Below, piece after piece: positions 1 to 64,000 of a stretch of DNA of 64,000 nucleotides. The notes beneath the pieces were generated by a model. It saw only the letters and a list, made by a program, of their open reading frames with translations, did not search any database and had not been told where the DNA came from. The stretch lies in assembly GCA_018260615.1 (NCBI GenBank), contig JAGWDQ010000044.1:20467-84466 (forward strand), written 5' to 3'. The stretch is from Candidatus Altarchaeum sp. Its GTDB lineage: Archaea > Altiarchaeota > Altiarchaeia > Altiarchaeales > Altiarchaeaceae. How positions within the stretch are numbered: position 1 is the stretch's first letter; each line of letters begins with the position of its first letter. Position numbers and translations under genes: made by a program.

Positions 1-73
1 GCGGTTATCTTTTAAAAATTTAAAGTAACTATTCAGCCACCCCAAAAAATTACGGGTAAAAATTTAATTTTTA

Positions 74-300
74 CGCTCACTCCGTTCCACTCACTTCGTT
101 CGTGTCTTTTCAAAACCTCTGCAGTTTTGAAAATCGTGTATTTTAAAATTTCGTAAATTTTAAAATTGTATTTTTTTTGAAAATCTCACAGGTAATAAAA
201 AAATCACGCTGATTTTTTTAGATTGAAAACTTGTAGTTTTCAGTATTTAAAAATACCAAAGTATTTTTAAAGATTGAAAATCTTATAGATTTTCAGTAAT
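74..300. repeat. Modular REP-like palindrome cluster
   Basis: cgctcac/cacttcgttcg motif followed by ttttcaaaac-N-gttttgaaaa and gattgaaaa-N-ttttcagt hairpins; the same modules recur at 31.2k, 37.6k, 43.1k and 53.7k. Confidence 0.8.
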
Positions 301-343
301 TTGACGCCCTCTGAATAGTTACAATTTAAAATTTATGCGGGGT

Positions 344-1801
344 TTAAATTAAAAGCAAATATCTCAATGGCAACTTGATAAATTTGTCATCAATTAATTC
401 AAGTTCGTCATTACCTATACTTATTCCGTAAGAAAAATTTTTTATCTTTTTAGATGTCTCTTTTATCTGCTTTATTCCATAGTCCTCTTTGTTAAAACCA
501 ATTTCAATAACGAGCTCTTTATCATCATTCCTTAAAATAAAATCAGCACCTTTTTCCGAAGAATCATACATAAATTCCATCCTCCTGCATAATTTTTTAA
601 AGTCCTTAATAAATACCAGTCCGCAGTAATCTTCAAGTATTTTGCCTTTTATCTCCGGAGGATATCTCCCTTGTAACAGAGATGACCGCAGCGATGGTGA
701 AATGAATAAATATTTTACCGGCTTTCTCGCTTTTGCATAAGCACCGCCATAACTTCTGATTTTTATTATAATTCCGGCCATAACCAAAACATCTAACAAT
801 GAAGTTAATGTCTTATTGTCAATATTTAAGGACTTGCCCAATTTTTCATAACTTATTACATCTGATTTTGCTAAAAGATAGAGCAAATTATATATCTTTT
901 GTATTGTTTCCGAATTGAATTTTTTAAGTGTTATAATGTCTTTTGTGATTAACTTTTCAATCACATTTTGTATTAATTTATAACATCTTTCCTTATTTGT
1001 TGTCTTTATTACAAATGGAAATCCTCCGATATCCAAAAAATCATACTCAATTTTAGGTGGCAAATTGGCAAATAAACGATTCACTTCCAATGAAATGGAC
1101 ATAACGGACTCATACATTTGTCTTGCGTTTTCACTTTCCAATAGACATCTTAATAATGTATCTGAAAGATCCGGGACTGGAAATTTTATGTTTTTCAATT
1201 TCAGATATTCAGTAAATTTAAGCGGATAAATTTCTTCTGTACTTGCCCTTCTTGAAAGGTCCGGATTCATATTAAGACATAAAGCAGAAGACCCTGTTGC
1301 GAGTATTAAAACATTTCTGTGTCCCATTGTTCTGTCAAAAATCGTCTTTAAGAAAAGCCCCCATTGTTCATCATAGTGAACTTCATCAAGCAAAATTAAA
1401 ATTTTTTTGTTCAGATTCTCAAACTTAAATCTTTTTAGATCTTCATAAAAACGAAAGAACTCATTTAAAGTAATTCCTTCCAAATGTAATTCGCTTACAT
1501 CAAGATAAATTTTTTCATATTCCTGAGTAAATATTTTCTGATTACCTGCAAATTTCTGAGCATAAAAAATTTGTGCAAAAAGCGTTGTTTTTCCAACACC
1601 TCTAATTCCAGACAAAAGATTGATTTTTTCAAGTTCATCAGTTTGATTATTCAAAAATTTTTCCAAAAGCACTTCGTAATGAGAAAAAATATGTCTGGTT
1701 GGTAATAAATTGTTGTTTTCATCATAAATGTATGCTGACAGAAAATTATCAAGTCCTTCTGTCCATAGCCGGTAAAAATTTTCTATTTTTGTATTCTCCA
1801 T
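344..1801 (-). CDS. AAA+ ATPase, AAA_14/DUF4143-type ATP-binding protein
   Basis: Walker A GIRGVGKTT, Walker B LLDEVHY, ATGSS motif, C-terminal wHTH and KGADF..IEIG nuclease-like tail. Confidence 0.85.
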   Translation of the reverse strand: MENTKIENFYRLWTEGLDNFLSAYIYDENNNLLPTRHIFSHYEVLLEKFLNNQTDELEKINLLSGIRGVGKTTLFAQIFYAQKFAGNQKIFTQEYEKIYLDVSELHLEGITLNEFFRFYEDLKRFKFENLNKKILILLDEVHYDEQWGLFLKTIFDRTMGHRNVLILATGSSALCLNMNPDLSRRASTEEIYPLKFTEYLKLKNIKFPVPDLSDTLLRCLLESENARQMYESVMSISLEVNRLFANLPPKIEYDFLDIGGFPFVIKTTNKERCYKLIQNVIEKLITKDIITLKKFNSETIQKIYNLLYLLAKSDVISYEKLGKSLNIDNKTLTSLLDVLVMAGIIIKIRSYGGAYAKARKPVKYLFISPSLRSSLLQGRYPPEIKGKILEDYCGLVFIKDFKKLCRRMEFMYDSSEKGADFILRNDDKELVIEIGFNKEDYGIKQIKETSKKIKNFSYGISIGNDELELIDDKFIKLPLRYLLLI

Positions 1802-1860
1802 TTTGTATGTTTTGATTTATAAAATCAATTTATAGAATTAGAATTAGATTAAAATATGCA

Positions 1861-1954
1861 TTTTATTGGGAATAGAATCCCATTAAAACACCATTTTTAT
1901 TGGGAATAGAATCCCATTAAAACAGGAGTTTTATTAGGAATGGACTCCCATTAA
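1861..1954. repeat. Three 34-bp-period imperfect palindromes upstream of the ATPase gene
   Basis: ttttattgggaatagaatcccattaaaa at 1861 and 1895, degenerate copy at 1929. Confidence 0.85.
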
Positions 1955-1973
1955 CCCAAATTTCCCATATGTC

Positions 1974-3242
1974 TTATATATTTATCTCCTCAATCCTCAA
2001 AAATTTTTGCTCACCGCTCTCCATATCCCTCAAAGTAACCTTGTTTTCCTCAACCTCTTTCTTTCCGACAACAACAACATACCTGTATTTGTTATTTGCA
2101 TACTCCATCGCCTTTCTGACTTTTCTGTTCATTATATCCAAATCCGCTATAATATTTCTTTCCCTTAGTTCTTTTACTACTTTAACACAATAGCCCTTAA
2201 ATTCCTCACTGACGAATGTAATTAAAATTTTCCTGTTTTCAAATTTAGGGCTCAAATTTTGCATCTTCAGCGCCTCAATCACTCTGTCAAACCCGTAGGC
2301 AAACCCGACTGCCGGAGTGTTTTTGCTTTTATTATCCTGAACTCCTTTATCTTCCGAAAACAATCCGATAAGATTATCATATCTCCCCCCGCCGCAAATC
2401 TGCATATTATTCGCGTGAATCTCAAATACCGTTGAAGTATAGTAATCCAGTCCGCGAACAGTGTTAAAATTTATAACATAATCAACACCATATAATTCCG
2501 CAAATTTTAAAACATTTTCCAGTTCGTCAATTCCTTCAATCGCTTCCCCGCAGTCATTCAGTAAATTTTTTAAATCGCTTAAATTTTCCCTGTTTCCCTT
2601 AAATGAAAGAACTTTGTTTAAAATTTCTCCCCTGTCAGTCCTTTTTAAAATTTCATTAACTCCTTCATCATTATGCTTGTCAATATAGTGCAAAATTTTT
2701 TTCTTGTCTTCCTCTCTTAAATTTGCCGAATTCAGAACCCCCTTAATTACCTTTATATTACTGAGCTCCAGAACAAAATTTAAATTTAAGGACTTTAAGC
2801 CCTCATAAGCCAGAGAAATAACTTCCGCATCGCTTTCCGGATTATTACTTCCGATCAATTCAACCCCCAGATGCCAGAATTCCCTGTATCTCGCATGCTG
2901 CGGCTCATCATATCTAAATACGGGACAAAAATAGTAAAATTTCAAAGGAAAGGCAAAATTTTTAAAATTTTCAGTGAAAAAACGAGCGGTTGAAGCGGTC
3001 TGCTCCGGTTTCAGGCATACCTCTCTGTTTCCTTTATCCTTAAATACAAACATACTTTCAGTGATTTCCTCTCCTGATTTTAATGTGAATATATTTGTGT
3101 ATTCAACCGTCGGGGTTAAAATTTCGTCAAATCCGTATAATTTAAATTTTTTTTCTACTGCTTCTCTCACATAGTTCCTTATTTTCATATCATCGGGCAA
3201 AAAATCCCGGAAACCCCTTAATTTTTCTGTTTTGATGTCCAT
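1974..3242 (-). CDS. hisS: Histidyl-tRNA synthetase
   Basis: RGFRDFLP, LKPEQTA, FRYDEPQ..RYREF, RGLDYYT, GGGRYDNL motifs. Confidence 0.97.
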   Translation of the reverse strand: MDIKTEKLRGFRDFLPDDMKIRNYVREAVEKKFKLYGFDEILTPTVEYTNIFTLKSGEEITESMFVFKDKGNREVCLKPEQTASTARFFTENFKNFAFPLKFYYFCPVFRYDEPQHARYREFWHLGVELIGSNNPESDAEVISLAYEGLKSLNLNFVLELSNIKVIKGVLNSANLREEDKKKILHYIDKHNDEGVNEILKRTDRGEILNKVLSFKGNRENLSDLKNLLNDCGEAIEGIDELENVLKFAELYGVDYVINFNTVRGLDYYTSTVFEIHANNMQICGGGRYDNLIGLFSEDKGVQDNKSKNTPAVGFAYGFDRVIEALKMQNLSPKFENRKILITFVSEEFKGYCVKVVKELRERNIIADLDIMNRKVRKAMEYANNKYRYVVVVGKKEVEENKVTLRDMESGEQKFLRIEEINI

Positions 3243-3389
3243 ATTTTTTAATTTCTCTTTTTAATTTACTCTGACTGAAAAATTTTTACAAGTATTGTTA
3301 CACAATTATGAGCAAAAATAAAAGAATGAAAATTTAACTATTCAGGCGGTAATAAAATTCATCACAATTACGTTCACATCGTTCAAGGG

Positions 3390-3488
3390 CAAATAATAAT
3401 TATACAAAAACATATAATATTAATTATACATAATTGTATTATACAAAAACGACAAATAATAATTATACAAAAACATATAATATTAATT
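3390..3488. repeat. 36-bp direct repeat, two copies
   Basis: caaataataattatacaaaaacatataatattaatt at 3390-3425 and 3453-3488. Confidence 0.85.
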
Positions 3489-3551
3489 GCGCATAAGGTA
3501 AAAATGAAAAATCCATTTGTATTCGGGGTAGAGGTTTGTTAAATTTCTAAA

Positions 3552-3613
3552 ATGGAAACACTGCTTCCAAAACCAAAAACGCGGGGAAAAATTTCCGTTG
3601 AAGAAAGTAAATG
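3552..3613 (+). pseudogene. Degenerate duplicate of the 5-prime end of the nitroreductase gene at 5633
   Basis: METLLPKPKTRGKISVEE versus MEITTLPEPKTKGKISFEE. Confidence 0.8.
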
Positions 3614-3703
3614 AGTATTTTTCCTGAATTTTTAACATTATTCTTTTAAACTAAATAATTTCCTAATTTACTAATATAAAATTTATTTATCAATATAGTA
3701 AAA

Positions 3704-4978
3704 ATGCAAATCAAAGAAATAAAAATAGAAAACTTTAAAGGAATATCTTATTTGAAGTTTTCTCCAAAAAAAATAAACTTAATTGTAGGAAGGAACAATA
3801 CTGGCAAAACCAGCGTTTTGGAAGCAATTGATTTGTTATTTAATCCTGAAAATATAGTGCAAATGTATGGTGAACATCTTTCGGATATAATTCATACAGA
3901 GACCGAATATTCAGAACTTGTAGCGAAGATAGGTAAAAGCAAAAAGAAATTAAGGATATCAAAATCATACAAAAGCGAAGTGATTTACCAATTCAAGAAA
4001 GACGTTACTGGGGCATTTATTAGGTCATTAAACAAATTTTTTGCTCTTATTAACCTTCCTGAAAACATCATAGATACAGAAGAAATCAGACACAAATTAG
4101 AAAACAAAATGGATGAAGCAATAACTCCTGAGATAATAGGCATCATATCAAAAAAGAGTGTGTGTCTCTTAAAAGACAGCGAAGATAAAACAGTAAGGTA
4201 TCACTTGCCATTTTCAGAATATTCTCGAATTTCTCGCATTTTACTTCCTGTGTCGCTCGAGATTTTCGAACAAATATCTAAACAGGGTACAAAGTCGTTG
4301 AATGAAAAGGTTTTGTCATATGACGAGGTTTTGTCAGTTATAAATGCCAATATGTTTGAGATGTTCTCACTTTTTGAACATCCCACAAAAATTTCGGGAG
4401 GGAAAAATGTAGTTTTAATAAAAGATTTATCTGGTGTGAAATTTGAACTGGAAGAAAAAGACGCAGAAATGAAAAGGAAAATTAGGAATATAGAATCCAT
4501 TATAAAAGAGCATAATTTGATTGAAAATTTAGAAAGATTGGATTTTGACTATGTTACATTTAAAGATAAAAATGAAAAATTAAGTTTTGTTCCATTTTCT
4601 TTTTTAGGTGATGGTTTTAAAGTAATGGTTGGCTTGCTGTGGCATATTTCCTCACCAAATATGGAGAATAAAATTGTCCTGCTTGATGAGCCGGAAACCC
4701 ACATGCATCCTGGTTATATTCTGGAATTAATAAAGTTCCTTATCAAATTTTCAGATAAACTAAACATCCGGTTTTTCATAACGACTCATAGCTGGGACTT
4801 TCTTGATTTGTTGCTTGACAAGGATAATTTTTCACAAGAAGATCAAAAATATTTGGAAAAGGACTTATTGTTGTTAAGAATGGATAAATTAGATGATTCT
4901 ACTATTCCGACCATTTCGGACTATAAAGATGCCAAATATGCAAAGGACAAGCTTTTCCTGGATTTAAGAGGAATTTAA
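3704..4978 (+). CDS. ABC-type ATPase (AAA_15/AAA_21, OLD/AbiEii-like)
   Basis: NFKGI, GRNNTGKTS Walker A, LGDG signature, LLDEPETHMHP Walker B/D-loop, ITTHS H-loop. Confidence 0.88.
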   Translation: MQIKEIKIENFKGISYLKFSPKKINLIVGRNNTGKTSVLEAIDLLFNPENIVQMYGEHLSDIIHTETEYSELVAKIGKSKKKLRISKSYKSEVIYQFKKDVTGAFIRSLNKFFALINLPENIIDTEEIRHKLENKMDEAITPEIIGIISKKSVCLLKDSEDKTVRYHLPFSEYSRISRILLPVSLEIFEQISKQGTKSLNEKVLSYDEVLSVINANMFEMFSLFEHPTKISGGKNVVLIKDLSGVKFELEEKDAEMKRKIRNIESIIKEHNLIENLERLDFDYVTFKDKNEKLSFVPFSFLGDGFKVMVGLLWHISSPNMENKIVLLDEPETHMHPGYILELIKFLIKFSDKLNIRFFITTHSWDFLDLLLDKDNFSQEDQKYLEKDLLLLRMDKLDDSTIPTISDYKDAKYAKDKLFLDLRGI

Positions 4979-4980
4979 AA

Positions 4981-5631
4981 ATGAAGAGGATAATCATTTG
5001 TGAAGGAAAACATGATAGTATTTTCTTACGCGCACTATTTCCCAAAATTGGCATTCCTGATAAAGATATAGAAATATTTGATCAGGGGGAGCGTGATAAA
5101 AAGGAAGATTTGAGAAATATAGAAACAAAAATAGTCGGTAAATTTCTCAGCCCTTACGGACCTTACAGTTCTTGTAAAATTTTGGTAAAGTCAGAAGAGG
5201 GAAAGGGTAACGCGATTCATCTGTTTGCAGAATATTTAACAACATGGATACAAAACTTTGAAACATTTTTGATGCTGGACTTAGATACTTCTCTTTATAA
5301 ACAAAACAAGTCGGGTAAAAGCAGGGAGAAAAAAACAAGAATTGAAAGAATGTTAAATAAATTAAAAGAGATGATAAAAAACAAACATGGAAATTTTGAA
5401 ATAGAGTGTGAAGATATAAAAGATAGTGAATTGTTGGTAAGAAAATGTTATCTAAAAGATAAAAACGGCAACCAACGAGTAGGAAGCCCATTTTATCTAA
5501 TTTTGTTTGTTCATTCGTTAGAAGAAGAAGCTAACAGGACAGTCCCCTCTGATAATGTTGATATTGAAGGTAAAATATCCAAACTTGTTGAACTGCCCGA
5601 TATTCAAGACACATTTTCGTCATTATTTTAA
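4981..5631 (+). CDS. TOPRIM-like partner of the ATPase (DUF3226-like)
   Basis: N-terminal ICEGKHD and later LDLD (DxD) motif; starts 2 bp after the ATPase stop. Confidence 0.6.
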   Translation: MKRIIICEGKHDSIFLRALFPKIGIPDKDIEIFDQGERDKKEDLRNIETKIVGKFLSPYGPYSSCKILVKSEEGKGNAIHLFAEYLTTWIQNFETFLMLDLDTSLYKQNKSGKSREKKTRIERMLNKLKEMIKNKHGNFEIECEDIKDSELLVRKCYLKDKNGNQRVGSPFYLILFVHSLEEEANRTVPSDNVDIEGKISKLVELPDIQDTFSSLF

Positions 5632-5632
5632 A

Positions 5633-6205
5633 ATGGAAATCACAACACTTCCGGAACCAAAAACAAAAGGAAAAATTTCGTTTGAAGAAGCAATATTTAA
5701 AAGGAAGTCGCACAGGAAATTTACGGCTGAAAATTTAAGCACGGATGAAATTTCACAGTTATTATGGGCTGCTTACGGAAGGAACAAAGACCGCAAAGTT
5801 GTCCCGTCGGCAGGGGCAACATATCCCTTTGAAATTTATATAAATTTAAGCGATGGAATCTATAAGTATGAAAGTGACAGGCATAAAATTTTAAAGGTTG
5901 TTGAGGGAAACAAAAGTGAATTATTATATTATGCGGCATTACATCAAGAGTGCGTAAAAAATGCGAAAGCAACAATTATTCTCGCTGTCAATTACGAAAA
6001 AATTAAGGTAAGATACGGAGACAGAAGCATTAGATATACACACTTTGAGGCAGGTCATATTGCCCAGAATATTTGTCTGCAGGCGGAAGCATTAAATTTG
6101 GGAAGTGTATGTATCGGTGCGTTTGATGAAGAAAAGGTTGCGAAAATAATAAATTTAGATGAAAATTTAAAAGCAATTTACATGATTTGTGTGAGTAAAA
6201 TTTAA
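5633..6205 (+). CDS. SagB/ThcOx-family nitroreductase
   Basis: KRKSHRKF, VPSAGATYP, EAGHIAQN, SVCIGAFD; start moved to ATG 5633 because the ORF-track start lies inside the upstream gene. Confidence 0.9.
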   Translation: MEITTLPEPKTKGKISFEEAIFKRKSHRKFTAENLSTDEISQLLWAAYGRNKDRKVVPSAGATYPFEIYINLSDGIYKYESDRHKILKVVEGNKSELLYYAALHQECVKNAKATIILAVNYEKIKVRYGDRSIRYTHFEAGHIAQNICLQAEALNLGSVCIGAFDEEKVAKIINLDENLKAIYMICVSKI

Positions 6206-6226
6206 TTTGACATTTACTATTTACTT

Positions 6227-6427
6227 TCACTCCTCTTCATCAAAAATAAATAATTCATCAATTTTAGAGTTAAGTGCTTTCGCTATGTCATACGCAAGTT
6301 TAAGTGAAGGGTTGTATTTTCCCTTTTCAAGAAAGACAATGGTCTCTCTTCTGACACTAACTTTTTTTGCTAATTCTTCTTGTGTCAAATTGTATCTTGC
6401 CCGAAATTCTTTGAGTCGTGTTTTCAT
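6227..6427 (-). CDS. XRE-family HTH transcriptional regulator
   Basis: [30 protein letters not shown]. Confidence 0.93.
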
Positions 6428-6474
6428 TCTTTAAACTTTCAAACTGAAATTATTGTAATTAATTCAAACTAATT

Positions 6475-7659
6475 TTATGCAAACAACTCGCTATTCACCA
6501 AAATATCTGGTTTTTCGCCTTTTGGAACTTTCACTTCCAAACCTAAAATTACATAGGATTCTTTATTTGTTTTTCCTTTCCAACCCGTTTCAAATTCATC
6601 CTCTTTCAAAGTATCTACTCCAAATTTACCTTGCTCCATAAAGTATTTCTGCCTTATATCAAGGATGTTGTCACCATATTGCACCCTTTCAAGAGAAAGT
6701 TCATATTCTTTATTTTTTTCAACATTGAATGTTGCAACAGGTGCCCAGCCAATAATAACTCCGTTGTTAATTTTGACTCTTGTTTTCAGAGATTTTAGTG
6801 GTTTTGTATCTATTTTACCCTTTACCTGAATCCAGATAATGTATCCGTCATAATCTGGCATTTTCCAAAAACTTGAGTTTATCCGGTAAATTTCTATAGC
6901 ATCCCATATTTCTGAGTGTGTTGTTTCCTCTCCAAAAGGTTTATCTTCTGTACCTTTTCCTGTCCCTGCACTATATAATCTGGCTTCGAGGATAAGACCA
7001 TGAGTTTCCGGAGAAATAAAATCCTCCTTAAACATCCATGTCTGATTAGTTATATTGTATTGTTCATCACATACTGATGGAGCAGAACATATCTCATGAT
7101 CTATTGAAACATGTTCCATCATCGGCGGAAAAATATACTCCTGAATTATGGCTGGTCCGATGAGTATAGTAAATGCCATTAAAATTCCAAGCCCTATTTC
7201 AGTCAATGTCAATATCATCTTATCTGTTTTTTCATCATCTCGTTCATGCAGATAATAAGATACCATGTATATAATGAATCCGGCAGCAAAAGCAACTTCT
7301 ATAAGAGATGAAAAAATTTGCTCATCTATTATATCAAAACCCAATAATGCTATTAAAATCGCTATTGAAGCTACAAGAAATATAAAACCCTTTTTTGATG
7401 CTTTTAAAGTGTTTAATTCCGTTCGCTCATCAATTCTAATTCTTACTTCACCTGTTCTTTTATATTGAATGATTTCGTAAAGAGAATAAAGTGCAATAAT
7501 AGTTCCCAGTAATATGAGTAATCCTGAGATTAAGTATTCTGGGGTGGATACAGCGCCTCTAAAATATAACCACATTACCCCACACATAGTAAAAAATATA
7601 CCTAATATTGCCCATCTGTATGGTATTTGAGATTGTTTATTTATTTGTTCGTTTTTCAT
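6475..7659 (-). CDS. DUF2178-like membrane protein with C-terminal extracellular domain
   Basis: IDERTELN..KAS motif between TM helices; paralogous N-terminus to 7700-8347; upstream of an XRE HTH gene. Confidence 0.65.
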   Translation of the reverse strand: MKNEQINKQSQIPYRWAILGIFFTMCGVMWLYFRGAVSTPEYLISGLLILLGTIIALYSLYEIIQYKRTGEVRIRIDERTELNTLKASKKGFIFLVASIAILIALLGFDIIDEQIFSSLIEVAFAAGFIIYMVSYYLHERDDEKTDKMILTLTEIGLGILMAFTILIGPAIIQEYIFPPMMEHVSIDHEICSAPSVCDEQYNITNQTWMFKEDFISPETHGLILEARLYSAGTGKGTEDKPFGEETTHSEIWDAIEIYRINSSFWKMPDYDGYIIWIQVKGKIDTKPLKSLKTRVKINNGVIIGWAPVATFNVEKNKEYELSLERVQYGDNILDIRQKYFMEQGKFGVDTLKEDEFETGWKGKTNKESYVILGLEVKVPKGEKPDILVNSELFA

Positions 7660-7699
7660 TTTCGTTAAGTTTTGGTATTTATTTTAAATTTTTAAAAAT

Positions 7700-8347
7700 T
7701 TATTGTATCTTTACCGCGATCACAAATATACCTATTCCGACAAGTAAAATAGCCCTTACAAGAGTAACAAACAGAGCATTGTCTATTGCACCAAAAGCCA
7801 ATAATCCGTTTATAATTGCCAGAGAAATCATTAAAAAGAAATAGCCCCATTTTGCCGAGTGTGAGATATTTATGTTTATCCGCTCATCTACCCAAACATT
7901 CACCTTGCCTGTCTTTTTGTAGTTATAAATTTCATGAATAAAATAAATTGTTATCCCTATTCCCATTATTACTATCACAAGTGCGAAATATCCTACATCC
8001 GAAAAGAACACCCACAAAATTCCCCAAAGGGTGATAATTATTCCAATAATTGTCCCCCAATACGGAATTTGTTTATTTATATTTGTTCCTTCATCAAACG
8101 ATGTTTCTTCTTCATCCTTTCCCTTTCTATACTTATAATTCTTATAAATAACATAAAGGATAATTGCCCCTCCGAGTGCTACATACGGAATTGGTTCATC
8201 CTCTTTTGATATGTTAAAATCAAATATCGCGATTAATATTCCGGCACTAATAATAATCACACCAAATATTAATATCTCCAACTCCATTATGCTTCTTTTC
8301 TTTTTTGTTTTTTCCGTTGATGTATTTTCTTCCTTTTCCATTTTCAC
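7700..8347 (-). CDS. DUF2178-like membrane protein
   Basis: VDERININISHSA motif, several TM helices, QIPY(R/W) segment shared with the neighbour. Confidence 0.65.
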   Translation of the reverse strand: MKMEKEENTSTEKTKKKRSIMELEILIFGVIIISAGILIAIFDFNISKEDEPIPYVALGGAIILYVIYKNYKYRKGKDEEETSFDEGTNINKQIPYWGTIIGIIITLWGILWVFFSDVGYFALVIVIMGIGITIYFIHEIYNYKKTGKVNVWVDERININISHSAKWGYFFLMISLAIINGLLAFGAIDNALFVTLVRAILLVGIGIFVIAVKIQ

Positions 8348-8479
8348 TAAATTTATTATATATTTTTAACTTTTTATTAATTATTTCTAACTAAAAGTTA
8401 GATTTATATAACATATTAGGATTTAATATAAATAAATAAATAAATAAAAATATTTTTTCAGAAGAAAGAAAACTTCATT

Positions 8480-9235
8480 TTAAAATTCTAACTTCTTCCC
8501 GTCATCTGCAATTTCTATATCATTCAGGGACTTTAAATTTAGCCGCTTTGCTGTCTTTTCATATCCGAACCGGACAGGTGTTTCCGAAATGAGAATGTAA
8601 GCTGCAATCTCCTTTATATTTAACTTTGCCGCTGCAACCGCTCTGTGATGCCCGTCTATTATAAAATTTTTATTATTTGTCCGCAGCACAACAATCGGCT
8701 CGTTTAAATTTTTCTGTATTTCATACATTCTTCCCTGCAATTCATCCGCCTCTATATTGCTTTGCGTGGGAATTAAGTCACGGACATTTACATTTTCTTC
8801 CAGTATGGAAATTTCACAATCGTGTAAATTTTCAAATATATCCTTTATCTTTAAGACCTTATCATAAGACGAATGTTCTATTTCCGCCCTTAAAATATCA
8901 GTGTTTGAAATCATTCCGATAAATTTATTGGTTTCTCCGATAACAGGCAAACCGGAAATACCTTTTCTCCACATAATCTTTGCGGCGCGGGAAATTTCCA
9001 TATCCGGTGTAGCAACAATCACATCCTTCCGCATAAATTTATCTATTGTTGCCTTTGGATTCCTGAATAATATATCCAGAACCGAAATGAACCCGACAAG
9101 TTTCTCATTTTCAACAACCGGAAATCCGACATGCTGATATTTTAATACCATTCTTTCCACTTCTTCAACGGTAAATTTGGGCATTACGATAATTATGTCT
9201 GTGTGAAGATAGTCCTTTACATATTTTTTATCCAT
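8480..9235 (-). CDS. CBS-pair plus ParB/Srx-like domain protein
   Basis: GFPVV and GLPVI CBS motifs; C-terminal IIDGHHRA. Confidence 0.9.
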   Translation of the reverse strand: MDKKYVKDYLHTDIIIVMPKFTVEEVERMVLKYQHVGFPVVENEKLVGFISVLDILFRNPKATIDKFMRKDVIVATPDMEISRAAKIMWRKGISGLPVIGETNKFIGMISNTDILRAEIEHSSYDKVLKIKDIFENLHDCEISILEENVNVRDLIPTQSNIEADELQGRMYEIQKNLNEPIVVLRTNNKNFIIDGHHRAVAAAKLNIKEIAAYILISETPVRFGYEKTAKRLNLKSLNDIEIADDGKKLEF

Positions 9236-9383
9236 AATTAAATTTTATAAATTTAAAATTATAAGCAAAGTCGTAATTATAAAAAATTTTGCCAAAACAT
9301 TAAAAATAGACCTGTTGCTAATTAAAATTTCATAATGTGAAATATGTAAAATTCAAAGATAGAATAGTTATTTGACAACAACC

Positions 9384-10415
9384 CTAATCTATAGAGAGCT
9401 TATTTTGTTTACTTATTATTGTCTGCACAATTCGTGGAAGAGGTATTTTACATTCTCCTTCGGGCATCGTTATTTTCCATCTAAATATAGGTATTTCAAT
9501 CTCAGCACCATTTATAGTTTTGTCTTTGTCGTCAAGAACTTTTATCGTGACTGTTTTGGCAGCATATTGCAAAGTCCCAAGCAATTGTGCTTTTTCAACA
9601 TCGGGTGAAGGGGAATAAAAACAACCCTTATCATCTGTTTTGGCTTCAATGTTATTTCCCCCAAATTTTATTTTTATTGGCACATCAACATTTATACTCT
9701 TATAATCTAAACGATATAAAAATATCGGCAAAGAAAAGCTAAACATCTCTTCATGGTTCTCTCCTTCCAGTTTTTTTTCCCACATCACCAATATCGTTCC
9801 AAAAGTGTTTGCAACAAGGGCACCAATTGACATCGCAATTATGAGATCTTTTGTTTCATCAAGAAATAAAGATAACCAAGCTAAACCACCTAAAATAAAG
9901 AACAGAATGATTCCAAACAACATAACCGTTTTACGGTTTTCTGAAGAGGTCTTTTCTGAGCGTGCAAAAATCTCTAAAATAATAAAAATAATGATTGCAA
10001 AAACAACCACCGAAAATATTAATGAGAGGAGATTTTCTCCATTCCACATACTTCCCGCAGCAACGATTGCAGGAATGTAATGCAAATCTGCAACGAATGA
10101 CGATATTAGAGCCATCATAATAATTATTGTTATTTTAGATGATTTTCCATCCATTCTATTTTCTTTGTCTATTTGATGTCTATGCAAAAAGTCCACGAAC
10201 TTCCTGAGTGTTGCAGCAATGGATAGTAACGCTATTATTAGAAGTTCCCAAAATGTTTTAAAAAACTCCCAAAATCCTATTTTAGAGATTTCCGAAGCAT
10301 CAACGCTCATTATATGCACTAAAAAAGTTACATTAAATGTTAAAATCATAAATTGTAATACAAAAGTCACTGGAAGTATTCCTATGCCTTTCTTTATTTT
10401 TGATGTATATGTCAT
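9384..10415 (-). CDS. Multi-pass membrane protein with TFN/ADxHY/GAxxAN motifs and a C-terminal beta-rich domain
   Basis: 343-aa ORF with hydrophobic helices; motifs shared with the two upstream genes. Confidence 0.75.
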   Translation of the reverse strand: MTYTSKIKKGIGILPVTFVLQFMILTFNVTFLVHIMSVDASEISKIGFWEFFKTFWELLIIALLSIAATLRKFVDFLHRHQIDKENRMDGKSSKITIIIMMALISSFVADLHYIPAIVAAGSMWNGENLLSLIFSVVVFAIIIFIILEIFARSEKTSSENRKTVMLFGIILFFILGGLAWLSLFLDETKDLIIAMSIGALVANTFGTILVMWEKKLEGENHEEMFSFSLPIFLYRLDYKSINVDVPIKIKFGGNNIEAKTDDKGCFYSPSPDVEKAQLLGTLQYAAKTVTIKVLDDKDKTINGAEIEIPIFRWKITMPEGECKIPLPRIVQTIISKQNKLSID

Positions 10416-10474
10416 TTTACTTTTATATTAATTGTTTATATCATTAATTAAATTATTTTATAAGAATAAATAAA

Positions 10475-12676
10475 TTAAATTTCAAATTTTATCTCTTTTT
10501 CCTTACCTTTCATGCTTCCGATTACTATTGCCCCCAATGCAACAACATTTGCTATAAACGCACCAATAGCGAGTGACCATGAAAACGAGGGATCATAAAG
10601 ATAAAACATAATTGCAAATATAAAATGAATATCAGCTGCAATTGAGGCGACGATTGCTATTAAAGCATATATACTTTCTTCATTATCCTTTAGATGTCTG
10701 TCTACTTTAATAAAAGTCGTTAATAAAGATGCAACCCCTGAAATAAACAATATAGAAAACGAAGTTTTATCCAATATAAATCCTATATTAAATGTTACTG
10801 CAAGTGTTTGCAGCAATATCGCTGCGTATGTCAACAATAGAGTAGTTTCTCTTGTAATGTATTTTTTCAAAAACTCCTGCCTAAATGTAATAAAAATCTT
10901 TCCATAATTCCAAGTCGCGTATGGGTCATTAGCATCTGTTGAACAAATATAATTATTGATTTTATCTGCAAATTTCTTACGGATTTCTTTTCTAAATTCT
11001 TTCCATGGTTTGACTTCATCCGTAGCAAAAATAAATCTCCCTATTTTTCCTGCATAAGATATGAAAAATAACCACAACATAAATAAAATAAACCACAATA
11101 AAAAGTGGTATGCAAAGGATAGGTTTCTTACTTCTTCACAAATATTAAAAAGAAAAGCAACTGATAAAAAAGATAAAAGCATGGCTGTACCTATACCTGC
11201 CCATTCTGAGGCATTATCTTTTTTATTTTTTTCTGTGCTGCTGATTATTCTTACCAATGTGAAAAAGACAAAAAACAACATTATAATTATACTTGCCATT
11301 ATAATGGAAAGTGTTTCAATGATTGGTGAGGATTCAAAACTATTCATTAACAAACCAATTACAATAAAAATTATCCCTATGCTTCCAATGTAAAAAAATA
11401 GGTCTTTTATTATATCTAAACGCGATCTTGTTGCACCTATTGTCTGTTCAAATGCTCGCGCATAGGTGATTATATTTAATGTAATCCAAAACATAGAAAC
11501 CATCGTGACCATTACAATTATGATAAGTTCTACAACACGTGCCGGTGTGCCAACGACAAATATTCTGGAGGAAATATTCTCAAAAATATCTATTCCCATT
11601 ACTCTAAAAATGATTGTTATGAAGGATAACACTACTCCTATCATAAATAGAGGTTGTAAAATTCTTAGTGCCAGTTGAGCAGATCGCATATCATCAGTCA
11701 GCTTGAGATTTATATTATCAGTTACGAAATTGTCAATTTCATTATGGGTTTCACCCATAAGATTTGTGTGTTGATATATTTCTGTGTGAAGGTCTTCTCT
11801 ATTAAATTTTTTTGATTCGAGATTATTGCCCTTCTTTTTGAATTCTTTTATTTTTGGCTTATCACAAATATCCATATTCCACACATTTGCAAATAGTTTA
11901 TTAAGCAACGAGAATTTATCTAACCTCCCCCTTATTATACTTACACCTTCCCTATATTGTGCGGTTCTAACATCAACATAACGCTTGATGTCGTCCCAGC
12001 TTTTTGTTGTGTCCTCCACATGGTACAAAACAGCAGTTTTTAGTGTGGTGTAAAGGTGATGTTGAATGCATAAACTTTTCAGCAGATCTTTATTACCATT
12101 TGTATTAATTACTGTATTGTTACTTAATGATGCTTCCCACTTATCATCATTATTATTTCCACACTTATCATCATTATTATTTCCACACTTATCATTATTA
12201 TTATTTCCACAAGAATATTCTATTTTCAACACATTCCAGATAGATTTTATTTCGTATTTTCCATCTATATCCTTCTTGTTCAACAATGGAAAAGATATTC
12301 CATAAAGTGCGCTTTCTAAGTCCAATCTCCCTTTCTCTTTTTTATCAGTCTGATCCAATGATTTTATAAATCCTTCATACAATGCTTCACCCGGAGTTTT
12401 AATCCCTTTGACAATTTCAGTTAAAAATGCTTTTTTTAAAGATTTTTCTTCAGAATCATTTTCACAAATAATATAAGCAACTCCCCACCGAGTCAGATAA
12501 CATTCCCCATTTTTATTAAATTTGTTAACAATTCTTATTGCATCAAGTTTATAGAAAGGATCGACACTGGAGGATAAACTGCCAATAGTATGATCCTCTT
12601 TGCTCTTTTCAATCTCTTCTTTGAGATATTTAAATTCCCGATGATCTATAAGAGTATAAAATGGTTTGATAATCAT
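10475..12676 (-). CDS. Large membrane protein: soluble N-terminal region, multiple TMs, C-terminal TFN/ADxH/GAxxAN module
   Basis: 733-aa ORF; 4-bp overlap with the upstream gene. Confidence 0.75.
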   Translation of the reverse strand: MIIKPFYTLIDHREFKYLKEEIEKSKEDHTIGSLSSSVDPFYKLDAIRIVNKFNKNGECYLTRWGVAYIICENDSEEKSLKKAFLTEIVKGIKTPGEALYEGFIKSLDQTDKKEKGRLDLESALYGISFPLLNKKDIDGKYEIKSIWNVLKIEYSCGNNNNDKCGNNNDDKCGNNNDDKWEASLSNNTVINTNGNKDLLKSLCIQHHLYTTLKTAVLYHVEDTTKSWDDIKRYVDVRTAQYREGVSIIRGRLDKFSLLNKLFANVWNMDICDKPKIKEFKKKGNNLESKKFNREDLHTEIYQHTNLMGETHNEIDNFVTDNINLKLTDDMRSAQLALRILQPLFMIGVVLSFITIIFRVMGIDIFENISSRIFVVGTPARVVELIIIVMVTMVSMFWITLNIITYARAFEQTIGATRSRLDIIKDLFFYIGSIGIIFIVIGLLMNSFESSPIIETLSIIMASIIIMLFFVFFTLVRIISSTEKNKKDNASEWAGIGTAMLLSFLSVAFLFNICEEVRNLSFAYHFLLWFILFMLWLFFISYAGKIGRFIFATDEVKPWKEFRKEIRKKFADKINNYICSTDANDPYATWNYGKIFITFRQEFLKKYITRETTLLLTYAAILLQTLAVTFNIGFILDKTSFSILFISGVASLLTTFIKVDRHLKDNEESIYALIAIVASIAADIHFIFAIMFYLYDPSFSWSLAIGAFIANVVALGAIVIGSMKGKEKEIKFEI
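12138..12209. repeat. 24-bp coding tandem repeat x3 (CGNNNDDK-like units)
   Basis: cacttatcatcattattatttcca at 12138 and 12162, one-mismatch copy at 12186. Confidence 0.9.
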
Positions 12677-14232
12677 TCTTCCTTTTTTTCCGTTTTAATA
12701 ATAATTAATTCATAACTTATTACACTTAAACTTATGAGATTTGCCAGTAATGCCCCAACAACAAGTAATTTTATTTCTCCGATAAGCAATGGTGCGGTAA
12801 TGAGTATAAAGATTGCCGGAATATAATGAAAATCCGCAATGATTGAAAAAATGAAGCCAACAAGATCCGGATTTATCTTTTTTTCACCTTGTTTATATTT
12901 TTGCAGTTTTAATATAGTTGCAAGAAATGACAAAATAGTTAAGAAAAACAGTGTCCAATGAAACAAGATATCTTCATGTATATGACCATCAGCATTAAAT
13001 TGTATCGTTATATCTGTTTTGCTTATATTTGAATTGCTTGCTGTGGAGTTGTTTATGCCTAAATTCTGTGCTGTGGAGTTATATAATCTTAAGGTGTTTG
13101 TCGCTGTGTTATTGTTTGTAGTAGTGTTTGTGTTATATTCTGTTGTTGTGTTATTGCTTCCCGATATCGTATTCAATGTTGTAGTATTGCCTGTTGTTGT
13201 GGTGTTTGTCGTTAGATTGCTGCTTCCAACGTTTGTATTATTTTCTGTTGTTGTATTTTCCCCGACACTTGTATTATTCATATTTGAAATTTTTGGATTG
13301 GTGGACAGATATTCAAAGCCCGTATATCTTATATCAACATTTTTAGAGTGGTCACTGAAAAAAAAGTTAGTTCCTTGTAAATCAAAATACACACCGAAAT
13401 ATGTGCAACTTTTACCTTCTATTTTCATTCTGTTTGGGTAATCTCTAAATGAACCATTTAGATCTCCCTCGAACTTCATGTTTATATTACACTGAACGGG
13501 TCTCACTATTTTCTGGCAAATTCCTTTATATACCTCAAAAATACATGGATTTTCTCGATTCGTTTTATCTGTAATCTTTCCCGAAATATTTGCAATGACC
13601 GAATCATTAATTTTTATATATTTGTATATGCGTAATTGTTCACCAGAATGTTCTATCTTATAAAAATCATCCGTATTGTTATATACCTCCCAATTTTTCT
13701 CATCTATTTTGTAAATCATTGCGATATCTGAAAGAGATGCACTCCTATTATTAAAGGCATTAATAAGATTTTTATCAACTTTGTCATTTTTGAGGAAATA
13801 TTCGTAATCAGATTCCAAGTCAAATAAATGTGAATAATTATATGCGCTTCTATGTAAAGTTCCGTTAATGTCTGAAACAGAAATCCTGTAAACCTCCTTT
13901 AAATTTTGATCATGTTCTAAATTTATAGTAGAACTCATATTGAAATAAAACCAATACTTGTAGGAAAAATTAAATTTTGTCGTATTAATCTCACAGACAA
14001 TTTTTCTATCGCCAGGAAATTTACAATCGTCATCTTTAAGTGTTAAATTTTTGTGCGGTTGTGTTAAAATAGAAGAAATAGCAGAATTTACAAGATATTT
14101 CTCTTCAAGCATGGATAACTCATCTATTGAATTAATTTCATATAAATAAGAAACATTGAAAGTCACCATTAATATTTGAATTATGAAAATTATAATTGCT
14201 AAATTCCAATTTTGTTTTTCGTTGTTTGTCAT
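12673..14232 (-). CDS. Membrane protein with a ~400-aa probably extracellular Asn/Thr-rich insert inside the shared TM module
   Basis: N-terminal TM with QILMVTFN; many NxS/T sequons; C-terminal ADFHYIPAI and GALLAN. Confidence 0.75.
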   Translation of the reverse strand: MTNNEKQNWNLAIIIFIIQILMVTFNVSYLYEINSIDELSMLEEKYLVNSAISSILTQPHKNLTLKDDDCKFPGDRKIVCEINTTKFNFSYKYWFYFNMSSTINLEHDQNLKEVYRISVSDINGTLHRSAYNYSHLFDLESDYEYFLKNDKVDKNLINAFNNRSASLSDIAMIYKIDEKNWEVYNNTDDFYKIEHSGEQLRIYKYIKINDSVIANISGKITDKTNRENPCIFEVYKGICQKIVRPVQCNINMKFEGDLNGSFRDYPNRMKIEGKSCTYFGVYFDLQGTNFFFSDHSKNVDIRYTGFEYLSTNPKISNMNNTSVGENTTTENNTNVGSSNLTTNTTTTGNTTTLNTISGSNNTTTEYNTNTTTNNNTATNTLRLYNSTAQNLGINNSTASNSNISKTDITIQFNADGHIHEDILFHWTLFFLTILSFLATILKLQKYKQGEKKINPDLVGFIFSIIADFHYIPAIFILITAPLLIGEIKLLVVGALLANLISLSVISYELIIIKTEKKEE

Positions 14233-14307
14233 TATTAAATATATCTAATATTAAATATATGGAATAAGAATTTATATAATAAGTAAAAATTAAAAATATT
14301 ATAAAAA

Positions 14308-14694
14308 ATGGAATTTGCAACATGTTTAAATTGTATGGATGGCAGAGTGCAATTACCTGTTATCAGTTGGATAAAGGAGAACTATGCTGCTGATTATGTG
14401 GATATGATAACAGACGCCGGAATGGATGGTGTTTTAGCAGGTGAAAATTATAAAGATATGGAAGGCATTCTTAAAAAAATAGATATCTCTCTTAAAAAAC
14501 CTAATTTAAATATTATTTTTGTGGTTGGGCACCATGATTGCGTTGGTAATCCTGTGGATGATGAAACCCACAATAGACAAATCCATATTGCAGTGGAAAA
14601 GGTGAAAAATTTGCGATCGTCTGCACAGATAATTGGATTGTGGGTCTCAAATATCTCAAATGAATGGAAAGTTGAAAAAATAACTGAAAAATAA
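14308..14694 (+). CDS. Small beta-class carbonic anhydrase-like protein
   Basis: CMDGR and HHDC zinc-ligand motifs. Confidence 0.8.
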   Translation: MEFATCLNCMDGRVQLPVISWIKENYAADYVDMITDAGMDGVLAGENYKDMEGILKKIDISLKKPNLNIIFVVGHHDCVGNPVDDETHNRQIHIAVEKVKNLRSSAQIIGLWVSNISNEWKVEKITEK

Positions 14695-14891
14695 AAGGTA
14701 AAAGATGACCGGATTGCTATTGGAAAGATTTAAGAATAATATTGCTCTCTTGAAAAGCGGAAAAGCAAAGATAAAACTGGGAAAATCGTTTTCTATTGTT
14801 TTTGGAAACGAATAATTTAAATTTATTTTCGTAAAAATATAGTTTATAGGTATGATAAAAAATTTTACAAAGACATTAAAAATTAGACAGA

Positions 14892-15623
14892 ATGCTCAAT
14901 ACAGTTATTATTTTAACGGACTTTGAGGACTTTTACACCCTGCAAATAACCGGAAAAATTTTATCCGTCAGTCAAAAAAATTTACAAATCCGGACATTAA
15001 GGGTCAGGAATTATTCAGTAATTGAGGTCTCTTTTTTAATTTCACAAATTTCCAAATTTTTTGAAAAGACAATTTTTGTCTGTGTTATTGACCCCTATGT
15101 CGGAACAAAAAGGAGAGCCGTAATAATTGAGAAAGACGGGAATTTATTTGTCGGGCCTGACAATGGAATTTTTTCAATGCTCGCTCAAAACATAAATCGG
15201 GTTGTGGAAATAGACGAAAATAAATTTAGCAACATAAGTAAGACATTTCACGGAAGGGATATATTTGCTGTAATTGCGGGAGAAATTTTAAACGGAAAAA
15301 TGCCTGACAATTTTGGAAAAACTGATAAAACAAAAAAGATAAAGGTGCTAAATTTAAAGGACAAAATTTTATACATTGACAATTTTGGAAACATTATAAC
15401 AGGTCTGAGGAACGAATATGCGAAATTTAAGGTCGGGGAAGAAGTAAAGCTCAAAATAAAAGGGCGGGAAATAAGTGCAAGATTTGTTGAGACATTTGCC
15501 GATGAGAAGGAAAAACTGGGCGTTTATTGCGGCAGTTCGGGATTTATTGAAATAGGAAAATTTAGAAAAAATGCGGGTGAAATTTTGAAGGTAAAAGTGG
15601 GGGATAAATTGGAAATATGCTGA
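14892..15623 (+). CDS. SAM hydrolase / SAM-dependent halogenase family (DUF62)
   Basis: LTDF, VIDPYVGT.R, GPDNG, TFHGRDIFA, IDNFGN. Confidence 0.92.
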   Translation: MLNTVIILTDFEDFYTLQITGKILSVSQKNLQIRTLRVRNYSVIEVSFLISQISKFFEKTIFVCVIDPYVGTKRRAVIIEKDGNLFVGPDNGIFSMLAQNINRVVEIDENKFSNISKTFHGRDIFAVIAGEILNGKMPDNFGKTDKTKKIKVLNLKDKILYIDNFGNIITGLRNEYAKFKVGEEVKLKIKGREISARFVETFADEKEKLGVYCGSSGFIEIGKFRKNAGEILKVKVGDKLEIC

Positions 15624-15626
15624 TTT

Positions 15627-15684
15627 AAAATAAAACAAAACTGTTTCAAAACAAAACTGTTTCAAAACAAAATCGTTTCAAAAC
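15627..15684. repeat. 16-bp tandem repeat x3; a 25-bp match recurs at 18828-18852
   Basis: aaaacaaaactgtttc units; aaaataaaacaaaac(t/c)gtttcaaaa in both places. Confidence 0.75.
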
Positions 15685-15828
15685 GCAATATCTCTTATTT
15701 CTAAATCCGAGACAAATCTAAAAATTTTGAAACATATCATTAGAATGTTCTGTTTTAATTTAGCAAATTTAATGTTAATTTAACCAAAATTTAATTTATT
15801 ATTAATTTGATTAACAACAACTCTTTAT

Positions 15829-17529
15829 ATGTTAACTAAAATGATAATTAATAATTGTGATTTTGAAATTGTCAGAATATTGATTGAGAATGAAAAGATG
15901 ACCTTAAAAGAAATACAAAACAAAGTTCAAAAATCCAGAATTTCTGTTTATAAATCGCTGAATAAAATGGAATCGCTCGGAGTTATTGATAAGAGAAAAA
16001 ATTTGATAAATCTGCGGAAAAATCCACTGACAATTGCATTCTCTAATTTAATAACAGAGGACTTTCCATTAGAATACCTGACCGGCAGGAAGTTAAACAT
16101 TTTAATTGAACTTATTGATGGTGCAAGTGTAAGTGAATTGTGTAATAATATGGGAATTTCACTGTCATCGGCATACAGGAATATAAGGGAAATTTTGCCA
16201 GTTTTAACTGAAAGTTCCGGTGAGTATGGACTAAATGATAAAAATAAGACATTAATTGAATTCTTAAGACATATCAAAAACAGGGCTGAATTTCAAAGTG
16301 GTACAATAGTTGTGTGGAAAAAACATTTTGAAAAGTTTATTATGACAAAAAAAGCAATACTTGTTTCAGAGGCAGTACTTACTGGTTTTTCAAGATTTTC
16401 AGAGTTTGGTGTTGAATATCACACAATTTATGATTATTATTTCTCACCGAAAAAAGATGTTTCAATTGAAGAGATTCTCGTTCATGCTATAAAATCTGCC
16501 AAAGATGCCAATATGCTTTCAATGTGTATAATCTTTTATCTCAAAAACAAGGAAAGAATAGATATATTTAAGGTGGAGAGTCAATCAAAAAAATACAATG
16601 TCCTTAATTTATGGATAGATATTGCAGCATACATTGAAGGTACCGAAACAGAAATAAAAAACAAAGGTATGTTCCTTCCCAAATCGGAATTTATTGAGAA
16701 AGCGAATGTGTATAATGTATCCTTTGTTATAAAATATCGCAATGAAAATTTATTTTCAATTTTTGATGAAATTTCAGCAAAGACGCAAATAAAAAATAAA
16801 ATTAAAATTTATATGCTTGGTGGCGGCGCACTTATACTATACGGGATAAAGGAAACAACAAAAGATATTGATATAATTGTCGAAAATCATAAGGACTTTG
16901 ATATACTAGAAGGTCTGTTTTTAAGCGCTAATTTCCACGAAGTTGCGGATGTTACGCCGGCATATAAAAATCTTTGCACAAGCACAATTTTGGAGCGTGA
17001 AAATTCGCCGAGAATTGACATATTTATTAAAAAGGTGTGCGGAGGAATTGTTCTTACGAACTCACTGAAAAGCAGAGCTAAGCTTGAATTTGAAAAAAAT
17101 AATTTTAAAATTTATATTTTATCACCCGAAGACATTTTTCTTTTCAAAGCATATTCATCAAGGGAAGGAGACATCATTGACTGTGAGAGGATTCTCTCGA
17201 AAAAGAAACTTGACTGGGAAATAATTTTAAATGAATACAAAAAACAGCAAAAAAACATGAGTGCCTTTTGGGGCAATGCGATACTTGACCATATTGAAAT
17301 GCTGGAAACAAGAACCGGAATAAAAATTCCAATAACTAAAAAATTAGCCCGGATTTGTCTTGAAAATGCAATTTTATACATAACTAAAAAACCAAAAACA
17401 ATAAATGAAATTAAAAAAGAAATTGATTTTAACGAATATATGATAAGAAACACCATTAAACGACTAATTAACCGGAAAAAAATAAAAAAAATTAATGAAA
17501 GACCAATTAAATTTGTTACAGTAAATTGA
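15829..17529 (+). CDS. wHTH plus DUF6036/AbiEii-like nucleotidyltransferase fusion
   Basis: N-terminal HTHs; GGGALILYG..TKDIDII NTase motif; C-terminal HTH-like segment. Confidence 0.7.
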   Translation: MLTKMIINNCDFEIVRILIENEKMTLKEIQNKVQKSRISVYKSLNKMESLGVIDKRKNLINLRKNPLTIAFSNLITEDFPLEYLTGRKLNILIELIDGASVSELCNNMGISLSSAYRNIREILPVLTESSGEYGLNDKNKTLIEFLRHIKNRAEFQSGTIVVWKKHFEKFIMTKKAILVSEAVLTGFSRFSEFGVEYHTIYDYYFSPKKDVSIEEILVHAIKSAKDANMLSMCIIFYLKNKERIDIFKVESQSKKYNVLNLWIDIAAYIEGTETEIKNKGMFLPKSEFIEKANVYNVSFVIKYRNENLFSIFDEISAKTQIKNKIKIYMLGGGALILYGIKETTKDIDIIVENHKDFDILEGLFLSANFHEVADVTPAYKNLCTSTILERENSPRIDIFIKKVCGGIVLTNSLKSRAKLEFEKNNFKIYILSPEDIFLFKAYSSREGDIIDCERILSKKKLDWEIILNEYKKQQKNMSAFWGNAILDHIEMLETRTGIKIPITKKLARICLENAILYITKKPKTINEIKKEIDFNEYMIRNTIKRLINRKKIKKINERPIKFVTVN

Positions 17530-17552
17530 TTTGCCTGATAATTTTGAGCATG

Positions 17553-18794
17553 TTAAATTTTTCCGTTTTCCTTAAAACTGTAATATGTGTCGCCGATAAT
17601 AACATGGTCAATAACAGAAATTCCGATAATCTCGCCCGTCTTAACAAGGGTTTCCGTAATTTTAATATCATCTGTTGATGGTGTCGGATCATCAGAAGGA
17701 TGGTTATGGACCAAAACAATTGCATTTGCACCGTCCTTTATTGCATCTCTAAAAACCTCCCTCGGATGAATCAATGAAGCATTTAATATTCCGATAGAAA
17801 CAATTTTATCTGCAATTATCCGGTTTTTGGAATCAAGAAGAATAACCATAAAATACTCCTTCTTATTATCGGGAATTTTCTGGGAAGCGTACCCAAATAC
17901 CTCTTTTGCATATTTTATTTTTTTTAAAGATTTCGCTGCCAGATTACACCTTTTATTAAATTCAAACAATGCTTTGATTTGCATTGCTTTTGCCTCCCCG
18001 ATACCATTTATCTTGTGGTAGACCTTTATTTTTCCATTTTCCTTTTTTAAAATGTATTTATGAGTATCATCACAGGTAACCAAAGTTACATTCTTTTTTG
18101 CGTATATGTTTAGCTTACCTTCCTCTTCTTTTAAAAGATATTTGTATTTTTTGACACCGTTGAGTTCTAATGATACCATCTTTTTTGTTTTGTTATTTTC
18201 GGGCTTGCCCTGAAAATCTCCAAACGAAGTGAGGTGAAGTTTGAGAAAAATTGTATTTGTTCCCTTTGCAACAGTTATTGTTTCGTTATTGTCGTTTTTT
18301 TTGATTTCTGCATTTTCCACCCATTCAATTTTTAAGTCGTCCTTTAAAAATTTTACGAGTCCTATATTGTTTTCGGGAACATCATCCCAGCTAAACAAAT
18401 ACTTTTTTGCTTTATCAAATTTAAAAGTAAATGAGTTTTCTCCATTTTTAATAATTATTGTTTCACCATCGTCTTCTTTACTGATTTCTGCATTTTTCGC
18501 CCAGTCCATTTTTAGGTCATCCTCCATATATTTTAGAAGTATCCCGCTGTCATTTCCCGGAACATCATCCCAGCTAAAGAAATACACCTTGTGAAGTTCT
18601 TCAAACGACAAATCGCTTAAATTTCCAATTCCGTAAAATGAGATTAGACGATTGCACATATCAACAACATTTTCACCTTTGACTCCGTTTTGTAAGATAA
18701 TTGCAAGCAATTCCGCATCACTCAATGCAGAAGCGCCAAACTTCTTTAGCCGTTCTCTCGGACGATTTTCCGCAGGAATTTCTTTTATTTTCAT
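17553..18794 (-). CDS. radC: RadC (JAB domain) with a 192-aa in-frame insertion in the HhH motif
   Basis: PRERL, LSDAELLAI, HPREVF, HNHPSDDPTPS..D, DHVIIG; removing the insert restores EELHKINGIGEAKA. Confidence 0.93.
   Translation of the reverse strand: MKIKEIPAENRPRERLKKFGASALSDAELLAIILQNGVKGENVVDMCNRLISFYGIGNLSDLSFEELHKVYFFSWDDVPGNDSGILLKYMEDDLKMDWAKNAEISKEDDGETIIIKNGENSFTFKFDKAKKYLFSWDDVPENNIGLVKFLKDDLKIEWVENAEIKKNDNNETITVAKGTNTIFLKLHLTSFGDFQGKPENNKTKKMVSLELNGVKKYKYLLKEEEGKLNIYAKKNVTLVTCDDTHKYILKKENGKIKVYHKINGIGEAKAMQIKALFEFNKRCNLAAKSLKKIKYAKEVFGYASQKIPDNKKEYFMVILLDSKNRIIADKIVSIGILNASLIHPREVFRDAIKDGANAIVLVHNHPSDDPTPSTDDIKITETLVKTGEIIGISVIDHVIIGDTYYSFKENGKI
18102..18402 (-). mobile_element. 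Coding MITE-like element, nested copy
   Basis: TIR GTATTTGTTTAGC versus GTATATGTTTAGC (12/13); perfect 8-bp TSD ttttttgc at 18094-18101 and 18403-18410. Confidence 0.9.
18195..18236 (-). repeat. 42-bp REP module inserted in-frame in the nested element
   Basis: cacctcacttcgtttggagattttcagggcaagcccgaaaat matches pieces of the intergenic cluster at 37620-37710; removal gives KLNKTKK, like Lon copy KLNKTEK. Confidence 0.85.
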
Positions 18795-18860
18795 TATTTA
18801 ATTTTTATTAAATTTGCGAAATTTAGGAAAATAAAACAAAACCGTTTCAAAAAGCAATTA

Positions 18861-19433
18861 TTATCCGGTTAAATTTTCCTTAAACGCATCAACCGTAAGC
18901 AAAGAAATCAAAGTTATTCCTTCTTTTGCTAAATTTTCCTTTGCTCCCTCCAGCCGGTCAACAATCGTAATAACCTGAACCACTTTACAGTTAAACTCCC
19001 GGACAGCATTTATCGCTTTAAGAACAGACATTCCAGTAGTTGTAACATCCTCAACGAGCACAACATTGCTGTTTTCCTTTAAATTTCCTTCAATTAATTT
19101 TTTTGTCCCTCTTTTCTTTTCTTCTTTTCGGACAAAAAATCCCTGAAGTGGTTTTCCGGGATATTGGCTTTTGACACATATCGCAGCTACGAGCGGAATT
19201 CCTCCGGTTTCCATACCTCCCACATAATCCGTCTCCTTACATTGAGCCATAATAATTTCAAGCATACCTTCAGCTATTAAATTTGCACCTTCCGGGTCAA
19301 GTGCAACCGGCTTCATATTAAAGTAAAAAGGGCTTTCCTTTCCCGAAGCAAGTTTAAATTTTTCCCCTGTATTAATCACTAAGGCCTTTTCCCTGATTAA
19401 TTCAATTAACCGTTTCTTTTTTTGTGCTTCCAT
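18861..19433 (-). CDS. pyrE: Orotate phosphoribosyltransferase
   Basis: FKLASGKESPFYFN, VRKEEKKRGT, LVEDVTTTGMS. Confidence 0.95.
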   Translation of the reverse strand: MEAQKKKRLIELIREKALVINTGEKFKLASGKESPFYFNMKPVALDPEGANLIAEGMLEIIMAQCKETDYVGGMETGGIPLVAAICVKSQYPGKPLQGFFVRKEEKKRGTKKLIEGNLKENSNVVLVEDVTTTGMSVLKAINAVREFNCKVVQVITIVDRLEGAKENLAKEGITLISLLTVDAFKENLTG

Positions 19434-19436
19434 TTT

Positions 19437-19634
19437 TTACTGATACAAATGCTTTTTACCACTTTCAGTTAGTTTGGCTGTTCCTAATAAGAGATCGAGA
19501 GAGACCCAACCATCTTTAGCCCAATTCTTTAAAACTTTCCATTCTTCTTCGTTTTTAATTCTTGCAACATTCTCAAATTTCTTTAAAATTTCTCGTTCCC
19601 TTTCTGAAAGGATAACCTTTCCGTTTGTGCCCAT
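19437..19634 (-). CDS. Small hypothetical protein (wHTH-like tail)
   Basis: 65-aa ORF tightly packed between argJ and pyrE on the same strand. Confidence 0.55.
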   Translation of the reverse strand: MGTNGKVILSEREREILKKFENVARIKNEEEWKVLKNWAKDGWVSLDLLLGTAKLTESGKKHLYQ

Positions 19635-19680
19635 TTTTTATTAAATTCCATAAGTAAATAAATTTGAAATTTATGAAATT

Positions 19681-20859
19681 TTAATTATACTCCGCATTTA
19701 TCTTAACATAATCATAAGTCAAATCACACCCCCACGCCGTTGCATTGTTTTCCCCTTCATTTAAATTTAGCAAAATCCTTATATTTTTTGCCTTCATTAT
19801 ACTCCAATCATCTAACTTCATTGCATCTCCCTTTTCCAAAATTTTTACCAATTTATTGTTATCCATATCCTCAAATTTCAAATCAACATTATCAAAATTT
19901 ATTTTCGCAACACTTCCCGCTGCACTGATTATTCTTCCCCAGTTTAAATTTTCCCCGAAAAATGCGGATTTAACTAAATTTGAATTCACTATTGTCAGTG
20001 CAATCTTTATCGCTTTGCTCTTTGTATTTGCACCTTCAACGACAACCTCTAAAAATTTAGTCGCCCCTTCACCATCCGCAACAACCTTTTTTGCCAGTTC
20101 CTGTGTTGAGAATTTAAGCAAAAATTTAAAGTCATCAGCGCTGCAGGTTTTTGTTGCATCGGAAAGTAAAATAATGCAGTCATTTGTGCTCATACATCCG
20201 TCAACAGAAATCATATTGAATGATTCGCCAACTGATTCCTTTAAGCATTGAGCCAAAATTTTGGAATTGTTTGCCCCTAAATTTGCGTTTGTTGTTAAAA
20301 AACACAGCATCGTTGCCATATTCGGAGCAATCATTCCTGCACCTTTGCAAATCCCGCCTATTTTTATTCCTTTGTATTCGTAACAAATTTCCTTAAATTT
20401 CGTATCCGTTGTCATTATCGCTTTGTTTGCATTTCGGGAAGAAATTTCATTAATGTCTAAATCATTCACAATTTTTCTTATTTTTTCAATGTCCATTCGT
20501 TTTCCGATAATTCCCGTTGATTCGCATAAAATTTGAGCGGGATTGCTCTTCAGTTTTTCGGCTGCAATTTTGCACATTTCTCTGACATCGGCAAGTCCTT
20601 CTTTTATGCAGGCGTTTGCGTTTCCGGAATTGGCAATTATTGCCTTAAATTTTTGTCTCCGCTTTAGTTGTGCTATGTCGTATTTCACAGGATTTGCCTT
20701 TATTGAGTTTTTTGTAAATACTGCGGCACAATCGCACAGGTCATCATTCCATATTAAAGATACTCCGTATTTTTCGGTTTTGATTCCGTTCGCCTTAAAT
20801 TTGTTTATGCATATTCCGTCATTGCAGGAATTTATTTGTTTTATGTTTGCTCTGCTCAT
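19681..20859 (-). CDS. argJ: Ornithine acetyltransferase / N-acetylglutamate synthase
   Basis: NSGNANA, KGAGMIAPNMATML, DGCMSTND, DGEGATK, WGCDLTYDYVKINAEY. Confidence 0.96.
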   Translation of the reverse strand: MSRANIKQINSCNDGICINKFKANGIKTEKYGVSLIWNDDLCDCAAVFTKNSIKANPVKYDIAQLKRRQKFKAIIANSGNANACIKEGLADVREMCKIAAEKLKSNPAQILCESTGIIGKRMDIEKIRKIVNDLDINEISSRNANKAIMTTDTKFKEICYEYKGIKIGGICKGAGMIAPNMATMLCFLTTNANLGANNSKILAQCLKESVGESFNMISVDGCMSTNDCIILLSDATKTCSADDFKFLLKFSTQELAKKVVADGEGATKFLEVVVEGANTKSKAIKIALTIVNSNLVKSAFFGENLNWGRIISAAGSVAKINFDNVDLKFEDMDNNKLVKILEKGDAMKLDDWSIMKAKNIRILLNLNEGENNATAWGCDLTYDYVKINAEYN

Positions 20860-21007
20860 TTTGTTAAAATTTTATAAAATTTATATCTCCGCTTCCAACA
20901 AATTTATAATAACATAATTTATTGTGATTGCTTAACTGCGTTAAATTTTTATCCTCGCTCAAATATTCGGGCATTTTAACTATTCATAAGTTGTATTCCT
21001 TTTTGAT

Positions 21008-22113
21008 TCATTTCATTCCTTTTAAAATTTCTCTTATTGCCAGCAAATCTAATTTTGACTGTGGTTTTATTGTCTCATTAACGCATTCGGCAAATAAAAT
21101 ATTGTTCTTAACTAAATACATCTTTGTTACTTCGTCAATGTCATCATCAAAAATTTTATCTTTTTCACCAAACATTTTAAGTGTTGAAATTACATCATTA
21201 TAATCAACCTTATAAGGTGTTTTATCAAAAACGACTTCACTTCCAAATCTCTTGAGCTTCCTTATTGTATCCTTTATCTCTTTTTTCTGCTTTCCAGCAT
21301 TGCTTCTGTTTCAGTTATAACATCGCCACCTCTATTTTTTGCATCAATTATTCTGAGCAAATGTGCAGGTTTCCCGCCTGTGTTGTTATATACATTTTCC
21401 TGCTCCTCCTCGCTAAAATTATGTTTTTTTAGGAATTTTTTTGTTGTTTCTTCATCAAAATTATCTATTAACAAATATCTGCACCTGTCTTTAAGTATTG
21501 CTTCATTATAGACCCTTTCAATAAATAAAGAGTCAGAAGATAAAGCAAAAACATGACAAATATGTAATTCTTTTGTTAAGCGAATGAAGAAATTAAATAA
21601 TTTATAAATTACTTTTCCGTTAATTTCAAGGTCCCCTATAACCTGCAGTTCATCAATGATCAAAATCGGAATCTTTGTTTCACTTATTTTTAAAAAATAC
21701 TCCTCCAAAAATTCAAAAACATCCTCAGAACTTTTGGTTTCAAGAAATCCGTCAAGCATATCTTTTTCTATCGGAATGCCTGACAGGTATCTTCCTGCCA
21801 GTACAAGTGCCTTTTTAGCGAGCTTTTCGCCTTTTTCTATTACCTTTTCAGAGATTTCTTTTCTCTTAACTTTGAATAATACCCTCACAAATCCGCCGTA
21901 TTCTTTTATAAGTTTTCCCCGCAGATTTATGTAAAAAACAACATATTTATCTTTTGGCAAGTCATCAATCAATTTTTGAATTAAAGTCGTCTTTCCTGAA
22001 TTTATAGGGCCGTAGATGAAATTTATCTCCCGCGGTTCTTGCCTTAAAATGTGCAAAATTTCTTCTTTTTCCTTTTCCCTGTCAAAAAATTCAGTCCTTT
22101 GAATGCCTTTCAT
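21008..22113 (-). pseudogene. Archaeal P-loop ATPase (ATPase_2 family), frameshifted at a T6 run (21281-21286)
   Basis: GPINSGKT, IIDELQ; adding one base continues the frame into ...LVKNNILF...IKPQSKLDLLAIREILKGMK, homologous to the paralog C-terminus. Confidence 0.8.
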
Positions 22114-22314
22114 GTTCTATAAATTTAATTCTATAATTTGTTATTTTGCATAAAGATTTATCAATTTGGTTTATATCTCAAAATGTGTAAAATTTTAATA
22201 TTTTACTTTCCCTGTCAAAAAATTCAATTATCAGAAGGTTGTTTGTGTTCATAGTTTATTTAAATTTATTCCATAGTAACAATCTTATCAATCAAAGCAA
22301 ACACATCAAATAAA

Positions 22315-23418
22315 TTATTTTATTTCCTTTAAAATTTCTCTTATCGCGGTCAGGATGATTTTTGATTGTGGTTTTATTATTCCGCTCTTTGAATTCACAA
22401 ACAATATGTTTCTATTAACCAGATATATTTTCTCAGGTCTGCTTATTTCCACATCCTCTGTTTCTTCTTTATCTTTAAACTTCTTTAACACATCTATTAT
22501 TTTGTGCCTTTCAACAGGTATTTTCTCCTTTCCTATTTCTATTTTTGGTTTTACATATAATAATTCATCCAGCATGTCTATCAAAAAACGCTTTTTCTCA
22601 TCAGTCGTTTCCTTCATGAAAATTGTAATATCTTTATTTTGTGCCAGTAATTTTATTAAGTCCCCCGGCTTCCCGCCAAAATACTGAATAGCAATATCTG
22701 TATCTCCGAAGTTATATTTTTCCAAAAATTTTCTCGCGGTTTCTTTATCAAAATCATCAACTAACAAATAGTTTGTCCTTCCTTCGAGCATTGCTTCGGC
22801 ATAAACCCTTTCAATAAATAATGAATCAGAAGATAAAGCAAAAACATGACAAATATGTAATTCTTTTGTTAAGCGGATGAAGAAATTAAATAATTTATAA
22901 ATTGCTTTTCCGTTAATTTCAAGGTCCCCTATAACCTGCAGTTCGTCAATGATCAAAATCGGAATCTTTGTTTCACTTATTTTTAAAAAATACTCCTCCA
23001 AAAATTCAAAAACATCCTCAGAACTTTTGGTTTCAAGAAATCCGTCAAGCATATCTTTTTCTATCGGAATGCCTGACAGGTATCTTCCTGCCAGTACAAG
23101 TGCCTTTTTAGCGAGCTTTTCGCCTTTTTCTATTACCTTTTCAGAGATTTCTTTTCTCTTAACTTTGAATAATACCCTCACAAATCCGCCGTATTCTTTT
23201 ATAAGTTTTCCCCGCAGATTTATGTAAAAAACAACATATTTATCTTTTGGCAAGTCATCAATCAATTTTTGAATTAAAGTCGTCTTTCCTGAATTTATAG
23301 GGCCGTAGATGAAATTTATCTCCCGCGGTTCTTGCCTTAAAATGCTCAATATTTCCTCCTTTTCTCTTTCCCTGTTAAAAAATTCAATGGAATGTTCAAA
23401 TTTTTCAGTTGCATTCAT
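22315..23418 (-). CDS. Archaeal P-loop ATPase (ATPase_2 family)
   Basis: FFNRE, GPINSGKTT, IIDELQ; near-identical core to the adjacent paralog. Confidence 0.9.
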   Translation of the reverse strand: MNATEKFEHSIEFFNREREKEEILSILRQEPREINFIYGPINSGKTTLIQKLIDDLPKDKYVVFYINLRGKLIKEYGGFVRVLFKVKRKEISEKVIEKGEKLAKKALVLAGRYLSGIPIEKDMLDGFLETKSSEDVFEFLEEYFLKISETKIPILIIDELQVIGDLEINGKAIYKLFNFFIRLTKELHICHVFALSSDSLFIERVYAEAMLEGRTNYLLVDDFDKETARKFLEKYNFGDTDIAIQYFGGKPGDLIKLLAQNKDITIFMKETTDEKKRFLIDMLDELLYVKPKIEIGKEKIPVERHKIIDVLKKFKDKEETEDVEISRPEKIYLVNRNILFVNSKSGIIKPQSKIILTAIREILKEIK

Positions 23419-23512
23419 TTTATCTTTTTGTTTTTATTTATTTCTGTTAAAATTATTGTTCGGTAACAATATGAGCAATTAAAGCAAAGACATCAGGTAA
23501 ATTTATCATTGT

Positions 23513-23580
23513 ATTATCTCTTTAAAATTTCTCTGATTGCTAGAATGTTAAGATGTGACTACGGTTTTATTATTTTTCTC
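23513..23580 (-). pseudogene. Remnant 3-prime end of a third ATPase paralog
   Basis: Reverse strand reads IIKP*SHLNILAIREILKR, matching IIKPQSKIILTAIREILKE. Confidence 0.65.
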
Positions 23581-23642
23581 ATTGAATCAATATGCTCTGA
23601 TAAATTTAAATTTTAACATTAAATTTTAACACAAATAAAATT

Positions 23643-25622
23643 TTAATCCCGCGAAATTTTCTCAAAAAACCTTTTTATATAAATTTCCGGTTTTTCTGTA
23701 ACAATCTGTGCAAAATCCTTCGGCAGACATTTTGAAAAATTCTGCCATTTATACCTTTCATCAAGCAACACAATTACTCCCCTGTCACTCTCGCTCCTTA
23801 TACCTCGTCCCGCCGCCTGTACTACTTTATTCATTGCAGGATAAATATAACCATACTTCCAGCCGGCATTAAATTTTTTATCATAATATTCAATCAATGC
23901 TTTCGTTTCCAAATCAGGAAAGTCCAGTGGCAGCCCTACAACAATAACCGCACTGAGTAAATTATTCGCATAATCAATACCTTCCGAAAGCGAGCCGGCA
24001 AGCACTGCACACAGCACAGCACCGCCCGAATTTTTAAAAGGGATTAATTTTTTGTAAAGTTCCATGCGGTCTTCCTTTGTCATATCCTGCTGCTCAAGTA
24101 AAATTGGTTTCGCAAAGGTGAAATTTTTATCTGATTTGTCCTGTATCTCTTTCATAAAAAAAGAAATTTTGTTTAAAATTTTATAAGAAGGAAAGAAAAT
24201 TGCAATATTTCCATCAACATGTTTTAAAATTTCGTTTATGTTTTCAGCATATTTTTTGAACATTTCCTCGCTCCGCATTTCATACTTCGTAGTTAAGCCC
24301 TCAACAACCATAACTAATTTATTTTCCTTTGGAAACGGTGATTTATACTCTTTCAGCATGGCTCTTTTATCAGGAATTCCCAATATATCCTTATACATCT
24401 CCAGCGGGATTAATGTTCCGCTCATTAAAACAGCCGAATGACAGGCATTAAAAATTTCCGATGTTGAAATTGACGGGTCAAGACAATTACAATATAAAGA
24501 AAAATAGTCCCTGTATCTTCCTGTTGCATCCTTTCTTATTTCTTTCTTCAGTATTCTGGCAAAACCCGGTTCGGACATATTCCAGCTTCCGAGAAATTTA
24601 CCTGTTATTTTCAGATATGAACGATATCGGTTTGGTGTTTTTAAAATTTCCGCGCCTGTGTAATCAGTATCATTTACAAAATCATCGTAGTTCCAGTTAG
24701 CAGGTCCGTCAATTTTACGGATGTGTTTTTCAACTGCGGCAACAAATTTATCCTTTTCCATAAAAATTTCATTGTTGTTGTCCAGTTCCTTTCCAAACAG
24801 GACTAAAATTTTTTTTAAATTTAAAACGGCCTCCTGCAGATAAATTTTACCGACATTTTCCGCCTCTTTGCCTGCTCTGTCAATTGAAAATTCGCTGATG
24901 GAATGACTTAAAAGAGACATGAGTCGTTCGGGCAGATTATGTGATTCGTCAATTATGATGATTGAATCGTTCAGTTCTTTGCCAATCCTTGTTAAGAATG
25001 TATCCCTGACTGTTTTTGAAAATATGTGGAAGTAATCACAAATTATTACATTTGCATCTTTTGCACATTCAATAATAATTTCATAAGGACATATATTGTG
25101 TCTGCTGCACAGTTCTTTTACTTCTTCGCTGTGCATTATAGAATTTTTGAGCTTATTCTTAATTCCATCGGCAATATTGCTTTCATTTTTTTTGGGATGC
25201 GCGTTTTTGTAAAACTCACATTCTTCATGTTCCTTTTTTGCCTTGCAGAATTCATTAAATTCATTACTTGAAATGTCTTCTGTATCCGGATACATGCACA
25301 TCCATTGCTTTCCTATTATATCAACGGCAATAAATTTTAGAGCGTACTTTTCTTTTATTTTTTTTAGTGTTTCTATAACGATTTCGTGCTGTGTGTGTTT
25401 CGGAGTAAGAAAAAAAATAACCTTGTTGTTTTTTAATCCGTAGTTAAGCATTCCGCCAAGAGAGGCAGCTGTTTTCCCGATTCCCGTTGGTGCGTGAGCG
25501 AGTAAAATTTTTCCTTCGTTAACTGCGGTATTAACATCATTCAAAAATTCCTTTTGACCGTCACGGATATTTGAATAAGGAAATAATATATCTGAATTTG
25601 ATATATCTGACTTTTGGGGCAT
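23643..25622 (-). CDS. xpd: XPD/Rad3/DinG-family Fe-S DNA helicase
   Basis: APTGIGKT, Fe-S cysteines, DESHNL, MSGTL, EGID, QAAGRGIR. Confidence 0.9.
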   Translation of the reverse strand: MPQKSDISNSDILFPYSNIRDGQKEFLNDVNTAVNEGKILLAHAPTGIGKTAASLGGMLNYGLKNNKVIFFLTPKHTQHEIVIETLKKIKEKYALKFIAVDIIGKQWMCMYPDTEDISSNEFNEFCKAKKEHEECEFYKNAHPKKNESNIADGIKNKLKNSIMHSEEVKELCSRHNICPYEIIIECAKDANVIICDYFHIFSKTVRDTFLTRIGKELNDSIIIIDESHNLPERLMSLLSHSISEFSIDRAGKEAENVGKIYLQEAVLNLKKILVLFGKELDNNNEIFMEKDKFVAAVEKHIRKIDGPANWNYDDFVNDTDYTGAEILKTPNRYRSYLKITGKFLGSWNMSEPGFARILKKEIRKDATGRYRDYFSLYCNCLDPSISTSEIFNACHSAVLMSGTLIPLEMYKDILGIPDKRAMLKEYKSPFPKENKLVMVVEGLTTKYEMRSEEMFKKYAENINEILKHVDGNIAIFFPSYKILNKISFFMKEIQDKSDKNFTFAKPILLEQQDMTKEDRMELYKKLIPFKNSGGAVLCAVLAGSLSEGIDYANNLLSAVIVVGLPLDFPDLETKALIEYYDKKFNAGWKYGYIYPAMNKVVQAAGRGIRSESDRGVIVLLDERYKWQNFSKCLPKDFAQIVTEKPEIYIKRFFEKISRD

Positions 25623-25633
25623 TGTAATTTTAC

Positions 25634-26803
25634 TTATCTGACATTATCTAAACCTCCCGATAAACCTGAATTTTGACCGCTTTTAATTTCTTCGGCCATA
25701 GTTATCCCTTTATCTTCTTTTTCCGATTCCTTTTCTTTCATTAATGAAAATGCGTAAGCAAGGGCAAAAACCGACAGGATAAAAGGACTAATGAAAATAT
25801 TTAAAACGATTGTAAAAATTTCCGCAAAAAGGTATAAAGAAAATGAAGGATGCATCGCATTGGCAAATGAGAACATAAATGAAGGAATGGAAGCAGCCAT
25901 CATAATAACTATATAAATTACCAGCAACAGACAGAAATTTGCAGTATTGTCTTTTGTAAAATTTAAGGTCTTTTTTATTGCGTCTGTTACATTTATATTA
26001 TCATTTAACACAATGACAGACGGAAGTATGTATGTAATTGCAGAAATTACTATGTATGTAATGAACACCAGAGCAAAAGAAATGACTATAAAAAGAATAA
26101 AAAAAAGTATGAGAAAGATAAGTGATAAAACAGGACTGATGAATCCGGTGGCGATACCTAAAATCAAAAGAATAATTGCACCAATTATTCCTGTTGTGTA
26201 AAATTTTCTGAATTTTTTTGAGAGGATATAATGACCGAAGGCGAGTAATATAATTGCCTGAGCAATAAACATAATAAATGCAATGAGCATCATACCTGCT
26301 GCACTTCCTAAATTCATGGTTGAATACGAATCTGTCGAAGCAATGGAACCAATGGCAAAAAGATACAACAACATTCCGATAATTCCGGGAAGGAAAAACA
26401 AAATATTTGCCGCCAAAACTGCGAATATAGCAACAAAGCCCTTTGTCAGTGCTGTTTTTACCATATCTGAAATTTTTGTGGTCTCTCCGCGCAAATAGTC
26501 CTTTACTGCTCTCAGTCCTGCAACATTAGCAAGAACTGCAAGAAAGGATAGAAAAGTTGCCCATACTATTATTAAAAGCATATAGTCCGCAAATTTCTTA
26601 AAAAAATAACTGTCATAACCTCCCGCAGAAGTTGTGTAAAATGCAGTGGATGAGTATGAACTTTGAGATGTAAATTCAAACACTGGTTTTGCAATGAGCA
26701 AAAAACTTAAGACCGAAATTATCCCCAAGACAATAAACGGGACAAATATTGCTTTGTTCTTTTTTAATACATCAAAGCCCTTTCCTAAAGTATAAGATAA
26801 CAT
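25634..26803 (-). CDS. Polytopic membrane protein
   Basis: 389 aa with many hydrophobic segments. Confidence 0.7.
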   Translation of the reverse strand: MLSYTLGKGFDVLKKNKAIFVPFIVLGIISVLSFLLIAKPVFEFTSQSSYSSTAFYTTSAGGYDSYFFKKFADYMLLIIVWATFLSFLAVLANVAGLRAVKDYLRGETTKISDMVKTALTKGFVAIFAVLAANILFFLPGIIGMLLYLFAIGSIASTDSYSTMNLGSAAGMMLIAFIMFIAQAIILLAFGHYILSKKFRKFYTTGIIGAIILLILGIATGFISPVLSLIFLILFFILFIVISFALVFITYIVISAITYILPSVIVLNDNINVTDAIKKTLNFTKDNTANFCLLLVIYIVIMMAASIPSFMFSFANAMHPSFSLYLFAEIFTIVLNIFISPFILSVFALAYAFSLMKEKESEKEDKGITMAEEIKSGQNSGLSGGLDNVR

Positions 26804-26984
26804 TTTATTTATTCTAAAATTATGTTTTCAAAACAAATATAATATGAAAATATAAAAATTTGAAATTTGTTTATTTTGGGCTTTTTAAAGTTATTGATGT
26901 GTAAAGGTAAAAATTTATTTATCAACCCGTGACAAAATGTCACGACTTCGCTTCCTTATTCTGTCAGCCGTTGTTTCAATTTTC

Positions 26985-29223
<2,239 letters not shown>

Positions 29224-29238
29224 TATTTATTGTTTTGA

Positions 29239-29844
29239 TCAGATATTTTCTAACATATTAGCTTCGGTTAAAGCACTAATTATGTCTTTATTAACCTTCT
29301 CTATAGATTTATCTCCTTTAATATATGTCACAACAAGATTATTTTCAGACTGCATGCTTTTTAAAATTTTTAAGTAATTTTCCTTTACGAGCTTTAGTTG
29401 TTCAATATTTTCATAAAGTTCTATGTGGTCTCTGTTGTGAATAATTCTTTCAATGCATGTCTCGGGTTTGACATCCAAAAAGAGCACCATGTCCGGCTTT
29501 CTTGCATACCTGTTTATTTCAATGAGAAAATTTAAATCAATTGTCTGTGATTGATAGGTAAAATTTGAAATATAATATCTGTCAGAAATCACATAATCAT
29601 AATGAGCAAATTTTATATTTGCCAGATGGTCTGTTCTGTCAGCAGCAAATAACAGCGCCAATGTCATCTCATCAAATTTTATCCGTTTTCTTAAGGTATT
29701 TCTTATAAGCATTCCAATCAGCCCATCCGTTGGTTCTTTTGTCAGTAAGACCTTTTTGCCATTCATGAGCAGATATTCCTTGAGCAGATGGGATTGAGTA
29801 CTCAATCCGCTTCCGTCAATTCCCTCAAAAACGATAAATTTCAT
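29239..29844 (-). CDS. tmk: Thymidylate kinase
   Basis: FEGIDGSG, TKEPT, FAADR, SDRY. Confidence 0.95.
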   Translation of the reverse strand: MKFIVFEGIDGSGLSTQSHLLKEYLLMNGKKVLLTKEPTDGLIGMLIRNTLRKRIKFDEMTLALLFAADRTDHLANIKFAHYDYVISDRYYISNFTYQSQTIDLNFLIEINRYARKPDMVLFLDVKPETCIERIIHNRDHIELYENIEQLKLVKENYLKILKSMQSENNLVVTYIKGDKSIEKVNKDIISALTEANMLENI

Positions 29845-29871
29845 AAATTATAAATAATAAATTTCAAAATC

Positions 29872-30024
29872 TTATCTTGCTAAAATTGTCTTTGAAATAG
29901 GCGGTCTCTTTTTAAACCACAAATCCGAGCCCCTTGTTTTACACTTTATACATTTCATCCTGTTTCGCTTTATTTCTTCGTAAGTGTTCTCATTTCCGCA
30001 TCGCAAACATACATACTCTGACAT
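29872..30024 (-). CDS. rpoP: RNA polymerase subunit P (Rpo12); missed by the ORF track
   Basis: Manual translation MSEYVCLRCGNENTYEEIKRNRMKCIKCKTRGSDLWFKKRPPISKTILAR; canonical position after rpl37ae. Confidence 0.85.
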   Translation of the reverse strand: MSEYVCLRCGNENTYEEIKRNRMKCIKCKTRGSDLWFKKRPPISKTILAR

Positions 30025-30070
30025 GTTCAATAAAATTAATATCCGAATTTTTAAATTTTTTATTAAATTT

Positions 30071-30307
30071 TTAAATTTTTTTTATAACCTGTGAGGTATA
30101 AGCACCGCCTGCAAATTTTACTTTACATCCTCCGCACTTCCATATTCCCGCTTCCAGCCGGACAACTTTTTTCTTTCCGCATTTCGGACATTCATGCATT
30201 TGCTTGCTGGCATCTTCTATTGCATTTACATCTTCTTTTGTTCTTTTTCCTATTCTTGCGCCAAATCTCCCGCATCTTCCGGCCTTCTTTGTGTGACTAT
30301 AAACCAT
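30071..30307 (-). CDS. rpl37ae: 50S ribosomal protein L37ae
   Basis: GRFGARIG, CPKC, GIWKC, AGGAY. Confidence 0.95.
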   Translation of the reverse strand: MVYSHTKKAGRCGRFGARIGKRTKEDVNAIEDASKQMHECPKCGKKKVVRLEAGIWKCGGCKVKFAGGAYTSQVIKKI

Positions 30308-30454
30308 CTTATATTTTGTTAATAATTTTGTTAATAAAATTTTCGTAATATATTTGTTTTTTAAATTTAAATTTCAACATAAATTTCAACAACTTAAAAA
30401 TTTGTTGTCTAATACTAAATTTATTATATACAATAAAATAAGCAAAATAATTAA

Positions 30455-31177
30455 ATGGAAAATTTTTCGGTGATTTTGGTTGAGCCGATTTACGGAGGAA
30501 ACATCGGCTCGGTTGCAAGGGTTATGATGAATTTCGGATTCAAAAATTTAGTGATGGTAAATCCGCCCTTAACCGGAATTGATGCAATGAAATTTGCGGT
30601 TCATGCAAAGGAAATTGTCCAGAATGCAAAAATTTTTAAGTCCTTTGACGAAATGGCGGAAAATTTTGATTTATTAATCGGTACAAGTGCAGAAATTGCA
30701 GGGGGTAAAAATTTTATCAGAACGCCGATTTCTTCTGCCAAAATCGGAAATGTGGTTAATGCTGATGGAAATATAGGACTCGTATTCGGAAGAGAGGACT
30801 TCGGATTGTCTGATAAGGAAATAGAAAAATGCGATATTCTTGTTACAATTCCTACGGATAAAACTTATAAGTCGTTAAATTTATCTCATTCCGTAGCAGT
30901 CATTCTTTATGAGCTTGTGAGGGAAAAAAATTTAAGGGGAGCAAATTTGAAAAAGATGAAGCTAGCAAATAAAACTGAAAGAGATGTTATGCTTGAAAAA
31001 TTCACGGAATTAGTCAGTGTGTTTGAGCTGGGGGACTTCAGAACACGACTTATAAGAAAGACATTTAGAATAGTTACCGGAAGGTCATTTGTATCCGGGA
31101 GAGAGTGCAACACGCTTACAGGCGTTTTCAGGCGTGCCCGCGAGCTGATTGAAAAACAAAAAAAGGAAAATATCTGA
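30455..31177 (+). CDS. trmJ: TrmJ-family SPOUT tRNA methyltransferase
   Basis: NIGSVARVMMNFG, VFGREDFGL, SLNLSHSV. Confidence 0.9.
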   Translation: MENFSVILVEPIYGGNIGSVARVMMNFGFKNLVMVNPPLTGIDAMKFAVHAKEIVQNAKIFKSFDEMAENFDLLIGTSAEIAGGKNFIRTPISSAKIGNVVNADGNIGLVFGREDFGLSDKEIEKCDILVTIPTDKTYKSLNLSHSVAVILYELVREKNLRGANLKKMKLANKTERDVMLEKFTELVSVFELGDFRTRLIRKTFRIVTGRSFVSGRECNTLTGVFRRARELIEKQKKENI

Positions 31178-31204
31178 ATTAGTTATCGGATAAAAGAATG
31201 AATA

Positions 31205-31400
31205 TCGTACCGGAAAGTTCGTTTTATGAGCCTCACACGGAGACACAGAGACACAAAGGGGTTATATTCTGTAATCCGGTGACTTTGTGGCTTTTAAAAA
31301 TTTCACAAATTTTTAAAGATTGAAAATCTTACAGATTTTCAGTATTTTCAAAACCCAAAGGTTTTGAAAATCTCCGAGCAACAGCGAGGTGAACAGCGAG
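31205..31400. repeat. REP-like cluster (acacagagacacaaag module plus ttttcaaaac palindromes)
   Basis: Matches 48042-48165 and the reverse complement of 53745-53850. Confidence 0.85.
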
Positions 31401-31525
31401 GTTATTGTGTGAAGATTATTCTGATTTTTTAATTGATTTGTCTGAATTACTTATTTATTTATAATCCTAATATCTAAAACAAAATATAAATATACAAAGC
31501 ATTAACATAATAAATATAAGTAAGG

Positions 31526-32209
31526 ATGGTTACGGAAAAGAAAGAAAAAGAAGGGAAAGTACCTGCATCCGGAAAGGAAAAAGCAGGAAAGGATGAAAAG
31601 ACCTCTAAAGAAGCGGTAACTTCAAAGAGCAAAGAAGCACCGACATCGAAGGGAAAAGAAAAGAAAGAGGTTAAAGCAGCCGGAAAGGAGATCAAAGCGC
31701 AGGCACACAGGATTGTCCGACTATTAGAATATACATTAAACGGGGATAAAAAAGTAAAAGAGGTAATAAGAGATATTAAAGGTATAAGCCACAGAACTGC
31801 ATCATTGCTGGCGAAAAATTTAAATATGAAAGATAAATTACTTGCGGACTTAAATGATGAGGAAATTTCACATCTGGAAACAGGCCTTAAAAATATAAGT
31901 GCTATTGTGCCTTTGTGGATGCTCAATCACAGAAATGATCAGTTTACCGGCTCAAATTTACACCTTGTCGGAACTGATATGGAAATTGCCCTGAAAAATG
32001 ATGTTGAATTTATGCAAAAAACAAAGACCTACAAGGGAATCAGACATACGCAGGGACAACCTGTCAGAGGGCAAAGAACACGAACATCTTTTAGAAAGGG
32101 TAAGAGTGTCGGAGTGGTTAAGAAAAAAGAAGCACCTGCAACAGCAGCAAAAGGAGATGCGGGAAAAAAAGTAGCACCTAAAGGCAAGACAGCCCCTCCG
32201 AAAAAGTAA
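31526..32209 (+). CDS. rps13: 30S ribosomal protein S13 with Lys-rich extensions
   Basis: IKGIS, TYKGIRH, PVRGQRTRT. Confidence 0.93.
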   Translation: MVTEKKEKEGKVPASGKEKAGKDEKTSKEAVTSKSKEAPTSKGKEKKEVKAAGKEIKAQAHRIVRLLEYTLNGDKKVKEVIRDIKGISHRTASLLAKNLNMKDKLLADLNDEEISHLETGLKNISAIVPLWMLNHRNDQFTGSNLHLVGTDMEIALKNDVEFMQKTKTYKGIRHTQGQPVRGQRTRTSFRKGKSVGVVKKKEAPATAAKGDAGKKVAPKGKTAPPKK

Positions 32210-32262
32210 AGTAATAAAAATAATAAATTTGTTATTTAATTTTAAGTTAGTTATACTTTAAA

Positions 32263-32913
32263 ATGGGTATTAAAAGATTTGATAAAAAATATTCCACACC
32301 CAGGCACTTATGGCGTGGTGAAAGAATTAGCAGCGAAACAGAAGTTATGAACAGATACGGACTCAAAAACCATAAGGAAATTTGGAAGGTGCTCTTTAAA
32401 TTAAGCAGATGGAGGGAGTTGGCAAGACATCTTATTATAAATAAGGATTTAAAAGGAACCGATGAACTTTTAAATCCGATTATGAACATAAGTTGTCTGA
32501 AAGAGAAAAAATTAGAAAGTGTTTTTGAAATATCTCCGAATGATATGCTTGAAAGAAGATTGCAAACTGTTGTTTTTAGAAAGGGCCTGGCACAAACAAT
32601 AAAACAGGCAAGACATTTTATAACTCATAAACACATACTTATAGACGATAAAGTAGTAAATGTCCCCGGATATATTGTACATAATGATGATGAAGGCAAA
32701 ATAACATGTGACCTGATTGTAGATACAAAGACAGATAAAAAAGTAAAAGAAACATCTGCAAATGAGAAAGCATATCCTGCACCATTATACAGGAAAAGAC
32801 CCGAAAGAAGGGGCCCAAACAGAAAACATATTAAAAAGGTAGATTTCAGAAAACAATTTAATAATTCCGGCAAAAAACAGAAAAATGCAGATGCGGACAC
32901 AAAGAAGAAATAA
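32263..32913 (+). CDS. rps4: 30S ribosomal protein S4
   Basis: YGLKNHKEIW, LERRLQTVV, QARHFITH. Confidence 0.95.
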   Translation: MGIKRFDKKYSTPRHLWRGERISSETEVMNRYGLKNHKEIWKVLFKLSRWRELARHLIINKDLKGTDELLNPIMNISCLKEKKLESVFEISPNDMLERRLQTVVFRKGLAQTIKQARHFITHKHILIDDKVVNVPGYIVHNDDEGKITCDLIVDTKTDKKVKETSANEKAYPAPLYRKRPERRGPNRKHIKKVDFRKQFNNSGKKQKNADADTKKK

Positions 32914-32977
32914 AAAACATAAACAAATAAATATAAATCAATAAACTATAAACTATAAATAACAATCATACCTTAAA

Positions 32978-33589
32978 ATGTCAGAAAATATTAATAAGGA
33001 TAAGGAAGTTAATGTTAAGACAGAAAATCCTGCGAATAGTTTATCAACAGAACAGACTGCAAAAGAACAAATTACCGATGAAAATAAACAAAAGACAGAA
33101 AATGCATCGGCATCTGTTCAAACCACAACAGACGAAGCAAAAACAAAAGTAACCGAAGAAGTAAAACCAAGTGAAAAAAAGATAGAAATGATAGGTGGGG
33201 TAGAAAAGAAAGGTCTTTGGGGGGTTTTACATATTTATTCATCACCGAATAATGCAATTTATCAGGTTACTGATTTAAGTAATTCGGAAACAATTGTCAC
33301 AAAATACGGAAAACAGATGGTTACCGCAGATAAGGATAAACCGACACCTTATGCGGCAATGAAGGCAATGGGAAAAATTGTTGAGGTATTAAGAGAAAAA
33401 GGTATTGCAGGTGTTGATGTTGTAGTCAGGGGTCCGGGCGGACATACGGGTCCATGGTTTCCGGGTAAGGCGGCACAGGCAGCTATAAAACAACTTGTGC
33501 GGCTAAATTTTCCAATCGGTAAAATTTCAGATAATACACCAATTGCTCACGGAGGATGTACTCCGAAGAAGACAAAGAGGAAAAAATAA
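32978..33589 (+). CDS. rps11: 30S ribosomal protein S11 with an acidic N-terminal extension
   Basis: TPYAAM, PGKAAQAAI, TPIAHGG. Confidence 0.92.
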   Translation: MSENINKDKEVNVKTENPANSLSTEQTAKEQITDENKQKTENASASVQTTTDEAKTKVTEEVKPSEKKIEMIGGVEKKGLWGVLHIYSSPNNAIYQVTDLSNSETIVTKYGKQMVTADKDKPTPYAAMKAMGKIVEVLREKGIAGVDVVVRGPGGHTGPWFPGKAAQAAIKQLVRLNFPIGKISDNTPIAHGGCTPKKTKRKK

Positions 33590-33616
33590 ATAGTAGTAAA
33601 ATACAGATATGATAAA

Positions 33617-33753
33617 ATGGAAATATCCAATTTCAAAAAGAACGGAAATATTGTAACATTCACCGTAAAGGGTATGGAAATTAACTTTTCTTTTCTTTAA
33701 AAAAGAAAAGAAAACACTACGAAAAGAAAAAAAATTTAAAATAAAAATTTAAT
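33617..33753 (+). repeat. 59-bp duplicate of the rpoD start followed by a T/A-tract hairpin element
   Basis: 33617-33675 matches 33754-33812; hairpin ttttcttttcttt-aaa-aaagaaaagaaaa. Confidence 0.9.
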
Positions 33754-34335
33754 ATGGACATATCAAACTTCAAAAAGAACGGAAATATTGTAACATTCAC
33801 CGTAAAGGGTATAAACACAGCAATGGCAAATGCTATTCGCAGAGCAATAATTACAAATGTTCCGATAGCTGCAATAGAAAAGGTAACAATTGATAAGAAT
33901 TCATCTGCGCTGGCTGATGAGATACTTGCTCACAGATTGGGATTAATACCTTTCAAAACGGATATAAAAAATTTTATAGATACAAATGTTTCATTAGATG
34001 TTATAAATGATTCGGACAAATTAAAAACCATCTATACAAGGGATTTGAAATCGAGCAATCCGGATATTATTCCTGTTTATGACAACATGCCAATAGTAAA
34101 ACTCTCAAAGGGACAACAAATAAAACTTGAAGCGACAGTAGAGCTGGGGAAAGGCAGGGAGCATGTAAAATGGCAGGGCGGTCTGGCAAGTTACGAAATT
34201 AACGAAGAAAATAAATTTAACTTTTTTGTGGAATCATTCATGCAATTAGATGCCGATGAATTAATCAGTGCGGCATGTGACGAATTAATTAAAGAAAACG
34301 AACAATTCAGGAACTTTGTTTCAACAATAAAATAA
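33754..34335 (+). CDS. rpoD: RNA polymerase subunit D (Rpo3), short form without the ferredoxin-like insert
   Basis: ANAIRRAII, NSSALADEILAHRLGLIP, G.EHVKWQ. Confidence 0.93.
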   Translation: MDISNFKKNGNIVTFTVKGINTAMANAIRRAIITNVPIAAIEKVTIDKNSSALADEILAHRLGLIPFKTDIKNFIDTNVSLDVINDSDKLKTIYTRDLKSSNPDIIPVYDNMPIVKLSKGQQIKLEATVELGKGREHVKWQGGLASYEINEENKFNFFVESFMQLDADELISAACDELIKENEQFRNFVSTIK

Positions 34336-34380
34336 TAAAATAAATTTAACCGCAAAATTTAATAATTAATAAATTAAAAA

Positions 34381-34746
34381 ATGGCAAGAATATTTAAAAA
34401 TCCAAATCCGTTAAGGGTCAAACTTGTAGATGATTTAAAAAATTTTAATACGGATAAGAATTACGGAATTTGGAATAAAGTGATTAAGGAATTGTCAAGG
34501 TCAAGGAAAAACAGGAGAAATGTAAATTTATGGAAAATAAATAAAAATACAAATGAAGGGGATGTTATTGTCGTGCCGGGAAAAGTGCTTGGGCATGGAG
34601 AAATCGGACATAAAGTTACAATTGCAGCGTTTGAATTTTCAGAAGGTGTAAAGCAAAAAGTAACAAACAATAATGTGCGACTAATGTCAATTTATGAATT
34701 GTTTAATGAAAATCCAAAAGGAAGTAATATTAAAATAATCGGTTAA
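34381..34746 (+). CDS. rpl18e: 50S ribosomal protein L18e
   Basis: VNLWKINK, VVPGKVLG, NPKGS. Confidence 0.95.
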   Translation: MARIFKNPNPLRVKLVDDLKNFNTDKNYGIWNKVIKELSRSRKNRRNVNLWKINKNTNEGDVIVVPGKVLGHGEIGHKVTIAAFEFSEGVKQKVTNNNVRLMSIYELFNENPKGSNIKIIG

Positions 34747-34865
34747 AAATGATTGTAAATGCTGAAGGGCAAAGGTTGAACTTTTCTTTTTTAGAAAAAA
34801 AGAAAACATTCAGAAAAGAAAAAACACAAAAATAAATTTATAAAATTTATATATTAATATGATTT
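34742..34865 (+). repeat. 30-bp duplicate of the rpl13 start followed by the same hairpin element as before rpoD
   Basis: 34742-34771 matches 34866-34895 with 1 mismatch; then aacttttctttttt..aaaaaaagaaaacattcagaaaagaaaaaa. Confidence 0.88.
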
Positions 34866-34872
34866 GTTAAAA

Positions 34873-35355
34873 ATGATTGTAAATGCTGAAGGACAGGTTC
34901 TCGGAAGAATGGCATCTTTTGTGGCAAAAAGGGTCTTGAGGGGAGATCAGGTAATAGTAGTTAATGCTGAAAAGGCATTGATTTCAGGAACAAAAACAGG
35001 AATCCAGACAGAAGCAGACAGAAGATTAGGTATAAGAAACTGGGGAAACCCAAAAAAAGGCCCTTATATGATGAAACGGCCTGATAATTTTGTGAGAAGG
35101 GCCATAAGAGGAATGTTGCCATATAACAAAAACAGATACGGAGCGAGAGGTAGAGAAGCGTTCAAAGATGTAATTGTATTTATGGGCGTTCCGAAAAAAG
35201 AGATAGAAAAATACGACAAAACTTTCAGGCCCGCAAATATTAATGAAATTTCCGATAAAAACATACAAAAAAAACCACTGAGAAAATACGTGTATGTATC
35301 TGAATTTTGTAAAATTTTGGGCAATAAAACAACAATAAAACAAAATACTATTTAA
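34873..35355 (+). CDS. rpl13: 50S ribosomal protein L13
   Basis: VLGRMAS, NAEKA, RRAIRGMLP. Confidence 0.94.
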   Translation: MIVNAEGQVLGRMASFVAKRVLRGDQVIVVNAEKALISGTKTGIQTEADRRLGIRNWGNPKKGPYMMKRPDNFVRRAIRGMLPYNKNRYGARGREAFKDVIVFMGVPKKEIEKYDKTFRPANINEISDKNIQKKPLRKYVYVSEFCKILGNKTTIKQNTI

Positions 35356-35401
35356 AATAAAAAATAAATAAGAATTAGATAAAAATATAAGAATTTAAAA
35401 A

Positions 35402-35806
35402 ATGGTTGTAATATCCGCAAAAAGAAAAGAATGTATTGCAAGGGCGCATGCAGAAGAAGGAACAGGTAAAATAAAAATAAATTCATCGTCATTAGATGTT
35501 TATCAGCCGCAATTGTTAAGGGAATATATAAAAGAGCCGATTTTACTTGCCGATGATTTGGTTGACATGAACAAAATCAATATATCTATTAATGTTCATG
35601 GAGGAGGCGTTTCAGGAAGGAGTGATGCAATACGTTCGGCAATTGCAAGGGCACTGATTGATTATACCAAAAACGAAGTCCTGTTGAAAAGATATATGGA
35701 ATATGACAGGCGGTTGATTGTAAATGATGTCCGGCAGACAGAGCCGCATAAACCGGGTCAAAGTAACAAAGGTCCAAGACACCAGAGACAAAAATCATAC
35801 AGATAA
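35402..35806 (+). CDS. rps9: 30S ribosomal protein S9
   Basis: GGGVSG, YDRRL, QKSYR C-terminus. Confidence 0.95.
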   Translation: MVVISAKRKECIARAHAEEGTGKIKINSSSLDVYQPQLLREYIKEPILLADDLVDMNKINISINVHGGGVSGRSDAIRSAIARALIDYTKNEVLLKRYMEYDRRLIVNDVRQTEPHKPGQSNKGPRHQRQKSYR

Positions 35807-35853
35807 AAACAATAGTTAAATTTTCAGAATTAAATTTTAAATTTTCATAAAAG

Positions 35854-36321
35854 ATGGCACATATGCATTCAAAGAGAAAGGGAAAGTCGTCCTCAAAAAA
35901 AGTAGTTAAATTCGGAATGTCTCCATGGATACTGATGGACAGCGAAAATTATGATGAGAAAAAAATAACGGATGTAATTGTCGGACTGAAAAAATCCGGA
36001 GAACTTCAAAGTAAAATAGGACATAAATTAAGAGATATTTACGGGATTCCTTCGTCAAAAGAATTTTTCGGAAAGAAGTTAGGAAAGGTCTTAAAGGAAA
36101 ACAATGTTCGTCCCGAGATTCCGGAAGACATATATAACTTAATGAGAAAAGCGGTAATGTTAAGAAAGCATTTGGGAATTCATAAAAAAGATATTCATAA
36201 CAAAAGAAGTTTGTTATTGGTAGAGTCAAAAGTCAAACGGCTTGCCAAATACTATATAGGAGAAAAGGTTTTACCATCAAACTGGAAATACGAGCCGGAA
36301 AAGATGATATATGAGGTCTGA
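35854..36321 (+). CDS. rps15: 30S ribosomal protein S15
   Basis: MAHMHSKRKGKS, LRDIYGIP, PEDIYNL, ESKVKRLAKYY. Confidence 0.95.
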   Translation: MAHMHSKRKGKSSSKKVVKFGMSPWILMDSENYDEKKITDVIVGLKKSGELQSKIGHKLRDIYGIPSSKEFFGKKLGKVLKENNVRPEIPEDIYNLMRKAVMLRKHLGIHKKDIHNKRSLLLVESKVKRLAKYYIGEKVLPSNWKYEPEKMIYEV

Positions 36322-36392
36322 TGCGGAAGAATAATTTTTTCACACCGCTTCGTATGTTTTATTTTTTAAATTTATTTTTGAACATAAGAAAT

Positions 36393-36632
36393 ATGCATTA
36401 CGTTGAAATTTATTCGGAGATTGAAGATACAAGAAAAGGTGATGTTTTAAGCAGAGTCGTAAATTTTGATAATGTTCATTTGGACCGTTTGGATATTTTT
36501 ACATTTTATGATGCAACGGATAAATGTATGCTGATTACCAAAATAAAATGTGCTCATTTAAAGACATTAAATAATACAATTCATGATTTGCTTAAAACAC
36601 AAAATTTAGCCGAAAAAATTTTGGAAATTTAA
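36393..36632 (+). CDS. KEOPS complex subunit Pcc1-like
   Basis: ~80 aa, size and pattern like Pcc1; usual archaeal neighbour of rps15. Confidence 0.5.
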   Translation: MHYVEIYSEIEDTRKGDVLSRVVNFDNVHLDRLDIFTFYDATDKCMLITKIKCAHLKTLNNTIHDLLKTQNLAEKILEI

Positions 36633-36645
36633 TTTTTGCTGGTAT

Positions 36646-37536
36646 TTACTTTTTAATTAAATTTTCCGCCAATTCACCTGCAATCAATTCGCTTAAATCA
36701 ATCTTTGCTACTTTATTCGGAATTGAATTTGTCGCAACGAGTTCGTCGGCAAGTGTTTTTAATATTAAAAAATTTTCATTATCGCAGAATACGCCGTGAA
36801 CACACGCTAAATTTATACTTGCCGGATTTTGTTTTTTTATGATCTTCAACGCTTCAATCATAGTTCCACCGCTTGAAATTATATCATCTGCTATCAGAAC
36901 ATCCTTTCCTTCAACACCTAAATTTTTATCCTCTATTACTATTTTTCCAGTTACCCTGTCTCTTTTTTTGACAAGATAATTGCTTTCGCATTTTAAAATC
37001 TTCCCACATTCTTTAGCTGTATCCAACGCTCCTTCATCCGGCGATATGACCTTTGGATTTTTTAAATTTTTAAAATATTTCGCAATTTCAGAAAACGCAT
37101 CCATGTTGTAAATTTCAATCCCTTCGTATTTAAACTTTCTACTTTTCCTGAACTGCTGGTTGTGGGAATTTATGAGAAAAATTTTATCAGCATAACTGTT
37201 CAAATTTTTTAATATTACTTCCGCACTTAATGCCTCGCCTTTGAGAAAAATTTTATCCTGCCGCATATATGTCAAATAAGGAATTACCAGATTTATACTT
37301 TTTGCTTTGCTCCTTTTTATAGCATCCAATATCAAAATTGCCTTTAGAAATTCATCACTATTGTAAATACTTTGGACAACAACGCAATCCTCGTTTTCAA
37401 TATTGCTGATTACTCTCGCATAGAACTCGCCGTCTGGAAATTTCTTTAATAAAATTTCTCCATCCATAACATCTAAATTTGCATTTTTTTCCCTTAATTT
37501 TTTCCCAACATTAAATCCGAATTCAAAGATATACAT
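36646..37536 (-). CDS. prs: Ribose-phosphate pyrophosphokinase
   Basis: KFPDGE, YMRQDK, SPDEGA, ADDIISSGGT, CVHG. Confidence 0.95.
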   Translation of the reverse strand: MYIFEFGFNVGKKLREKNANLDVMDGEILLKKFPDGEFYARVISNIENEDCVVVQSIYNSDEFLKAILILDAIKRSKAKSINLVIPYLTYMRQDKIFLKGEALSAEVILKNLNSYADKIFLINSHNQQFRKSRKFKYEGIEIYNMDAFSEIAKYFKNLKNPKVISPDEGALDTAKECGKILKCESNYLVKKRDRVTGKIVIEDKNLGVEGKDVLIADDIISSGGTMIEALKIIKKQNPASINLACVHGVFCDNENFLILKTLADELVATNSIPNKVAKIDLSELIAGELAENLIKK

Positions 37537-37561
37537 TTTAAAATTTTGTTTCCATACTACA

Positions 37562-37795
37562 TCACCTCACTTACGCTCACTTCGTTCCACTCACTTCGTT
37601 CGTGTCTTTTCAAAACCTCACCTCACTTCGTTCGGAGATTTTCAAAACTCTGCGTTTTGAAAACTGCGGTTTTGAAAATCGTGTATTTTCGGGACAAGCC
37701 CGAAAATCGTTCGGAGATTCTCAAACAAGTTTGAAAATCACCTCGTTTTACTCGGAGATTTTCAAAATCTGCGATTTTGAAAATAGTGCAATTTA
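37562..37795. repeat. Largest REP-like cluster in the window
   Basis: Several cacctcacttcgttcg and ttttcaaaa..ttttgaaaa units in tandem. Confidence 0.88.
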
Positions 37796-37907
37796 AACAA
37801 AAGATATATATAATTAAGTTTTAAAATAAATTAATAAAAGAATAACAAAGCGAAACCACTCTAAATTAAAAATTAATTAAAAATTTTAATTAAAATTATA
37901 AAAAAAT

Positions 37908-38492
37908 ATGTTCCTCACCCATTCCCTTATAAAGCCAGACACCGTTGAACTGCGAAAGTATCAGGAAGCGATAATCGCAACATCGGCAAATAAAAATACA
38001 ATAGTTGTACTTCCGACGGGACTTGGAAAAACGCTGATTGCCGTAATTGTTGCCGCACATCGGCTGGATAAATTTAATGGCTCAAAGGTTCTGTTTTTAG
38101 CACCTACCAAGCCGCTTGCAGTACAGCATGCAGAGACATTCAGACAAATTTTAAATTTAAAGGACGATGAAATTTGTGTATTCACATCGGCAACACCGAC
38201 AAATAAGCGAAACGACTTATGGGAGAAATCACGGGTTATTCTGGCAACGCCTCAAACGATAGACAACGAAATAATGAAAAATTTAGATTTGAGCAATGTT
38301 TCTTTTCTGGTTTTTGATGAAGCACACAGAGCAGTCGGAAATTATGCTTACGGGTTCATTGCAGGCGAATATATGAAAAAAGCAAAGCATCCGCTGATTA
38401 TGGGATTGAGTGCTTCTCCGTCATCTGATATTGAGAAAATTTCGGAAATTTCAAAAAATTTGTTCATACAGTCGGTTGAAATAAGCACTTAA
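37908..38492 (+). pseudogene. Truncated duplicate of the hef 5-prime region (194 aa)
   Basis: 37908-38485 nearly identical to 40801-41378. Confidence 0.92.
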
Positions 38493-38651
38493 ACATAATT
38501 TTAAACAGCGAAAAATTTGATTTAACCTTATCAAGAAAATTTTTAAACAAAATCAAATTTTTAACGTTCAAAAATTTATTTAATTTAAATACTTCTAATC
38601 TAAATTAATTTACAACAATTTACAACATGTCCAATGTTTAATTTATTTAAA

Positions 38652-39167
38652 ATGAAAAACACAAATAAAATTTTATTAGGGGTTGGAATAAGTTGTATTT
38701 TTGTTATACTAATGGCTTTTGTAATGGCTACTGATAATGGAATTGAGAAAGCGTTAAACAAAACAACAAACTAGAGTAGTAAATATGATTCAATTGCTGT
38801 CCAGGCAAATAATTCAATTCTTAACGAAGTAAAAAACAAAACCTTGTTTGATAAACCCTTAAATAACTCATACTTGCCCAAAATCGGAAAAAAGGGGATA
38901 AATTTTTTAGTTATAGGAGACAAAGTAGTATATTATGATGTGAAAGGTGGAACTTCTAAAAAATACACATTAAATGAAAGTGAATGGAAAGATTTAATAA
39001 ATATCAAAAAAAGAATGAATAATTCAATTGATGTGTTGGTAATTAATGATTTTGTTATTAAAAAAAATCATGGACTTATTGAAAATAACATAACTTATGT
39101 GGAAATAGATAAAAATAAAATATATAAGAAGGTAACTGCTAATATAAGCGCAAAAATTGAAAAATAA
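38652..39167 (+). pseudogene. Secreted/membrane-anchored protein interrupted by one in-frame TAG (38772-38774)
   Basis: ATG 38652 with a signal-like hydrophobic stretch is in frame with ORF 38844-39167. Confidence 0.7.
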
Positions 39168-39181
39168 CCTAAAACTCAAAA

Positions 39182-39664
39182 ATGTCAAGAAAAATAAAAA
39201 TTTTTGATTTCAAAAAAGCGTGGAATGATAGAATAGAAAGGAAAAATATAATTATGTTTATTTTGGCGGTAGCGTTAGGATTAGTTTTAATATCATTAGC
39301 CATAACATCCAAATGTATGTCGCTATTATTCTCATTTGGATATTTAGGAGATCTTGGCAAAAATTGTGATGTTCGTATACCTATTGATTTTGTTATCCTT
39401 GTGTTATTAGTACTAATCTATGAATTTATATTTACAGAACATACAAGAATTATCGGAGTATGGTTTGCAAATTTACAAGAGAGGTGGGGAGGAAATATGA
39501 TTGTATTTAGTTATTTTGCGAGTGTTGGTTTTTTTGGAGGTATCTTGCAATACTTGATGCCCCATTCTACGATACCTGTGTTGGTATTTGGTGCGCTCTT
39601 TATGATCGCTTTCATTTATTCCCTTATTCCAATTTCATGGCTCAAAAAAATTAAAAAAATATAA
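39182..39664 (+). CDS. Small 4-TM membrane protein
   Basis: 160 aa, four hydrophobic segments. Confidence 0.65.
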   Translation: MSRKIKIFDFKKAWNDRIERKNIIMFILAVALGLVLISLAITSKCMSLLFSFGYLGDLGKNCDVRIPIDFVILVLLVLIYEFIFTEHTRIIGVWFANLQERWGGNMIVFSYFASVGFFGGILQYLMPHSTIPVLVFGALFMIAFIYSLIPISWLKKIKKI

Positions 39665-39843
39665 AACAGCAAAAATGGAGATTAAAATATTTTCACTGTC
39701 TGAAAATAGCAATAAAGAAATAAAAAACAAAACAATAGACATGTTGCGAAATAATTTTCAATTTATTGCTACAATATATTCATAATAATTTCAATAAACC
39801 ATATAAACTATTTCACAACAACTCTATTATTTTACAGTAAAAA

Positions 39844-40566
39844 ATGAATAAAAAACAAACAAAAATTTTATTGCTCCTCATAACAATCATTATTGGAGTA
39901 GTAATAATAAGTGGATGCGTAAACAATGAAGAAAATAAAATCGGCGAAGAAGGAATGAATGAAACAAACGACTATTATCCATTAGAAGTGGGAAATCAAT
40001 GGGTGTTTGCGGTGAAAAAGGAAACTGAAGGGGAAAATCCTCAAAATAGTATAACAACAGTACAAATCACTAAAAAAGAAATGATAAACAATATAGAAAC
40101 TTTTGTTATAGAATATGAGACGGACAATAACACATCCCAAATAGAATATGTTAATAAAGAATATGGAAAAATTTTATGCTGTAGGCGAATATCTCAAGGA
40201 AAGGAACAAAATTATTATCCTCTACAATTATGGGCTGATTTTTCATCACTTAAAAAGGGAAAGAAATGGAAATGGGCTGACAATACAATAAATGTAGAGT
40301 TAGAAGGAGAAATACTTGGAAAAGACGTAATAACCGTTCCTGCAGGAACATTTGAGACATATATAGTAAAAATCACAACAAGTCCGAAAGATAATGTTAG
40401 AGGAATTGCAAACGTAAAGTGGATGGGGTGGTTCGCCAAAAATATTGGAGTTGTAAAAGAAGATGCACATATTTATGCTAATGTTTCCATTAATAATAAT
40501 AAGCGACTAATAGTTAACACTCATATAATAGCGGAACTAAAAAGTTATAACATTTCAAAAAAATAA
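39844..40566 (+). CDS. Lipoprotein with a beta-rich domain (YYPL..GNQW, ITVPAGTF motifs)
   Basis: IISGC lipobox-like signal. Confidence 0.75.
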   Translation: MNKKQTKILLLLITIIIGVVIISGCVNNEENKIGEEGMNETNDYYPLEVGNQWVFAVKKETEGENPQNSITTVQITKKEMINNIETFVIEYETDNNTSQIEYVNKEYGKILCCRRISQGKEQNYYPLQLWADFSSLKKGKKWKWADNTINVELEGEILGKDVITVPAGTFETYIVKITTSPKDNVRGIANVKWMGWFAKNIGVVKEDAHIYANVSINNNKRLIVNTHIIAELKSYNISKK

Positions 40567-40800
40567 AATGAAAAATAATGTTTTGTTTATATTTTCTTTT
40601 TGTGCCTATTTTCCTGATTTTTGTATGAGATTGGGTAAGATGATTTTTTAAATTTTTATACCTTCTCAAATAATATTTTTCACTGAAAAGTAAAGCCAAA
40701 TAAGTCAATTTACCATGTTTTATTGAGTGGATATGAATTTTTTAAACAAAAAACTAATTCTTAAAATATTTTAACATACTGTTGTTCATTACTTATTATT

Positions 40801-43089
40801 ATGTTCCTCACACACCCCCTCATAAAGCCGGACACCGTTGAACTGCGAAAGTATCAGGAAGCGATAATCGCAACATCGGCAAATAAAAATACAATAGTTG
40901 TACTTCCGACGGGACTTGGAAAAACGCTGATTGCCGTAATTGTTGCCGCACATCGGCTGGATAAATTTAATGGCTCAAAGGTTCTGTTTTTAGCACCTAC
41001 CAAGCCGCTTGCAGTACAGCATGCAGAGACATTCAGACAAATTTTAAATTTAAAGGACGATGAAATTTGTGTATTCACATCGGCAACACCGACAAATAAG
41101 CGAAACGACTTATGGGAGAAATCACGGGTTATTCTGGCAACGCCTCAAACGATAGACAACGAAATAATGAAAAATTTAGATTTGAGCAATGTTTCTTTTC
41201 TGGTTTTTGATGAAGCACACAGAGCAGTCGGAAATTATGCTTACGGGTTCATTGCAGGCGAATATATGAAAAAAGCAAAGCATCCGCTGATTATGGGATT
41301 GAGTGCTTCTCCGTCATCTGATATTGAGAAAATTTCGGAAATTTCAAAAAATCTGTTCATACAGTCGGTTGAGATAAGGACCGAAAATGACAGCGATGTC
41401 CGGGAGTATATAATGAAAGTGGAGGAAGAATGGGTAAAGGTTGAACTGCCTGCGGACTTTAAAGGAATAAGGGATAAACTTGCGGACTTGCTTAAATTTT
41501 ACCTGAAACAGTTAAAGGATATGAATTACATTGATACGATTAATTTGACAAATATTAACAAAAAGGACTTATTGGCTGTTCAGGAAAGAATAAGGGGCGA
41601 CATATTGAGCGGAAACGGAAATTTCGATGCGGCATCGCTTATTGCAAAAATTATAAAACTTCATTATGCTCTTGAACTTATAGAGACGCAGGGAATTTTT
41701 ACTTTATACAGGTATCTTGAACGGCTGAATCTGCAAAAAGGTAAAGGAGTAAAAGAGATGTTTTCCGATGAGCGTATGAAGGAAATCTGTGAAAATGTTA
41801 AAATTTTGTATGATGCAAAAACAGACCATCCGAAGTTAGATGCAATCTTAAAAATTTTAAAGGAAGAGTTGGGTAGTTCGGAAGACAGAAAAAACAGGAA
41901 AATTTTGCTGTTCACTCAATACCGGGACACTGCCGAAAAAATTTATGAAATTTTAACGAACAACAACATAAAATGCGAGAAATTTATAGGTCAGGCAAGG
42001 AGAGATAATGACAAAGGAATGACGCAAAAAGAGCAAATTGCATCACTTGAGAAATTCAAAAATAATACATTTAATGTGCTGATTGCAACTTCTGTCGCAG
42101 AAGAAGGCCTGGATATTCCCAAGGTTGATATTGTAATATTTTATGAGCCGATTCCAAGCAGTATAAGAGCAATACAAAGGAGGGGAAGAACGGGAAGAAT
42201 GTATGAAGGAAAGGTGATAATTTTGATGACAAGGGGGACGAGGGACGAAGGATATTACTGGAGTGCGGTTTCAAAGGAAAGAAAGATGAAGGAATATCTG
42301 ACAAAATTCCAGATTTCAGGAAAAGAAGGCATTGAAAAAGAAGTACAAAAAAGACATGGGCAGCAAAGTATTTTATTGTACGACGATAATAATAAAGAGG
42401 ATAACAAAGATAATGAAGAAAACAATAACAAAGATAAAAACGAAAGACCTAAAATTTATGCCGATATACGGGAGCGAAACACGGAAATTTTTAAAATTTT
42501 AAATGAAAAGGCAGATGTCATAGTCAGGCAGTTAGAGGTTGGGGACTATATATTGAGCGAAAATGTATGTGTTGAGAGAAAGACAGCCGGTGATTTCTTA
42601 CAGTCAATTGTTGATAGACGACTACTTGAACAGGCACAAAATTTAGTGAGAAATTTTGAAATTCCGATAATTATCATAGAAGGTGAATTAAATTTGTCTT
42701 CAAGAAATATTCATCCGAATGCAGTCCGGGGAATGCTCGCCGCAATAGCAACTGACTTTAAAATTTCCATCATTCCGACAAAAGACGAAAATGATACCGC
42801 CGAAATGCTGTTCATAATCGCAAAAAGAGAGCAGGAAGAAAAAAGAAATCCGGTTGCTTTAATCGGTGAAAAGAGGGCTTACACTCTTGCCGAGAGACAG
42901 CACTTAATTGCCGAATCACTTCCAAATGTGTCTGCTGTGATTGCCGAACGGCTGCTTGAACGTTTTAAGACGATAAAAAAAATTGCAAATGCTGGCATTA
43001 AGGAATTAATAAAAGTTGAAGGAATCGGATTAAAAAAGGCAGATGAAATTTTTAAGGTTACACATTCGGAGTATAAAAAGGAGAAATAA
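40801..43089 (+). CDS. hef: Hef (FANCM-like helicase plus ERCC4 nuclease)
   Basis: LPTGLGKT, FDEAHRA, QRRGRTGR, GDY..VERKT..D, C-terminal HhH. Confidence 0.95.
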   Translation: MFLTHPLIKPDTVELRKYQEAIIATSANKNTIVVLPTGLGKTLIAVIVAAHRLDKFNGSKVLFLAPTKPLAVQHAETFRQILNLKDDEICVFTSATPTNKRNDLWEKSRVILATPQTIDNEIMKNLDLSNVSFLVFDEAHRAVGNYAYGFIAGEYMKKAKHPLIMGLSASPSSDIEKISEISKNLFIQSVEIRTENDSDVREYIMKVEEEWVKVELPADFKGIRDKLADLLKFYLKQLKDMNYIDTINLTNINKKDLLAVQERIRGDILSGNGNFDAASLIAKIIKLHYALELIETQGIFTLYRYLERLNLQKGKGVKEMFSDERMKEICENVKILYDAKTDHPKLDAILKILKEELGSSEDRKNRKILLFTQYRDTAEKIYEILTNNNIKCEKFIGQARRDNDKGMTQKEQIASLEKFKNNTFNVLIATSVAEEGLDIPKVDIVIFYEPIPSSIRAIQRRGRTGRMYEGKVIILMTRGTRDEGYYWSAVSKERKMKEYLTKFQISGKEGIEKEVQKRHGQQSILLYDDNNKEDNKDNEENNNKDKNERPKIYADIRERNTEIFKILNEKADVIVRQLEVGDYILSENVCVERKTAGDFLQSIVDRRLLEQAQNLVRNFEIPIIIIEGELNLSSRNIHPNAVRGMLAAIATDFKISIIPTKDENDTAEMLFIIAKREQEEKRNPVALIGEKRAYTLAERQHLIAESLPNVSAVIAERLLERFKTIKKIANAGIKELIKVEGIGLKKADEIFKVTHSEYKKEK

Positions 43090-43107
43090 ACAAAATGTTC
43101 ACACAAT

Positions 43108-43248
43108 CACCTCACTTACGCTCACTTCGTTCGTGTATTTTCAAATCTCTGTGATTTGAAAATCGTTCGGAGATTTTCAAAATCTGTTGATTTTGAAAAA
43201 GACACAAAGGAGTAATTCTCTGTGGCTTATTGGCTTGGTGTGAGGGAG
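43108..43248. repeat. REP-like cluster
   Basis: cacctcacttacgctcacttcgttcg, ttttcaaa..ttttgaaaa and a partial gacacaaag module. Confidence 0.82.
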
Positions 43249-43326
43249 TAATAAAAAAGGATAAATAAAAATAAGAAGTTGAAAGTTAAATTTATAAAAA
43301 CTAAATTTAAACCAAATCATGCTAAA

Positions 43327-44559
43327 ATGGATTCAAAAATACAATTATACAAGATGTCTCTTGATGAGAGGCGGAAAACGATTAAGGAACTTGCAAATTT
43401 AACTGATGAAGAAATCGCTTACTATAATGGAAATCTCACAAACATTGCAGACAAGATGGTTGAAAATGTAATCGGAACTTATGAAATGCCGCTGGGAATA
43501 GCAACAAATTTTTTAATAAACGGGAATGACTATTTAATTCCGATGGCAATAGAAGAGGCATCTGTCATTGCGGCTGCCTCAAATGCTGCAAAAATTGCAC
43601 GGGTTAAAGGCGGATTTACAGCACATAGTGATGAGCCGGTAATGCTCGGACAAATTCAGGTAATAAACATAGATGATGTTGAAGTAGCACAGATTGAAAT
43701 TTTAAGGCATAAAAAAGAAATAATGGAGATGGCCAATACCTGCGATCCGACATTAGTAAAATTCGGAGGAGGGTGCAAAGACATTGAAGTGCGGAAAATC
43801 GGTGATGATATGTTAGTTGTGCATTTACTTGTTGATTGCAGGGATGCTATGGGAGCAAATGCCGTAAATACGATGGCAGAAAAAGTTAAGGAAAAAATAA
43901 AAGAACTAACAGAGGGGGATGTTTTATTAAAAATTATTTCAAATCTGGCAATATACAGAAAGGCATACTCTTATGCAATATTTGATAAAGAGGCATTAGG
44001 CGGAGAGGATGTTGTTAACAAAATTTTAATGGCTTACGAGTTTGCAGAAAGTGATATTTTCAGATGTGCTACACACAACAAAGGCATAATGAACGGAATT
44101 GATGCTCTGATAATGGCAACGGGAAATGATTTCAGGGCGATTGAAGCGGGGGCACACAGTTATGCTGCATTGAACGGATACGCTCCGTTAACACATTACA
44201 GCAAAGATAAAGACGGAAATTTAGTCGGAAGCATTGAAATTCCGATGGCTGTTGGAATAATCGGCGGAGCAACAAGGACTCATCCGCAGGCAAAAACAAA
44301 TTTAAAAATTTTAAATGTGAAGTCGGCAGGGGAACTTGCAGAAGTTGCGGCATCTCTTGGCCTGGCACAAAATTTAGCAGCATTGAAAGCACTGTCAACA
44401 GAGGGAATTCAGAGAGGACACATGGAATTACACGCGAGAAATATTGCAATAAGTGCGGGAGTTCCGTCTGAAATTGCCGACAAGGTTGCAGAAATTATGA
44501 TAAAGAATAAGAAAATCAACACAGAATACGCAAAAGAAATTTTTGAAAAAATAAAATAA
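43327..44559 (+). CDS. mvaA: Class II HMG-CoA reductase
   Basis: ENVIG, EEASV, DAMGAN, HNKGIMNG, GLAQN, GIQRGHM. Confidence 0.93.
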   Translation: MDSKIQLYKMSLDERRKTIKELANLTDEEIAYYNGNLTNIADKMVENVIGTYEMPLGIATNFLINGNDYLIPMAIEEASVIAAASNAAKIARVKGGFTAHSDEPVMLGQIQVINIDDVEVAQIEILRHKKEIMEMANTCDPTLVKFGGGCKDIEVRKIGDDMLVVHLLVDCRDAMGANAVNTMAEKVKEKIKELTEGDVLLKIISNLAIYRKAYSYAIFDKEALGGEDVVNKILMAYEFAESDIFRCATHNKGIMNGIDALIMATGNDFRAIEAGAHSYAALNGYAPLTHYSKDKDGNLVGSIEIPMAVGIIGGATRTHPQAKTNLKILNVKSAGELAEVAASLGLAQNLAALKALSTEGIQRGHMELHARNIAISAGVPSEIADKVAEIMIKNKKINTEYAKEIFEKIK

Positions 44560-44562
44560 AAA

Positions 44563-47166
44563 ATGAGCGAAACAGAAGAAGTAACAAATAAGGACAAAAG
44601 GTATTTATTTAGCTGGAAGGACATTCCGGGAAAAGACAGCGAGAAATTTCTGAAATTTTTGGAGAATGACCTGAAAATATTGTGGGCAAAGACAGCGGAA
44701 ATCAAAAAAAGCGATGATGGTAAAATCATATCTGTTACTGACAAATTAAATAATAAAAATTTAATTGAATTTAAATTTACTGAAAAAGAAGGCAAAGTAA
44801 CACTTAAAATTTCAGGAGGAAAGACCTGCAAATACCTTTTAAAAGAAGAAGGAGGCAAGACAAAGATATATAAATTGGGAAAAGATATTAAAGAATATCT
44901 GGACGATCTGGAAAAGATAATTACAGGTGATAATAAAAGTAAAGAAGGCAAAAAAGCAGATGAGACCGAAGAAAAGAAAGAGGGTAAGTATTTGTTTAAC
45001 TGGGATGATGTTCCGGGAGATAATACAGAATTCATAAAATTTTTAAAAGACGGACTAAAAATAGAGTGGGTGGAGAATGCTAAAATCGAAAAAAGTAAGA
45101 ATAAGGAAACAATAACTGTTACGAATAAAAACAAAAATTCAGAGTCAATTACTATCAAACTTAATAAAACAGAAAAGAAGGTAAGTTTAGAATACAATGG
45201 TGAAACACACGAATACATTTTAAAAGAAGAGAATGGCAGGTTAAACATATACGAATACACAATAAAAGCAAACATAGTAGAAAAGATTGAAGATATAAAT
45301 CCGGAGATTTTTGAGAAGTATGTAACAACAGCAGAAATTCCAATACCAAAAAAAACAATTGACCAGGTTATCGGGCAGGATAAGGCCGTTGAGATAATAA
45401 AAAATGCTGCTATCCAGAGAAGACACATAATGCTTATCGGTGATCCGGGAACCGGAAAATCAATGCTTGCCAAAGCAATGGCGGAATTACTTCCCGTTGA
45501 AGAATTAATGGATGTTCTTTCCGGCAGAAATTTTGAAGATGAAAATAATCCGAAAATAAAGGTTGTTAAGACGGGTGAAGGAAAAGAAATTGTTAAAAAA
45601 TCTTCCGAAGGCACACAGGCATCCTCTTCAGGAGAAAGCAAAACATTCCTTTATATTGCTGTTTTCTTTATTATTCCTCTGGCAATTTATTTTTATGCGA
45701 TAACTCATTATATTCAGATTGATTCAACTATTATTTTTGCACCGATGCTCGTCGGAATGTTTTTACTGCTGTTTCAGGGAATGAATTTCAGGCAAATGAT
45801 GGGCGTACCAACCCACGGAAATGTGCCAAAGATAATTGTTGACAACTCAAACAAAAAACAGGTGCCTTTTTTTGACGCAACTGGTTCGCATGCAGGTGCA
45901 TTGCTTGGTGATGTCAAGCACGATCCATTGCAATCAGGGGGCTTGGGGACGCCTCCGCATTTAAGGGTTATGGCAGGAATGATACATAAGTCCCATAAAG
46001 GGGTACTTTACATTGATGAAATTTCAACATTAGGAAAGTCGCAGATGGATTTACTTACCGCCATGCAGGAAAAACAACTTTCAATAACAGGGAGAAGTGA
46101 AATGAGCAGCGGTGCAATGGTGATGAGTGATCCTGTTCCGTGTGATTTTATATTAGTTGCCGCAGGAAATTTAGTGGATATGGAGCACATGCATCCTGCA
46201 TTAAGGTCCAGAATAAGGGGCTACGGTTATGAAATTTATTTGGATAATACAATGCCTGATACAACAGACAACAGAAGAAAATTAGTCAGATTTGTTACTC
46301 AGGAGGTAATAAAAGACGGAAAAATTCCTCATTTTACAAAAGAAGCGGTTGATGTAATAATCAGAGAAGCGGAAAGAAGAGCGGGAATGAAAGGAAAATT
46401 AACATTGATTTTCAGGGAACTTGGAGGACTGATAAGAGCATCCGGGGACCTGGCGGTAAAAAGAAAACATAAATTTGTAGATGCAAATGATGTAATGGAT
46501 GCAAAAAAAATAGCGAGAACACTTGAAGGGCAAATCGGTGATATTTACTTAGATAAGCGTAAAGAATACGAAGTAATTCTGACGGAAGGTGTTAGTGTCG
46601 GCAGGGTAAACGGATTAGCTGTTTTCGGTGATGTCGGAACGGTTTTACCGATTGTTGCCGAGGTTTCACCGGCGTCAAGTGAAGGAAGAGGACAAATAAT
46701 AGCAACGGGAAAGCTGGGAGAAATCGCGAAGGAGGCAATAACAAATGTATCTGCAATTATTAAAAATTTTATGGGAAAGGAAATTTCAAACTACGATATT
46801 CATGTACAATTCCTGCAAACTTACGAAGGTGTTGAAGGTGATTCCGCATCCATTGCCGTAGCAATAGCAATGATATCCGCACTTGAAGATGTCGGAATAT
46901 CCCAGGAGGTTGCAATAACCGGCTCGCTTACGGTGAGAGGAGAAGTTCTGCCTGTCGGAGGAGTAACACAAAAGATTGAGGCGGCAATAGAAGCGGGACT
47001 TAAAAAAGCCATAATTCCAAAGAGCAATGAGAAGGATGTGCTGTTAGAAAAACGATACGAGGGAAAAATTGAAATTATTCCTGTCACAACAATTATTGAG
47101 GCAATTAAGTACGCATTTAAGGACAGCAGTAAGATAACGGAGAAAATGAATAAAATGGTAAAGTAA
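44563..47166 (+). CDS. lonB: Archaeal LonB protease with two N-terminal copies of the 86-aa mobile module
   Basis: [14 protein letters not shown], two TM helices, IDEI, EGDSAS..., GGV..K Ser-Lys dyad. Confidence 0.95.
44601..44871 (+). mobile_element. Coding MITE-like element, Lon copy 1 (degenerate ends)
   Basis: Starts GTATTTATTTAGC; encodes [10 protein letters not shown]...KTKIY; no TSD visible. Confidence 0.7.
44988..45252 (+). mobile_element. Coding MITE-like element, Lon copy 2
   Basis: TIR GTATTTGTTTAAC versus GTATATGTTTAAC (12/13); encodes [10 protein letters not shown]...RLNIY; no TSD visible. Confidence 0.8.
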
Positions 47167-47374
47167 AATTTGAAATTTAACTGACTCTTATTTTTAACAT
47201 CCTAGTGTTAGTAAAATTTTTAAATAAAATTTCAAAATTTATCCTTGCTTTAAAATATGTTGCGGGATTTTAAATGTAGGTACAAGTAATCACAGATTAA
47301 AGAATAAGGGCCATTGTCTTTACATCATAAAGTATAAAATATCATAGTTTTTGTGTTTTATAAAGCAATATCTG

Positions 47375-47487
47375 CTCGTTCTGAATTTTTTAAAAATTTA
47401 CAGTGGCAAAGTCAGTTATTTCAAAATTTTTAATATTTTATAATCAGTTGTCCTTATAGCCGGAATCCTACCTGCCCCCTTTATTAA
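47375..47487 (-). pseudogene. Degenerate duplicate of the mqnE 3-prime end and downstream flank
   Basis: Aligns with ~48140-48251 (taatcagttg.ccttatagccggaatcct). Confidence 0.8.
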
Positions 47488-47660
47488 TGCCTATTTTTAT
47501 ATCCAAACATAATTAACAATAGAGTTGTTGCTTTTTAAGAGATTTGAGGGTAAATTTTAGTAAAAATTGAAGGTAAAAATTTTATTAAGCAGCATGTCTA
47601 ATATCTGAAATTTAATTATTTATTTAATATCTGAAATTTAATTAATAAATAAAATTTAAA

Positions 47661-47975
47661 ATGGAATACGAGGTAAAAAGATTTGGGGTTGTGTCTGTGT
47701 TGAAGATTGGGATTGCGATGGGGGTTGTAATAGGAGTATTTTGTGGATTGTTCTATGGTTTGTTTATGGGTTTGATTTTTAGCAGCATTCCTGCAAGCAT
47801 GGGCGGAAGCTCCTCTATGGCAGGTTTGGGACTTGTAGGAGGAATGGTTTTGGGAATTGTCGGAGGTGCGATATACGGGGTATTTATAGGAATATTTTAT
47901 GCCATAGGTGCCATCATATATAACTTCGCCGCAGGAAAAATCGGAGGAATTAAAGTTGAAATAAAAGAACAATAG
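47661..47975 (+). CDS. Small Gly-rich membrane protein (DUF3566-like)
   Basis: VKRFGVVSVLK N-terminus, IYN..A..IGGIKVE C-terminus. Confidence 0.7.
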   Translation: MEYEVKRFGVVSVLKIGIAMGVVIGVFCGLFYGLFMGLIFSSIPASMGGSSSMAGLGLVGGMVLGIVGGAIYGVFIGIFYAIGAIIYNFAAGKIGGIKVEIKEQ

Positions 47976-48041
47976 ATGAAATTTAATTCAGAAACGACAG
48001 AAAATCATAAATAAATATTTTTCTCTTTTTTAAATTTTTTA

Positions 48042-48165
48042 TCGTACAGGAAAGTTCGTTTTATTTTTGGTCCCTCACACCAAGACACAGAGACACAAAG
48101 GGCAATGTTGCTCTGTGACTTTGTGGCTTTGTGTGAGTATTCTTCTGATTTTTTTAAAAATTCGT
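48042..48165. repeat. REP-like acacagagacacaaag module
   Basis: Homologous to 31205-31295 and 53745-53850. Confidence 0.85.
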
Positions 48166-48179
48166 CGTGGCAAACTCTT

Positions 48180-49316
48180 TTATTCCAAAATTTTTACTAT
48201 TTTGTAATCAGTTGTTCTTATAGCCGGAATCCTGCCTGCTCCTTTTATTAAATTTTTCAGTTCCTCAACATTCGCACTTCTTTCCGAAATTTTTCCCGCT
48301 GCGTAAGTTATATTTTCCTTTTCAATGGTTCCGTCAAAATCATTTGCCCCGTAATGAAGTGCTACCTGTGCCAAATTTTTCCCGAGCATAACCCAATATG
48401 ATCTTATATTGTCAAAATTATCAAGCAATATTCGTGATACTGCAATAACCTTTAAATCATCTATCCCGCTTACAGGCATCGTTACAAGTCCTTTGTTATA
48501 TAAATTTGTGCCTTTCGGATGAAAACTTAAAGGAATAAAACCCAGAAATCCGTTTGTCTTTTCCTGCAAATCCCTGAGCTTTAATATATGCATGACTCTG
48601 TCCTCATTGCTTTCAATATGTCCGTAAAGCATTGTCGCATTGCTCCTTATTCCTAATTTGTGTGCGGTTTCCATGACATTGAGCCATTCATCGCTTTTCA
48701 GTTTATTCGGACAAATTTTACTTCTTATTTCATCGTTTAAAATTTCTGCCCCTCCGCCGGGTATAAAATTTAATCCCGCATCTTTAAAACGTTCCAAAAT
48801 TTCTTTAATGCTGCTTTTATTCCTCTTTGCTATGAAAAAAATTTCTGTTGCCGTAAATGCTTTAATTGCCAAATCCGGAAAATTTTTCCTTATCTCTTTC
48901 AGTATGTTCTCGTAATATTCAACAGGAATTTCCGGGTTTAAACTTCCGACGATATGAACCTCGCTTATATTGCTTATTTGCCGTGCCTTTTTGACCATCT
49001 CTAAAATTTTATCAATACTTATAACATAGCCATCTTTGTCTTCCTGAGATTTGTAATACGCACAGAGTTCGCATTTGCTTACGCAGATATTTGTATAATT
49101 TATGTGTAAATTTAAAACGAATGAGACAATATCTCCGACCTTGTTTTTTCTTATTTTATCTGCTGCTGTGCCTAAATTTAAGATGTCGTTTGAATTCATT
49201 AAGGCAATTCCGTCTTTTTCGGAAATTTTGTCTCCTTTTACTGCTCGTTCAAGGATTTCGGAAATTTCGGAGTTAAATTTTTCGTTGGTAAATTTCATTT
49301 TGATTTCTTTATTCAA
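48180..49316 (-). CDS. mqnE: Radical SAM aminofutalosine synthase-like (CofH family)
   Basis: INYTNICVSKCELC, PGGGAEI, NATMLYGH, IRSYWVMLG, GANDFDGT. Confidence 0.75.
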   Translation of the reverse strand: MNKEIKMKFTNEKFNSEISEILERAVKGDKISEKDGIALMNSNDILNLGTAADKIRKNKVGDIVSFVLNLHINYTNICVSKCELCAYYKSQEDKDGYVISIDKILEMVKKARQISNISEVHIVGSLNPEIPVEYYENILKEIRKNFPDLAIKAFTATEIFFIAKRNKSSIKEILERFKDAGLNFIPGGGAEILNDEIRSKICPNKLKSDEWLNVMETAHKLGIRSNATMLYGHIESNEDRVMHILKLRDLQEKTNGFLGFIPLSFHPKGTNLYNKGLVTMPVSGIDDLKVIAVSRILLDNFDNIRSYWVMLGKNLAQVALHYGANDFDGTIEKENITYAAGKISERSANVEELKNLIKGAGRIPAIRTTDYKIVKILE

Positions 49317-49397
49317 TCTATGTTTAATAATTGTAATTGATTAATGATTTCTAATTTTATTAATTAAATTTTGTGAGAAAGATAAAGAAGCACAAGA

Positions 49398-49640
49398 ATG
49401 GCTAAAAATAATTTAATGCAATTTAAGAAATGTAATTGTCCTCAAGAGTATTGGGAAGAAATTGTAGTTGACCATGACGAAAATTTTGATGACAGGTCTG
49501 TAATATATTTCCATTGTGATTTTTGTGGCGAGGATCATGCAATAGTTGATTTTTATACGGGAGAAATACTTTATCCAAAACAAAATGAGGAAAACAAATC
49601 CAAAGTTTCAACACTTAAAAAATCAGCACTTAAAAAATGA
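49398..49640 (+). CDS. Small Cys-containing hypothetical protein
   Basis: CNC and CDFC motifs; its stop overlaps the ATG of the truncated mqnC copy. Confidence 0.6.
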   Translation: MAKNNLMQFKKCNCPQEYWEEIVVDHDENFDDRSVIYFHCDFCGEDHAIVDFYTGEILYPKQNEENKSKVSTLKKSALKK

Positions 49641-50382
49641 TAAATGATAAATCAACTGAGGATTTAATAAACCAATGCATTAACGGTTATAAATTTTCCT
49701 TTGAAGAAGCAAGGGACTTGCTAAATTTTGACCTAAACACACTTGGCTTGATTGCAGATGAACTAAAAAATAATAAAGAAATAATCCGATAACATTTGTT
49801 AAGGTTAAGGTTATAATTATTATAAGGACATAATTATCAATCATAAAATTAAAAACCAAAATGATGGGCAGGGGACGGATATAAACCACATGAAATAAGT
49901 GGATAAAAGTAAAGGACTAAAAGAAACATGTAAAAAACCAAAGTATGAAAAAAACAGCATTTATGGCACATAGTTTTGAGGGTGGTGAAGTTGTGAAGAA
50001 TGTTGTAAATAGAGGTATTAATAATTACGATGGATATTGAAAAATCAATTGATGAATTAATAAATAAATGTATTAACGGTTATAAATTTTCCTTTGAAGA
50101 AGCAAAGGACTTACTAAATTTTGACTTAAACACGCTTGGCTTAATTGCAGATGAACTAATGAATAATAAAGAAATAATATGATAATTTATTAATTGTAAT
50201 GTTGTAATTATTAATCATAAAATTAAAAACCAAAATGGCGGGCAGGGGACGGATATAAACCACATGAAATACGTGGATAAAAGCAAAGGACTAAAAGACA
50301 TGTAAAAAACCAAAGTATGAAAAAAACAGCATTTATAGCACACAGTTTTGAAGATGATGAATCTGTGAAAAAAATTGTAAAT
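49637..50382 (+). repeat. Two tandem units of [mqnC 5-prime fragment + spacer + TIR-gene 5-prime]
   Basis: mqnC-like mini-ORFs from ATG 49637 and 50030; TIR-gene start copy at 49945; ~170-bp spacer/start blocks near 49840 and 50214 almost identical. Confidence 0.9.
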
Positions 50383-51462
50383 GGATTTAAAGATATTTTT
50401 AGTTGTTATTTTGACATCGTTACTGGTGAAGAACCAAGTTCGAATAAATCTATTTCCAAGAAGGTTGAAGGTATGATAAAAGAGCAGGATGTGTTTATAG
50501 GTATTGTAACAAAAAGAAAAGACAGCGAATGGAGCACATCAGCATGGGTTCTAAACGAAGCAGTAACAGCAATGAATTTTAGCAAGCCAATTATCCTTTT
50601 GGTTGAAAAAGGTATAAATGAAAAAAATATGGGGATGGTAGGTAATGCAAGAGAATATATTTATTTTGATAGTAATGATATTTTTGAATATATTCCAAAA
50701 GTTATTAAAATTATTGAAGAGATAAATAAGCCATCTCCGGAAAATAATCTTCGTTTTCCTTACAAATTCAGAGAAGTAATAAACAGGATTACAATATACT
50801 CCGAAGGTAGGGGAATTTATGATAGAAGATGTATGCTGGAAGTACTTTCTGAAGATTTTACCAGGGTCGTTCATGCGATAGGACTAAGTGGTTGTACGCC
50901 AAAAACTACTGTTTTAAAACCTTTTAAAGATATCAAAACTACAAAAATCTCCGACAGATATGTGAAAGATCAATCTTTGTTTTGGAAGATATTTGAACCT
51001 AGGGACCTTGTTTTAAATCCCAAAAGGGTTTTATACGGGGGTGAATGGAAATCTTTGGATATTCCTGATGCAGAGGGATTTAATTTTTCTCTTAATTTCG
51101 GAAAATTTCCAATCGGAAGTACAATAGAATATTCATACGGATTCTCCTGTAAAGACATGTTTCCCCTGAACAAATATCAACTTAAGAATGGACAGCTTTA
51201 TATGGGGAAGACAAATAAACTTTCGGACTGGACGGAAGTAATAAGTGAAGTTGATAAGCTTGTGTTTGTCATTCAATTTGACCATGATTATAAACTAAAA
51301 GGATCGCCTGAGCTAATAATAACAACACAAGATGGAGATAAAATAAAACACAGTTATAAATTTGAAAAGGAAACATCACTTTTTTACGAGACATACAAGG
51401 TAAGCATAGGAAGAACAACTCCTGGATTCAAATATGTTGTTGAATGGAAACCTGAAAATTGA
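50317..51462 (+). CDS. TIR-domain protein with an unknown beta-rich C-terminal domain
   Basis: AFIAHSF, DVFIGIVT, SAWVLNEA (putative catalytic Glu), KPIILLVE, EYIYFD. Confidence 0.75.
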   Translation: MKKTAFIAHSFEDDESVKKIVNGFKDIFSCYFDIVTGEEPSSNKSISKKVEGMIKEQDVFIGIVTKRKDSEWSTSAWVLNEAVTAMNFSKPIILLVEKGINEKNMGMVGNAREYIYFDSNDIFEYIPKVIKIIEEINKPSPENNLRFPYKFREVINRITIYSEGRGIYDRRCMLEVLSEDFTRVVHAIGLSGCTPKTTVLKPFKDIKTTKISDRYVKDQSLFWKIFEPRDLVLNPKRVLYGGEWKSLDIPDAEGFNFSLNFGKFPIGSTIEYSYGFSCKDMFPLNKYQLKNGQLYMGKTNKLSDWTEVISEVDKLVFVIQFDHDYKLKGSPELIITTQDGDKIKHSYKFEKETSLFYETYKVSIGRTTPGFKYVVEWKPEN

Positions 51463-51553
51463 TATTCAAACATATTTTTTAGTGTTTTGATGACATAGTA
51501 AATACTATTTTTAAAAGATATATTAATAAAAGTAGATAAATGTAGGGATAATT

Positions 51554-52651
51554 ATGATGGATACTAAAAAATCAGTTGAAGAGATAATAAATCAATGCAT
51601 TAACGGCCATAAATTTTCCTTTGAAGAAGCAAAGGACTTGCTAAATTTTGACTTAAACACGCTTGGCTTAATTGCAGATGAAATAAGGAATAAATTTTGT
51701 GGCAATACCGTAACCTTTGTCTGCGACACAACTATAAACTACACAAATATTTGTTCAGGCAAATGTAAATTTTGTGCATTTTACCGAAACAAATCCGCAG
51801 GCGACGCTTATGTATTAACCATTGACGAAATTCTGCAAAAAACTGAAAAAGCAGGAAATTTGGGAGCGACACAGGTTTTGCTTCAGGGCGGATTAAATAA
51901 AGATATTTCATTAAGTTATTACGAAACCATTATTAAAGCAGTTAAACAAAAATTTCCCGATGTTCAGAGACACTTTTTTTCTGCTGCTGAAATTTACTTT
52001 ATCGCAAAAAACAACAATTTATCTGTTGATGAGGTGCTGGAAAGATTCAAAGAGTGCGGATTGCAGAGTTTCGGAGGCGGAGGTGCTGAAATTTTAGTTA
52101 CTCAAATAAGGAAAGAAATTTCGCCGGATAAAATTTCCGCCGAAGAATGGAAAGATGTTATTATGAAGGCACATAAAACCGGAATTAAAACATCTGCAAC
52201 TATGGTTTATGGATTTGGCGAAAGTAAAGAAGACCGTCTAAGGCATTTGTTATTTTTAAGGGACATTCAGTATGAAACGAATGGATTTACTGCATTTATT
52301 CCGTGGAGTTTTCAGCCCGAAAATACTGCTTTGGGGCAAAATAAATTTTATAAATTTCCGGCTGGGGGAATTGATTACCTTGAAATAATTGCATTGGCGA
52401 GGATAATATTCAATAAATTTTTAAGGAACATTCAGGCATCCTGGCTGACAGAAGGCGAAAAGCTCGCACAGATTGCTTTATTTTACGGAGCAAATGATTT
52501 CAGCGGAACGATAATAGAAGAAAATGTCGTAAAAGAGGCGGGAATAAAATTTAGCGGAAAGACAAAAGAAGAAATGATAAATTTAATTCAGCAAGTTGGA
52601 AGAATTCCCGCACAAAGAGATACATTTTACAATGTTCTGAAAGTGTTTTGA
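51554..52651 (+). CDS. mqnC: Radical SAM cyclic dehypoxanthine futalosine synthase-like (CofH family)
   Basis: INYTNICSGKCKFCAF, LLQGG, SATMVYG, FIPWSFQP, IQASW, EENV. Confidence 0.78.
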   Translation: MMDTKKSVEEIINQCINGHKFSFEEAKDLLNFDLNTLGLIADEIRNKFCGNTVTFVCDTTINYTNICSGKCKFCAFYRNKSAGDAYVLTIDEILQKTEKAGNLGATQVLLQGGLNKDISLSYYETIIKAVKQKFPDVQRHFFSAAEIYFIAKNNNLSVDEVLERFKECGLQSFGGGGAEILVTQIRKEISPDKISAEEWKDVIMKAHKTGIKTSATMVYGFGESKEDRLRHLLFLRDIQYETNGFTAFIPWSFQPENTALGQNKFYKFPAGGIDYLEIIALARIIFNKFLRNIQASWLTEGEKLAQIALFYGANDFSGTIIEENVVKEAGIKFSGKTKEEMINLIQQVGRIPAQRDTFYNVLKVF

Positions 52652-52717
52652 AATTTTATTTAAAATTTTACAATCCTAATTAATTCATAATTAATCAGAC
52701 AATAAATTTAAAATAAA

Positions 52718-53662
52718 ATGGAACTTCCGTGGACAGAAAAATACAGGCCGAAATTTTTAAAGGATGTAGTAGGACAGGAAAAAATCACCGAAAGAATGAC
52801 TGCGTATGTTAAAGACAAAAATTTACCGCATTTACTTTTTGCAGGTCCTGCAGGAACAGGAAAGACAACAACCGCATTATGTTTAGCAAGAGAATTCTTC
52901 GGGGAAAATTTCAGAGAGGGATTTCTGGAATTAAACGCAAGCGATGAGCGAGGAATAGACGTCGTCAGAGGAAAAATAAAGGAATTTGCAAGAACAATGC
53001 CAATAATTATGGACTTCAAACTCATATTTCTCGACGAAGCAGACGCCCTGACCAACGATGCCCAGCAGGCCCTCCGAAGAACAATGGAACAATACACAAA
53101 AACATGCAGATTCATACTCTCATGCAATTATTCTTCAAAACTCATAGATCCGATTCAAAGCAGATGCGCTGTTTTCAGATTCCGTAAAATCCAGCGGACA
53201 GCAATCAACGAACATCTCAAAAAAATTTTAAATACAGAACAGGTGAAATTTACCGATGACGGAATTAATGCAATTACCGAAATAAGTGAAGGCGATGTAC
53301 GAAAATCAATAAACATTCTCCAGTCGGCGTCTGTGTGCGGAGAAGTCAACGAAGAAAATGTATTTAATATCGCATCTTATGCAAAGCCAGATATTATAAG
53401 AAATATTTTAAAATTAGCAATTGACGGGAAATTTTTGGATGCACGAAATATGCTTGACAATATTATGCTTAATTACGGGATTGCCGGAGAGGATGTGCTA
53501 ATTCAGATGAACAGGGAAATTTTTTATGTTGAAGGAATAGATGATAAAATGAAGATGAAGGTTGTTGATGCCATCGGAGAATGTAATTTCCGGCTGGTTG
53601 AAGGGGCAAATGAAAGAATACAGGTTGCAGCATTGCTCGCAAAAATTGCTGTCCTGAAGTAG
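52718..53662 (+). CDS. rfcS: Replication factor C small subunit
   Basis: PWTEKYRP, GPAGTGKT, LNASDERG, DEAD, IQSRC; no intein. Confidence 0.96.
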   Translation: MELPWTEKYRPKFLKDVVGQEKITERMTAYVKDKNLPHLLFAGPAGTGKTTTALCLAREFFGENFREGFLELNASDERGIDVVRGKIKEFARTMPIIMDFKLIFLDEADALTNDAQQALRRTMEQYTKTCRFILSCNYSSKLIDPIQSRCAVFRFRKIQRTAINEHLKKILNTEQVKFTDDGINAITEISEGDVRKSINILQSASVCGEVNEENVFNIASYAKPDIIRNILKLAIDGKFLDARNMLDNIMLNYGIAGEDVLIQMNREIFYVEGIDDKMKMKVVDAIGECNFRLVEGANERIQVAALLAKIAVLK

Positions 53663-53663
53663 A

Positions 53664-53850
53664 AATCCGCCTTTTTCTTTTAGGAAAAGAAATACGCTCA
53701 CTTCGCTCGTGTCTTTTCAAAACCTCTGCGGTTTTGAAAAAATCAGAAGAATACTCACACAAAGCCACAAAGTCACAAGGTTACAGAATATAACTCCTTT
53801 GTGTCTCTGTGTCTCCGTGTGAGGCTCATAAAACGAACTTTCCCGTACGA
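53664..53850. repeat. Composite REP cluster containing all modules
   Basis: ttttcttttaggaaaagaaa hairpin, cgctcacttcgctcg, ttttcaaaac..gttttgaaaa, and a reverse acacagagacacaaag module. Confidence 0.88.
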
Positions 53851-53950
53851 TGAAAAAAGCACGGGGGAAAAAGAAAAAAGTAAACCGTTGAAAAATTTTT
53901 GCTTTAAAATCAAATTTTTATCAAACTTTCAAATTTTAAATTTTTTACAA

Positions 53951-55414
53951 ATGCGTTACATTGACAAGCATGACTTTAAAATTGTATCTAAATTTTTAGG
54001 AGAGGCACTGGGAATTATAGGAATGAGTGTATTCATTTTGGGATTCTTTTCCCTTATTTCAGATTACAAACATTATGAAAACATTGCATACATTTTGCCG
54101 GGCGGACTGATGGCAGTATCTGCGACATTTTTTTACAGATTCGGTATTGAGGGTCGTATGGAAACACGGCACGCTCTTGTGCTTTCAGCAATCGCGTGGC
54201 TGCTCATTCCTTTATTTTGTTCAATTCCGTTTTATATTGCTTCAACTTCTGTTGACCCGATAGTTAAATTTGTTGATGCATATTTTGAAGCGATGTCTGC
54301 TTTTACCGGAGCAGGATTAACCATGATTCAAAATTTAGATACACATTCTTCAACATTTCTGTTTTTCAGAAGCGGGCTCGCATGGATCGGAGGTGTCGGA
54401 ATTATTATGCTTTTTCTTTTGATATTACGCCCGTCTCCGGCGGTAGCAAAATTATATTCCTCCGAAGCGAGAACCGGAAGAATAAAAACAACAATGAAGG
54501 GGACAGTAAAAGAAATATGGAAAATTTATATTCTATTTACGATAATAGGAGTTATTGCTTTGCTGTTATTGGGCGTAAATTTTCTTGACTCCGTTGCCCA
54601 TATTATGACCGCAATCGGAACGCAGGGATTTTCAACCCATGATGCAAGTATCGGATTTTATTATGATAATGTTCCAGTGCAGTTGGTTTTGATGCTCTTT
54701 ATGATACTCGGGGCAATATCATTCTTTATACACTTCAACATTTTGGACAGGAAATTTTCAGTTGTTTTAAGAAATCTGGAGTTAAAATTTTTTTTATCAC
54801 TTATCGTTGTCGGAAGCGTCGTTATTTGTGCAAATTTGTTCTTTTTGCAACACTATGCGGTGGATGATGCAGTAAAACAATCAACATTCAATGTGGTTTC
54901 TGCTGTAACAACAACCGGATTCAGTAATGCGGACATCGGAAATTTTGATGATGCAAGTAAATTTATCCTGATTATACTGATGTTCATCGGAGGATGCAGC
55001 ATATCAACCGCAGGGGGCTTAAAAGTCCTTAAAATTTTAATTCTTGCGGAAAATGCGTGGATGAGAATAAAAAAAGTGCTGCTTCCGGAAAGTGCGGTTG
55101 TTAAGGTAAAATTCGGAGGTATTTCACTAACGGATGAGGAAATTTCTTACATAACATTTCTTGTTTTTCTGTTTTTTATAATTTATGGTCTGGGAGTTAT
55201 AATTTTTCTTTATTTGGGATACCCGACTATGGATGCATTGTTTGTGTGTGCAACTGCAATAAGTGATAATGGAATAAATACATTAAGCGGAACTGCGTGG
55301 TTTGATATGAGTATAATCGGAAAGGTTACGCTTGTATTTTTAATGTATGCAGGAAGGCTGGAAATTTTACCCGTTCTCGCATTAATTTTCGGGATAGTTA
55401 AAAGAATAAAATAA
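53951..55414 (+). CDS. trkH: TrkH-family potassium uptake permease
   Basis: FEAMSAFTGAG, WIGGVG, GTQGFS, TTTGF, GGCSISTAGGLKV, GRLEI; the ORF-track start runs through a repeat. Confidence 0.93.
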   Translation: MRYIDKHDFKIVSKFLGEALGIIGMSVFILGFFSLISDYKHYENIAYILPGGLMAVSATFFYRFGIEGRMETRHALVLSAIAWLLIPLFCSIPFYIASTSVDPIVKFVDAYFEAMSAFTGAGLTMIQNLDTHSSTFLFFRSGLAWIGGVGIIMLFLLILRPSPAVAKLYSSEARTGRIKTTMKGTVKEIWKIYILFTIIGVIALLLLGVNFLDSVAHIMTAIGTQGFSTHDASIGFYYDNVPVQLVLMLFMILGAISFFIHFNILDRKFSVVLRNLELKFFLSLIVVGSVVICANLFFLQHYAVDDAVKQSTFNVVSAVTTTGFSNADIGNFDDASKFILIILMFIGGCSISTAGGLKVLKILILAENAWMRIKKVLLPESAVVKVKFGGISLTDEEISYITFLVFLFFIIYGLGVIIFLYLGYPTMDALFVCATAISDNGINTLSGTAWFDMSIIGKVTLVFLMYAGRLEILPVLALIFGIVKRIK

Positions 55415-55547
55415 ATTTACTCATAAATTTTTAGAAAAACTTTCATGTTACTCTCATCCAAAGATAAATATTATGGTTTTTATTCTCCGGCGATGAAGTT
55501 AGACAAACCATTATTCTTCCTTTTTTGTTTATTTGTCTTTTATATCT

Positions 55548-55673
55548 TCAATGTCCTGCAACATGTGGCGGACCCATTCCCCAGATAATTGCTCCGATAA
55601 TTATGAAAGTCAGGGTAATTGCAGCAAAGACCAGGGCAATTTTTATATCCATCGGACTAAATATTTCAGGCAT
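55548..55673 (-). CDS. 41-aa single-TM microprotein
   Basis: Manual translation MPEIFSPMDIKIALVFAAITLTFIIIGAIIWGMGPPHVAGH. Confidence 0.5.
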   Translation of the reverse strand: MPEIFSPMDIKIALVFAAITLTFIIIGAIIWGMGPPHVAGH

Positions 55674-55724
55674 TTTAAATTTATTTAATATTTAAATTTT
55701 AAATTACATATCTTTAGTTATTTT

Positions 55725-55895
55725 TTAGCAGGCTTCGAAGTTCTTAAATAAACATCCGGGAGCACATTGATCTATTCTAAAATGTTCAAAGAAATTACAC
55801 GACGCAAAAATTGCAATCATTGCCATAAATCCAATCAGTACAAGTGCTATCAATACAACCATAATTTTATCCTTTCCGCTTAGATGCACACTCAT
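55725..55895 (-). CDS. 56-aa single-TM microprotein with four Cys
   Basis: Manual translation MSVHLSGKDKIMVVLIALVLIGFMAMIAIFASCNFFEHFRIDQCAPGCLFKNFEAC. Confidence 0.5.
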   Translation of the reverse strand: MSVHLSGKDKIMVVLIALVLIGFMAMIAIFASCNFFEHFRIDQCAPGCLFKNFEAC

Positions 55896-55993
55896 TTTAA
55901 ATTTAGTTTATGTTGGTTTATATAAATTTTTTATATTATTAATTATTAATTAAACAACTATATAATTAAATTTTTTATTATAAATATTAAATT

Positions 55994-57253
55994 TTATTCA
56001 TCACATTTTTTTAAACACTCCTCATAGCATCCGAAATTTGTATCTGCCTGACATTGCGAAGATGCATTTGCTTTGCATTGGGATATGCAAATATTCCTTT
56101 CACCGGCGACATATTTTTCCACACACGGCTGCAGGGAATTCATTTTACACCTGAAATTGCATTGTGTCCAATTCTGTGCATCCATGTCTCCCGACTCACA
56201 TTTTATTCTGCATCTTTCATTTATTTCATTTTGGCATCTTTGAGTTAAGTCCGCAGAATATAAATTTTGTTCGCATCCGCTCGCACATTCTTCTTCAATA
56301 GCGGCATAGCATATTCTCTCAATATTCTCTTTTTTGCAAATCTCATTACATCTCTCCATACACCTCAACTGTGTTTGATTTGTTTCATTTTCCACAATAC
56401 TTCCATTGCACACCTTTTTACATCTCTCTGTCCAAAGTTCGCATTTTGTCTTATTTGTTTCATTATCTTTACTCTTATTTTTGCACACAATACTACATAC
56501 CTCTCTACAACCTGTCTGATTTGTCTCATCTGTTTCATCTGGCAAGGATATTGTAAGTGCAAAATGTTCCCTCACAACTAAATTTTTCCCTTCAAACATC
56601 TCCATCCTCATCAGTATATCTATTGCCGAAATTTTTTCATTTTCCTCCCTATACTCTAAATTTGAAGAGAAGTTAAAATTTACAAAAATTTTGCTTGTTT
56701 CATTGATGGAAAAATTTAAAGGGATTTCGAAAGAGGCGTTTCCAAGAGGAGTAAGATTAGAAATTTTTATTTTCGCTGATATTTTACTTGCATTAATTCT
56801 GATTTGAGCGTATTTTCCGGCAGGTAAATTTCCCGAATACACGCTTTGGTTATCTGTTTGGTTAAGGGGTTTATCGAGCGTTTTCCACCCGTAAATTTTG
56901 CTGTAAATTTCAATATTTTTGACTGAAATTTTTAACAATGTATCATTACTTACGGTAATAATGACAATAACATTATTCGTATTTTCTCCTGTTGTGGCAT
57001 CATATGTGATATTTTGATTTGTGGCAATATTTCTATGGTTATCAGAATTGTTGAGCATGTTATTATCCGAATTATTCGTACTATTTAGATGAGCCGAATT
57101 ATTTATATTTGTATTGCAGGTTGCATTATTTAGACCATTATCACCCGGGTTATCGCTTATATTATGCACCGTATTTGTATTTTCAATACATCCGCTTATT
57201 GCAATTACAATTGTAATTATTGATATAAGCACTATGAACCTTTCTTTGTTCAT
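55994..57253 (-). CDS. Lipoprotein with a DUF4382-like domain and a Cys-rich CxxxC-repeat C-terminus
   Basis: AISGC lipobox after MNKERF; LPAGKYAQIRI motif; many CxxxC motifs. Confidence 0.7.
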   Translation of the reverse strand: MNKERFIVLISIITIVIAISGCIENTNTVHNISDNPGDNGLNNATCNTNINNSAHLNSTNNSDNNMLNNSDNHRNIATNQNITYDATTGENTNNVIVIITVSNDTLLKISVKNIEIYSKIYGWKTLDKPLNQTDNQSVYSGNLPAGKYAQIRINASKISAKIKISNLTPLGNASFEIPLNFSINETSKIFVNFNFSSNLEYREENEKISAIDILMRMEMFEGKNLVVREHFALTISLPDETDETNQTGCREVCSIVCKNKSKDNETNKTKCELWTERCKKVCNGSIVENETNQTQLRCMERCNEICKKENIERICYAAIEEECASGCEQNLYSADLTQRCQNEINERCRIKCESGDMDAQNWTQCNFRCKMNSLQPCVEKYVAGERNICISQCKANASSQCQADTNFGCYEECLKKCDE

Positions 57254-57396
57254 TCTAAAATTTATTTTTTGTGTTTTTATAATTGGAATTTCAATATATA
57301 TTAACAAAATTTAACAAAATAAATTTAATAAAATAATATTAAGTTTTTAATTTTCACTCCTAATTATTATAAAAGTTTATTAATAAATTTATTAAG

Positions 57397-58056
57397 ATGG
57401 TTGGAAAAGAAAAAAAGACAGAAAAAAAGACAGTAAATGTTGCGGAAAAATTTAAAGAGATGCTTGAAAAGTCACCGAAGAGAAAATTCGTTCAAAGTGT
57501 AGATGTTGCCTTAAAATTTAAGGATATTGACTTTAAAAAACCCGAGAATAAAATTGATTTGACAGTAGCACTTCCGAAAGGTCCCGGAAGAGAGCAGGTG
57601 GTAGGAATATTTGCAGAAGGAGATAAACTTGTTGAGGCCAAAAAAATTACCGGCAGGGTCTTTGGAAAGGATGACATTAACAGCTTAAAGAATTCAAAAA
57701 GAAAAATAAGAAAAATTGCAAATGAATGTGCGTTTTTTATATCTCAGCAGGATTTAATGGGATTAATCGGAAAAACATGGGGAACAATATTGGGGCCAAG
57801 AGGAAAGATTCCGCAAATCCTTCCGCCGAATGCGCCGATTGCACCTATATTTGAACGACTAAAGAAGAGCATTAAAATTACTTCAAAGAAAAACACTGTT
57901 GTTTATGCAAAAATAGGAAATGAAAAAATGCCCGCAGATGATTTAATGGCAAATTATAATGCCCTGCTCGAAGGAATTGCCGAGAAAGCAGATAAGAAAA
58001 AAATTGCCGCAATTTACCTTAAAACAACAATGGGACAGCCCGTAAGAATACAATAA
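57397..58056 (+). CDS. rpl1: 50S ribosomal protein L1
   Basis: RKFVQSVDV, LGPRGKIP, KTTMG. Confidence 0.95.
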   Translation: MVGKEKKTEKKTVNVAEKFKEMLEKSPKRKFVQSVDVALKFKDIDFKKPENKIDLTVALPKGPGREQVVGIFAEGDKLVEAKKITGRVFGKDDINSLKNSKRKIRKIANECAFFISQQDLMGLIGKTWGTILGPRGKIPQILPPNAPIAPIFERLKKSIKITSKKNTVVYAKIGNEKMPADDLMANYNALLEGIAEKADKKKIAAIYLKTTMGQPVRIQ

Positions 58057-58089
58057 AAAAATAGTAAAAAGTAATAAATAAATTTTAAA

Positions 58090-58917
58090 ATGGTCAAACA
58101 GGCAAAAATAAAAGTTGTTGAAAATTTAACAACAAAAATAAGGACTTCCAAAACAATTATACTTGGCGACTTTCTGGGTTTACCTTCGGCAAATTTTCAT
58201 AACATCAGGAAAGCAACAAAGGAATTCGGAGAAATTTATGTTGTAAAAAACACGCTGGCAAAAAGAGCATTTGAAAATGCAAATAACCCGCAAATGATAA
58301 ATTATCTTATCGGAAATACCGCTTTAATCTTTTCAGATGAAAATCCTTTTAAGATATATAAAAAAATAGCACAAATTAAGACATGCGCTCCTCCGAAACC
58401 AAATTCCGTAGCAGGTGAAGACCTTGTCATAAAAGCAGGTCCGACACCATTTTCTCCGGGGCCAATGGTTGCAGAAATGCAGAAATACGGGATAAAAGCG
58501 GCAATAAAAAAAGGAAAGGTTGAAATCGGAGAAGACGGTGTGATAGTAAAGAAAGGAGACAGAGTTCCCGCTGCAGTTTCACAAATACTTGGGAAACTCG
58601 GAATAACGCCGATAGAGTTGTGGTTAAGAATAAAGGCAGGATATCAGAACGGAACAATATTTTCGCCGGAAATTTTAAACATTGATATGGATGCATACAA
58701 AAATAAAATTGTATCTGCACATCAAACGGCAATGGGTCTGGCAATCGCAAAGGGAATATGCAACAAATATACTGTAAATAACTTAATTGTAAATGCCTTC
58801 TTCAATACAAAAAATTTGGCAATAGAAAGAGGAATTCCTACAAAAGAAACGGTAAATGATTTGCTCGCAAAAGCAGGCAGATATGCATCTGCATTGAAGA
58901 GTAATGTGAAAGAGTAA
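58090..58917 (+). CDS. rpl10: 50S ribosomal protein L10/P0, no acidic C-terminal tail
   Basis: VKNTLAKRA, NPFKIY, GPTPFSPGP, KKGKVEI, LGKLGITP. Confidence 0.92.
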   Translation: MVKQAKIKVVENLTTKIRTSKTIILGDFLGLPSANFHNIRKATKEFGEIYVVKNTLAKRAFENANNPQMINYLIGNTALIFSDENPFKIYKKIAQIKTCAPPKPNSVAGEDLVIKAGPTPFSPGPMVAEMQKYGIKAAIKKGKVEIGEDGVIVKKGDRVPAAVSQILGKLGITPIELWLRIKAGYQNGTIFSPEILNIDMDAYKNKIVSAHQTAMGLAIAKGICNKYTVNNLIVNAFFNTKNLAIERGIPTKETVNDLLAKAGRYASALKSNVKE

Positions 58918-59065
58918 AGGGAAATAATAGGAAATTAAAAGAATCTATTGACCGGTATTATACCTGTAAAACACTAACTATGTTACGCGGACATTCATTT
59001 ATATATTTATAAAAAATAATGTTAAAATTTAATTTGAAATTTAATAAATTTTAATATTTAATTAT

Positions 59066-59305
59066 TTACAAAAGTTTCCCATTTCAGAAAACAAATGTGT
59101 TGAAATGGGACAGTTACTAAATTACATCAATTTACCTCCAAAAATCAGATTATGTTTGGTAATAAATCTGCAAAAAATCCCATATTTTGGCAAATTTTTG
59201 CATCATTTTAAACTTTTGATATAATTTTCCCCGTTACAAGCCATATTGTTTTGTGATAAAACGATATTCGTAGGTGTTGTAATTCCAAATGGGAAACTTT
59301 TGTAA
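59066..59305. mobile_element. 240-bp non-coding MITE with perfect 19-bp terminal inverted repeats
   Basis: ttacaaaagtttcccattt (59066-59084) and aaatgggaaacttttgtaa (59287-59305); can be read as a TA-flanked element. Confidence 0.85.
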
Positions 59306-59352
59306 TATAAATTATTTTAATGTTTCAATAATAATGTTTCAATAAAATAAAG

Positions 59353-59841
59353 ATGACTTTATCTGAAAATGTAAATGCGGATAGATCAGATGTGTTGCTG
59401 ACTTCTGTGTTCCTTGCCGGAGGTATAAAAAGTAAACGTAAGTTGAATACCCTTGTTTTTATAATACAGGAAAAACTTAAGAGTACAAATAAAGAAATTC
59501 TAAATTATAAGTTTTATGATACAATAACAGGACCTTATTCTCCGGAATTAATGGAAGATATTGAAGTTTTGGCAAATGCCGGATTTGTCAGTGGAAGTAA
59601 CAAAAGGAATCTTGGAGAATTTACACATTACTATAGTTTAACTGATTTTGGAGAGATGGAGTATAAATGGATTATTGAAAAAAATACGCCTGATGATGTT
59701 AAAGAGGATATTAGAAAAGTGATCGATGAATACCTGAATATGCACGCTTACGAAATCATTACCAAATTGAAAGAAAACGGAGAGTATGTGTCTTTAGAAC
59801 CTGAGGAAAAACTTAATAACATTCTTTTTGAAAAGATTTAA
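59353..59841 (+). CDS. DUF4065/SocA(Panacea)-like wHTH protein
   Basis: RKLNTLVF, YKFYD..TGPYSPEL, YSLTDFG. Confidence 0.6.
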   Translation: MTLSENVNADRSDVLLTSVFLAGGIKSKRKLNTLVFIIQEKLKSTNKEILNYKFYDTITGPYSPELMEDIEVLANAGFVSGSNKRNLGEFTHYYSLTDFGEMEYKWIIEKNTPDDVKEDIRKVIDEYLNMHAYEIITKLKENGEYVSLEPEEKLNNILFEKI

Positions 59842-60910
59842 GCCGCAAAGAAATAAATGTAAAATGTTTTTATATTATTACAATATTTTACCAATAATTG
59901 GAAATAATGATTTTTCTCTAAAAAATAAAAGATACATAGATTCATCTATTCAAAACTTTTTTAATCTTATACCTTGTGGCGATGAAAAGTATGAAATGAA
60001 CTATACTAATGAAGGAAAATCAAAATATAAAGATTCTATACTTGGCAATAATAATAAATTGCCGAATGATGCACTTAAAAAAGCTGTTGATGAAATATGT
60101 CAAATGAAGTGGTACATAAAAATAGATAAGGATGGAATGATGAAAATGTGGGTTGAAGCGGATAACAACAAAGAGTGGACAAAACATAAACGAATGATCT
60201 ATGACAAATTTACCGGAACATATTCACAGTTTAAAACATTTATTCATAACCATCTATTTTCAAATTTGGAAGAGGGAATTTCTATGTCTGTTGAAAGTGA
60301 TATGGAAATAGAGGAAAATTCTGAAAAAGAAAGAAAAATACATAATCGTATGTATGAGAAATACATAAAAATGAGGTGGATGGTTCTTGATAATCACGTT
60401 GCAAAGATATACACACATAAGGAAGACATATTAAAAGAATTAATAAGCAAAAAGAATTTAAAAACCTTATTGGTTTTATTCTATGCTGCAAAGATGCACG
60501 GAAAGATATTTAAATTAATATCAAATTCTAAAGGTGTTCTATGGACACAGGTGTATTTAGAAACTATATTTGAGAGATATTTAAATCATGAAATATCAAA
60601 AACACATGAAAGTGATATGTTGAACTCATGGATATCCAAATTATATGATGCCCAGAACAGTATAAAATTTGCTTATCAGGCATTTGCTCTTTCATTTGTT
60701 GTTGCATTTAACTTAAATGGAGGAGTAAAATATATCATTAACTTTATTGATAATTTATTGAAAAACCCTTTTCAAATTTCTATCCCAAATGATTCATTCT
60801 TGTTTTTATGGATAGTATTATCCCTTTTCATATCCTTTATAATATTTTATTACTTTATAATAAAAAAAGAAATAAAAAATATATTTGCAATAATAAATAT
60901 TGAGTATTAG
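59828..60910 (+). CDS. Hypothetical protein with two C-terminal TM helices; start uncertain (ATG 59864 possible)
   Basis: 360-aa ORF directly following the DUF4065-like gene. Confidence 0.65.
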   Translation: MKRFKPQRNKCKMFLYYYNILPIIGNNDFSLKNKRYIDSSIQNFFNLIPCGDEKYEMNYTNEGKSKYKDSILGNNNKLPNDALKKAVDEICQMKWYIKIDKDGMMKMWVEADNNKEWTKHKRMIYDKFTGTYSQFKTFIHNHLFSNLEEGISMSVESDMEIEENSEKERKIHNRMYEKYIKMRWMVLDNHVAKIYTHKEDILKELISKKNLKTLLVLFYAAKMHGKIFKLISNSKGVLWTQVYLETIFERYLNHEISKTHESDMLNSWISKLYDAQNSIKFAYQAFALSFVVAFNLNGGVKYIINFIDNLLKNPFQISIPNDSFLFLWIVLSLFISFIIFYYFIIKKEIKNIFAIINIEY

Positions 60911-60940
60911 AAAGACATAAAAATTTTAACAAATTTTAAA

Positions 60941-62365
60941 ATGGTTCAAACGCAAACATTTCAGCAAGCAACAAATGGAGCAAATACGGAATTGGAATCT
61001 CATAATGTCAAAATCGGGCTTGAAATTCACATTCCGATAAAAACAAAACAAAAATTATTCTGCGATTGTCCGACAAATTACTATGAAATTTCAGAACCAA
61101 ATGTAAGTGTATGTCCGGTTTGCACGGGAATGCCCGGGATTAAACCGTATCCTATAAATTCGGAAGGATTGGAATCCGTTGTTATGCTTGCAAAACTTCT
61201 TAACTGTAAAATAAATGAAAAAATATTTGTAAAGAGAAAACACTACAATTATCCGGATCTTCCAAGTGGTTACCAGAGAACATCTGAACCGCTCGGCGTT
61301 GACGGAAATTTAAACAATATCGGGATTTGGGAAGTACACATTGAAGAAGATCCGGGAAAATACGATTTAAATTACAAACGGGTTGATTACAACAGGTCCG
61401 GAACAGTGCTTGCGGAAATAGTTAGTGCTCCTGATATGCACTCTCCCGAAGAAGCGAGAAATTTTTTAAAGGAACTGATAAATTTAGTAAAATATACAAA
61501 CAGGACTGTGGAGGTAGGAGGTGTGATGCGAGCTGATGTCAATGTCTCAATAGAGGGCGGTGCAAGGGTGGAAATCAAGAATGTAAATTCTATAAAAGGT
61601 ATGGTCAAAGCCCTGAAATATGAAATTTTAAGACAGAAAAATTTAAAAAGTGTCGGCGGCGAAGCAAAGATGGAAACCCGCGGTTATGACGAAAACCAGA
61701 TGGTAACTGTTCCAATGAGAACAAAAGAGACAGCCGATGATTACAGATATCTTCCTGACCCTGATATTCCACCGATTTATTTAAAGGAAATTTCAGAAAA
61801 AATAGTCCTTCCGGAAACACCCCGGAGCAGAACGAAGCGACTGATTTCTGAATATGGTATAAGAGATGATTACGCAGACATTCTCGTCAGAAACAAAGAA
61901 ATTGCAGACATTTTTGAAGAAATTGTCTCGCATGACAAATTTATGGCTGAAATTTCATCGTCATGGATATGCGGAGAAGTACTCAGGCAGTTAAATTACA
62001 GAGATATGGAATGGAACGACGAAAAAAATAAATTAAACAAAAAAATTTTAAGCGATTTGTTTGTGCTGCTGGCAAATAATAGCATTACTGAAAATACGGG
62101 AAAGAAAATTCTGGAAAGGGTTATTGACAGCGGAGAATTACCCTGCGACATCGTTGAAAAGGAAAATTTAAGGATTGAAAGTAATGATGATGTGTTAGAA
62201 GGTATTATTAATGATGTGCTCGCAAAAAATCAAAAGGCAGTGCAGGATTATAAAGCAGGAAATAAATCATCTGTGAATTTCTTAGTCGGGCAGATTATGA
62301 GAAACACAAAGGGAAAGGCGGATAATAAAAAAGTGATGGAAATTTTAGAGAGGAAATTGGGATAA
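60941..62365 (+). CDS. gatB: Asp/Glu-tRNA amidotransferase subunit B
   Basis: IGLEIH, CPVCTGMPG, YPDLP, HIEEDPG, RADVNVS, RVEIKN, DYRYLPDPD. Confidence 0.96.
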   Translation: MVQTQTFQQATNGANTELESHNVKIGLEIHIPIKTKQKLFCDCPTNYYEISEPNVSVCPVCTGMPGIKPYPINSEGLESVVMLAKLLNCKINEKIFVKRKHYNYPDLPSGYQRTSEPLGVDGNLNNIGIWEVHIEEDPGKYDLNYKRVDYNRSGTVLAEIVSAPDMHSPEEARNFLKELINLVKYTNRTVEVGGVMRADVNVSIEGGARVEIKNVNSIKGMVKALKYEILRQKNLKSVGGEAKMETRGYDENQMVTVPMRTKETADDYRYLPDPDIPPIYLKEISEKIVLPETPRSRTKRLISEYGIRDDYADILVRNKEIADIFEEIVSHDKFMAEISSSWICGEVLRQLNYRDMEWNDEKNKLNKKILSDLFVLLANNSITENTGKKILERVIDSGELPCDIVEKENLRIESNDDVLEGIINDVLAKNQKAVQDYKAGNKSSVNFLVGQIMRNTKGKADNKKVMEILERKLG

Positions 62366-62400
62366 ATTTAACATTCGGAAAATTTGAAGCGGTAAAAAAT

Positions 62401-63217
62401 TTAAATTTCAATCGCCTTTCCTTCATAAAATTCAAAAATTTCTTTTGAAAAATTTAATGTCTGAATATTTTTAGAATACAGGCATTCATTCCATTCTATC
62501 TTTCCATCCTTTTTAAATAAAAATAACATCACTTCTTTATCTGTAAAAAGTAATGTGAATTTATCAAGTTTATCACTAAAAACTAACTCTGCATTTTTAT
62601 ATTTTTTCAATTCACTTACTTTATCATAGAGAAATTTATCTTCTGCTATAATTTTCTTAACTGTATTACTTGCAATAATTTTAACCTCTTTTCCTTCCTT
62701 CGCAATTCTTTCAGCGAGCTTTACATAATTTTCTGTAATTCCAGAAATAATTCCGTAAAAATATTTTCCGTTTAATGCCATATCTAATGTCTTTTTTAAA
62801 ACCACACTATCATCATTAATTTTTGCATTTTCAATAAATTCTGCATCATGAAATACATAAATATGAGGCAAAAATTGCTCCGGAAAATTAATCAAATGAG
62901 TTTGCCAGTAATGTTTATTAAGCATATTGCCTATCAATCCAATATTTGTAATTGCTATCAATTGCTTTTTAAAACTTTCCGAGAGAAGTAAGGACTATTT
63001 GTTTTTCAGAATCATACTTTATAAGATTTAAATCTCCCAGGCGATCAAGCAATCTGTATACTGCACTTTCGTTATATTCTGTTTCTCTTTTTATTTCTTT
63101 TTTAGTTGTTCCGCATTCTGCCATGAAAATTATTTTTACCGCAGCACCAGAACAAAAAACACTAAGAATATTGCTAAATTCCTTTTCATCGTTAATCTTA
63201 ACATTATCATGGTTCAT
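62401..63217 (-). pseudogene. wHTH/DUF1724-like regulator split by a 1-nt frameshift near 62965-62975
   Basis: wHTH half ends LTSLGKF*; removing one base of the T4A5 run joins it to KKQLIAITNIG... and ORF 62401-62961. Confidence 0.7.
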
Positions 63218-63330
63218 TTTTCAAAATTGAACTTAAAATATTATAAATTATGGTTGGACAGATAAATTATAGTTGAATAGCATAATGGGATAGTATGATT
63301 ATCCAGTAATTTTGCACCGTCTCATTTCAT

Positions 63331-63396
63331 GAGAATGTCTCCTAAAAAGAGAAATTCCCATAAAAAGAGAATGTCTCCTAAAAAGAGAATGTCTCA
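63331..63396. repeat. Short tandem repeat aaaaagagaatgtctcct-like, about 3 copies
   Basis: Seen directly in the sequence. Confidence 0.7.
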
Positions 63397-63477
63397 CCCC
63401 CCTTCTTAATCTCCAATGCAATAATTATTAATCAGTTTTTAAATAATAAGTTTTTAAAATTTAATTTTAAAATTTAA

Positions 63478-63756
63478 ATGATAACTCGAAAATATTCATC
63501 AAATGGTGAAATTTATTATTTAAAAATTATGATAACATCAAAATATAATTTAAGGCAATTCAAATCATTAATTGAGAAAAATCCAAAAACAATTGTACTT
63601 GAAAGTGGTGATTTATGGTTAAATCCAAAAACAATGTCATTTGCCAACATATTACTGGAAAATAATTACAAACCAGATGAGCCAGAATTTTTAAACAAAA
63701 GAAACCCAAAAGACACATATTTGCTTAAACTCACTTTAACAGCCATAAAACAATAA
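63478..63756 (+). CDS. Hypothetical protein
   Basis: 92-aa ORF, no recognisable motif. Confidence 0.45.
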   Translation: MITRKYSSNGEIYYLKIMITSKYNLRQFKSLIEKNPKTIVLESGDLWLNPKTMSFANILLENNYKPDEPEFLNKRNPKDTYLLKLTLTAIKQ

Positions 63757-63758
63757 TA

Positions 63759-63820
63759 CAATACAAACATAACACAATACAAACATAACACAATACAAAC
63801 ATAACACAATACAAACATAA
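63759..63820. repeat. 16-bp tandem repeat, 3.9 copies
   Basis: caatacaaacataaca at 63759, 63775, 63791 and a partial copy at 63807. Confidence 0.92.
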
Positions 63821-64000
63821 TCCACATAATTCAACAAAATCACTTTAAATCGATCTGCCATGCATCATATATCAAAAACAAAGCATGGTCGAAATGAGAT
63901 AATACCCTGAAATGGGCGTTGGAAAGCCAAATAAAAATATAAAAAGTTAAAATTGTACGATGGATTTTAAAACAGGAATATTGGTAATGTTGGTTGGAAT

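Follow-up and report, generated by a model that had tools for sequence, protein, structure and literature searches.

Restriction-modification (RM) gene complexes are known to enter genomes by a type of insertion that leaves a long duplication of the target (Nobusato et al. 2000, Gene 259:99; Furuta, Abe and Kobayashi 2010, NAR 38:2428, PMC2853133). Such insertions are a few kb in size, lack mobility genes and are flanked by long direct repeats of variable length (>30 to ~400 bp). Genomes with the empty site have one copy of the repeat, which often lies across a translation start or stop, so that the target gene is left intact, and the units can amplify through the repeats (PMC2853133). The hosts described are bacteria, for the most part naturally competent, and the screen yielded no archaeal case (PMC2853133). 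The loci described here, from the groundwater archaeon Candidatus Altarchaeum sp. (Candidatus Altiarchaeum in our usage), show the same features, and the RM type of insertion, with its long duplication of the target, is the closest known phenomenon. They differ from it in host (an archaeon, with ~95 loci per 2.2 Mb), in cargo (many non-RM defence genes, surface proteins and a non-coding hairpin element) and in that one boundary is pinned within ~10 nt of a start or stop codon and some of the replaced gene ends come from a foreign allele. No earlier description at such density or in archaea was found in the literature. The loci would represent gene gain by an apparently enzyme-free route: dozens of small defence cassettes and an 85-base hairpin in one archaeon.

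Other known systems share part of this architecture. As in homology-facilitated illegitimate recombination (HFIR) and Campbell-type (ends-in) integration of non-replicating DNA, the loci would combine one homologous with one illegitimate junction, the homologous segment being duplicated when the event is insertion-type, and contain hybrid donor/recipient copies, as at mqnC. In classic HFIR, defined in transformation experiments, recipient DNA is usually lost instead of duplicated; in our case, the homology goes down to 25-35 nt, or to the start-codon context only. Integrase-mediated integration at gene ends, with att in a tRNA or protein gene and a replacement end, likewise yields an island flanked by a truncated and an intact gene end, and shares the tRNA targets. 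Here, however, there is no integrase in the scanned cargo and no att core common to the loci, repeat length varies between 20 and 630 bp, and the cargo goes down to 75 nt.

We analyzed a 64,000-nt stretch of contig JAGWDQ010000044.1 (assembly GCA_018260615.1), referred to as the window, in which a sequence-only reading had claimed six duplicated gene ends with accessory cargo between the copies. Self-BLAST of the window recovered every pair, and the six duplications are real (Table 1). Profile matches uphold the identities of Hef, RpoD, L18e, L13 and nitroreductase, and MqnE and MqnC score above NCBIfam equivalog cut-offs. A domain scan of the cargo proteins revealed no integrase or transposase domains in any window cargo, and there are no tRNA genes in the 64 kb. 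The recurrent architecture without an integrase in the cargo was borne out across the six loci and, for cargo whose proteins were scanned, genome-wide.

Table 1. Features of the six loci in the window, with the repeat pairs recovered by self-BLAST
Feature	Position	Strand	Remarks
Truncated nitroreductase start	3520..3605	+	ATG 3552, 20 codons then stop; native-type N-terminus METLLP...SVEE; pairs with 5601-5689, 70% identity
Cargo ATPase + partner	3704..5631	+	AAA_15/AAA_21 (AriA/AbiLi/PDC-M38A-like) ATPase 3704-4978; 216-aa partner 4981-5631
Intact nitroreductase	5601..6205	+	ATG 5633; N-terminus MEITTLP...SFEE diverged vs. relatives
Truncated rpoD start	33613..33675	+	ATG 33617; translation ends within hairpin element; pairs with 33750-33812, 94% identity
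Hairpin mini-element, rpoD copy	33676..33749	+	arm1-loop-arm2-arm3-AT tail
Intact rpoD	33750..34335	+	ATG 33754
rpl18e end + truncated rpl13 start	34727..34771	+	ATG 34749; ancestral junction, same in relatives; pairs with 34851-34895, 89% identity
Hairpin mini-element, rpl13 copy	34772..34850	+	long AT-rich tail
Second copy of 45-nt target + intact rpl13	34851..35355	+	ATG 34873
Truncated hef	37861..38493	+	ATG 37908, 194 codons, DEAD/ResIII part only; pairs with 40754-41386, 633 bp, 95% identity
hef cargo	38494..40753	+	107-aa ORF; 160-aa multi-pass membrane protein; 240-aa protein
Intact hef	40754..43089	+	ATG 40801; novel upstream region
Truncated mqnE copy	47379..47487	-	last ~72 nt of mqnE + ~45 nt downstream; pairs with 48143-48251, 86% identity
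mqnE cargo	47488..48142	.	104-aa membrane protein 47661-47975 (DUF3566-like); REP-like repeat cluster 48016-48160
Intact mqnE	48143..49316	-	gene 48180-49316
Truncated mqnC copy 1	49612..49799	+	ATG 49637, ATGA overlap with 80-aa ORF
Spacer X1 + TIR-gene-start fragment	49800..50029	+	22-codon fragment 49921-50026
Truncated mqnC copy 2	50005..50166	+	ATG 50030; foreign-type upstream + N-terminus
mqnC cargo	50167..51531	+	spacer X2, 381-aa TIR-like gene 50317-51462, 3′ spacer
Intact mqnC	51532..52651	+	ATG 51554; first ~12 codons + upstream = foreign allele MDTKKSVEEIIN

The rpl13 starts of the earlier reading (34742 and 34866) are corrected to 34749 and 34873, and its TOPRIM label for the 216-aa partner in the nitroreductase cargo was not confirmed, a weak DUF3226 match being all that was obtained. 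Its statement that the truncated copy keeps the ancestral junction holds, in that relatives have identical L18e/L13 and ORF80/mqnC junctions. At hef, codons 11-184 are 100% identical between the repeats, which differ at both edges only; these edge differences can equally be explained by gene conversion. With a perfect repeat core of this length (520 bp), short contigs would also fit an empty hef chromosome plus a circle apart from it. The region upstream of truncated hef matches the native upstream region of relative L021. The 240-aa protein of the hef cargo is DUF3108-like and, by eye, appears lipoprotein-like (an N-terminal hydrophobic segment, then Cys).

The mqnC start is present in three copies, beginning at 49612, 50005 and 51532 (77-88% identity), and the locus contains a tandem 393-bp unit (49645-50026 vs. 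50038-50398, 83%). Copy 1 has the native upstream region and the native N-terminus MINDKSTEDLIN. The TIR fragment meets the foreign mqnC upstream region at its position -19 through an AAAT microhomology, the decayed 3′ part of copy 2 is shared with copy 1, and the intact gene is native from about codon 15 on. The TIR match itself is weak (E 3.6e-4, under the Pfam cut-off). Paralogous TIR cassettes stand at several unrelated gene starts with different duplications, one of which is 35 nt long and starts exactly at the ATG.

The empty alleles that had been predicted were found: three genomes of the genus have them, as do contigs from two other samples. The rpoD, rpl13, hef, mqnC and nitroreductase loci, as well as locus C115 elsewhere in the genome, are uninterrupted in relatives G001-G003, and an X3 contig joins 49623 straight to 51569, i.e. 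the mqnC locus without cargo. Since the five window sites are empty in same-genus genomes or other-sample contigs, the loci are insertions, and the insertions are the derived state at five of the six window loci (all but mqnE). In sister sample X2, depth collapses over the hef and TIR cargo, the former being nearly absent. Several insertions are common to different species, and insertions can thus persist long.

The pattern is genome-wide, with ~95 candidate loci in 2.2 Mb on the basis of crude gene calls (first ATG of long ORFs). There are 304 unique local direct-repeat pairs; a gene end lies in one copy of 66 of them, with the body of the gene directed away, and in both copies of another 29. 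The enrichment at gene ends that the sequence-only reading had called for is evident, with strong anchoring of repeat boundaries to start and stop codons: at anchored loci, one boundary lies within a few bases of the codon, and less than 20% of the repeat is outside the gene in 42 of the 66 classifiable loci (binomial p = 1.5e-14). At 5′ ends a median of 7 nt of the repeat extends beyond the gene, and at 3′ ends 11 nt; the crude gene calls could shrink such lengths by some bases. At some loci the insert supplies a new ATG. There is no genome-wide enrichment of mismatches near the anchored boundary, which counts against the mechanism favoured below. The inserts fall into two size classes, namely: a defence or surface cassette of 0.6-7 kb, and a hairpin element of ~85 nt. 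Kilobase cargo with family matches consists mostly of defence genes (restriction-modification, GmrSD, AbiE, AriA-like ATPases, TIR and PDC-S02) or surface proteins.

The hairpins found at rpoD and rpl13 are members of a structured ~85-nt family, with 35 nhmmer and 36 covariance-model matches in this genome and representatives in 4/4 genus genomes. In its hairpin 99.5% of cells pair, and 7 pairs show compensatory changes. The flanking duplications exceed the 95th percentile of 300 random controls in 23/25 full-length copies, and 11 of the 14 copies in relatives have one. They comprise 20-120 bp from the end of a gene or tRNA, among them tRNA-Leu 5′ halves and one tRNA-Ala 3′ end. Both copies consist of native target sequence, and at rpl13 drift in each copy is confined to the part without function. 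The 5′ end of the element is fairly sharp (GGAAATGAAC or GAAC), and its tail, GAAAAATTTAAAA, matches the start-context consensus of the genome, AAA(A)TTTAAA-ATG. About 17 of the 20 assignable loci have one orientation relative to the gene. MITEs, REP/BIME and IS200/IS605-derived palindromic elements are similarly small, non-coding, structured and multi-copy, with compensatory stem changes and a location at gene boundaries; unlike these, the present element has no terminal inverted repeats, its duplications are variable rather than short and of fixed length, and no Y1 transposase was found.

At mqnC, C115 and nitroreductase, the intact gene has a non-native homologous N-terminus and new upstream sequence, and the truncated copy is native. 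This supports the view that the three cassettes came with a foreign allele of the gene end, less strongly for nitroreductase. The idea that incoming DNA carries a replacement gene end thus stands at these loci but not at the hairpin-element loci; a lone 85-nt element could not bring replacement ends for over 20 different genes and tRNAs. A single general mechanism for all loci is not supported, the hairpin-element duplications having been made from the target itself. In addition, a de novo target-duplicating step must exist besides homologous import, because the same TIR cassette is found at unrelated loci with different duplications.

In our judgement, the chances are somewhat better than even that the loci are insertions with long target duplication, formed through a short-homology and an illegitimate junction and later spread by homologous recombination. 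A piece of DNA would be joined into the chromosome such that ~20-630 bp of target stands on both sides. The target stretch would run from the start or stop codon of the host gene into that gene, so that the gene is whole on one side and a cut-off copy with the old junction remains on the other. The first junction would rest on short homology, provided by the homologous gene end when DNA is imported from another Altiarchaeum lineage and, in de novo events, by the near-universal start context AAATTTAAA-ATG, which the tail of the hairpin element would mimic. The second would be illegitimate, possibly by template switching, microhomology-mediated end joining or homology-facilitated illegitimate recombination; the fairly sharp 5′ end of the mini-element is easier to reconcile with a defined molecule or an enzyme than with free template switching. 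Cassette and flanking repeats would then spread between lineages by ordinary homologous recombination, giving mosaic gene ends.

The strict Campbell-type import that the sequence-only reading had in mind, in which a donor cassette beside the ortholog is circularised and enters the recipient gene end by a single homologous crossover, is unlikely. It would account for native left and foreign-type right copies at mqnC, C115 and nitroreductase, for the likeness of mqnC copy 2 to an unrecombined donor fragment, for hef homology beginning at the coding start and for the 216-aa partner's stop lying 1 nt before the intact nitroreductase ATG, as in a native donor operon. However, it explains neither one 85-nt element at more than 20 genes and tRNAs with native-type duplications nor the TIR cassette at unrelated loci, and it needs a crossover on homology as short as 25-35 nt. 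Moreover, no ‘goes back’ joint across the cargo is among the joints listed, and the donor arrangement was not found: among 30 relatives, none has the hef cargo gene beside hef.

It is more doubtful still that a dedicated enzyme acting in trans moves the hairpin element, and perhaps the cassettes, by wide staggered cuts, with selection keeping the gene-restoring insertions. The defined 5′ end, covarying hairpin, genus-wide distribution and largely uniform orientation of the element point this way. The families searched gave few candidate enzymes, with a single tyrosine recombinase gene, a single Cas1 gene and nine of TnpB (the Cas1 and TnpB genes counting in its favour), none within cargo whose proteins were scanned. 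Yet selection alone allows any upstream extension, whereas the boundary lies 0-12 nt from the ATG or stop, and neutral intergenic insertions with duplication are few. We know of no prokaryotic transposase giving variable duplications of 20-120 bp. The lack of terminal inverted repeats, and of a Y1 transposase or reverse transcriptase among the families searched in this genome, also argues against it; a transposase could be missing from the assembly, since the genome is 87% complete.

There is very little to recommend target-primed reverse transcription of the hairpin as a SINE-like retroelement. Non-LTR retroposition (LINE/SINE) would fit its defined 5′ end with small truncations, variable A/T-rich 3′ tail, variable-length duplications and AT-rich target sites, but reverse transcriptase is undetected in this genome and most element-carrying relatives (an RVT_1 match in 1/4 genus genomes, though 4/4 carry the element), and the tRNA 3′-end and gene 3′-end cases have the opposite orientation. 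Just as improbable is a local tandem duplication of the gene end by slippage, with unrelated DNA arriving later between the copies: spacers of 0-40 nt and tandem amplification of units at mqnC and C70:22214-22532 agree with it, but it needs two independent events at ~95 loci and leaves the same element family in the gap and the foreign-allele gene ends unexplained.

False duplications from strain-chimeric paths or unmerged contig overlaps are scarcely credible, even though a third copy at the tRNA-Leu(TAG) locus on contig C88 adjoins a 10-N scaffold gap, as is typical of an unmerged 55-nt overlap, and the hef repeats share a perfectly identical core of 520 bp: the window and the 95 genome-wide loci are free of N gaps, most repeats are diverged (70-97%) and thus assemble unambiguously, and the same architecture, including orthologous insertions, recurs in three other species that were assembled independently. 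The junctions between cargo and repeat are bridged by Logan contigs from the source sample, and the rpl13 element by a contig from X2.

The genome under study (G000) is a 2.23-Mb bin of 148 contigs with 33% G+C and 87% completeness. The Hef protein of the window shares 90% identity with that of 'Candidatus Altiarchaeales archaeon A3' and 78% with those of two Candidatus Altarchaeum MAGs, and the window DNA occurs in groundwater metagenomes. Neither tRNA genes nor N gaps are present within the 64 kb. Comparison of the window with itself recovered every one of the six gene-end duplications described in the sequence-only reading (see table), and Pfam and NCBIfam agree with the gene names proposed there, with MqnE and MqnC scoring above the equivalog cut-offs. 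The cargo, i.e. the DNA between the duplicated gene ends, had been described at the nitroreductase locus as an ATPase-TOPRIM pair; the ATPase is indeed AriA/AbiLi-like (AAA_15/21), but the assignment of its 216-aa partner as a TOPRIM protein was not confirmed. Among the hef cargo genes, one codes for a multi-pass membrane protein and another for a protein that is lipoprotein-like by eye.

Coordinates of duplications, side loci and other repeats (unprefixed, window positions; C, contigs of G000; L, locus handles)
Feature	Location	Second copy	Remarks
Nitroreductase start repeat	3520-3605	5601-5689	70% identity
rpoD start repeat	33613-33675	33750-33812	94% identity
rpl18e end and rpl13 start repeat	34727-34771	34851-34895	89% identity
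hef repeat	37861-38493	40754-41386	633 bp, 95% identity
mqnE 3' end repeat	47379-47487	48143-48251	86% identity
mqnC start			three copies and a tandem 393-bp unit
REP-like cluster	66-203
REP-like cluster	37571-37790
REP-like cluster	43094-43199
REP-like cluster	48016-48160
REP-like cluster	53697-53882
tRNA side locus L003	G000:C70:9037-9503
tRNA side locus L017	G000:C88:17984-18431
tRNA side locus L009	G000:C139:6265-6735
Tandem hairpin-element array	G000:C70:22193-22540
Tandem hairpin-element array	G000:C53:64036-64268
Tandem hairpin-element array	G000:C87:22870-23117
Solo right half of element	G000:C70:9136
Solo right half of element	G000:C139:6364
radC/lonB segment	18018-18592	44544-45263	inverted pair, ~300-bp homologous segments; radC on minus strand
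Adjacent paralogous genes	21010-23439		~79% identity over 1.15 kb
Third partial upstream repeat	23425-23624
Intergenic tandem array	63745-63824		16-nt units ATACAAACATAACACA x5
Intergenic tandem array	1839-1940		34-nt units x3

Empty versions of these sites, which the insertion reading implied, exist in three genomes of the same genus (G001-G003; with G000, 65-87% complete), where rpoD, rpl13, hef, mqnC and the nitroreductase gene are all uninterrupted. In these genomes, S11 is followed directly by rpoD, rpl13 begins 3 nt past the rpl18e stop, and hef comes after its upstream neighbour; mqnE, an 80-aa ORF and mqnC are contiguous, with the ATGA overlap seen in the window, and the nitroreductase gene lies ~60 nt from hisS. 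A further locus outside the window, on contig C115, is likewise uninterrupted in the same comparison, with its repeat in single copy. At mqnE, the relatives were not decisive and did not cleanly show which copy is native.

Populations were compared by aligning Logan contigs, rather than raw reads, on the window. A contig from another study's sample (~90% identity) bridges 49623 to 51569 without the insert. In a sister groundwater sample, contig depths are 430, 11 and 429 over the hef cargo vs. ~2500, and 2, 62 and 66 over the TIR cargo of mqnC vs. ~2300, and one contig spans the rpl13 insert. Contigs of the source sample cross the cargo-repeat junctions (38430-40860 and 50307-51638). In sample X1, unitig depths over the cargo of 2061 and 2588 vs. 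~2900-3100 in the flanks, in data where contig depth cannot rank regions, give a hint of presence/absence within the sample. Thus, from the uninterrupted sites in relatives and the contig evidence, the window loci are real, derived and polymorphic between populations.

The architecture extends well beyond the window. Genome-wide self-alignment, run per contig, yielded 304 unique local direct-repeat pairs. Based on crude gene calls, one copy holds a gene end in 66 of these, the body of the gene extending away from the spacer, and in 29 both copies are called gene ends, as at hef. The spacers measure 0-6.9 kb, and N bases are absent from the gene-end repeat loci throughout the genome. Each locus duplicates its own gene end over 25-633 bp (45-633 bp at the six window loci and 25-555 bp genome-wide), and no att core is shared. 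One boundary of the repeat is anchored at the gene terminus: across the 66 loci, the part outside the gene measures a median of 7 nt for 5' ends and 11 nt for 3' ends, and in 42 of them it makes up less than 20% of the repeat (binomial p = 1.5e-14 vs. uniform expectation). A further 11 have over 80% of the repeat outside, so it is the other boundary that sits at the terminus. Since anchoring holds also for repeats that are 98-100% identical, it does not result from decay of non-coding homology. Nor is it explained by selection for an intact gene alone, which would permit any upstream repeat length. At some loci the new ATG comes from the insert, and the gene is shorter by two or three codons. 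The start context of the genome is strong, with A at positions -3 to -1 in 81%, 76% and 70% of genes; 149 of 1438 genes have TTTAAA at -6 to -1, and AAATTTTAAA and AAAATTTAAA are the most frequent 10-mers. At hef, rpoD and C115, mismatches seemed to cluster near the anchored boundary, but genome-wide this is not significant (0.073 vs. 0.066).

Outside the window there are 37 kilobase-scale loci; the scan took in 25 cargo proteins of 20 of them, and 8 of these proteins have no Pfam match. The cargo consists mostly of defence genes. These include a TdeIII restriction enzyme with its methylase at one locus, a Dam-type methylase at another (its neighbouring ORF lies outside the scan), GmrSD at one locus, AbiEii toxins at two, an AriA-like AAA_15 ATPase, a TIR-like protein, a PDC-S02 (YhcG/DUF1016) nuclease, a Schlafen/AlbA_2 protein and two archaeal ATPase_2 proteins. 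In addition, a SAM-dependent methyltransferase, a B12-binding radical SAM protein and large surface proteins (DUF7507/DUF11, CARDB, NosD) are encoded. As the sequence-only reading had stated, no integrase or transposase accompanies the inserts, no such domain being found in 35 cargo proteins by Pfam, NCBIfam and PADLOC. Homologues of the window's TIR cassette occur at four further sites in G000 and at one in G002; none of those inspected adjoins mqnC, and the G002 copy is at another locus. At the copy on contig C87, the flanking 35-nt duplication begins exactly at the ATG of a methyltransferase-like gene. Metagenome scans returned nothing on the context of TIR homologues in public contigs. Also at the C87 locus, a REP-like element forms the cargo end adjoining the ATG. 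This second dispersed family (CTCACTTCGTTCGGAGATTTTCAAAA...TTTTGAAAA) clusters at gene boundaries.

At rpoD and rpl13, the 75-95 nt between the copies are members of one repeat family, the hairpin element. It starts with (GGAAAT)GAAC, a T-rich arm, an A-rich loop, a complementary A-rich arm and ACACTCCG. These are followed by a third A-rich arm, which is a repeat of arm 2, by GTAAAC.TTAGAAAAATTTAAAA and by a tail that is rich in AT and differs in length between copies. This tail bears the same motif as the start context of the genome. The family has 35 nhmmer and 36 covariance-model matches in G000, and 8, 10 and 2 covariance-model matches in G001, G002 and G003, respectively; no matching family was found in Rfam. 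Pairing holds for 99.5% of hairpin cells, 7 of 12 pairs show compensatory changes, and none of 500 shuffles attains the covariation score observed. The third arm co-varies with the other two, and variants with CCACC-T7 or CCGCC-T5 stems exist. Elsewhere in the genome, the REP-like element often nests at a fixed place in hairpin elements, between arms 2 and 3.

A direct duplication of 20-120 bp abuts the 5' end of the element in 23 of the 25 full-length G000 copies (scores of 20-164 vs. a control 95th percentile of 18.6), and the relatives show the same for 11 of 14 copies. Of 20 assignable loci, about 17 are 5' ends of genes or tRNAs oriented like the element; tRNA-Leu(CAG) and tRNA-Leu(TAG) are among them, each with its 5' half cut after anticodon position 36. 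At three loci a 3' end is duplicated instead, one being tRNA-Ala on the opposite strand. The element follows the tRNA-Leu halves, and the duplicated 3' part of tRNA-Ala is on the element's other side. Several insertions are orthologous across species, with the same gene and junction, and such structures can therefore persist for long; the tRNA-Leu(CAG) insertion is common to G000 and G002. Tandem arrays of two or three units, each a gene start plus an element, show amplification through the flanking repeats. In G001, the S11-rpoD spacer (L020/L024) contains only the third arm and the AT tail, with neither hairpin nor duplication; this is either what an imprecise deletion left behind or a precursor, and similar solo right halves occur in G000.

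Two other ideas were discarded. The tail is not taken as a promoter, since its distance from the ATG varies over 0-60 nt. A duplication beginning at the transcription start is ruled out by the rpl13 repeat, which begins 21 nt inside rpl18e, and by the gene and tRNA 3'-end cases. A paper on Pyrobaculum C/D-box sRNA was judged irrelevant.

The sequence-only reading had proposed that incoming DNA carries a replacement gene end, which fits some loci and fails at others. At mqnC, truncated copy 1 has the upstream region and N-terminus of the relatives (MINDKSTEDLIN). A different upstream region, and an N-terminus that is homologous but not the same (MDTKKSVEEIIN), are common to copy 2 and the intact gene. 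The intact gene returns to the native sequence from ~codon 15, and copy 2 resembles a donor fragment that has not recombined. Unit 1 derives from a deletion that fused TIR codon 22 to position -19 of the foreign upstream region. Similarly, the left copy at C115 has the upstream region of G001 and starts MDFQKAI (MTIQKAI in G001), while the intact copy has a new upstream region and starts MNAIEI. The support is weak at the nitroreductase locus, where the truncated copy (MET..LP, SVEE) is nearer the relatives than the intact one (MEITTLP, SFEE). The proposal fails at rpl13, where both copies correspond to the relatives' single sequence and each has drifted only in its non-functional part, so that the duplication was made from the target itself; at rpoD, too, both copies are native. 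At hef, the left copy keeps the native upstream region, and the repeats are identical over codons 11-184, with a perfect core of 520 bp and differences (7 synonymous and 3 non-synonymous codons) only at the edges, a pattern for which either mosaic import or later gene conversion could account.

These data bear on integration of circles by a pure Campbell route. It would place the donor allele at the outer end of the intact copy and the recipient allele in the truncated one, as seen at mqnC, at C115 and, weakly, for the nitroreductase, but the native copies at rpl13 and rpoD speak against it. No circle joint ('going back' across the cargo) is among the joints listed from contigs, and in 30 relatives no donor arrangement was found for hef, its cargo gene lying elsewhere. 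We give this route lower odds.

Instead, we think that two layers are needed, namely a de novo step duplicating the target and the homologous spread of finished cassettes. The first is required because the hairpin element and the same cassette occur at unrelated loci; the second, by recombination between lineages, would explain the foreign gene ends. In the de novo step, one junction would be guided by short homology and the other would be illegitimate, to which start/stop anchoring and the matching tail of the element point, and we infer that such junctions may arise by template switching or microhomology-mediated joining. Our tentative proposal, which could well prove wrong, is that Altiarchaeum harbours recombinase-independent mobility with the translation start/stop context as landing site: the ~85-nt element, whose tail mimics this context, and single defence cassettes would copy themselves to new genes by these routes, each long target duplication keeping the host gene alive.

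Target duplication through widely staggered cuts by a hypothetical enzyme is also given lower odds. The loci do not match a site-specific integrative element: no integrase occurs in the scanned cargo and no attachment core is conserved between loci. Retroposition, another reading of lower odds, is set aside, since a search of G000 and 30 relatives found a reverse transcriptase (PF00078) in only one of the four genus genomes, with one match in G002 and none in G000, G001 or G003 (65-87% complete). Tandem duplication of a gene end followed by insertion also ranks below the two-layer reading. An assembly artefact is very unlikely, its one echo being a 10-N scaffold gap at the tRNA-Leu locus of contig C88 (L017, 315-324), where an identical 55-nt overlap on both sides creates a false third tRNA-Leu 5' half, the only such artefact found near an element.

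The closest described phenomenon is the insertion with long target duplication (ILTD) of RM systems (Nobusato et al. 2000; Furuta et al. 2010, PMC2853133), for which no archaeal case passed the published screen (PMC2853133). As in ILTD, the Altiarchaeum inserts lack mobility genes; the direct repeats are long, variable and single-copy where the site is empty, and they often span a start or stop codon and amplify. All six window repeats exceed the 30 bp used to define ILTD. The loci correspond to ILTD except that RM makes up little of the cargo, which is mostly other defence genes, surface proteins or a non-coding element. MITEs and IS200-IS605-derived elements, in contrast, are marked by inverted repeats at their termini or a pair of subterminal hairpins, by a short, fixed target site and by a cognate transposase. 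The hairpin element consists of a single hairpin and a third, direct arm, its duplications vary in length, and no Y1 transposase (Y1_Tnp) was found in G000. A single tyrosine recombinase, Cas1 and TnpB are encoded in the genome, all outside the cargo. G000 has nine TnpB-like (Cas12f1-like_TNB) genes, and the copy at C109:24667 lies ~600 nt from a variant-B hairpin element.

Known since 2000 only from a handful of bacterial RM loci, ILTD has lacked a mechanism, which the ~95 events in G000 make testable: some are recent (98-100% identical repeats), some ancient and shared between species, and some polymorphic in very deeply sequenced natural populations, and the 85-nt element is a minimal unit with the same behaviour. 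Start/stop anchoring and the tail matching the start context narrow the possible mechanisms, and both can be tested on existing metagenome reads. The recombinase-independent route, if true, would supply the long-missing mechanism and a natural system for its study. Our data also suggest that defence genes can spread without islands, as single cassettes scattered in a compact archaeal genome without integrases or transposons. As the cassettes leave short upstream ORFs and gene fragments, annotation pipelines will miscall them.

Other repeats were noted in the window. The homologous segments inside radC and the 5' end of lonB are also tandemly repeated within each gene and have the appearance of an in-frame module that entered two unrelated genes. 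A pair of adjacent paralogous genes is accompanied by a third partial upstream repeat, and two short tandem arrays are intergenic.

Follow-up and report, generated by a model that had tools for sequence, protein, structure and literature searches.

A coding repeat element, very probably a MITE, nested within itself in the radC gene of a Candidatus Altarchaeum genome

Results and Discussion

The radC locus

Our analysis concerned a window of 64,000 nucleotides (the whole stretch of DNA that was analysed) from Candidatus Altarchaeum sp. The genome of the window is referred to as G000, and other genomes of the genus as G001, G002 and G003. The window encodes a RadC protein in which an N-terminal UPF0758_N/helix-hairpin-helix (HhH) domain is followed by a nested insert of 189 aa and then by the RadC JAB domain. 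Pfam assigned residues 3-69 to UPF0758_N (profile positions 1-67 of 77) and residues 296-411 to the RadC JAB domain, which keeps an intact HNHPS..D motif, and the Pfam search gave no family match for residues 71-259. The host part of radC showed dN/dS values of 0.08-0.12 against its orthologues. The features of the locus are listed below with their basis in brackets; the term coding MITE is used there in the sense of the interpretation given further below, which we consider very likely.

17553..18794, minus strand: radC host gene, 413 aa (ORF and translation, Pfam)
18018-18585, minus strand: outer putative coding MITE, 568 bp (its own 259 bp lie in the pieces 18018-18101 and 18411-18585, split by the inner copy)
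18010-18017, minus strand: outer target-site duplication, downstream copy, CACAAGAT on the coding strand (direct reading)
18586-18593, minus strand: outer target-site duplication, upstream copy, CACAAGGT on the coding strand (direct reading)
18102-18402, minus strand: inner putative coding MITE, 301 bp, 100 aa, with ends GTATTTGTTTAGC...GCTAAACATATAC (inverted repeat)
18094-18101, minus strand: inner target-site duplication, downstream copy, GCAAAAAA (direct reading)
18403-18410, minus strand: inner target-site duplication, upstream copy, GCAAAAAA (direct reading)
18195-18236, minus strand: 42-bp hairpin-repeat module with the in-frame reading HLTSFGDFQGKPEN, a third nesting level inside the inner unit (coordinates)

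The two copies of the outer duplication, CACAAGGT and CACAAGAT, agree at 7/8 positions and form an identical pair in G001, and the inner duplication is perfect on both flanks. When nested material is subtracted, 259 bp remain for the outer element (568-301-8) as well as for the inner one (301-42), and each unit encodes 86 aa. The 42-bp module belongs to a dispersed, mostly intergenic family of which the genome holds at least 74 members, and an identical 14-aa insert was found at the matching unit position in another protein (P0019). The original prediction, made from the sequence alone, had described these two elements with their flanking strings, 259-bp bodies and 86-aa units, and its radC coordinates and strings held to the base. 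The terminal inverted repeats (TIRs) of the inner copy, which it had given as matching 12/13 over 13 bp, were measured as arms of 14 nt (18102-18115 and 18389-18402) with 93% complementarity. Its count of four copies in the window held as well, with two in radC and two at the N-terminus of LonB:

44563..47163, plus strand: LonB protease gene with two units in an N-terminal extension (Pfam Lon_C, LonB_AAA-LID, AAA)
44601-44871, plus strand: LonB unit 1, an old copy without recognisable duplication, dN/dS 0.17-0.40
44988-45252, plus strand: LonB unit 2 with the duplication GAAGGCAA, dN/dS 0.21-0.41

Both LonB units are kept in 4/4 genomes of the genus, and the duplication of unit 2 is still recognisable at 7/8 positions in G001 and G003 and has decayed in G000.

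Empty sites and polymorphism between genomes

The radC genes of G001 and G002 encode proteins of 311-312 aa, which are 89-92% identical to the RadC of G000 and carry the outer unit only, without interruption. Where G000 shows duplication, element and duplication, these two genes show a single GCAAAAAAG. The empty site of the inner copy, i.e. the single target GCAAAAAA(G), was found in G001, in G002 and on a contig of 3,979 nt from an independent metagenome study (run X7), which joins position 18073 to 18402 via 22 nt identical to G001 and G002. The inner copy is present in runs X1 and X2, and groundwater populations (studies P1 and P4) are polymorphic for it. At the outer site an insert-free radC paralogue reads ...KELQK-IKGIG..., and a further paralogue, radC2, carries the outer unit at a site identical to that in radC1. 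The empty radC alleles that had been proposed as a check of the prediction were thus found, as a single target for the inner copy and as an insert-free paralogue for the outer site.

The inner insertion is likely to be specific to the G000 lineage, with the reservation that loss by precise excision in both G001 and G002 is not excluded. With dS values of 0.21-0.24, each of the three genomes that carry radC lies at roughly the same distance from the other two. In the history that we propose, one copy would have entered the helix-hairpin-helix region before the duplication that produced radC1 and radC2, and a second copy, with the 42-bp hairpin module already aboard, would then have inserted into the first in the G000 lineage. 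A second G000-specific insertion was identified in a rhomboid gene, which encodes 339 aa compared to 248-261 aa in the orthologues of G001-G003, these being 81-85% identical and lacking the unit. The duplication of this young insertion is degenerate, and the net insert amounts to 87 codons, not 88. Presence/absence polymorphism with an intact empty site is one of the criteria for MITEs and is met at the inner radC copy; the rhomboid unit is also absent in G001-G003.

Ends, duplications and reading frame

We compared 58 distinct copies from several archaeal lineages in the 'G + coding' register, which was the best among 36 tried. The 8-bp flanks were identical at 6/8 or more positions in 22/58 copies, with ~1.0 expected (P ~1e-23), and at 7/8 or more positions in 10/58, with 0.12 expected, and flank identity lay at least 20-fold above composition-keeping controls. 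The duplication is perfect at L059 and at the inner copy in radC. In roughly one copy out of two, LonB unit 1 included, no duplication is recognisable, and no consensus exists among the insertion sites. The TIRs are 13-14 nt long, the left one reading GTAT(T)TGTTTAGC(T) and the right one its complement, with one fixed mismatch at position 5. Their mean complementarity was 8.6/13 over the 58 copies versus 3.4/13 in internal controls, and values of 10/13 or more were reached by 36% of copies versus 0.03% of controls. Domain boundaries that miss the inverted repeats would have counted against the original prediction; the boundaries of unit and inverted repeat coincide.

Codon usage at the unit ends deviates from the genome-wide usage at Leu2 (TTG in 35/48, genome 19%), Ser4 (AGC in 25/28, genome 14.5%), Leu-4 (CTA in 17/33, genome 5%), Asn-3 (AAC in 28/35, genome 25%) and Tyr-1 (TAC in 33/52, genome 26%), and the host base preceding the unit is G in 40/58 copies. 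Constraint acts on synonymous positions of the terminal codons, where rare synonymous codons maintain the inverted repeat of 13-14 nt, and it extends beyond the protein. TIR covariation at position 12 was considered separately and dropped, its counts being too mixed to support a claim.

Element sizes range from 247 to 307 bp, and G000 holds 17 matches at 13 loci. The sense frame is the sole stop-free frame in 58/58 copies. Nearly every copy in every genome searched lies in an open frame, the exceptions being copies in two pseudogenes of G003, and a DNA-level nhmmer search of G000 detected no intergenic, antisense or extra copies. A length of 1 mod 3 is automatic for copies that are delimited by codons and is independent evidence only where duplications fix the ends. 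Copies at different loci share at most 82% DNA identity. Current activity is therefore not demonstrated, and no donor has been identified for the inner copy.

The encoded domain and its hosts

The module adds 86-100 residues to its host, from Y-L-F-S-W-D-D-V-P to K-L-N-I-Y. AlphaFold2 modelled the unit with a pLDDT of 95.6 and a pTM of 0.85, so that it is predicted to be a compact alpha+beta domain that folds on its own, with its N and C termini expected to lie close together. The intact radC unit showed a dN/dS of 0.14, and the LonB units showed 0.17-0.41 versus 0.12-0.16 for the host bodies; the peptide is under purifying selection. The checks on structure and dN/dS that accompanied the prediction hence returned a folded domain, as far as a model can predict it, and purifying selection. 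From this selection we infer that the unit is translated and stays in the mature protein, for which no RNA or proteome data are available. The dN of the outer radC unit increased 4-5 fold once it was split by the inner copy, which suggests that the intact fold was what selection preserved.

Neither Pfam-A 2025 nor NCBIfam 20.0 contains a family for the radC insert or for any of 77 units, and a PDB sequence search returned no relative of the unit. The best Foldseek hit against the PDB had an E value of 0.04 (frataxin/CyaY, TM 0.47), the best hit to the unit fold in a wide VIA-align search had a Z of 5.0, and the ESM Atlas gave a TM of at most 0.6 in the shape search and at most 0.87 in the feature search. 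No structural relative can be named for the unit, which does not show that the fold is novel. In the full-text literature searched there was no description of the element or the domain. At E <= 1e-3 the unit matches 1,977 protein-cluster representatives, and it occurs in Altiarchaeales, Methanosarcinia, ANME-1 and an Asgard genome. Within the genus 4/4 genomes carry it with 12-18 matches each, in the rest of the class 2/37 genomes do, and in the Methanoperedens class it was found in 36/151 sampled species. A Methanosarcina protein of roughly 478 aa contains one unit.

Known domains are split by the unit in Cas3 (DEAD domain, at residue 318/319) and in DUF4411 (at profile position 116), and unrelated hosts also include RadC (in its HhH region), LonB, two TBP genes, a rhomboid and a kinase. 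All four species retain the units in LonB, TBP and an MBL-TPR protein. Some STAND-like proteins contain up to 8-12 units, and unit-in-unit nesting was observed at varied internal positions in 13 further proteins among the top 150.

Non-coding relatives and the search for a transposase

G000 also contains non-coding MITEs (n=7) with ends GTATTTGTTTAGC...TCTAAACAATTAC; the 8-bp duplications are perfect in 7/7 cases, and the lengths of these MITEs are free of the mod 3 constraint. They share the terminal 12-13 nt and the target-site duplication (TSD) of 8 bp with the coding family; ends start with GTAT... in the coding family and with GTAT... or GTAA... in the non-coding one. A Methanobacteriota MAG, in which coding units also occur, carries a non-coding element of 188 bp whose 14-bp TIR and duplication are both perfect. 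When a complete non-coding MITE of G000 was compared by BLAST with 61 genomes from the class, only short mosaic pieces were recovered, and a 23-mer from the left end of the non-coding MITE had no exact match among metagenome contigs.

The sole open frame inside the element is the 86-aa unit, and no transposase gene lies within it. An autonomous element with GTA(T/A)TTGTTTAG ends was not found in G000-G003, where scans for TIR pairs with TSDs were also run, or in five Methanosarcinia genomes; in the latter the 13-mer occurs almost exclusively at unit ends. A search for TIRs in inverted orientation at distances of up to 6 kb returned nothing beyond chance-like matches with three mismatches, whether or not a TSD filter was applied. 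Transposase matches of the types IS1595, IS256, IS4/5 and IS66 were examined for shared ends and none adjoins matching TIRs, and none of the matches to DDE_Tnp_IS1595, Transposase_mut, DDE_Tnp_1 or DDE_Tnp_IS66 in G000-G003 had matching ends. DDE_Tnp_IS66 had no match at all in G000. IS66 DDE remnants were detected in the sister genomes G002 and G003, with one element bounded by GTAACTATTCAG, a 9/12 match to GTAATTGTTTAG. Viral contigs scanned with the unit profile yielded 29 pattern matches, of which 0 were confirmed. The absence of an autonomous partner is not shown by these searches, because the assemblies are fragmented and only 65-87% complete.

The original prediction had hinted at IS66 and proposed a search for an IS with shared ends; none was found, and the hint is only weakly supported. 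The 8-bp target duplication and ends that start with GTA(A/T) hint at a likeness to IS66 elements, but no IS66 copy with a matching TIR was found in G000-G003. An IS66-type enzyme is the leading candidate for the transposase, and we treat it as a lead that we would at present rather doubt than accept.

Nature of the element and proposed mechanism

The element is very likely a non-autonomous DNA transposon (MITE) whose whole body is one ORF without a start or stop codon of its own. The MITE criteria of TIRs, a fixed-length TSD and a small multicopy body without transposase are met, and that of an autonomous relative with shared ends is not. The claim of the original prediction that a non-autonomous transposon spreads its domain between genes is supported, with TIR/TSD signatures on other copies and hosts that are unrelated.

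Insertion is accompanied by a duplication of 8 bp of the target, and in the mechanism that we propose a transposase supplied in trans would move the element. Since the element has a length of 3n+1, element and duplication together amount to 3n, and the host frame is kept when the insertion is in sense orientation and the target 8-mer begins at codon position 1. Copies in another frame, in the opposite orientation or at a non-permissive site would be purged, because the only stop-free frame is the sense one. Copies in frame may be locked into their hosts, because nothing but a precise deletion would be tolerated, and these locked copies may last for a long time as a surface domain that does no harm or brings a slight benefit. 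A bolder joint reading, which we favour by a narrow margin, is that of an obligately exonic transposon whose sole cargo is an autonomously folding domain, whose length (3n+1 plus the 8-bp duplication) and fold are tuned for host survival, and which has spread inside archaeal phyla as well as from one phylum to another, seeding ~2,000 protein clusters.

Alternative explanations

The alternative that survives best, although we consider it unlikely, accepts a transposon origin and holds that the domain is now domesticated and kept for a shared function, such as a binding, assembly or regulatory handle, and not for mere harmlessness. In its favour are the conservation across four species of the units of LonB, of TBP and of the MBL-TPR protein, dN/dS values well under 1, the rise of dN in the split outer radC unit and the STAND-like proteins with up to 8-12 units. 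However, the hosts are functionally unrelated, selection is weaker on the units than on the host bodies (0.17-0.41 versus 0.12-0.16), and selection against misfolding alone would yield an equal signal. Furthermore, structure and sequence searches found no partner, motif or known fold.

A second alternative is an ordinary promiscuous domain spread by fusion, duplication and recombination, with the inverted and flank repeats arising merely because YLFSW and LNIY are conserved and the coding sequence is rich in A. It would agree with every copy being in frame, with purifying selection, the confident fold, the many copies without duplication and the failure to find a transposase. Against it, the inverted repeat does not follow the codon register, uses rare synonymous codons and includes the host-codon base G (40/58); flank identity exceeds the controls at least 20-fold; non-coding elements have equal ends and an equal duplication length; nesting occurs at varied positions; and insertions lie within conserved domains. 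This explanation is very unlikely and largely refuted, because the empty-site alignment shows a single target copy.

Removal of the insert after transcription or translation, as an archaeal bulge-helix-bulge intron or an intein, is also very unlikely. In its favour, the original prediction had raised the possibility of removal, and base pairing of the TIRs in RNA could place the two ends next to each other. However, a spliced-out segment would need neither the open sense frame found in 58/58 copies and in nearly all genome matches nor a dN/dS below 1. The unit begins and ends with Tyr and lacks the N-terminal Cys/Ser and the C-terminal His-Asn plus Cys/Ser/Thr of inteins, and the host residues after the unit are variable (H, A, K, E, I and others). 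An outer helix of the bulge-helix-bulge type appears to be impossible because the flanks are direct repeats, an inference from sequence alone.

Homing or gene conversion by a site-specific nuclease instead of transposition might be suggested by the shared site of the radC1 and radC2 units and by the equal position of the 42-bp module in two different units, but it is very unlikely given insertion sites without consensus, nesting at many positions and fixed-length duplications, which are a signature of staggered-cut transposition; the shared radC site is explained by gene duplication after a single insertion, because the flanks are homologous.

Comparison with known systems

Rickettsia palindromic elements (RPEs) have been described as 'selfish DNA in protein-coding genes' (PMC10969869). 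The archaeal element resembles them in behaviour only, being a small repeat without transposase that is often found in frame in unrelated genes and adds a conserved peptide to a host that remains functional. RPEs are ~100-150 bp long, comprise about ten families, are confined to Rickettsia, lie in ORFs in about half of the cases and do not have TIR/TSD anatomy as a hallmark. In contrast, the archaeal element has 259-301 bp, TIRs of 13-14 nt, TSDs of 8 bp and a domain of 86 aa (pLDDT 95.6), lies in an open frame in nearly all copies, nests in itself and occurs in several archaeal phyla. In PMC11602168, Ca. Altiarchaeum, with its dense population of non-coding MITEs and hairpin repeats, shows the highest MITE density among archaea (146 cMITEs/Mb), and ~89-90% of the MITEs in the catalogue lie between genes and do not code for protein. 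With conventional MITEs the coding family shares TIRs, a fixed TSD, small size, multiple copies, nesting, polymorphism and the lack of a transposase; unlike them it is entirely intragenic and entirely coding, with an interior under protein-level selection and a length fixed at 3n+1. Inteins and mini-inteins are similar in being selfish in-frame inserts at conserved sites of essential proteins that fold independently. However, the unit lacks splicing residues, a homing endonuclease and a conserved insertion site, is flanked by TIRs and TSDs, and is evidently retained in the mature protein.

Significance

The insertion of a domain into the middle of a protein is usually attributed to rare recombination. 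Here, what is very probably a transposon inserts domains by a direct route and does so again and again, leaving scars in the DNA that can still be read. The idea of selfish DNA inside coding genes is thereby extended from Rickettsia to the Archaea, with much clearer mechanics. The domain family is uncatalogued, comprises ~2,000 clusters and is blank in current annotation, and its inserts enlarge known genes in archaeal MAGs, break them up or mask their identity. The insertions also represent a natural experiment on which sites of essential proteins tolerate an insert of ~10 kDa (LonB, TBP, Cas3, RadC, rhomboid), and a well-folded, insertion-tolerant unit might serve as a scaffold for protein engineering. 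If the bolder reading is true, transposition would be a direct and general route of domain insertion in archaeal proteins.

Nested insertions in radC

The original prediction described two nested, in-frame copies of a small coding element in radC, and direct reading of the DNA confirmed this anatomy exactly. The features are listed in window coordinates or RadC residues.

17553-18794, minus strand: radC ORF, encoding RadC (413 aa)
18018-18585: outer element, 568 bp, flanked by CACAAGGT and CACAAGAT
18102-18402: inner element, within the outer one, 301 bp, with two perfect GCAAAAAA flanks
Residues 3-69: UPF0758_N, helix-hairpin-helix N-domain (Pfam; profile positions 1-67 of 77)
Residues 71-259: no Pfam match
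Residues 296-411: RadC JAB domain (Pfam)

The outer element's own length is 259 bp (568-301-8); the inner copy has 259 + 42 bp and 14-nt arms that are complementary at 93%. The additional 42 bp (18195-18236) belong to a very abundant hairpin-repeat family, so that outer unit, inner unit and 42-bp module form three nesting levels, all in frame.

The hairpin repeat consists of a core, CACCTCACTTCGTTCGGAGAT, with a variable AT-rich hairpin after it, and occurs throughout G000, the genome holding the window, in at least 74 copies at ≤4 mismatches, mostly intergenic (e.g. C124:1490-1752, C15:4905-5119, C148:16272-16360) and some in tandem arrays spaced 32-48 bp. One copy is read in frame within the inner radC unit, and an identical 14-aa insert occupies the matching unit site in the unrelated protein P0019.

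Empty sites and age of the copies

radC alleles that lack the inner copy and have a single target were found in two of the three other Altiarchaeum genomes and in one independent groundwater contig, as the original prediction required. The radC orthologues of G001 and G002 (89-92% identical, 311-312 aa) contain the outer unit only, and the position of the inner copy reads AAAGCAAAAAAG followed by AAGGTG, i.e. the duplicated 8-mer in single copy. In public runs the inner copy was present in contigs of two samples, both probably belonging to the source study; in a different groundwater study a contig of 3,979 nt joined 18073 to 18402 via 22 nt identical to G001 and G002. A rhomboid protease provides a second case, with the unit in G000 (339 aa) and missing in G001-G003, whose orthologues are 81-85% identical and 248-261 aa long. 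For these two young insertions the nearest donor candidate is no closer than 82% in DNA, about the level of orthologous units between these species (81-92%).

Most copies in G000 are old; those in LonB, TBP and the MBL-TPR protein are common to all four species. The outer radC copy is likewise old, as it was present before the radC1/radC2 duplication. The second radC paralogue of G000 (C96:28047-29338; L003, L048, L050) also has the unit, at the homologous position and with flanks CAAAAGGT and TACAAGAT, and is broken into ORFs of 188 and 163 aa by a further non-coding repeat of ~330 bp within the unit's last codons. Its G003 orthologue also has stop codons.

Target-site duplications and constraint on the ends

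Inverted repeats and duplications were also a feature of other copies, as shown by a set of 58 distinct copies, all full-length, drawn from G000 and its three congeners and from 24 loci of other archaea. When the 8 nt preceding 'G + unit' were compared with the 8 nt that follow the unit, ≥7/8 positions matched in 10 copies (0.12 expected) and ≥6/8 in 22 (1.0 expected), and this register ranked best among 36 tried. Those at ≥7/8 include about nine independent loci and come from no fewer than five lineages. The host base just before the unit is G in 40/58 copies, and on average 8.6 of the terminal 13 nt are complementary, versus 3.4 for internal controls. Rare synonymous codons are strongly favoured at the unit ends exactly where they keep the inverted repeat, for example TTG Leu2, AGC Ser4 and, counted from the C-terminal end, CTA Leu-4, AAC Asn-3 and the final Tyr as TAC; their use exceeds that of the genome 2.5- to 10-fold. 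The ends are constrained at the DNA level, beyond protein constraint.

G000 also contains a non-coding MITE family with ends GTATTTGTTTAGC...TCTAAACAATTAC, whose terminal 12-13 nt are shared with the coding unit (L078-L084; C15:720-1030, C26:10330-10708, C37:3086-3343, C60:49913-50075, C60:63459-63595, C124:19294-19612 and C130:22028-22396). All seven copies have perfect 8-bp AT-only duplications, their lengths are free mod 3, and their interiors are mosaics of hairpin modules. These might be intergenic 'ecotypes' served by the coding unit's transposase. The larger non-coding MITEs have the hairpin repeat as interior. In a Methanobacteriota MAG, which has coding units as well, a non-coding element of 188 bp combines a perfect duplication with a perfect 14-bp TIR of the coding-unit type.

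Mobile element or ordinary domain

Seven independent lines of evidence, namely empty sites, duplications, DNA-level ends, a conventional relative, nesting, host sites and reading frames, make a mobile element very much the preferred reading over a plain protein domain. Among the best 150 proteins, 13 further ones have a unit into which a second, complete one is inserted, at no fewer than eight different internal positions. The unit splits known domains (Cas3 DEAD domain, DUF4411, RadC HhH region), and further hosts are LonB, two TBPs, a rhomboid, a PQQ-propeller kinase and an MBL-TPR protein. The sense frame is the sole stop-free frame in 58/58 copies. A DNA-level nhmmer search of G000 returned the same 13 loci only, and thus no copy that was intergenic, antisense or decayed. 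Almost all matches in the other searched genomes lie in open frames, the exceptions being copies in two G003 pseudogenes. We infer that survivorship probably explains this pattern, since most G000 copies are old and old intergenic ones would have decayed. The absence of a young intergenic copy is unremarkable, because young in-frame events number only two. The mobile coding-MITE interpretation is thus supported, without the transposase and without direct proof of translation.

Several individual loci were also observed. In cas3 (L004, C131 of G000) the unit is inserted directly after DEAD-domain profile position 71 of the helicase; the best sister-genome homologue is only 32% identical, so functionality cannot be judged by comparison. 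In G003 (L103, C145:1-1219) a frameshifted unit lies within an IS4/IS5-type DDE transposase pseudogene, and the coding MITE has therefore hit a transposase gene too. The MBL-fold/TPR protein (L006, C60:54838-55497 of G000) contains a compound array: an N-terminal unit fragment of 30 aa occurs twice in identical form, the two 90 bp apart, and is followed by a full unit with an extra loop of 15 aa and then by a C-terminal fragment. The array is kept in G001-G003 and resembles, possibly, another nested insertion with tandem duplication.

Fold and selection

The unit was also claimed to be a conserved domain, which held in the sense of a folded, selected unit. AlphaFold2, with a 77-sequence alignment, predicted a short strand, two helices and a sheet of five to six strands (mean pLDDT 95.6, pTM 0.85). 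Sequence searches of Pfam, NCBIfam and PDB gave no match, and among the solved or predicted structures searched there was no convincing relative, the best being generic frataxin-like alpha+beta folds (Z ≤5.0, TM ≤0.6). The dN/dS of the radC unit is 0.14 between G001 and G002 (host gene 0.08-0.12) and that of the LonB units 0.17-0.41 (Lon body 0.12-0.16); in orthologous comparisons the unit is under purifying selection. In the outer radC unit split by the inner copy, dN is 4-5-fold higher. We therefore infer, from selection and without direct proof, that the unit is translated and that its fold matters; the public runs considered include no RNA data for this organism. The evidence shows nothing beyond harmless folding.

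Distribution

Profile searches of the genome and related archaea, and of 1.84 billion cluster representatives, revealed a wide archaeal spread. Among the cluster representatives, 1,977 proteins match at E ≤1e-3, and 1,305 still do so at E ≤1e-10, with up to 12 matched stretches per protein, some partial. All four Altiarchaeum genomes contain the unit (12-18 matches), as do only 2/37 other genomes of the class. Named genome records with the unit belong to Altiarchaeales, ANME-1, ANME-2, Methanoperedens, other Methanosarcinales, Methanotrichaceae and Methanophagales, and include a Freyarchaeia chromosome; in the class of Methanoperedens it occurs in 36/151 sampled species. In a rough tree, most copies fall with others of their lineage. 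However, a copy from ANME-1 (L055, GoMg1, QBUL01000171.1) lies among Altiarchaeales copies, with 82% DNA identity to L056 (WOR_SM1_SCG), a value equal to that of the most similar non-orthologous pair in G000; it may represent an inter-phylum transfer or a mis-binned contig.

Search for a transposase

No transposase-bearing element with the unit's ends was found in the genomes searched, which are MAGs of 65-87% completeness in which multicopy IS elements assemble poorly. The suggested IS66 origin remains the best lead, and only a possible one, based on the 8-bp duplication, ends beginning GTA(A/T) and IS66 DDE remnants in G002 and G003. No matching TIR was found; one remnant is bounded by GTAACTATTCAG, 9/12 similar to GTAATTGTTTAG. 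On C134 of G002 (L124:752-2476) the remnant of an IS66-type transposase, which contains stop codons, is bounded by perfect 12-bp inverted repeats GTAACTATTCAG, and a 101-bp MITE with identical ends lies 300 bp upstream, which ties the 'GTAACTAYTCA' MITE family to IS66.

Relation to known elements

Rickettsia palindromic elements (RPEs), in-frame selfish repeats in unrelated genes, are the nearest behavioural precedent (PMC10969869). The coding element has the anatomy of a MITE (TIRs, 8-bp duplications, small size, no transposase), except that the searches turned up no autonomous element sharing its ends. Ca. Altiarchaeum is the archaeon with the highest recorded MITE density (PMC11602168); we found no description of this element in the literature searched. 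Overall the original observation is confirmed and its interpretation supported. With neither a transposase nor direct proof of translation at hand, we consider it very likely that this is an in-frame MITE of the RPE-like kind; the evidence is unusually complete and its reach wide. In contrast to RPEs and MITEs it is obligately coding, it carries as cargo an 86-aa domain with a confidently predicted fold, it combines clean TIR/TSD mechanics with repeated self-nesting, and it has spread across phyla in ~2,000 protein clusters.
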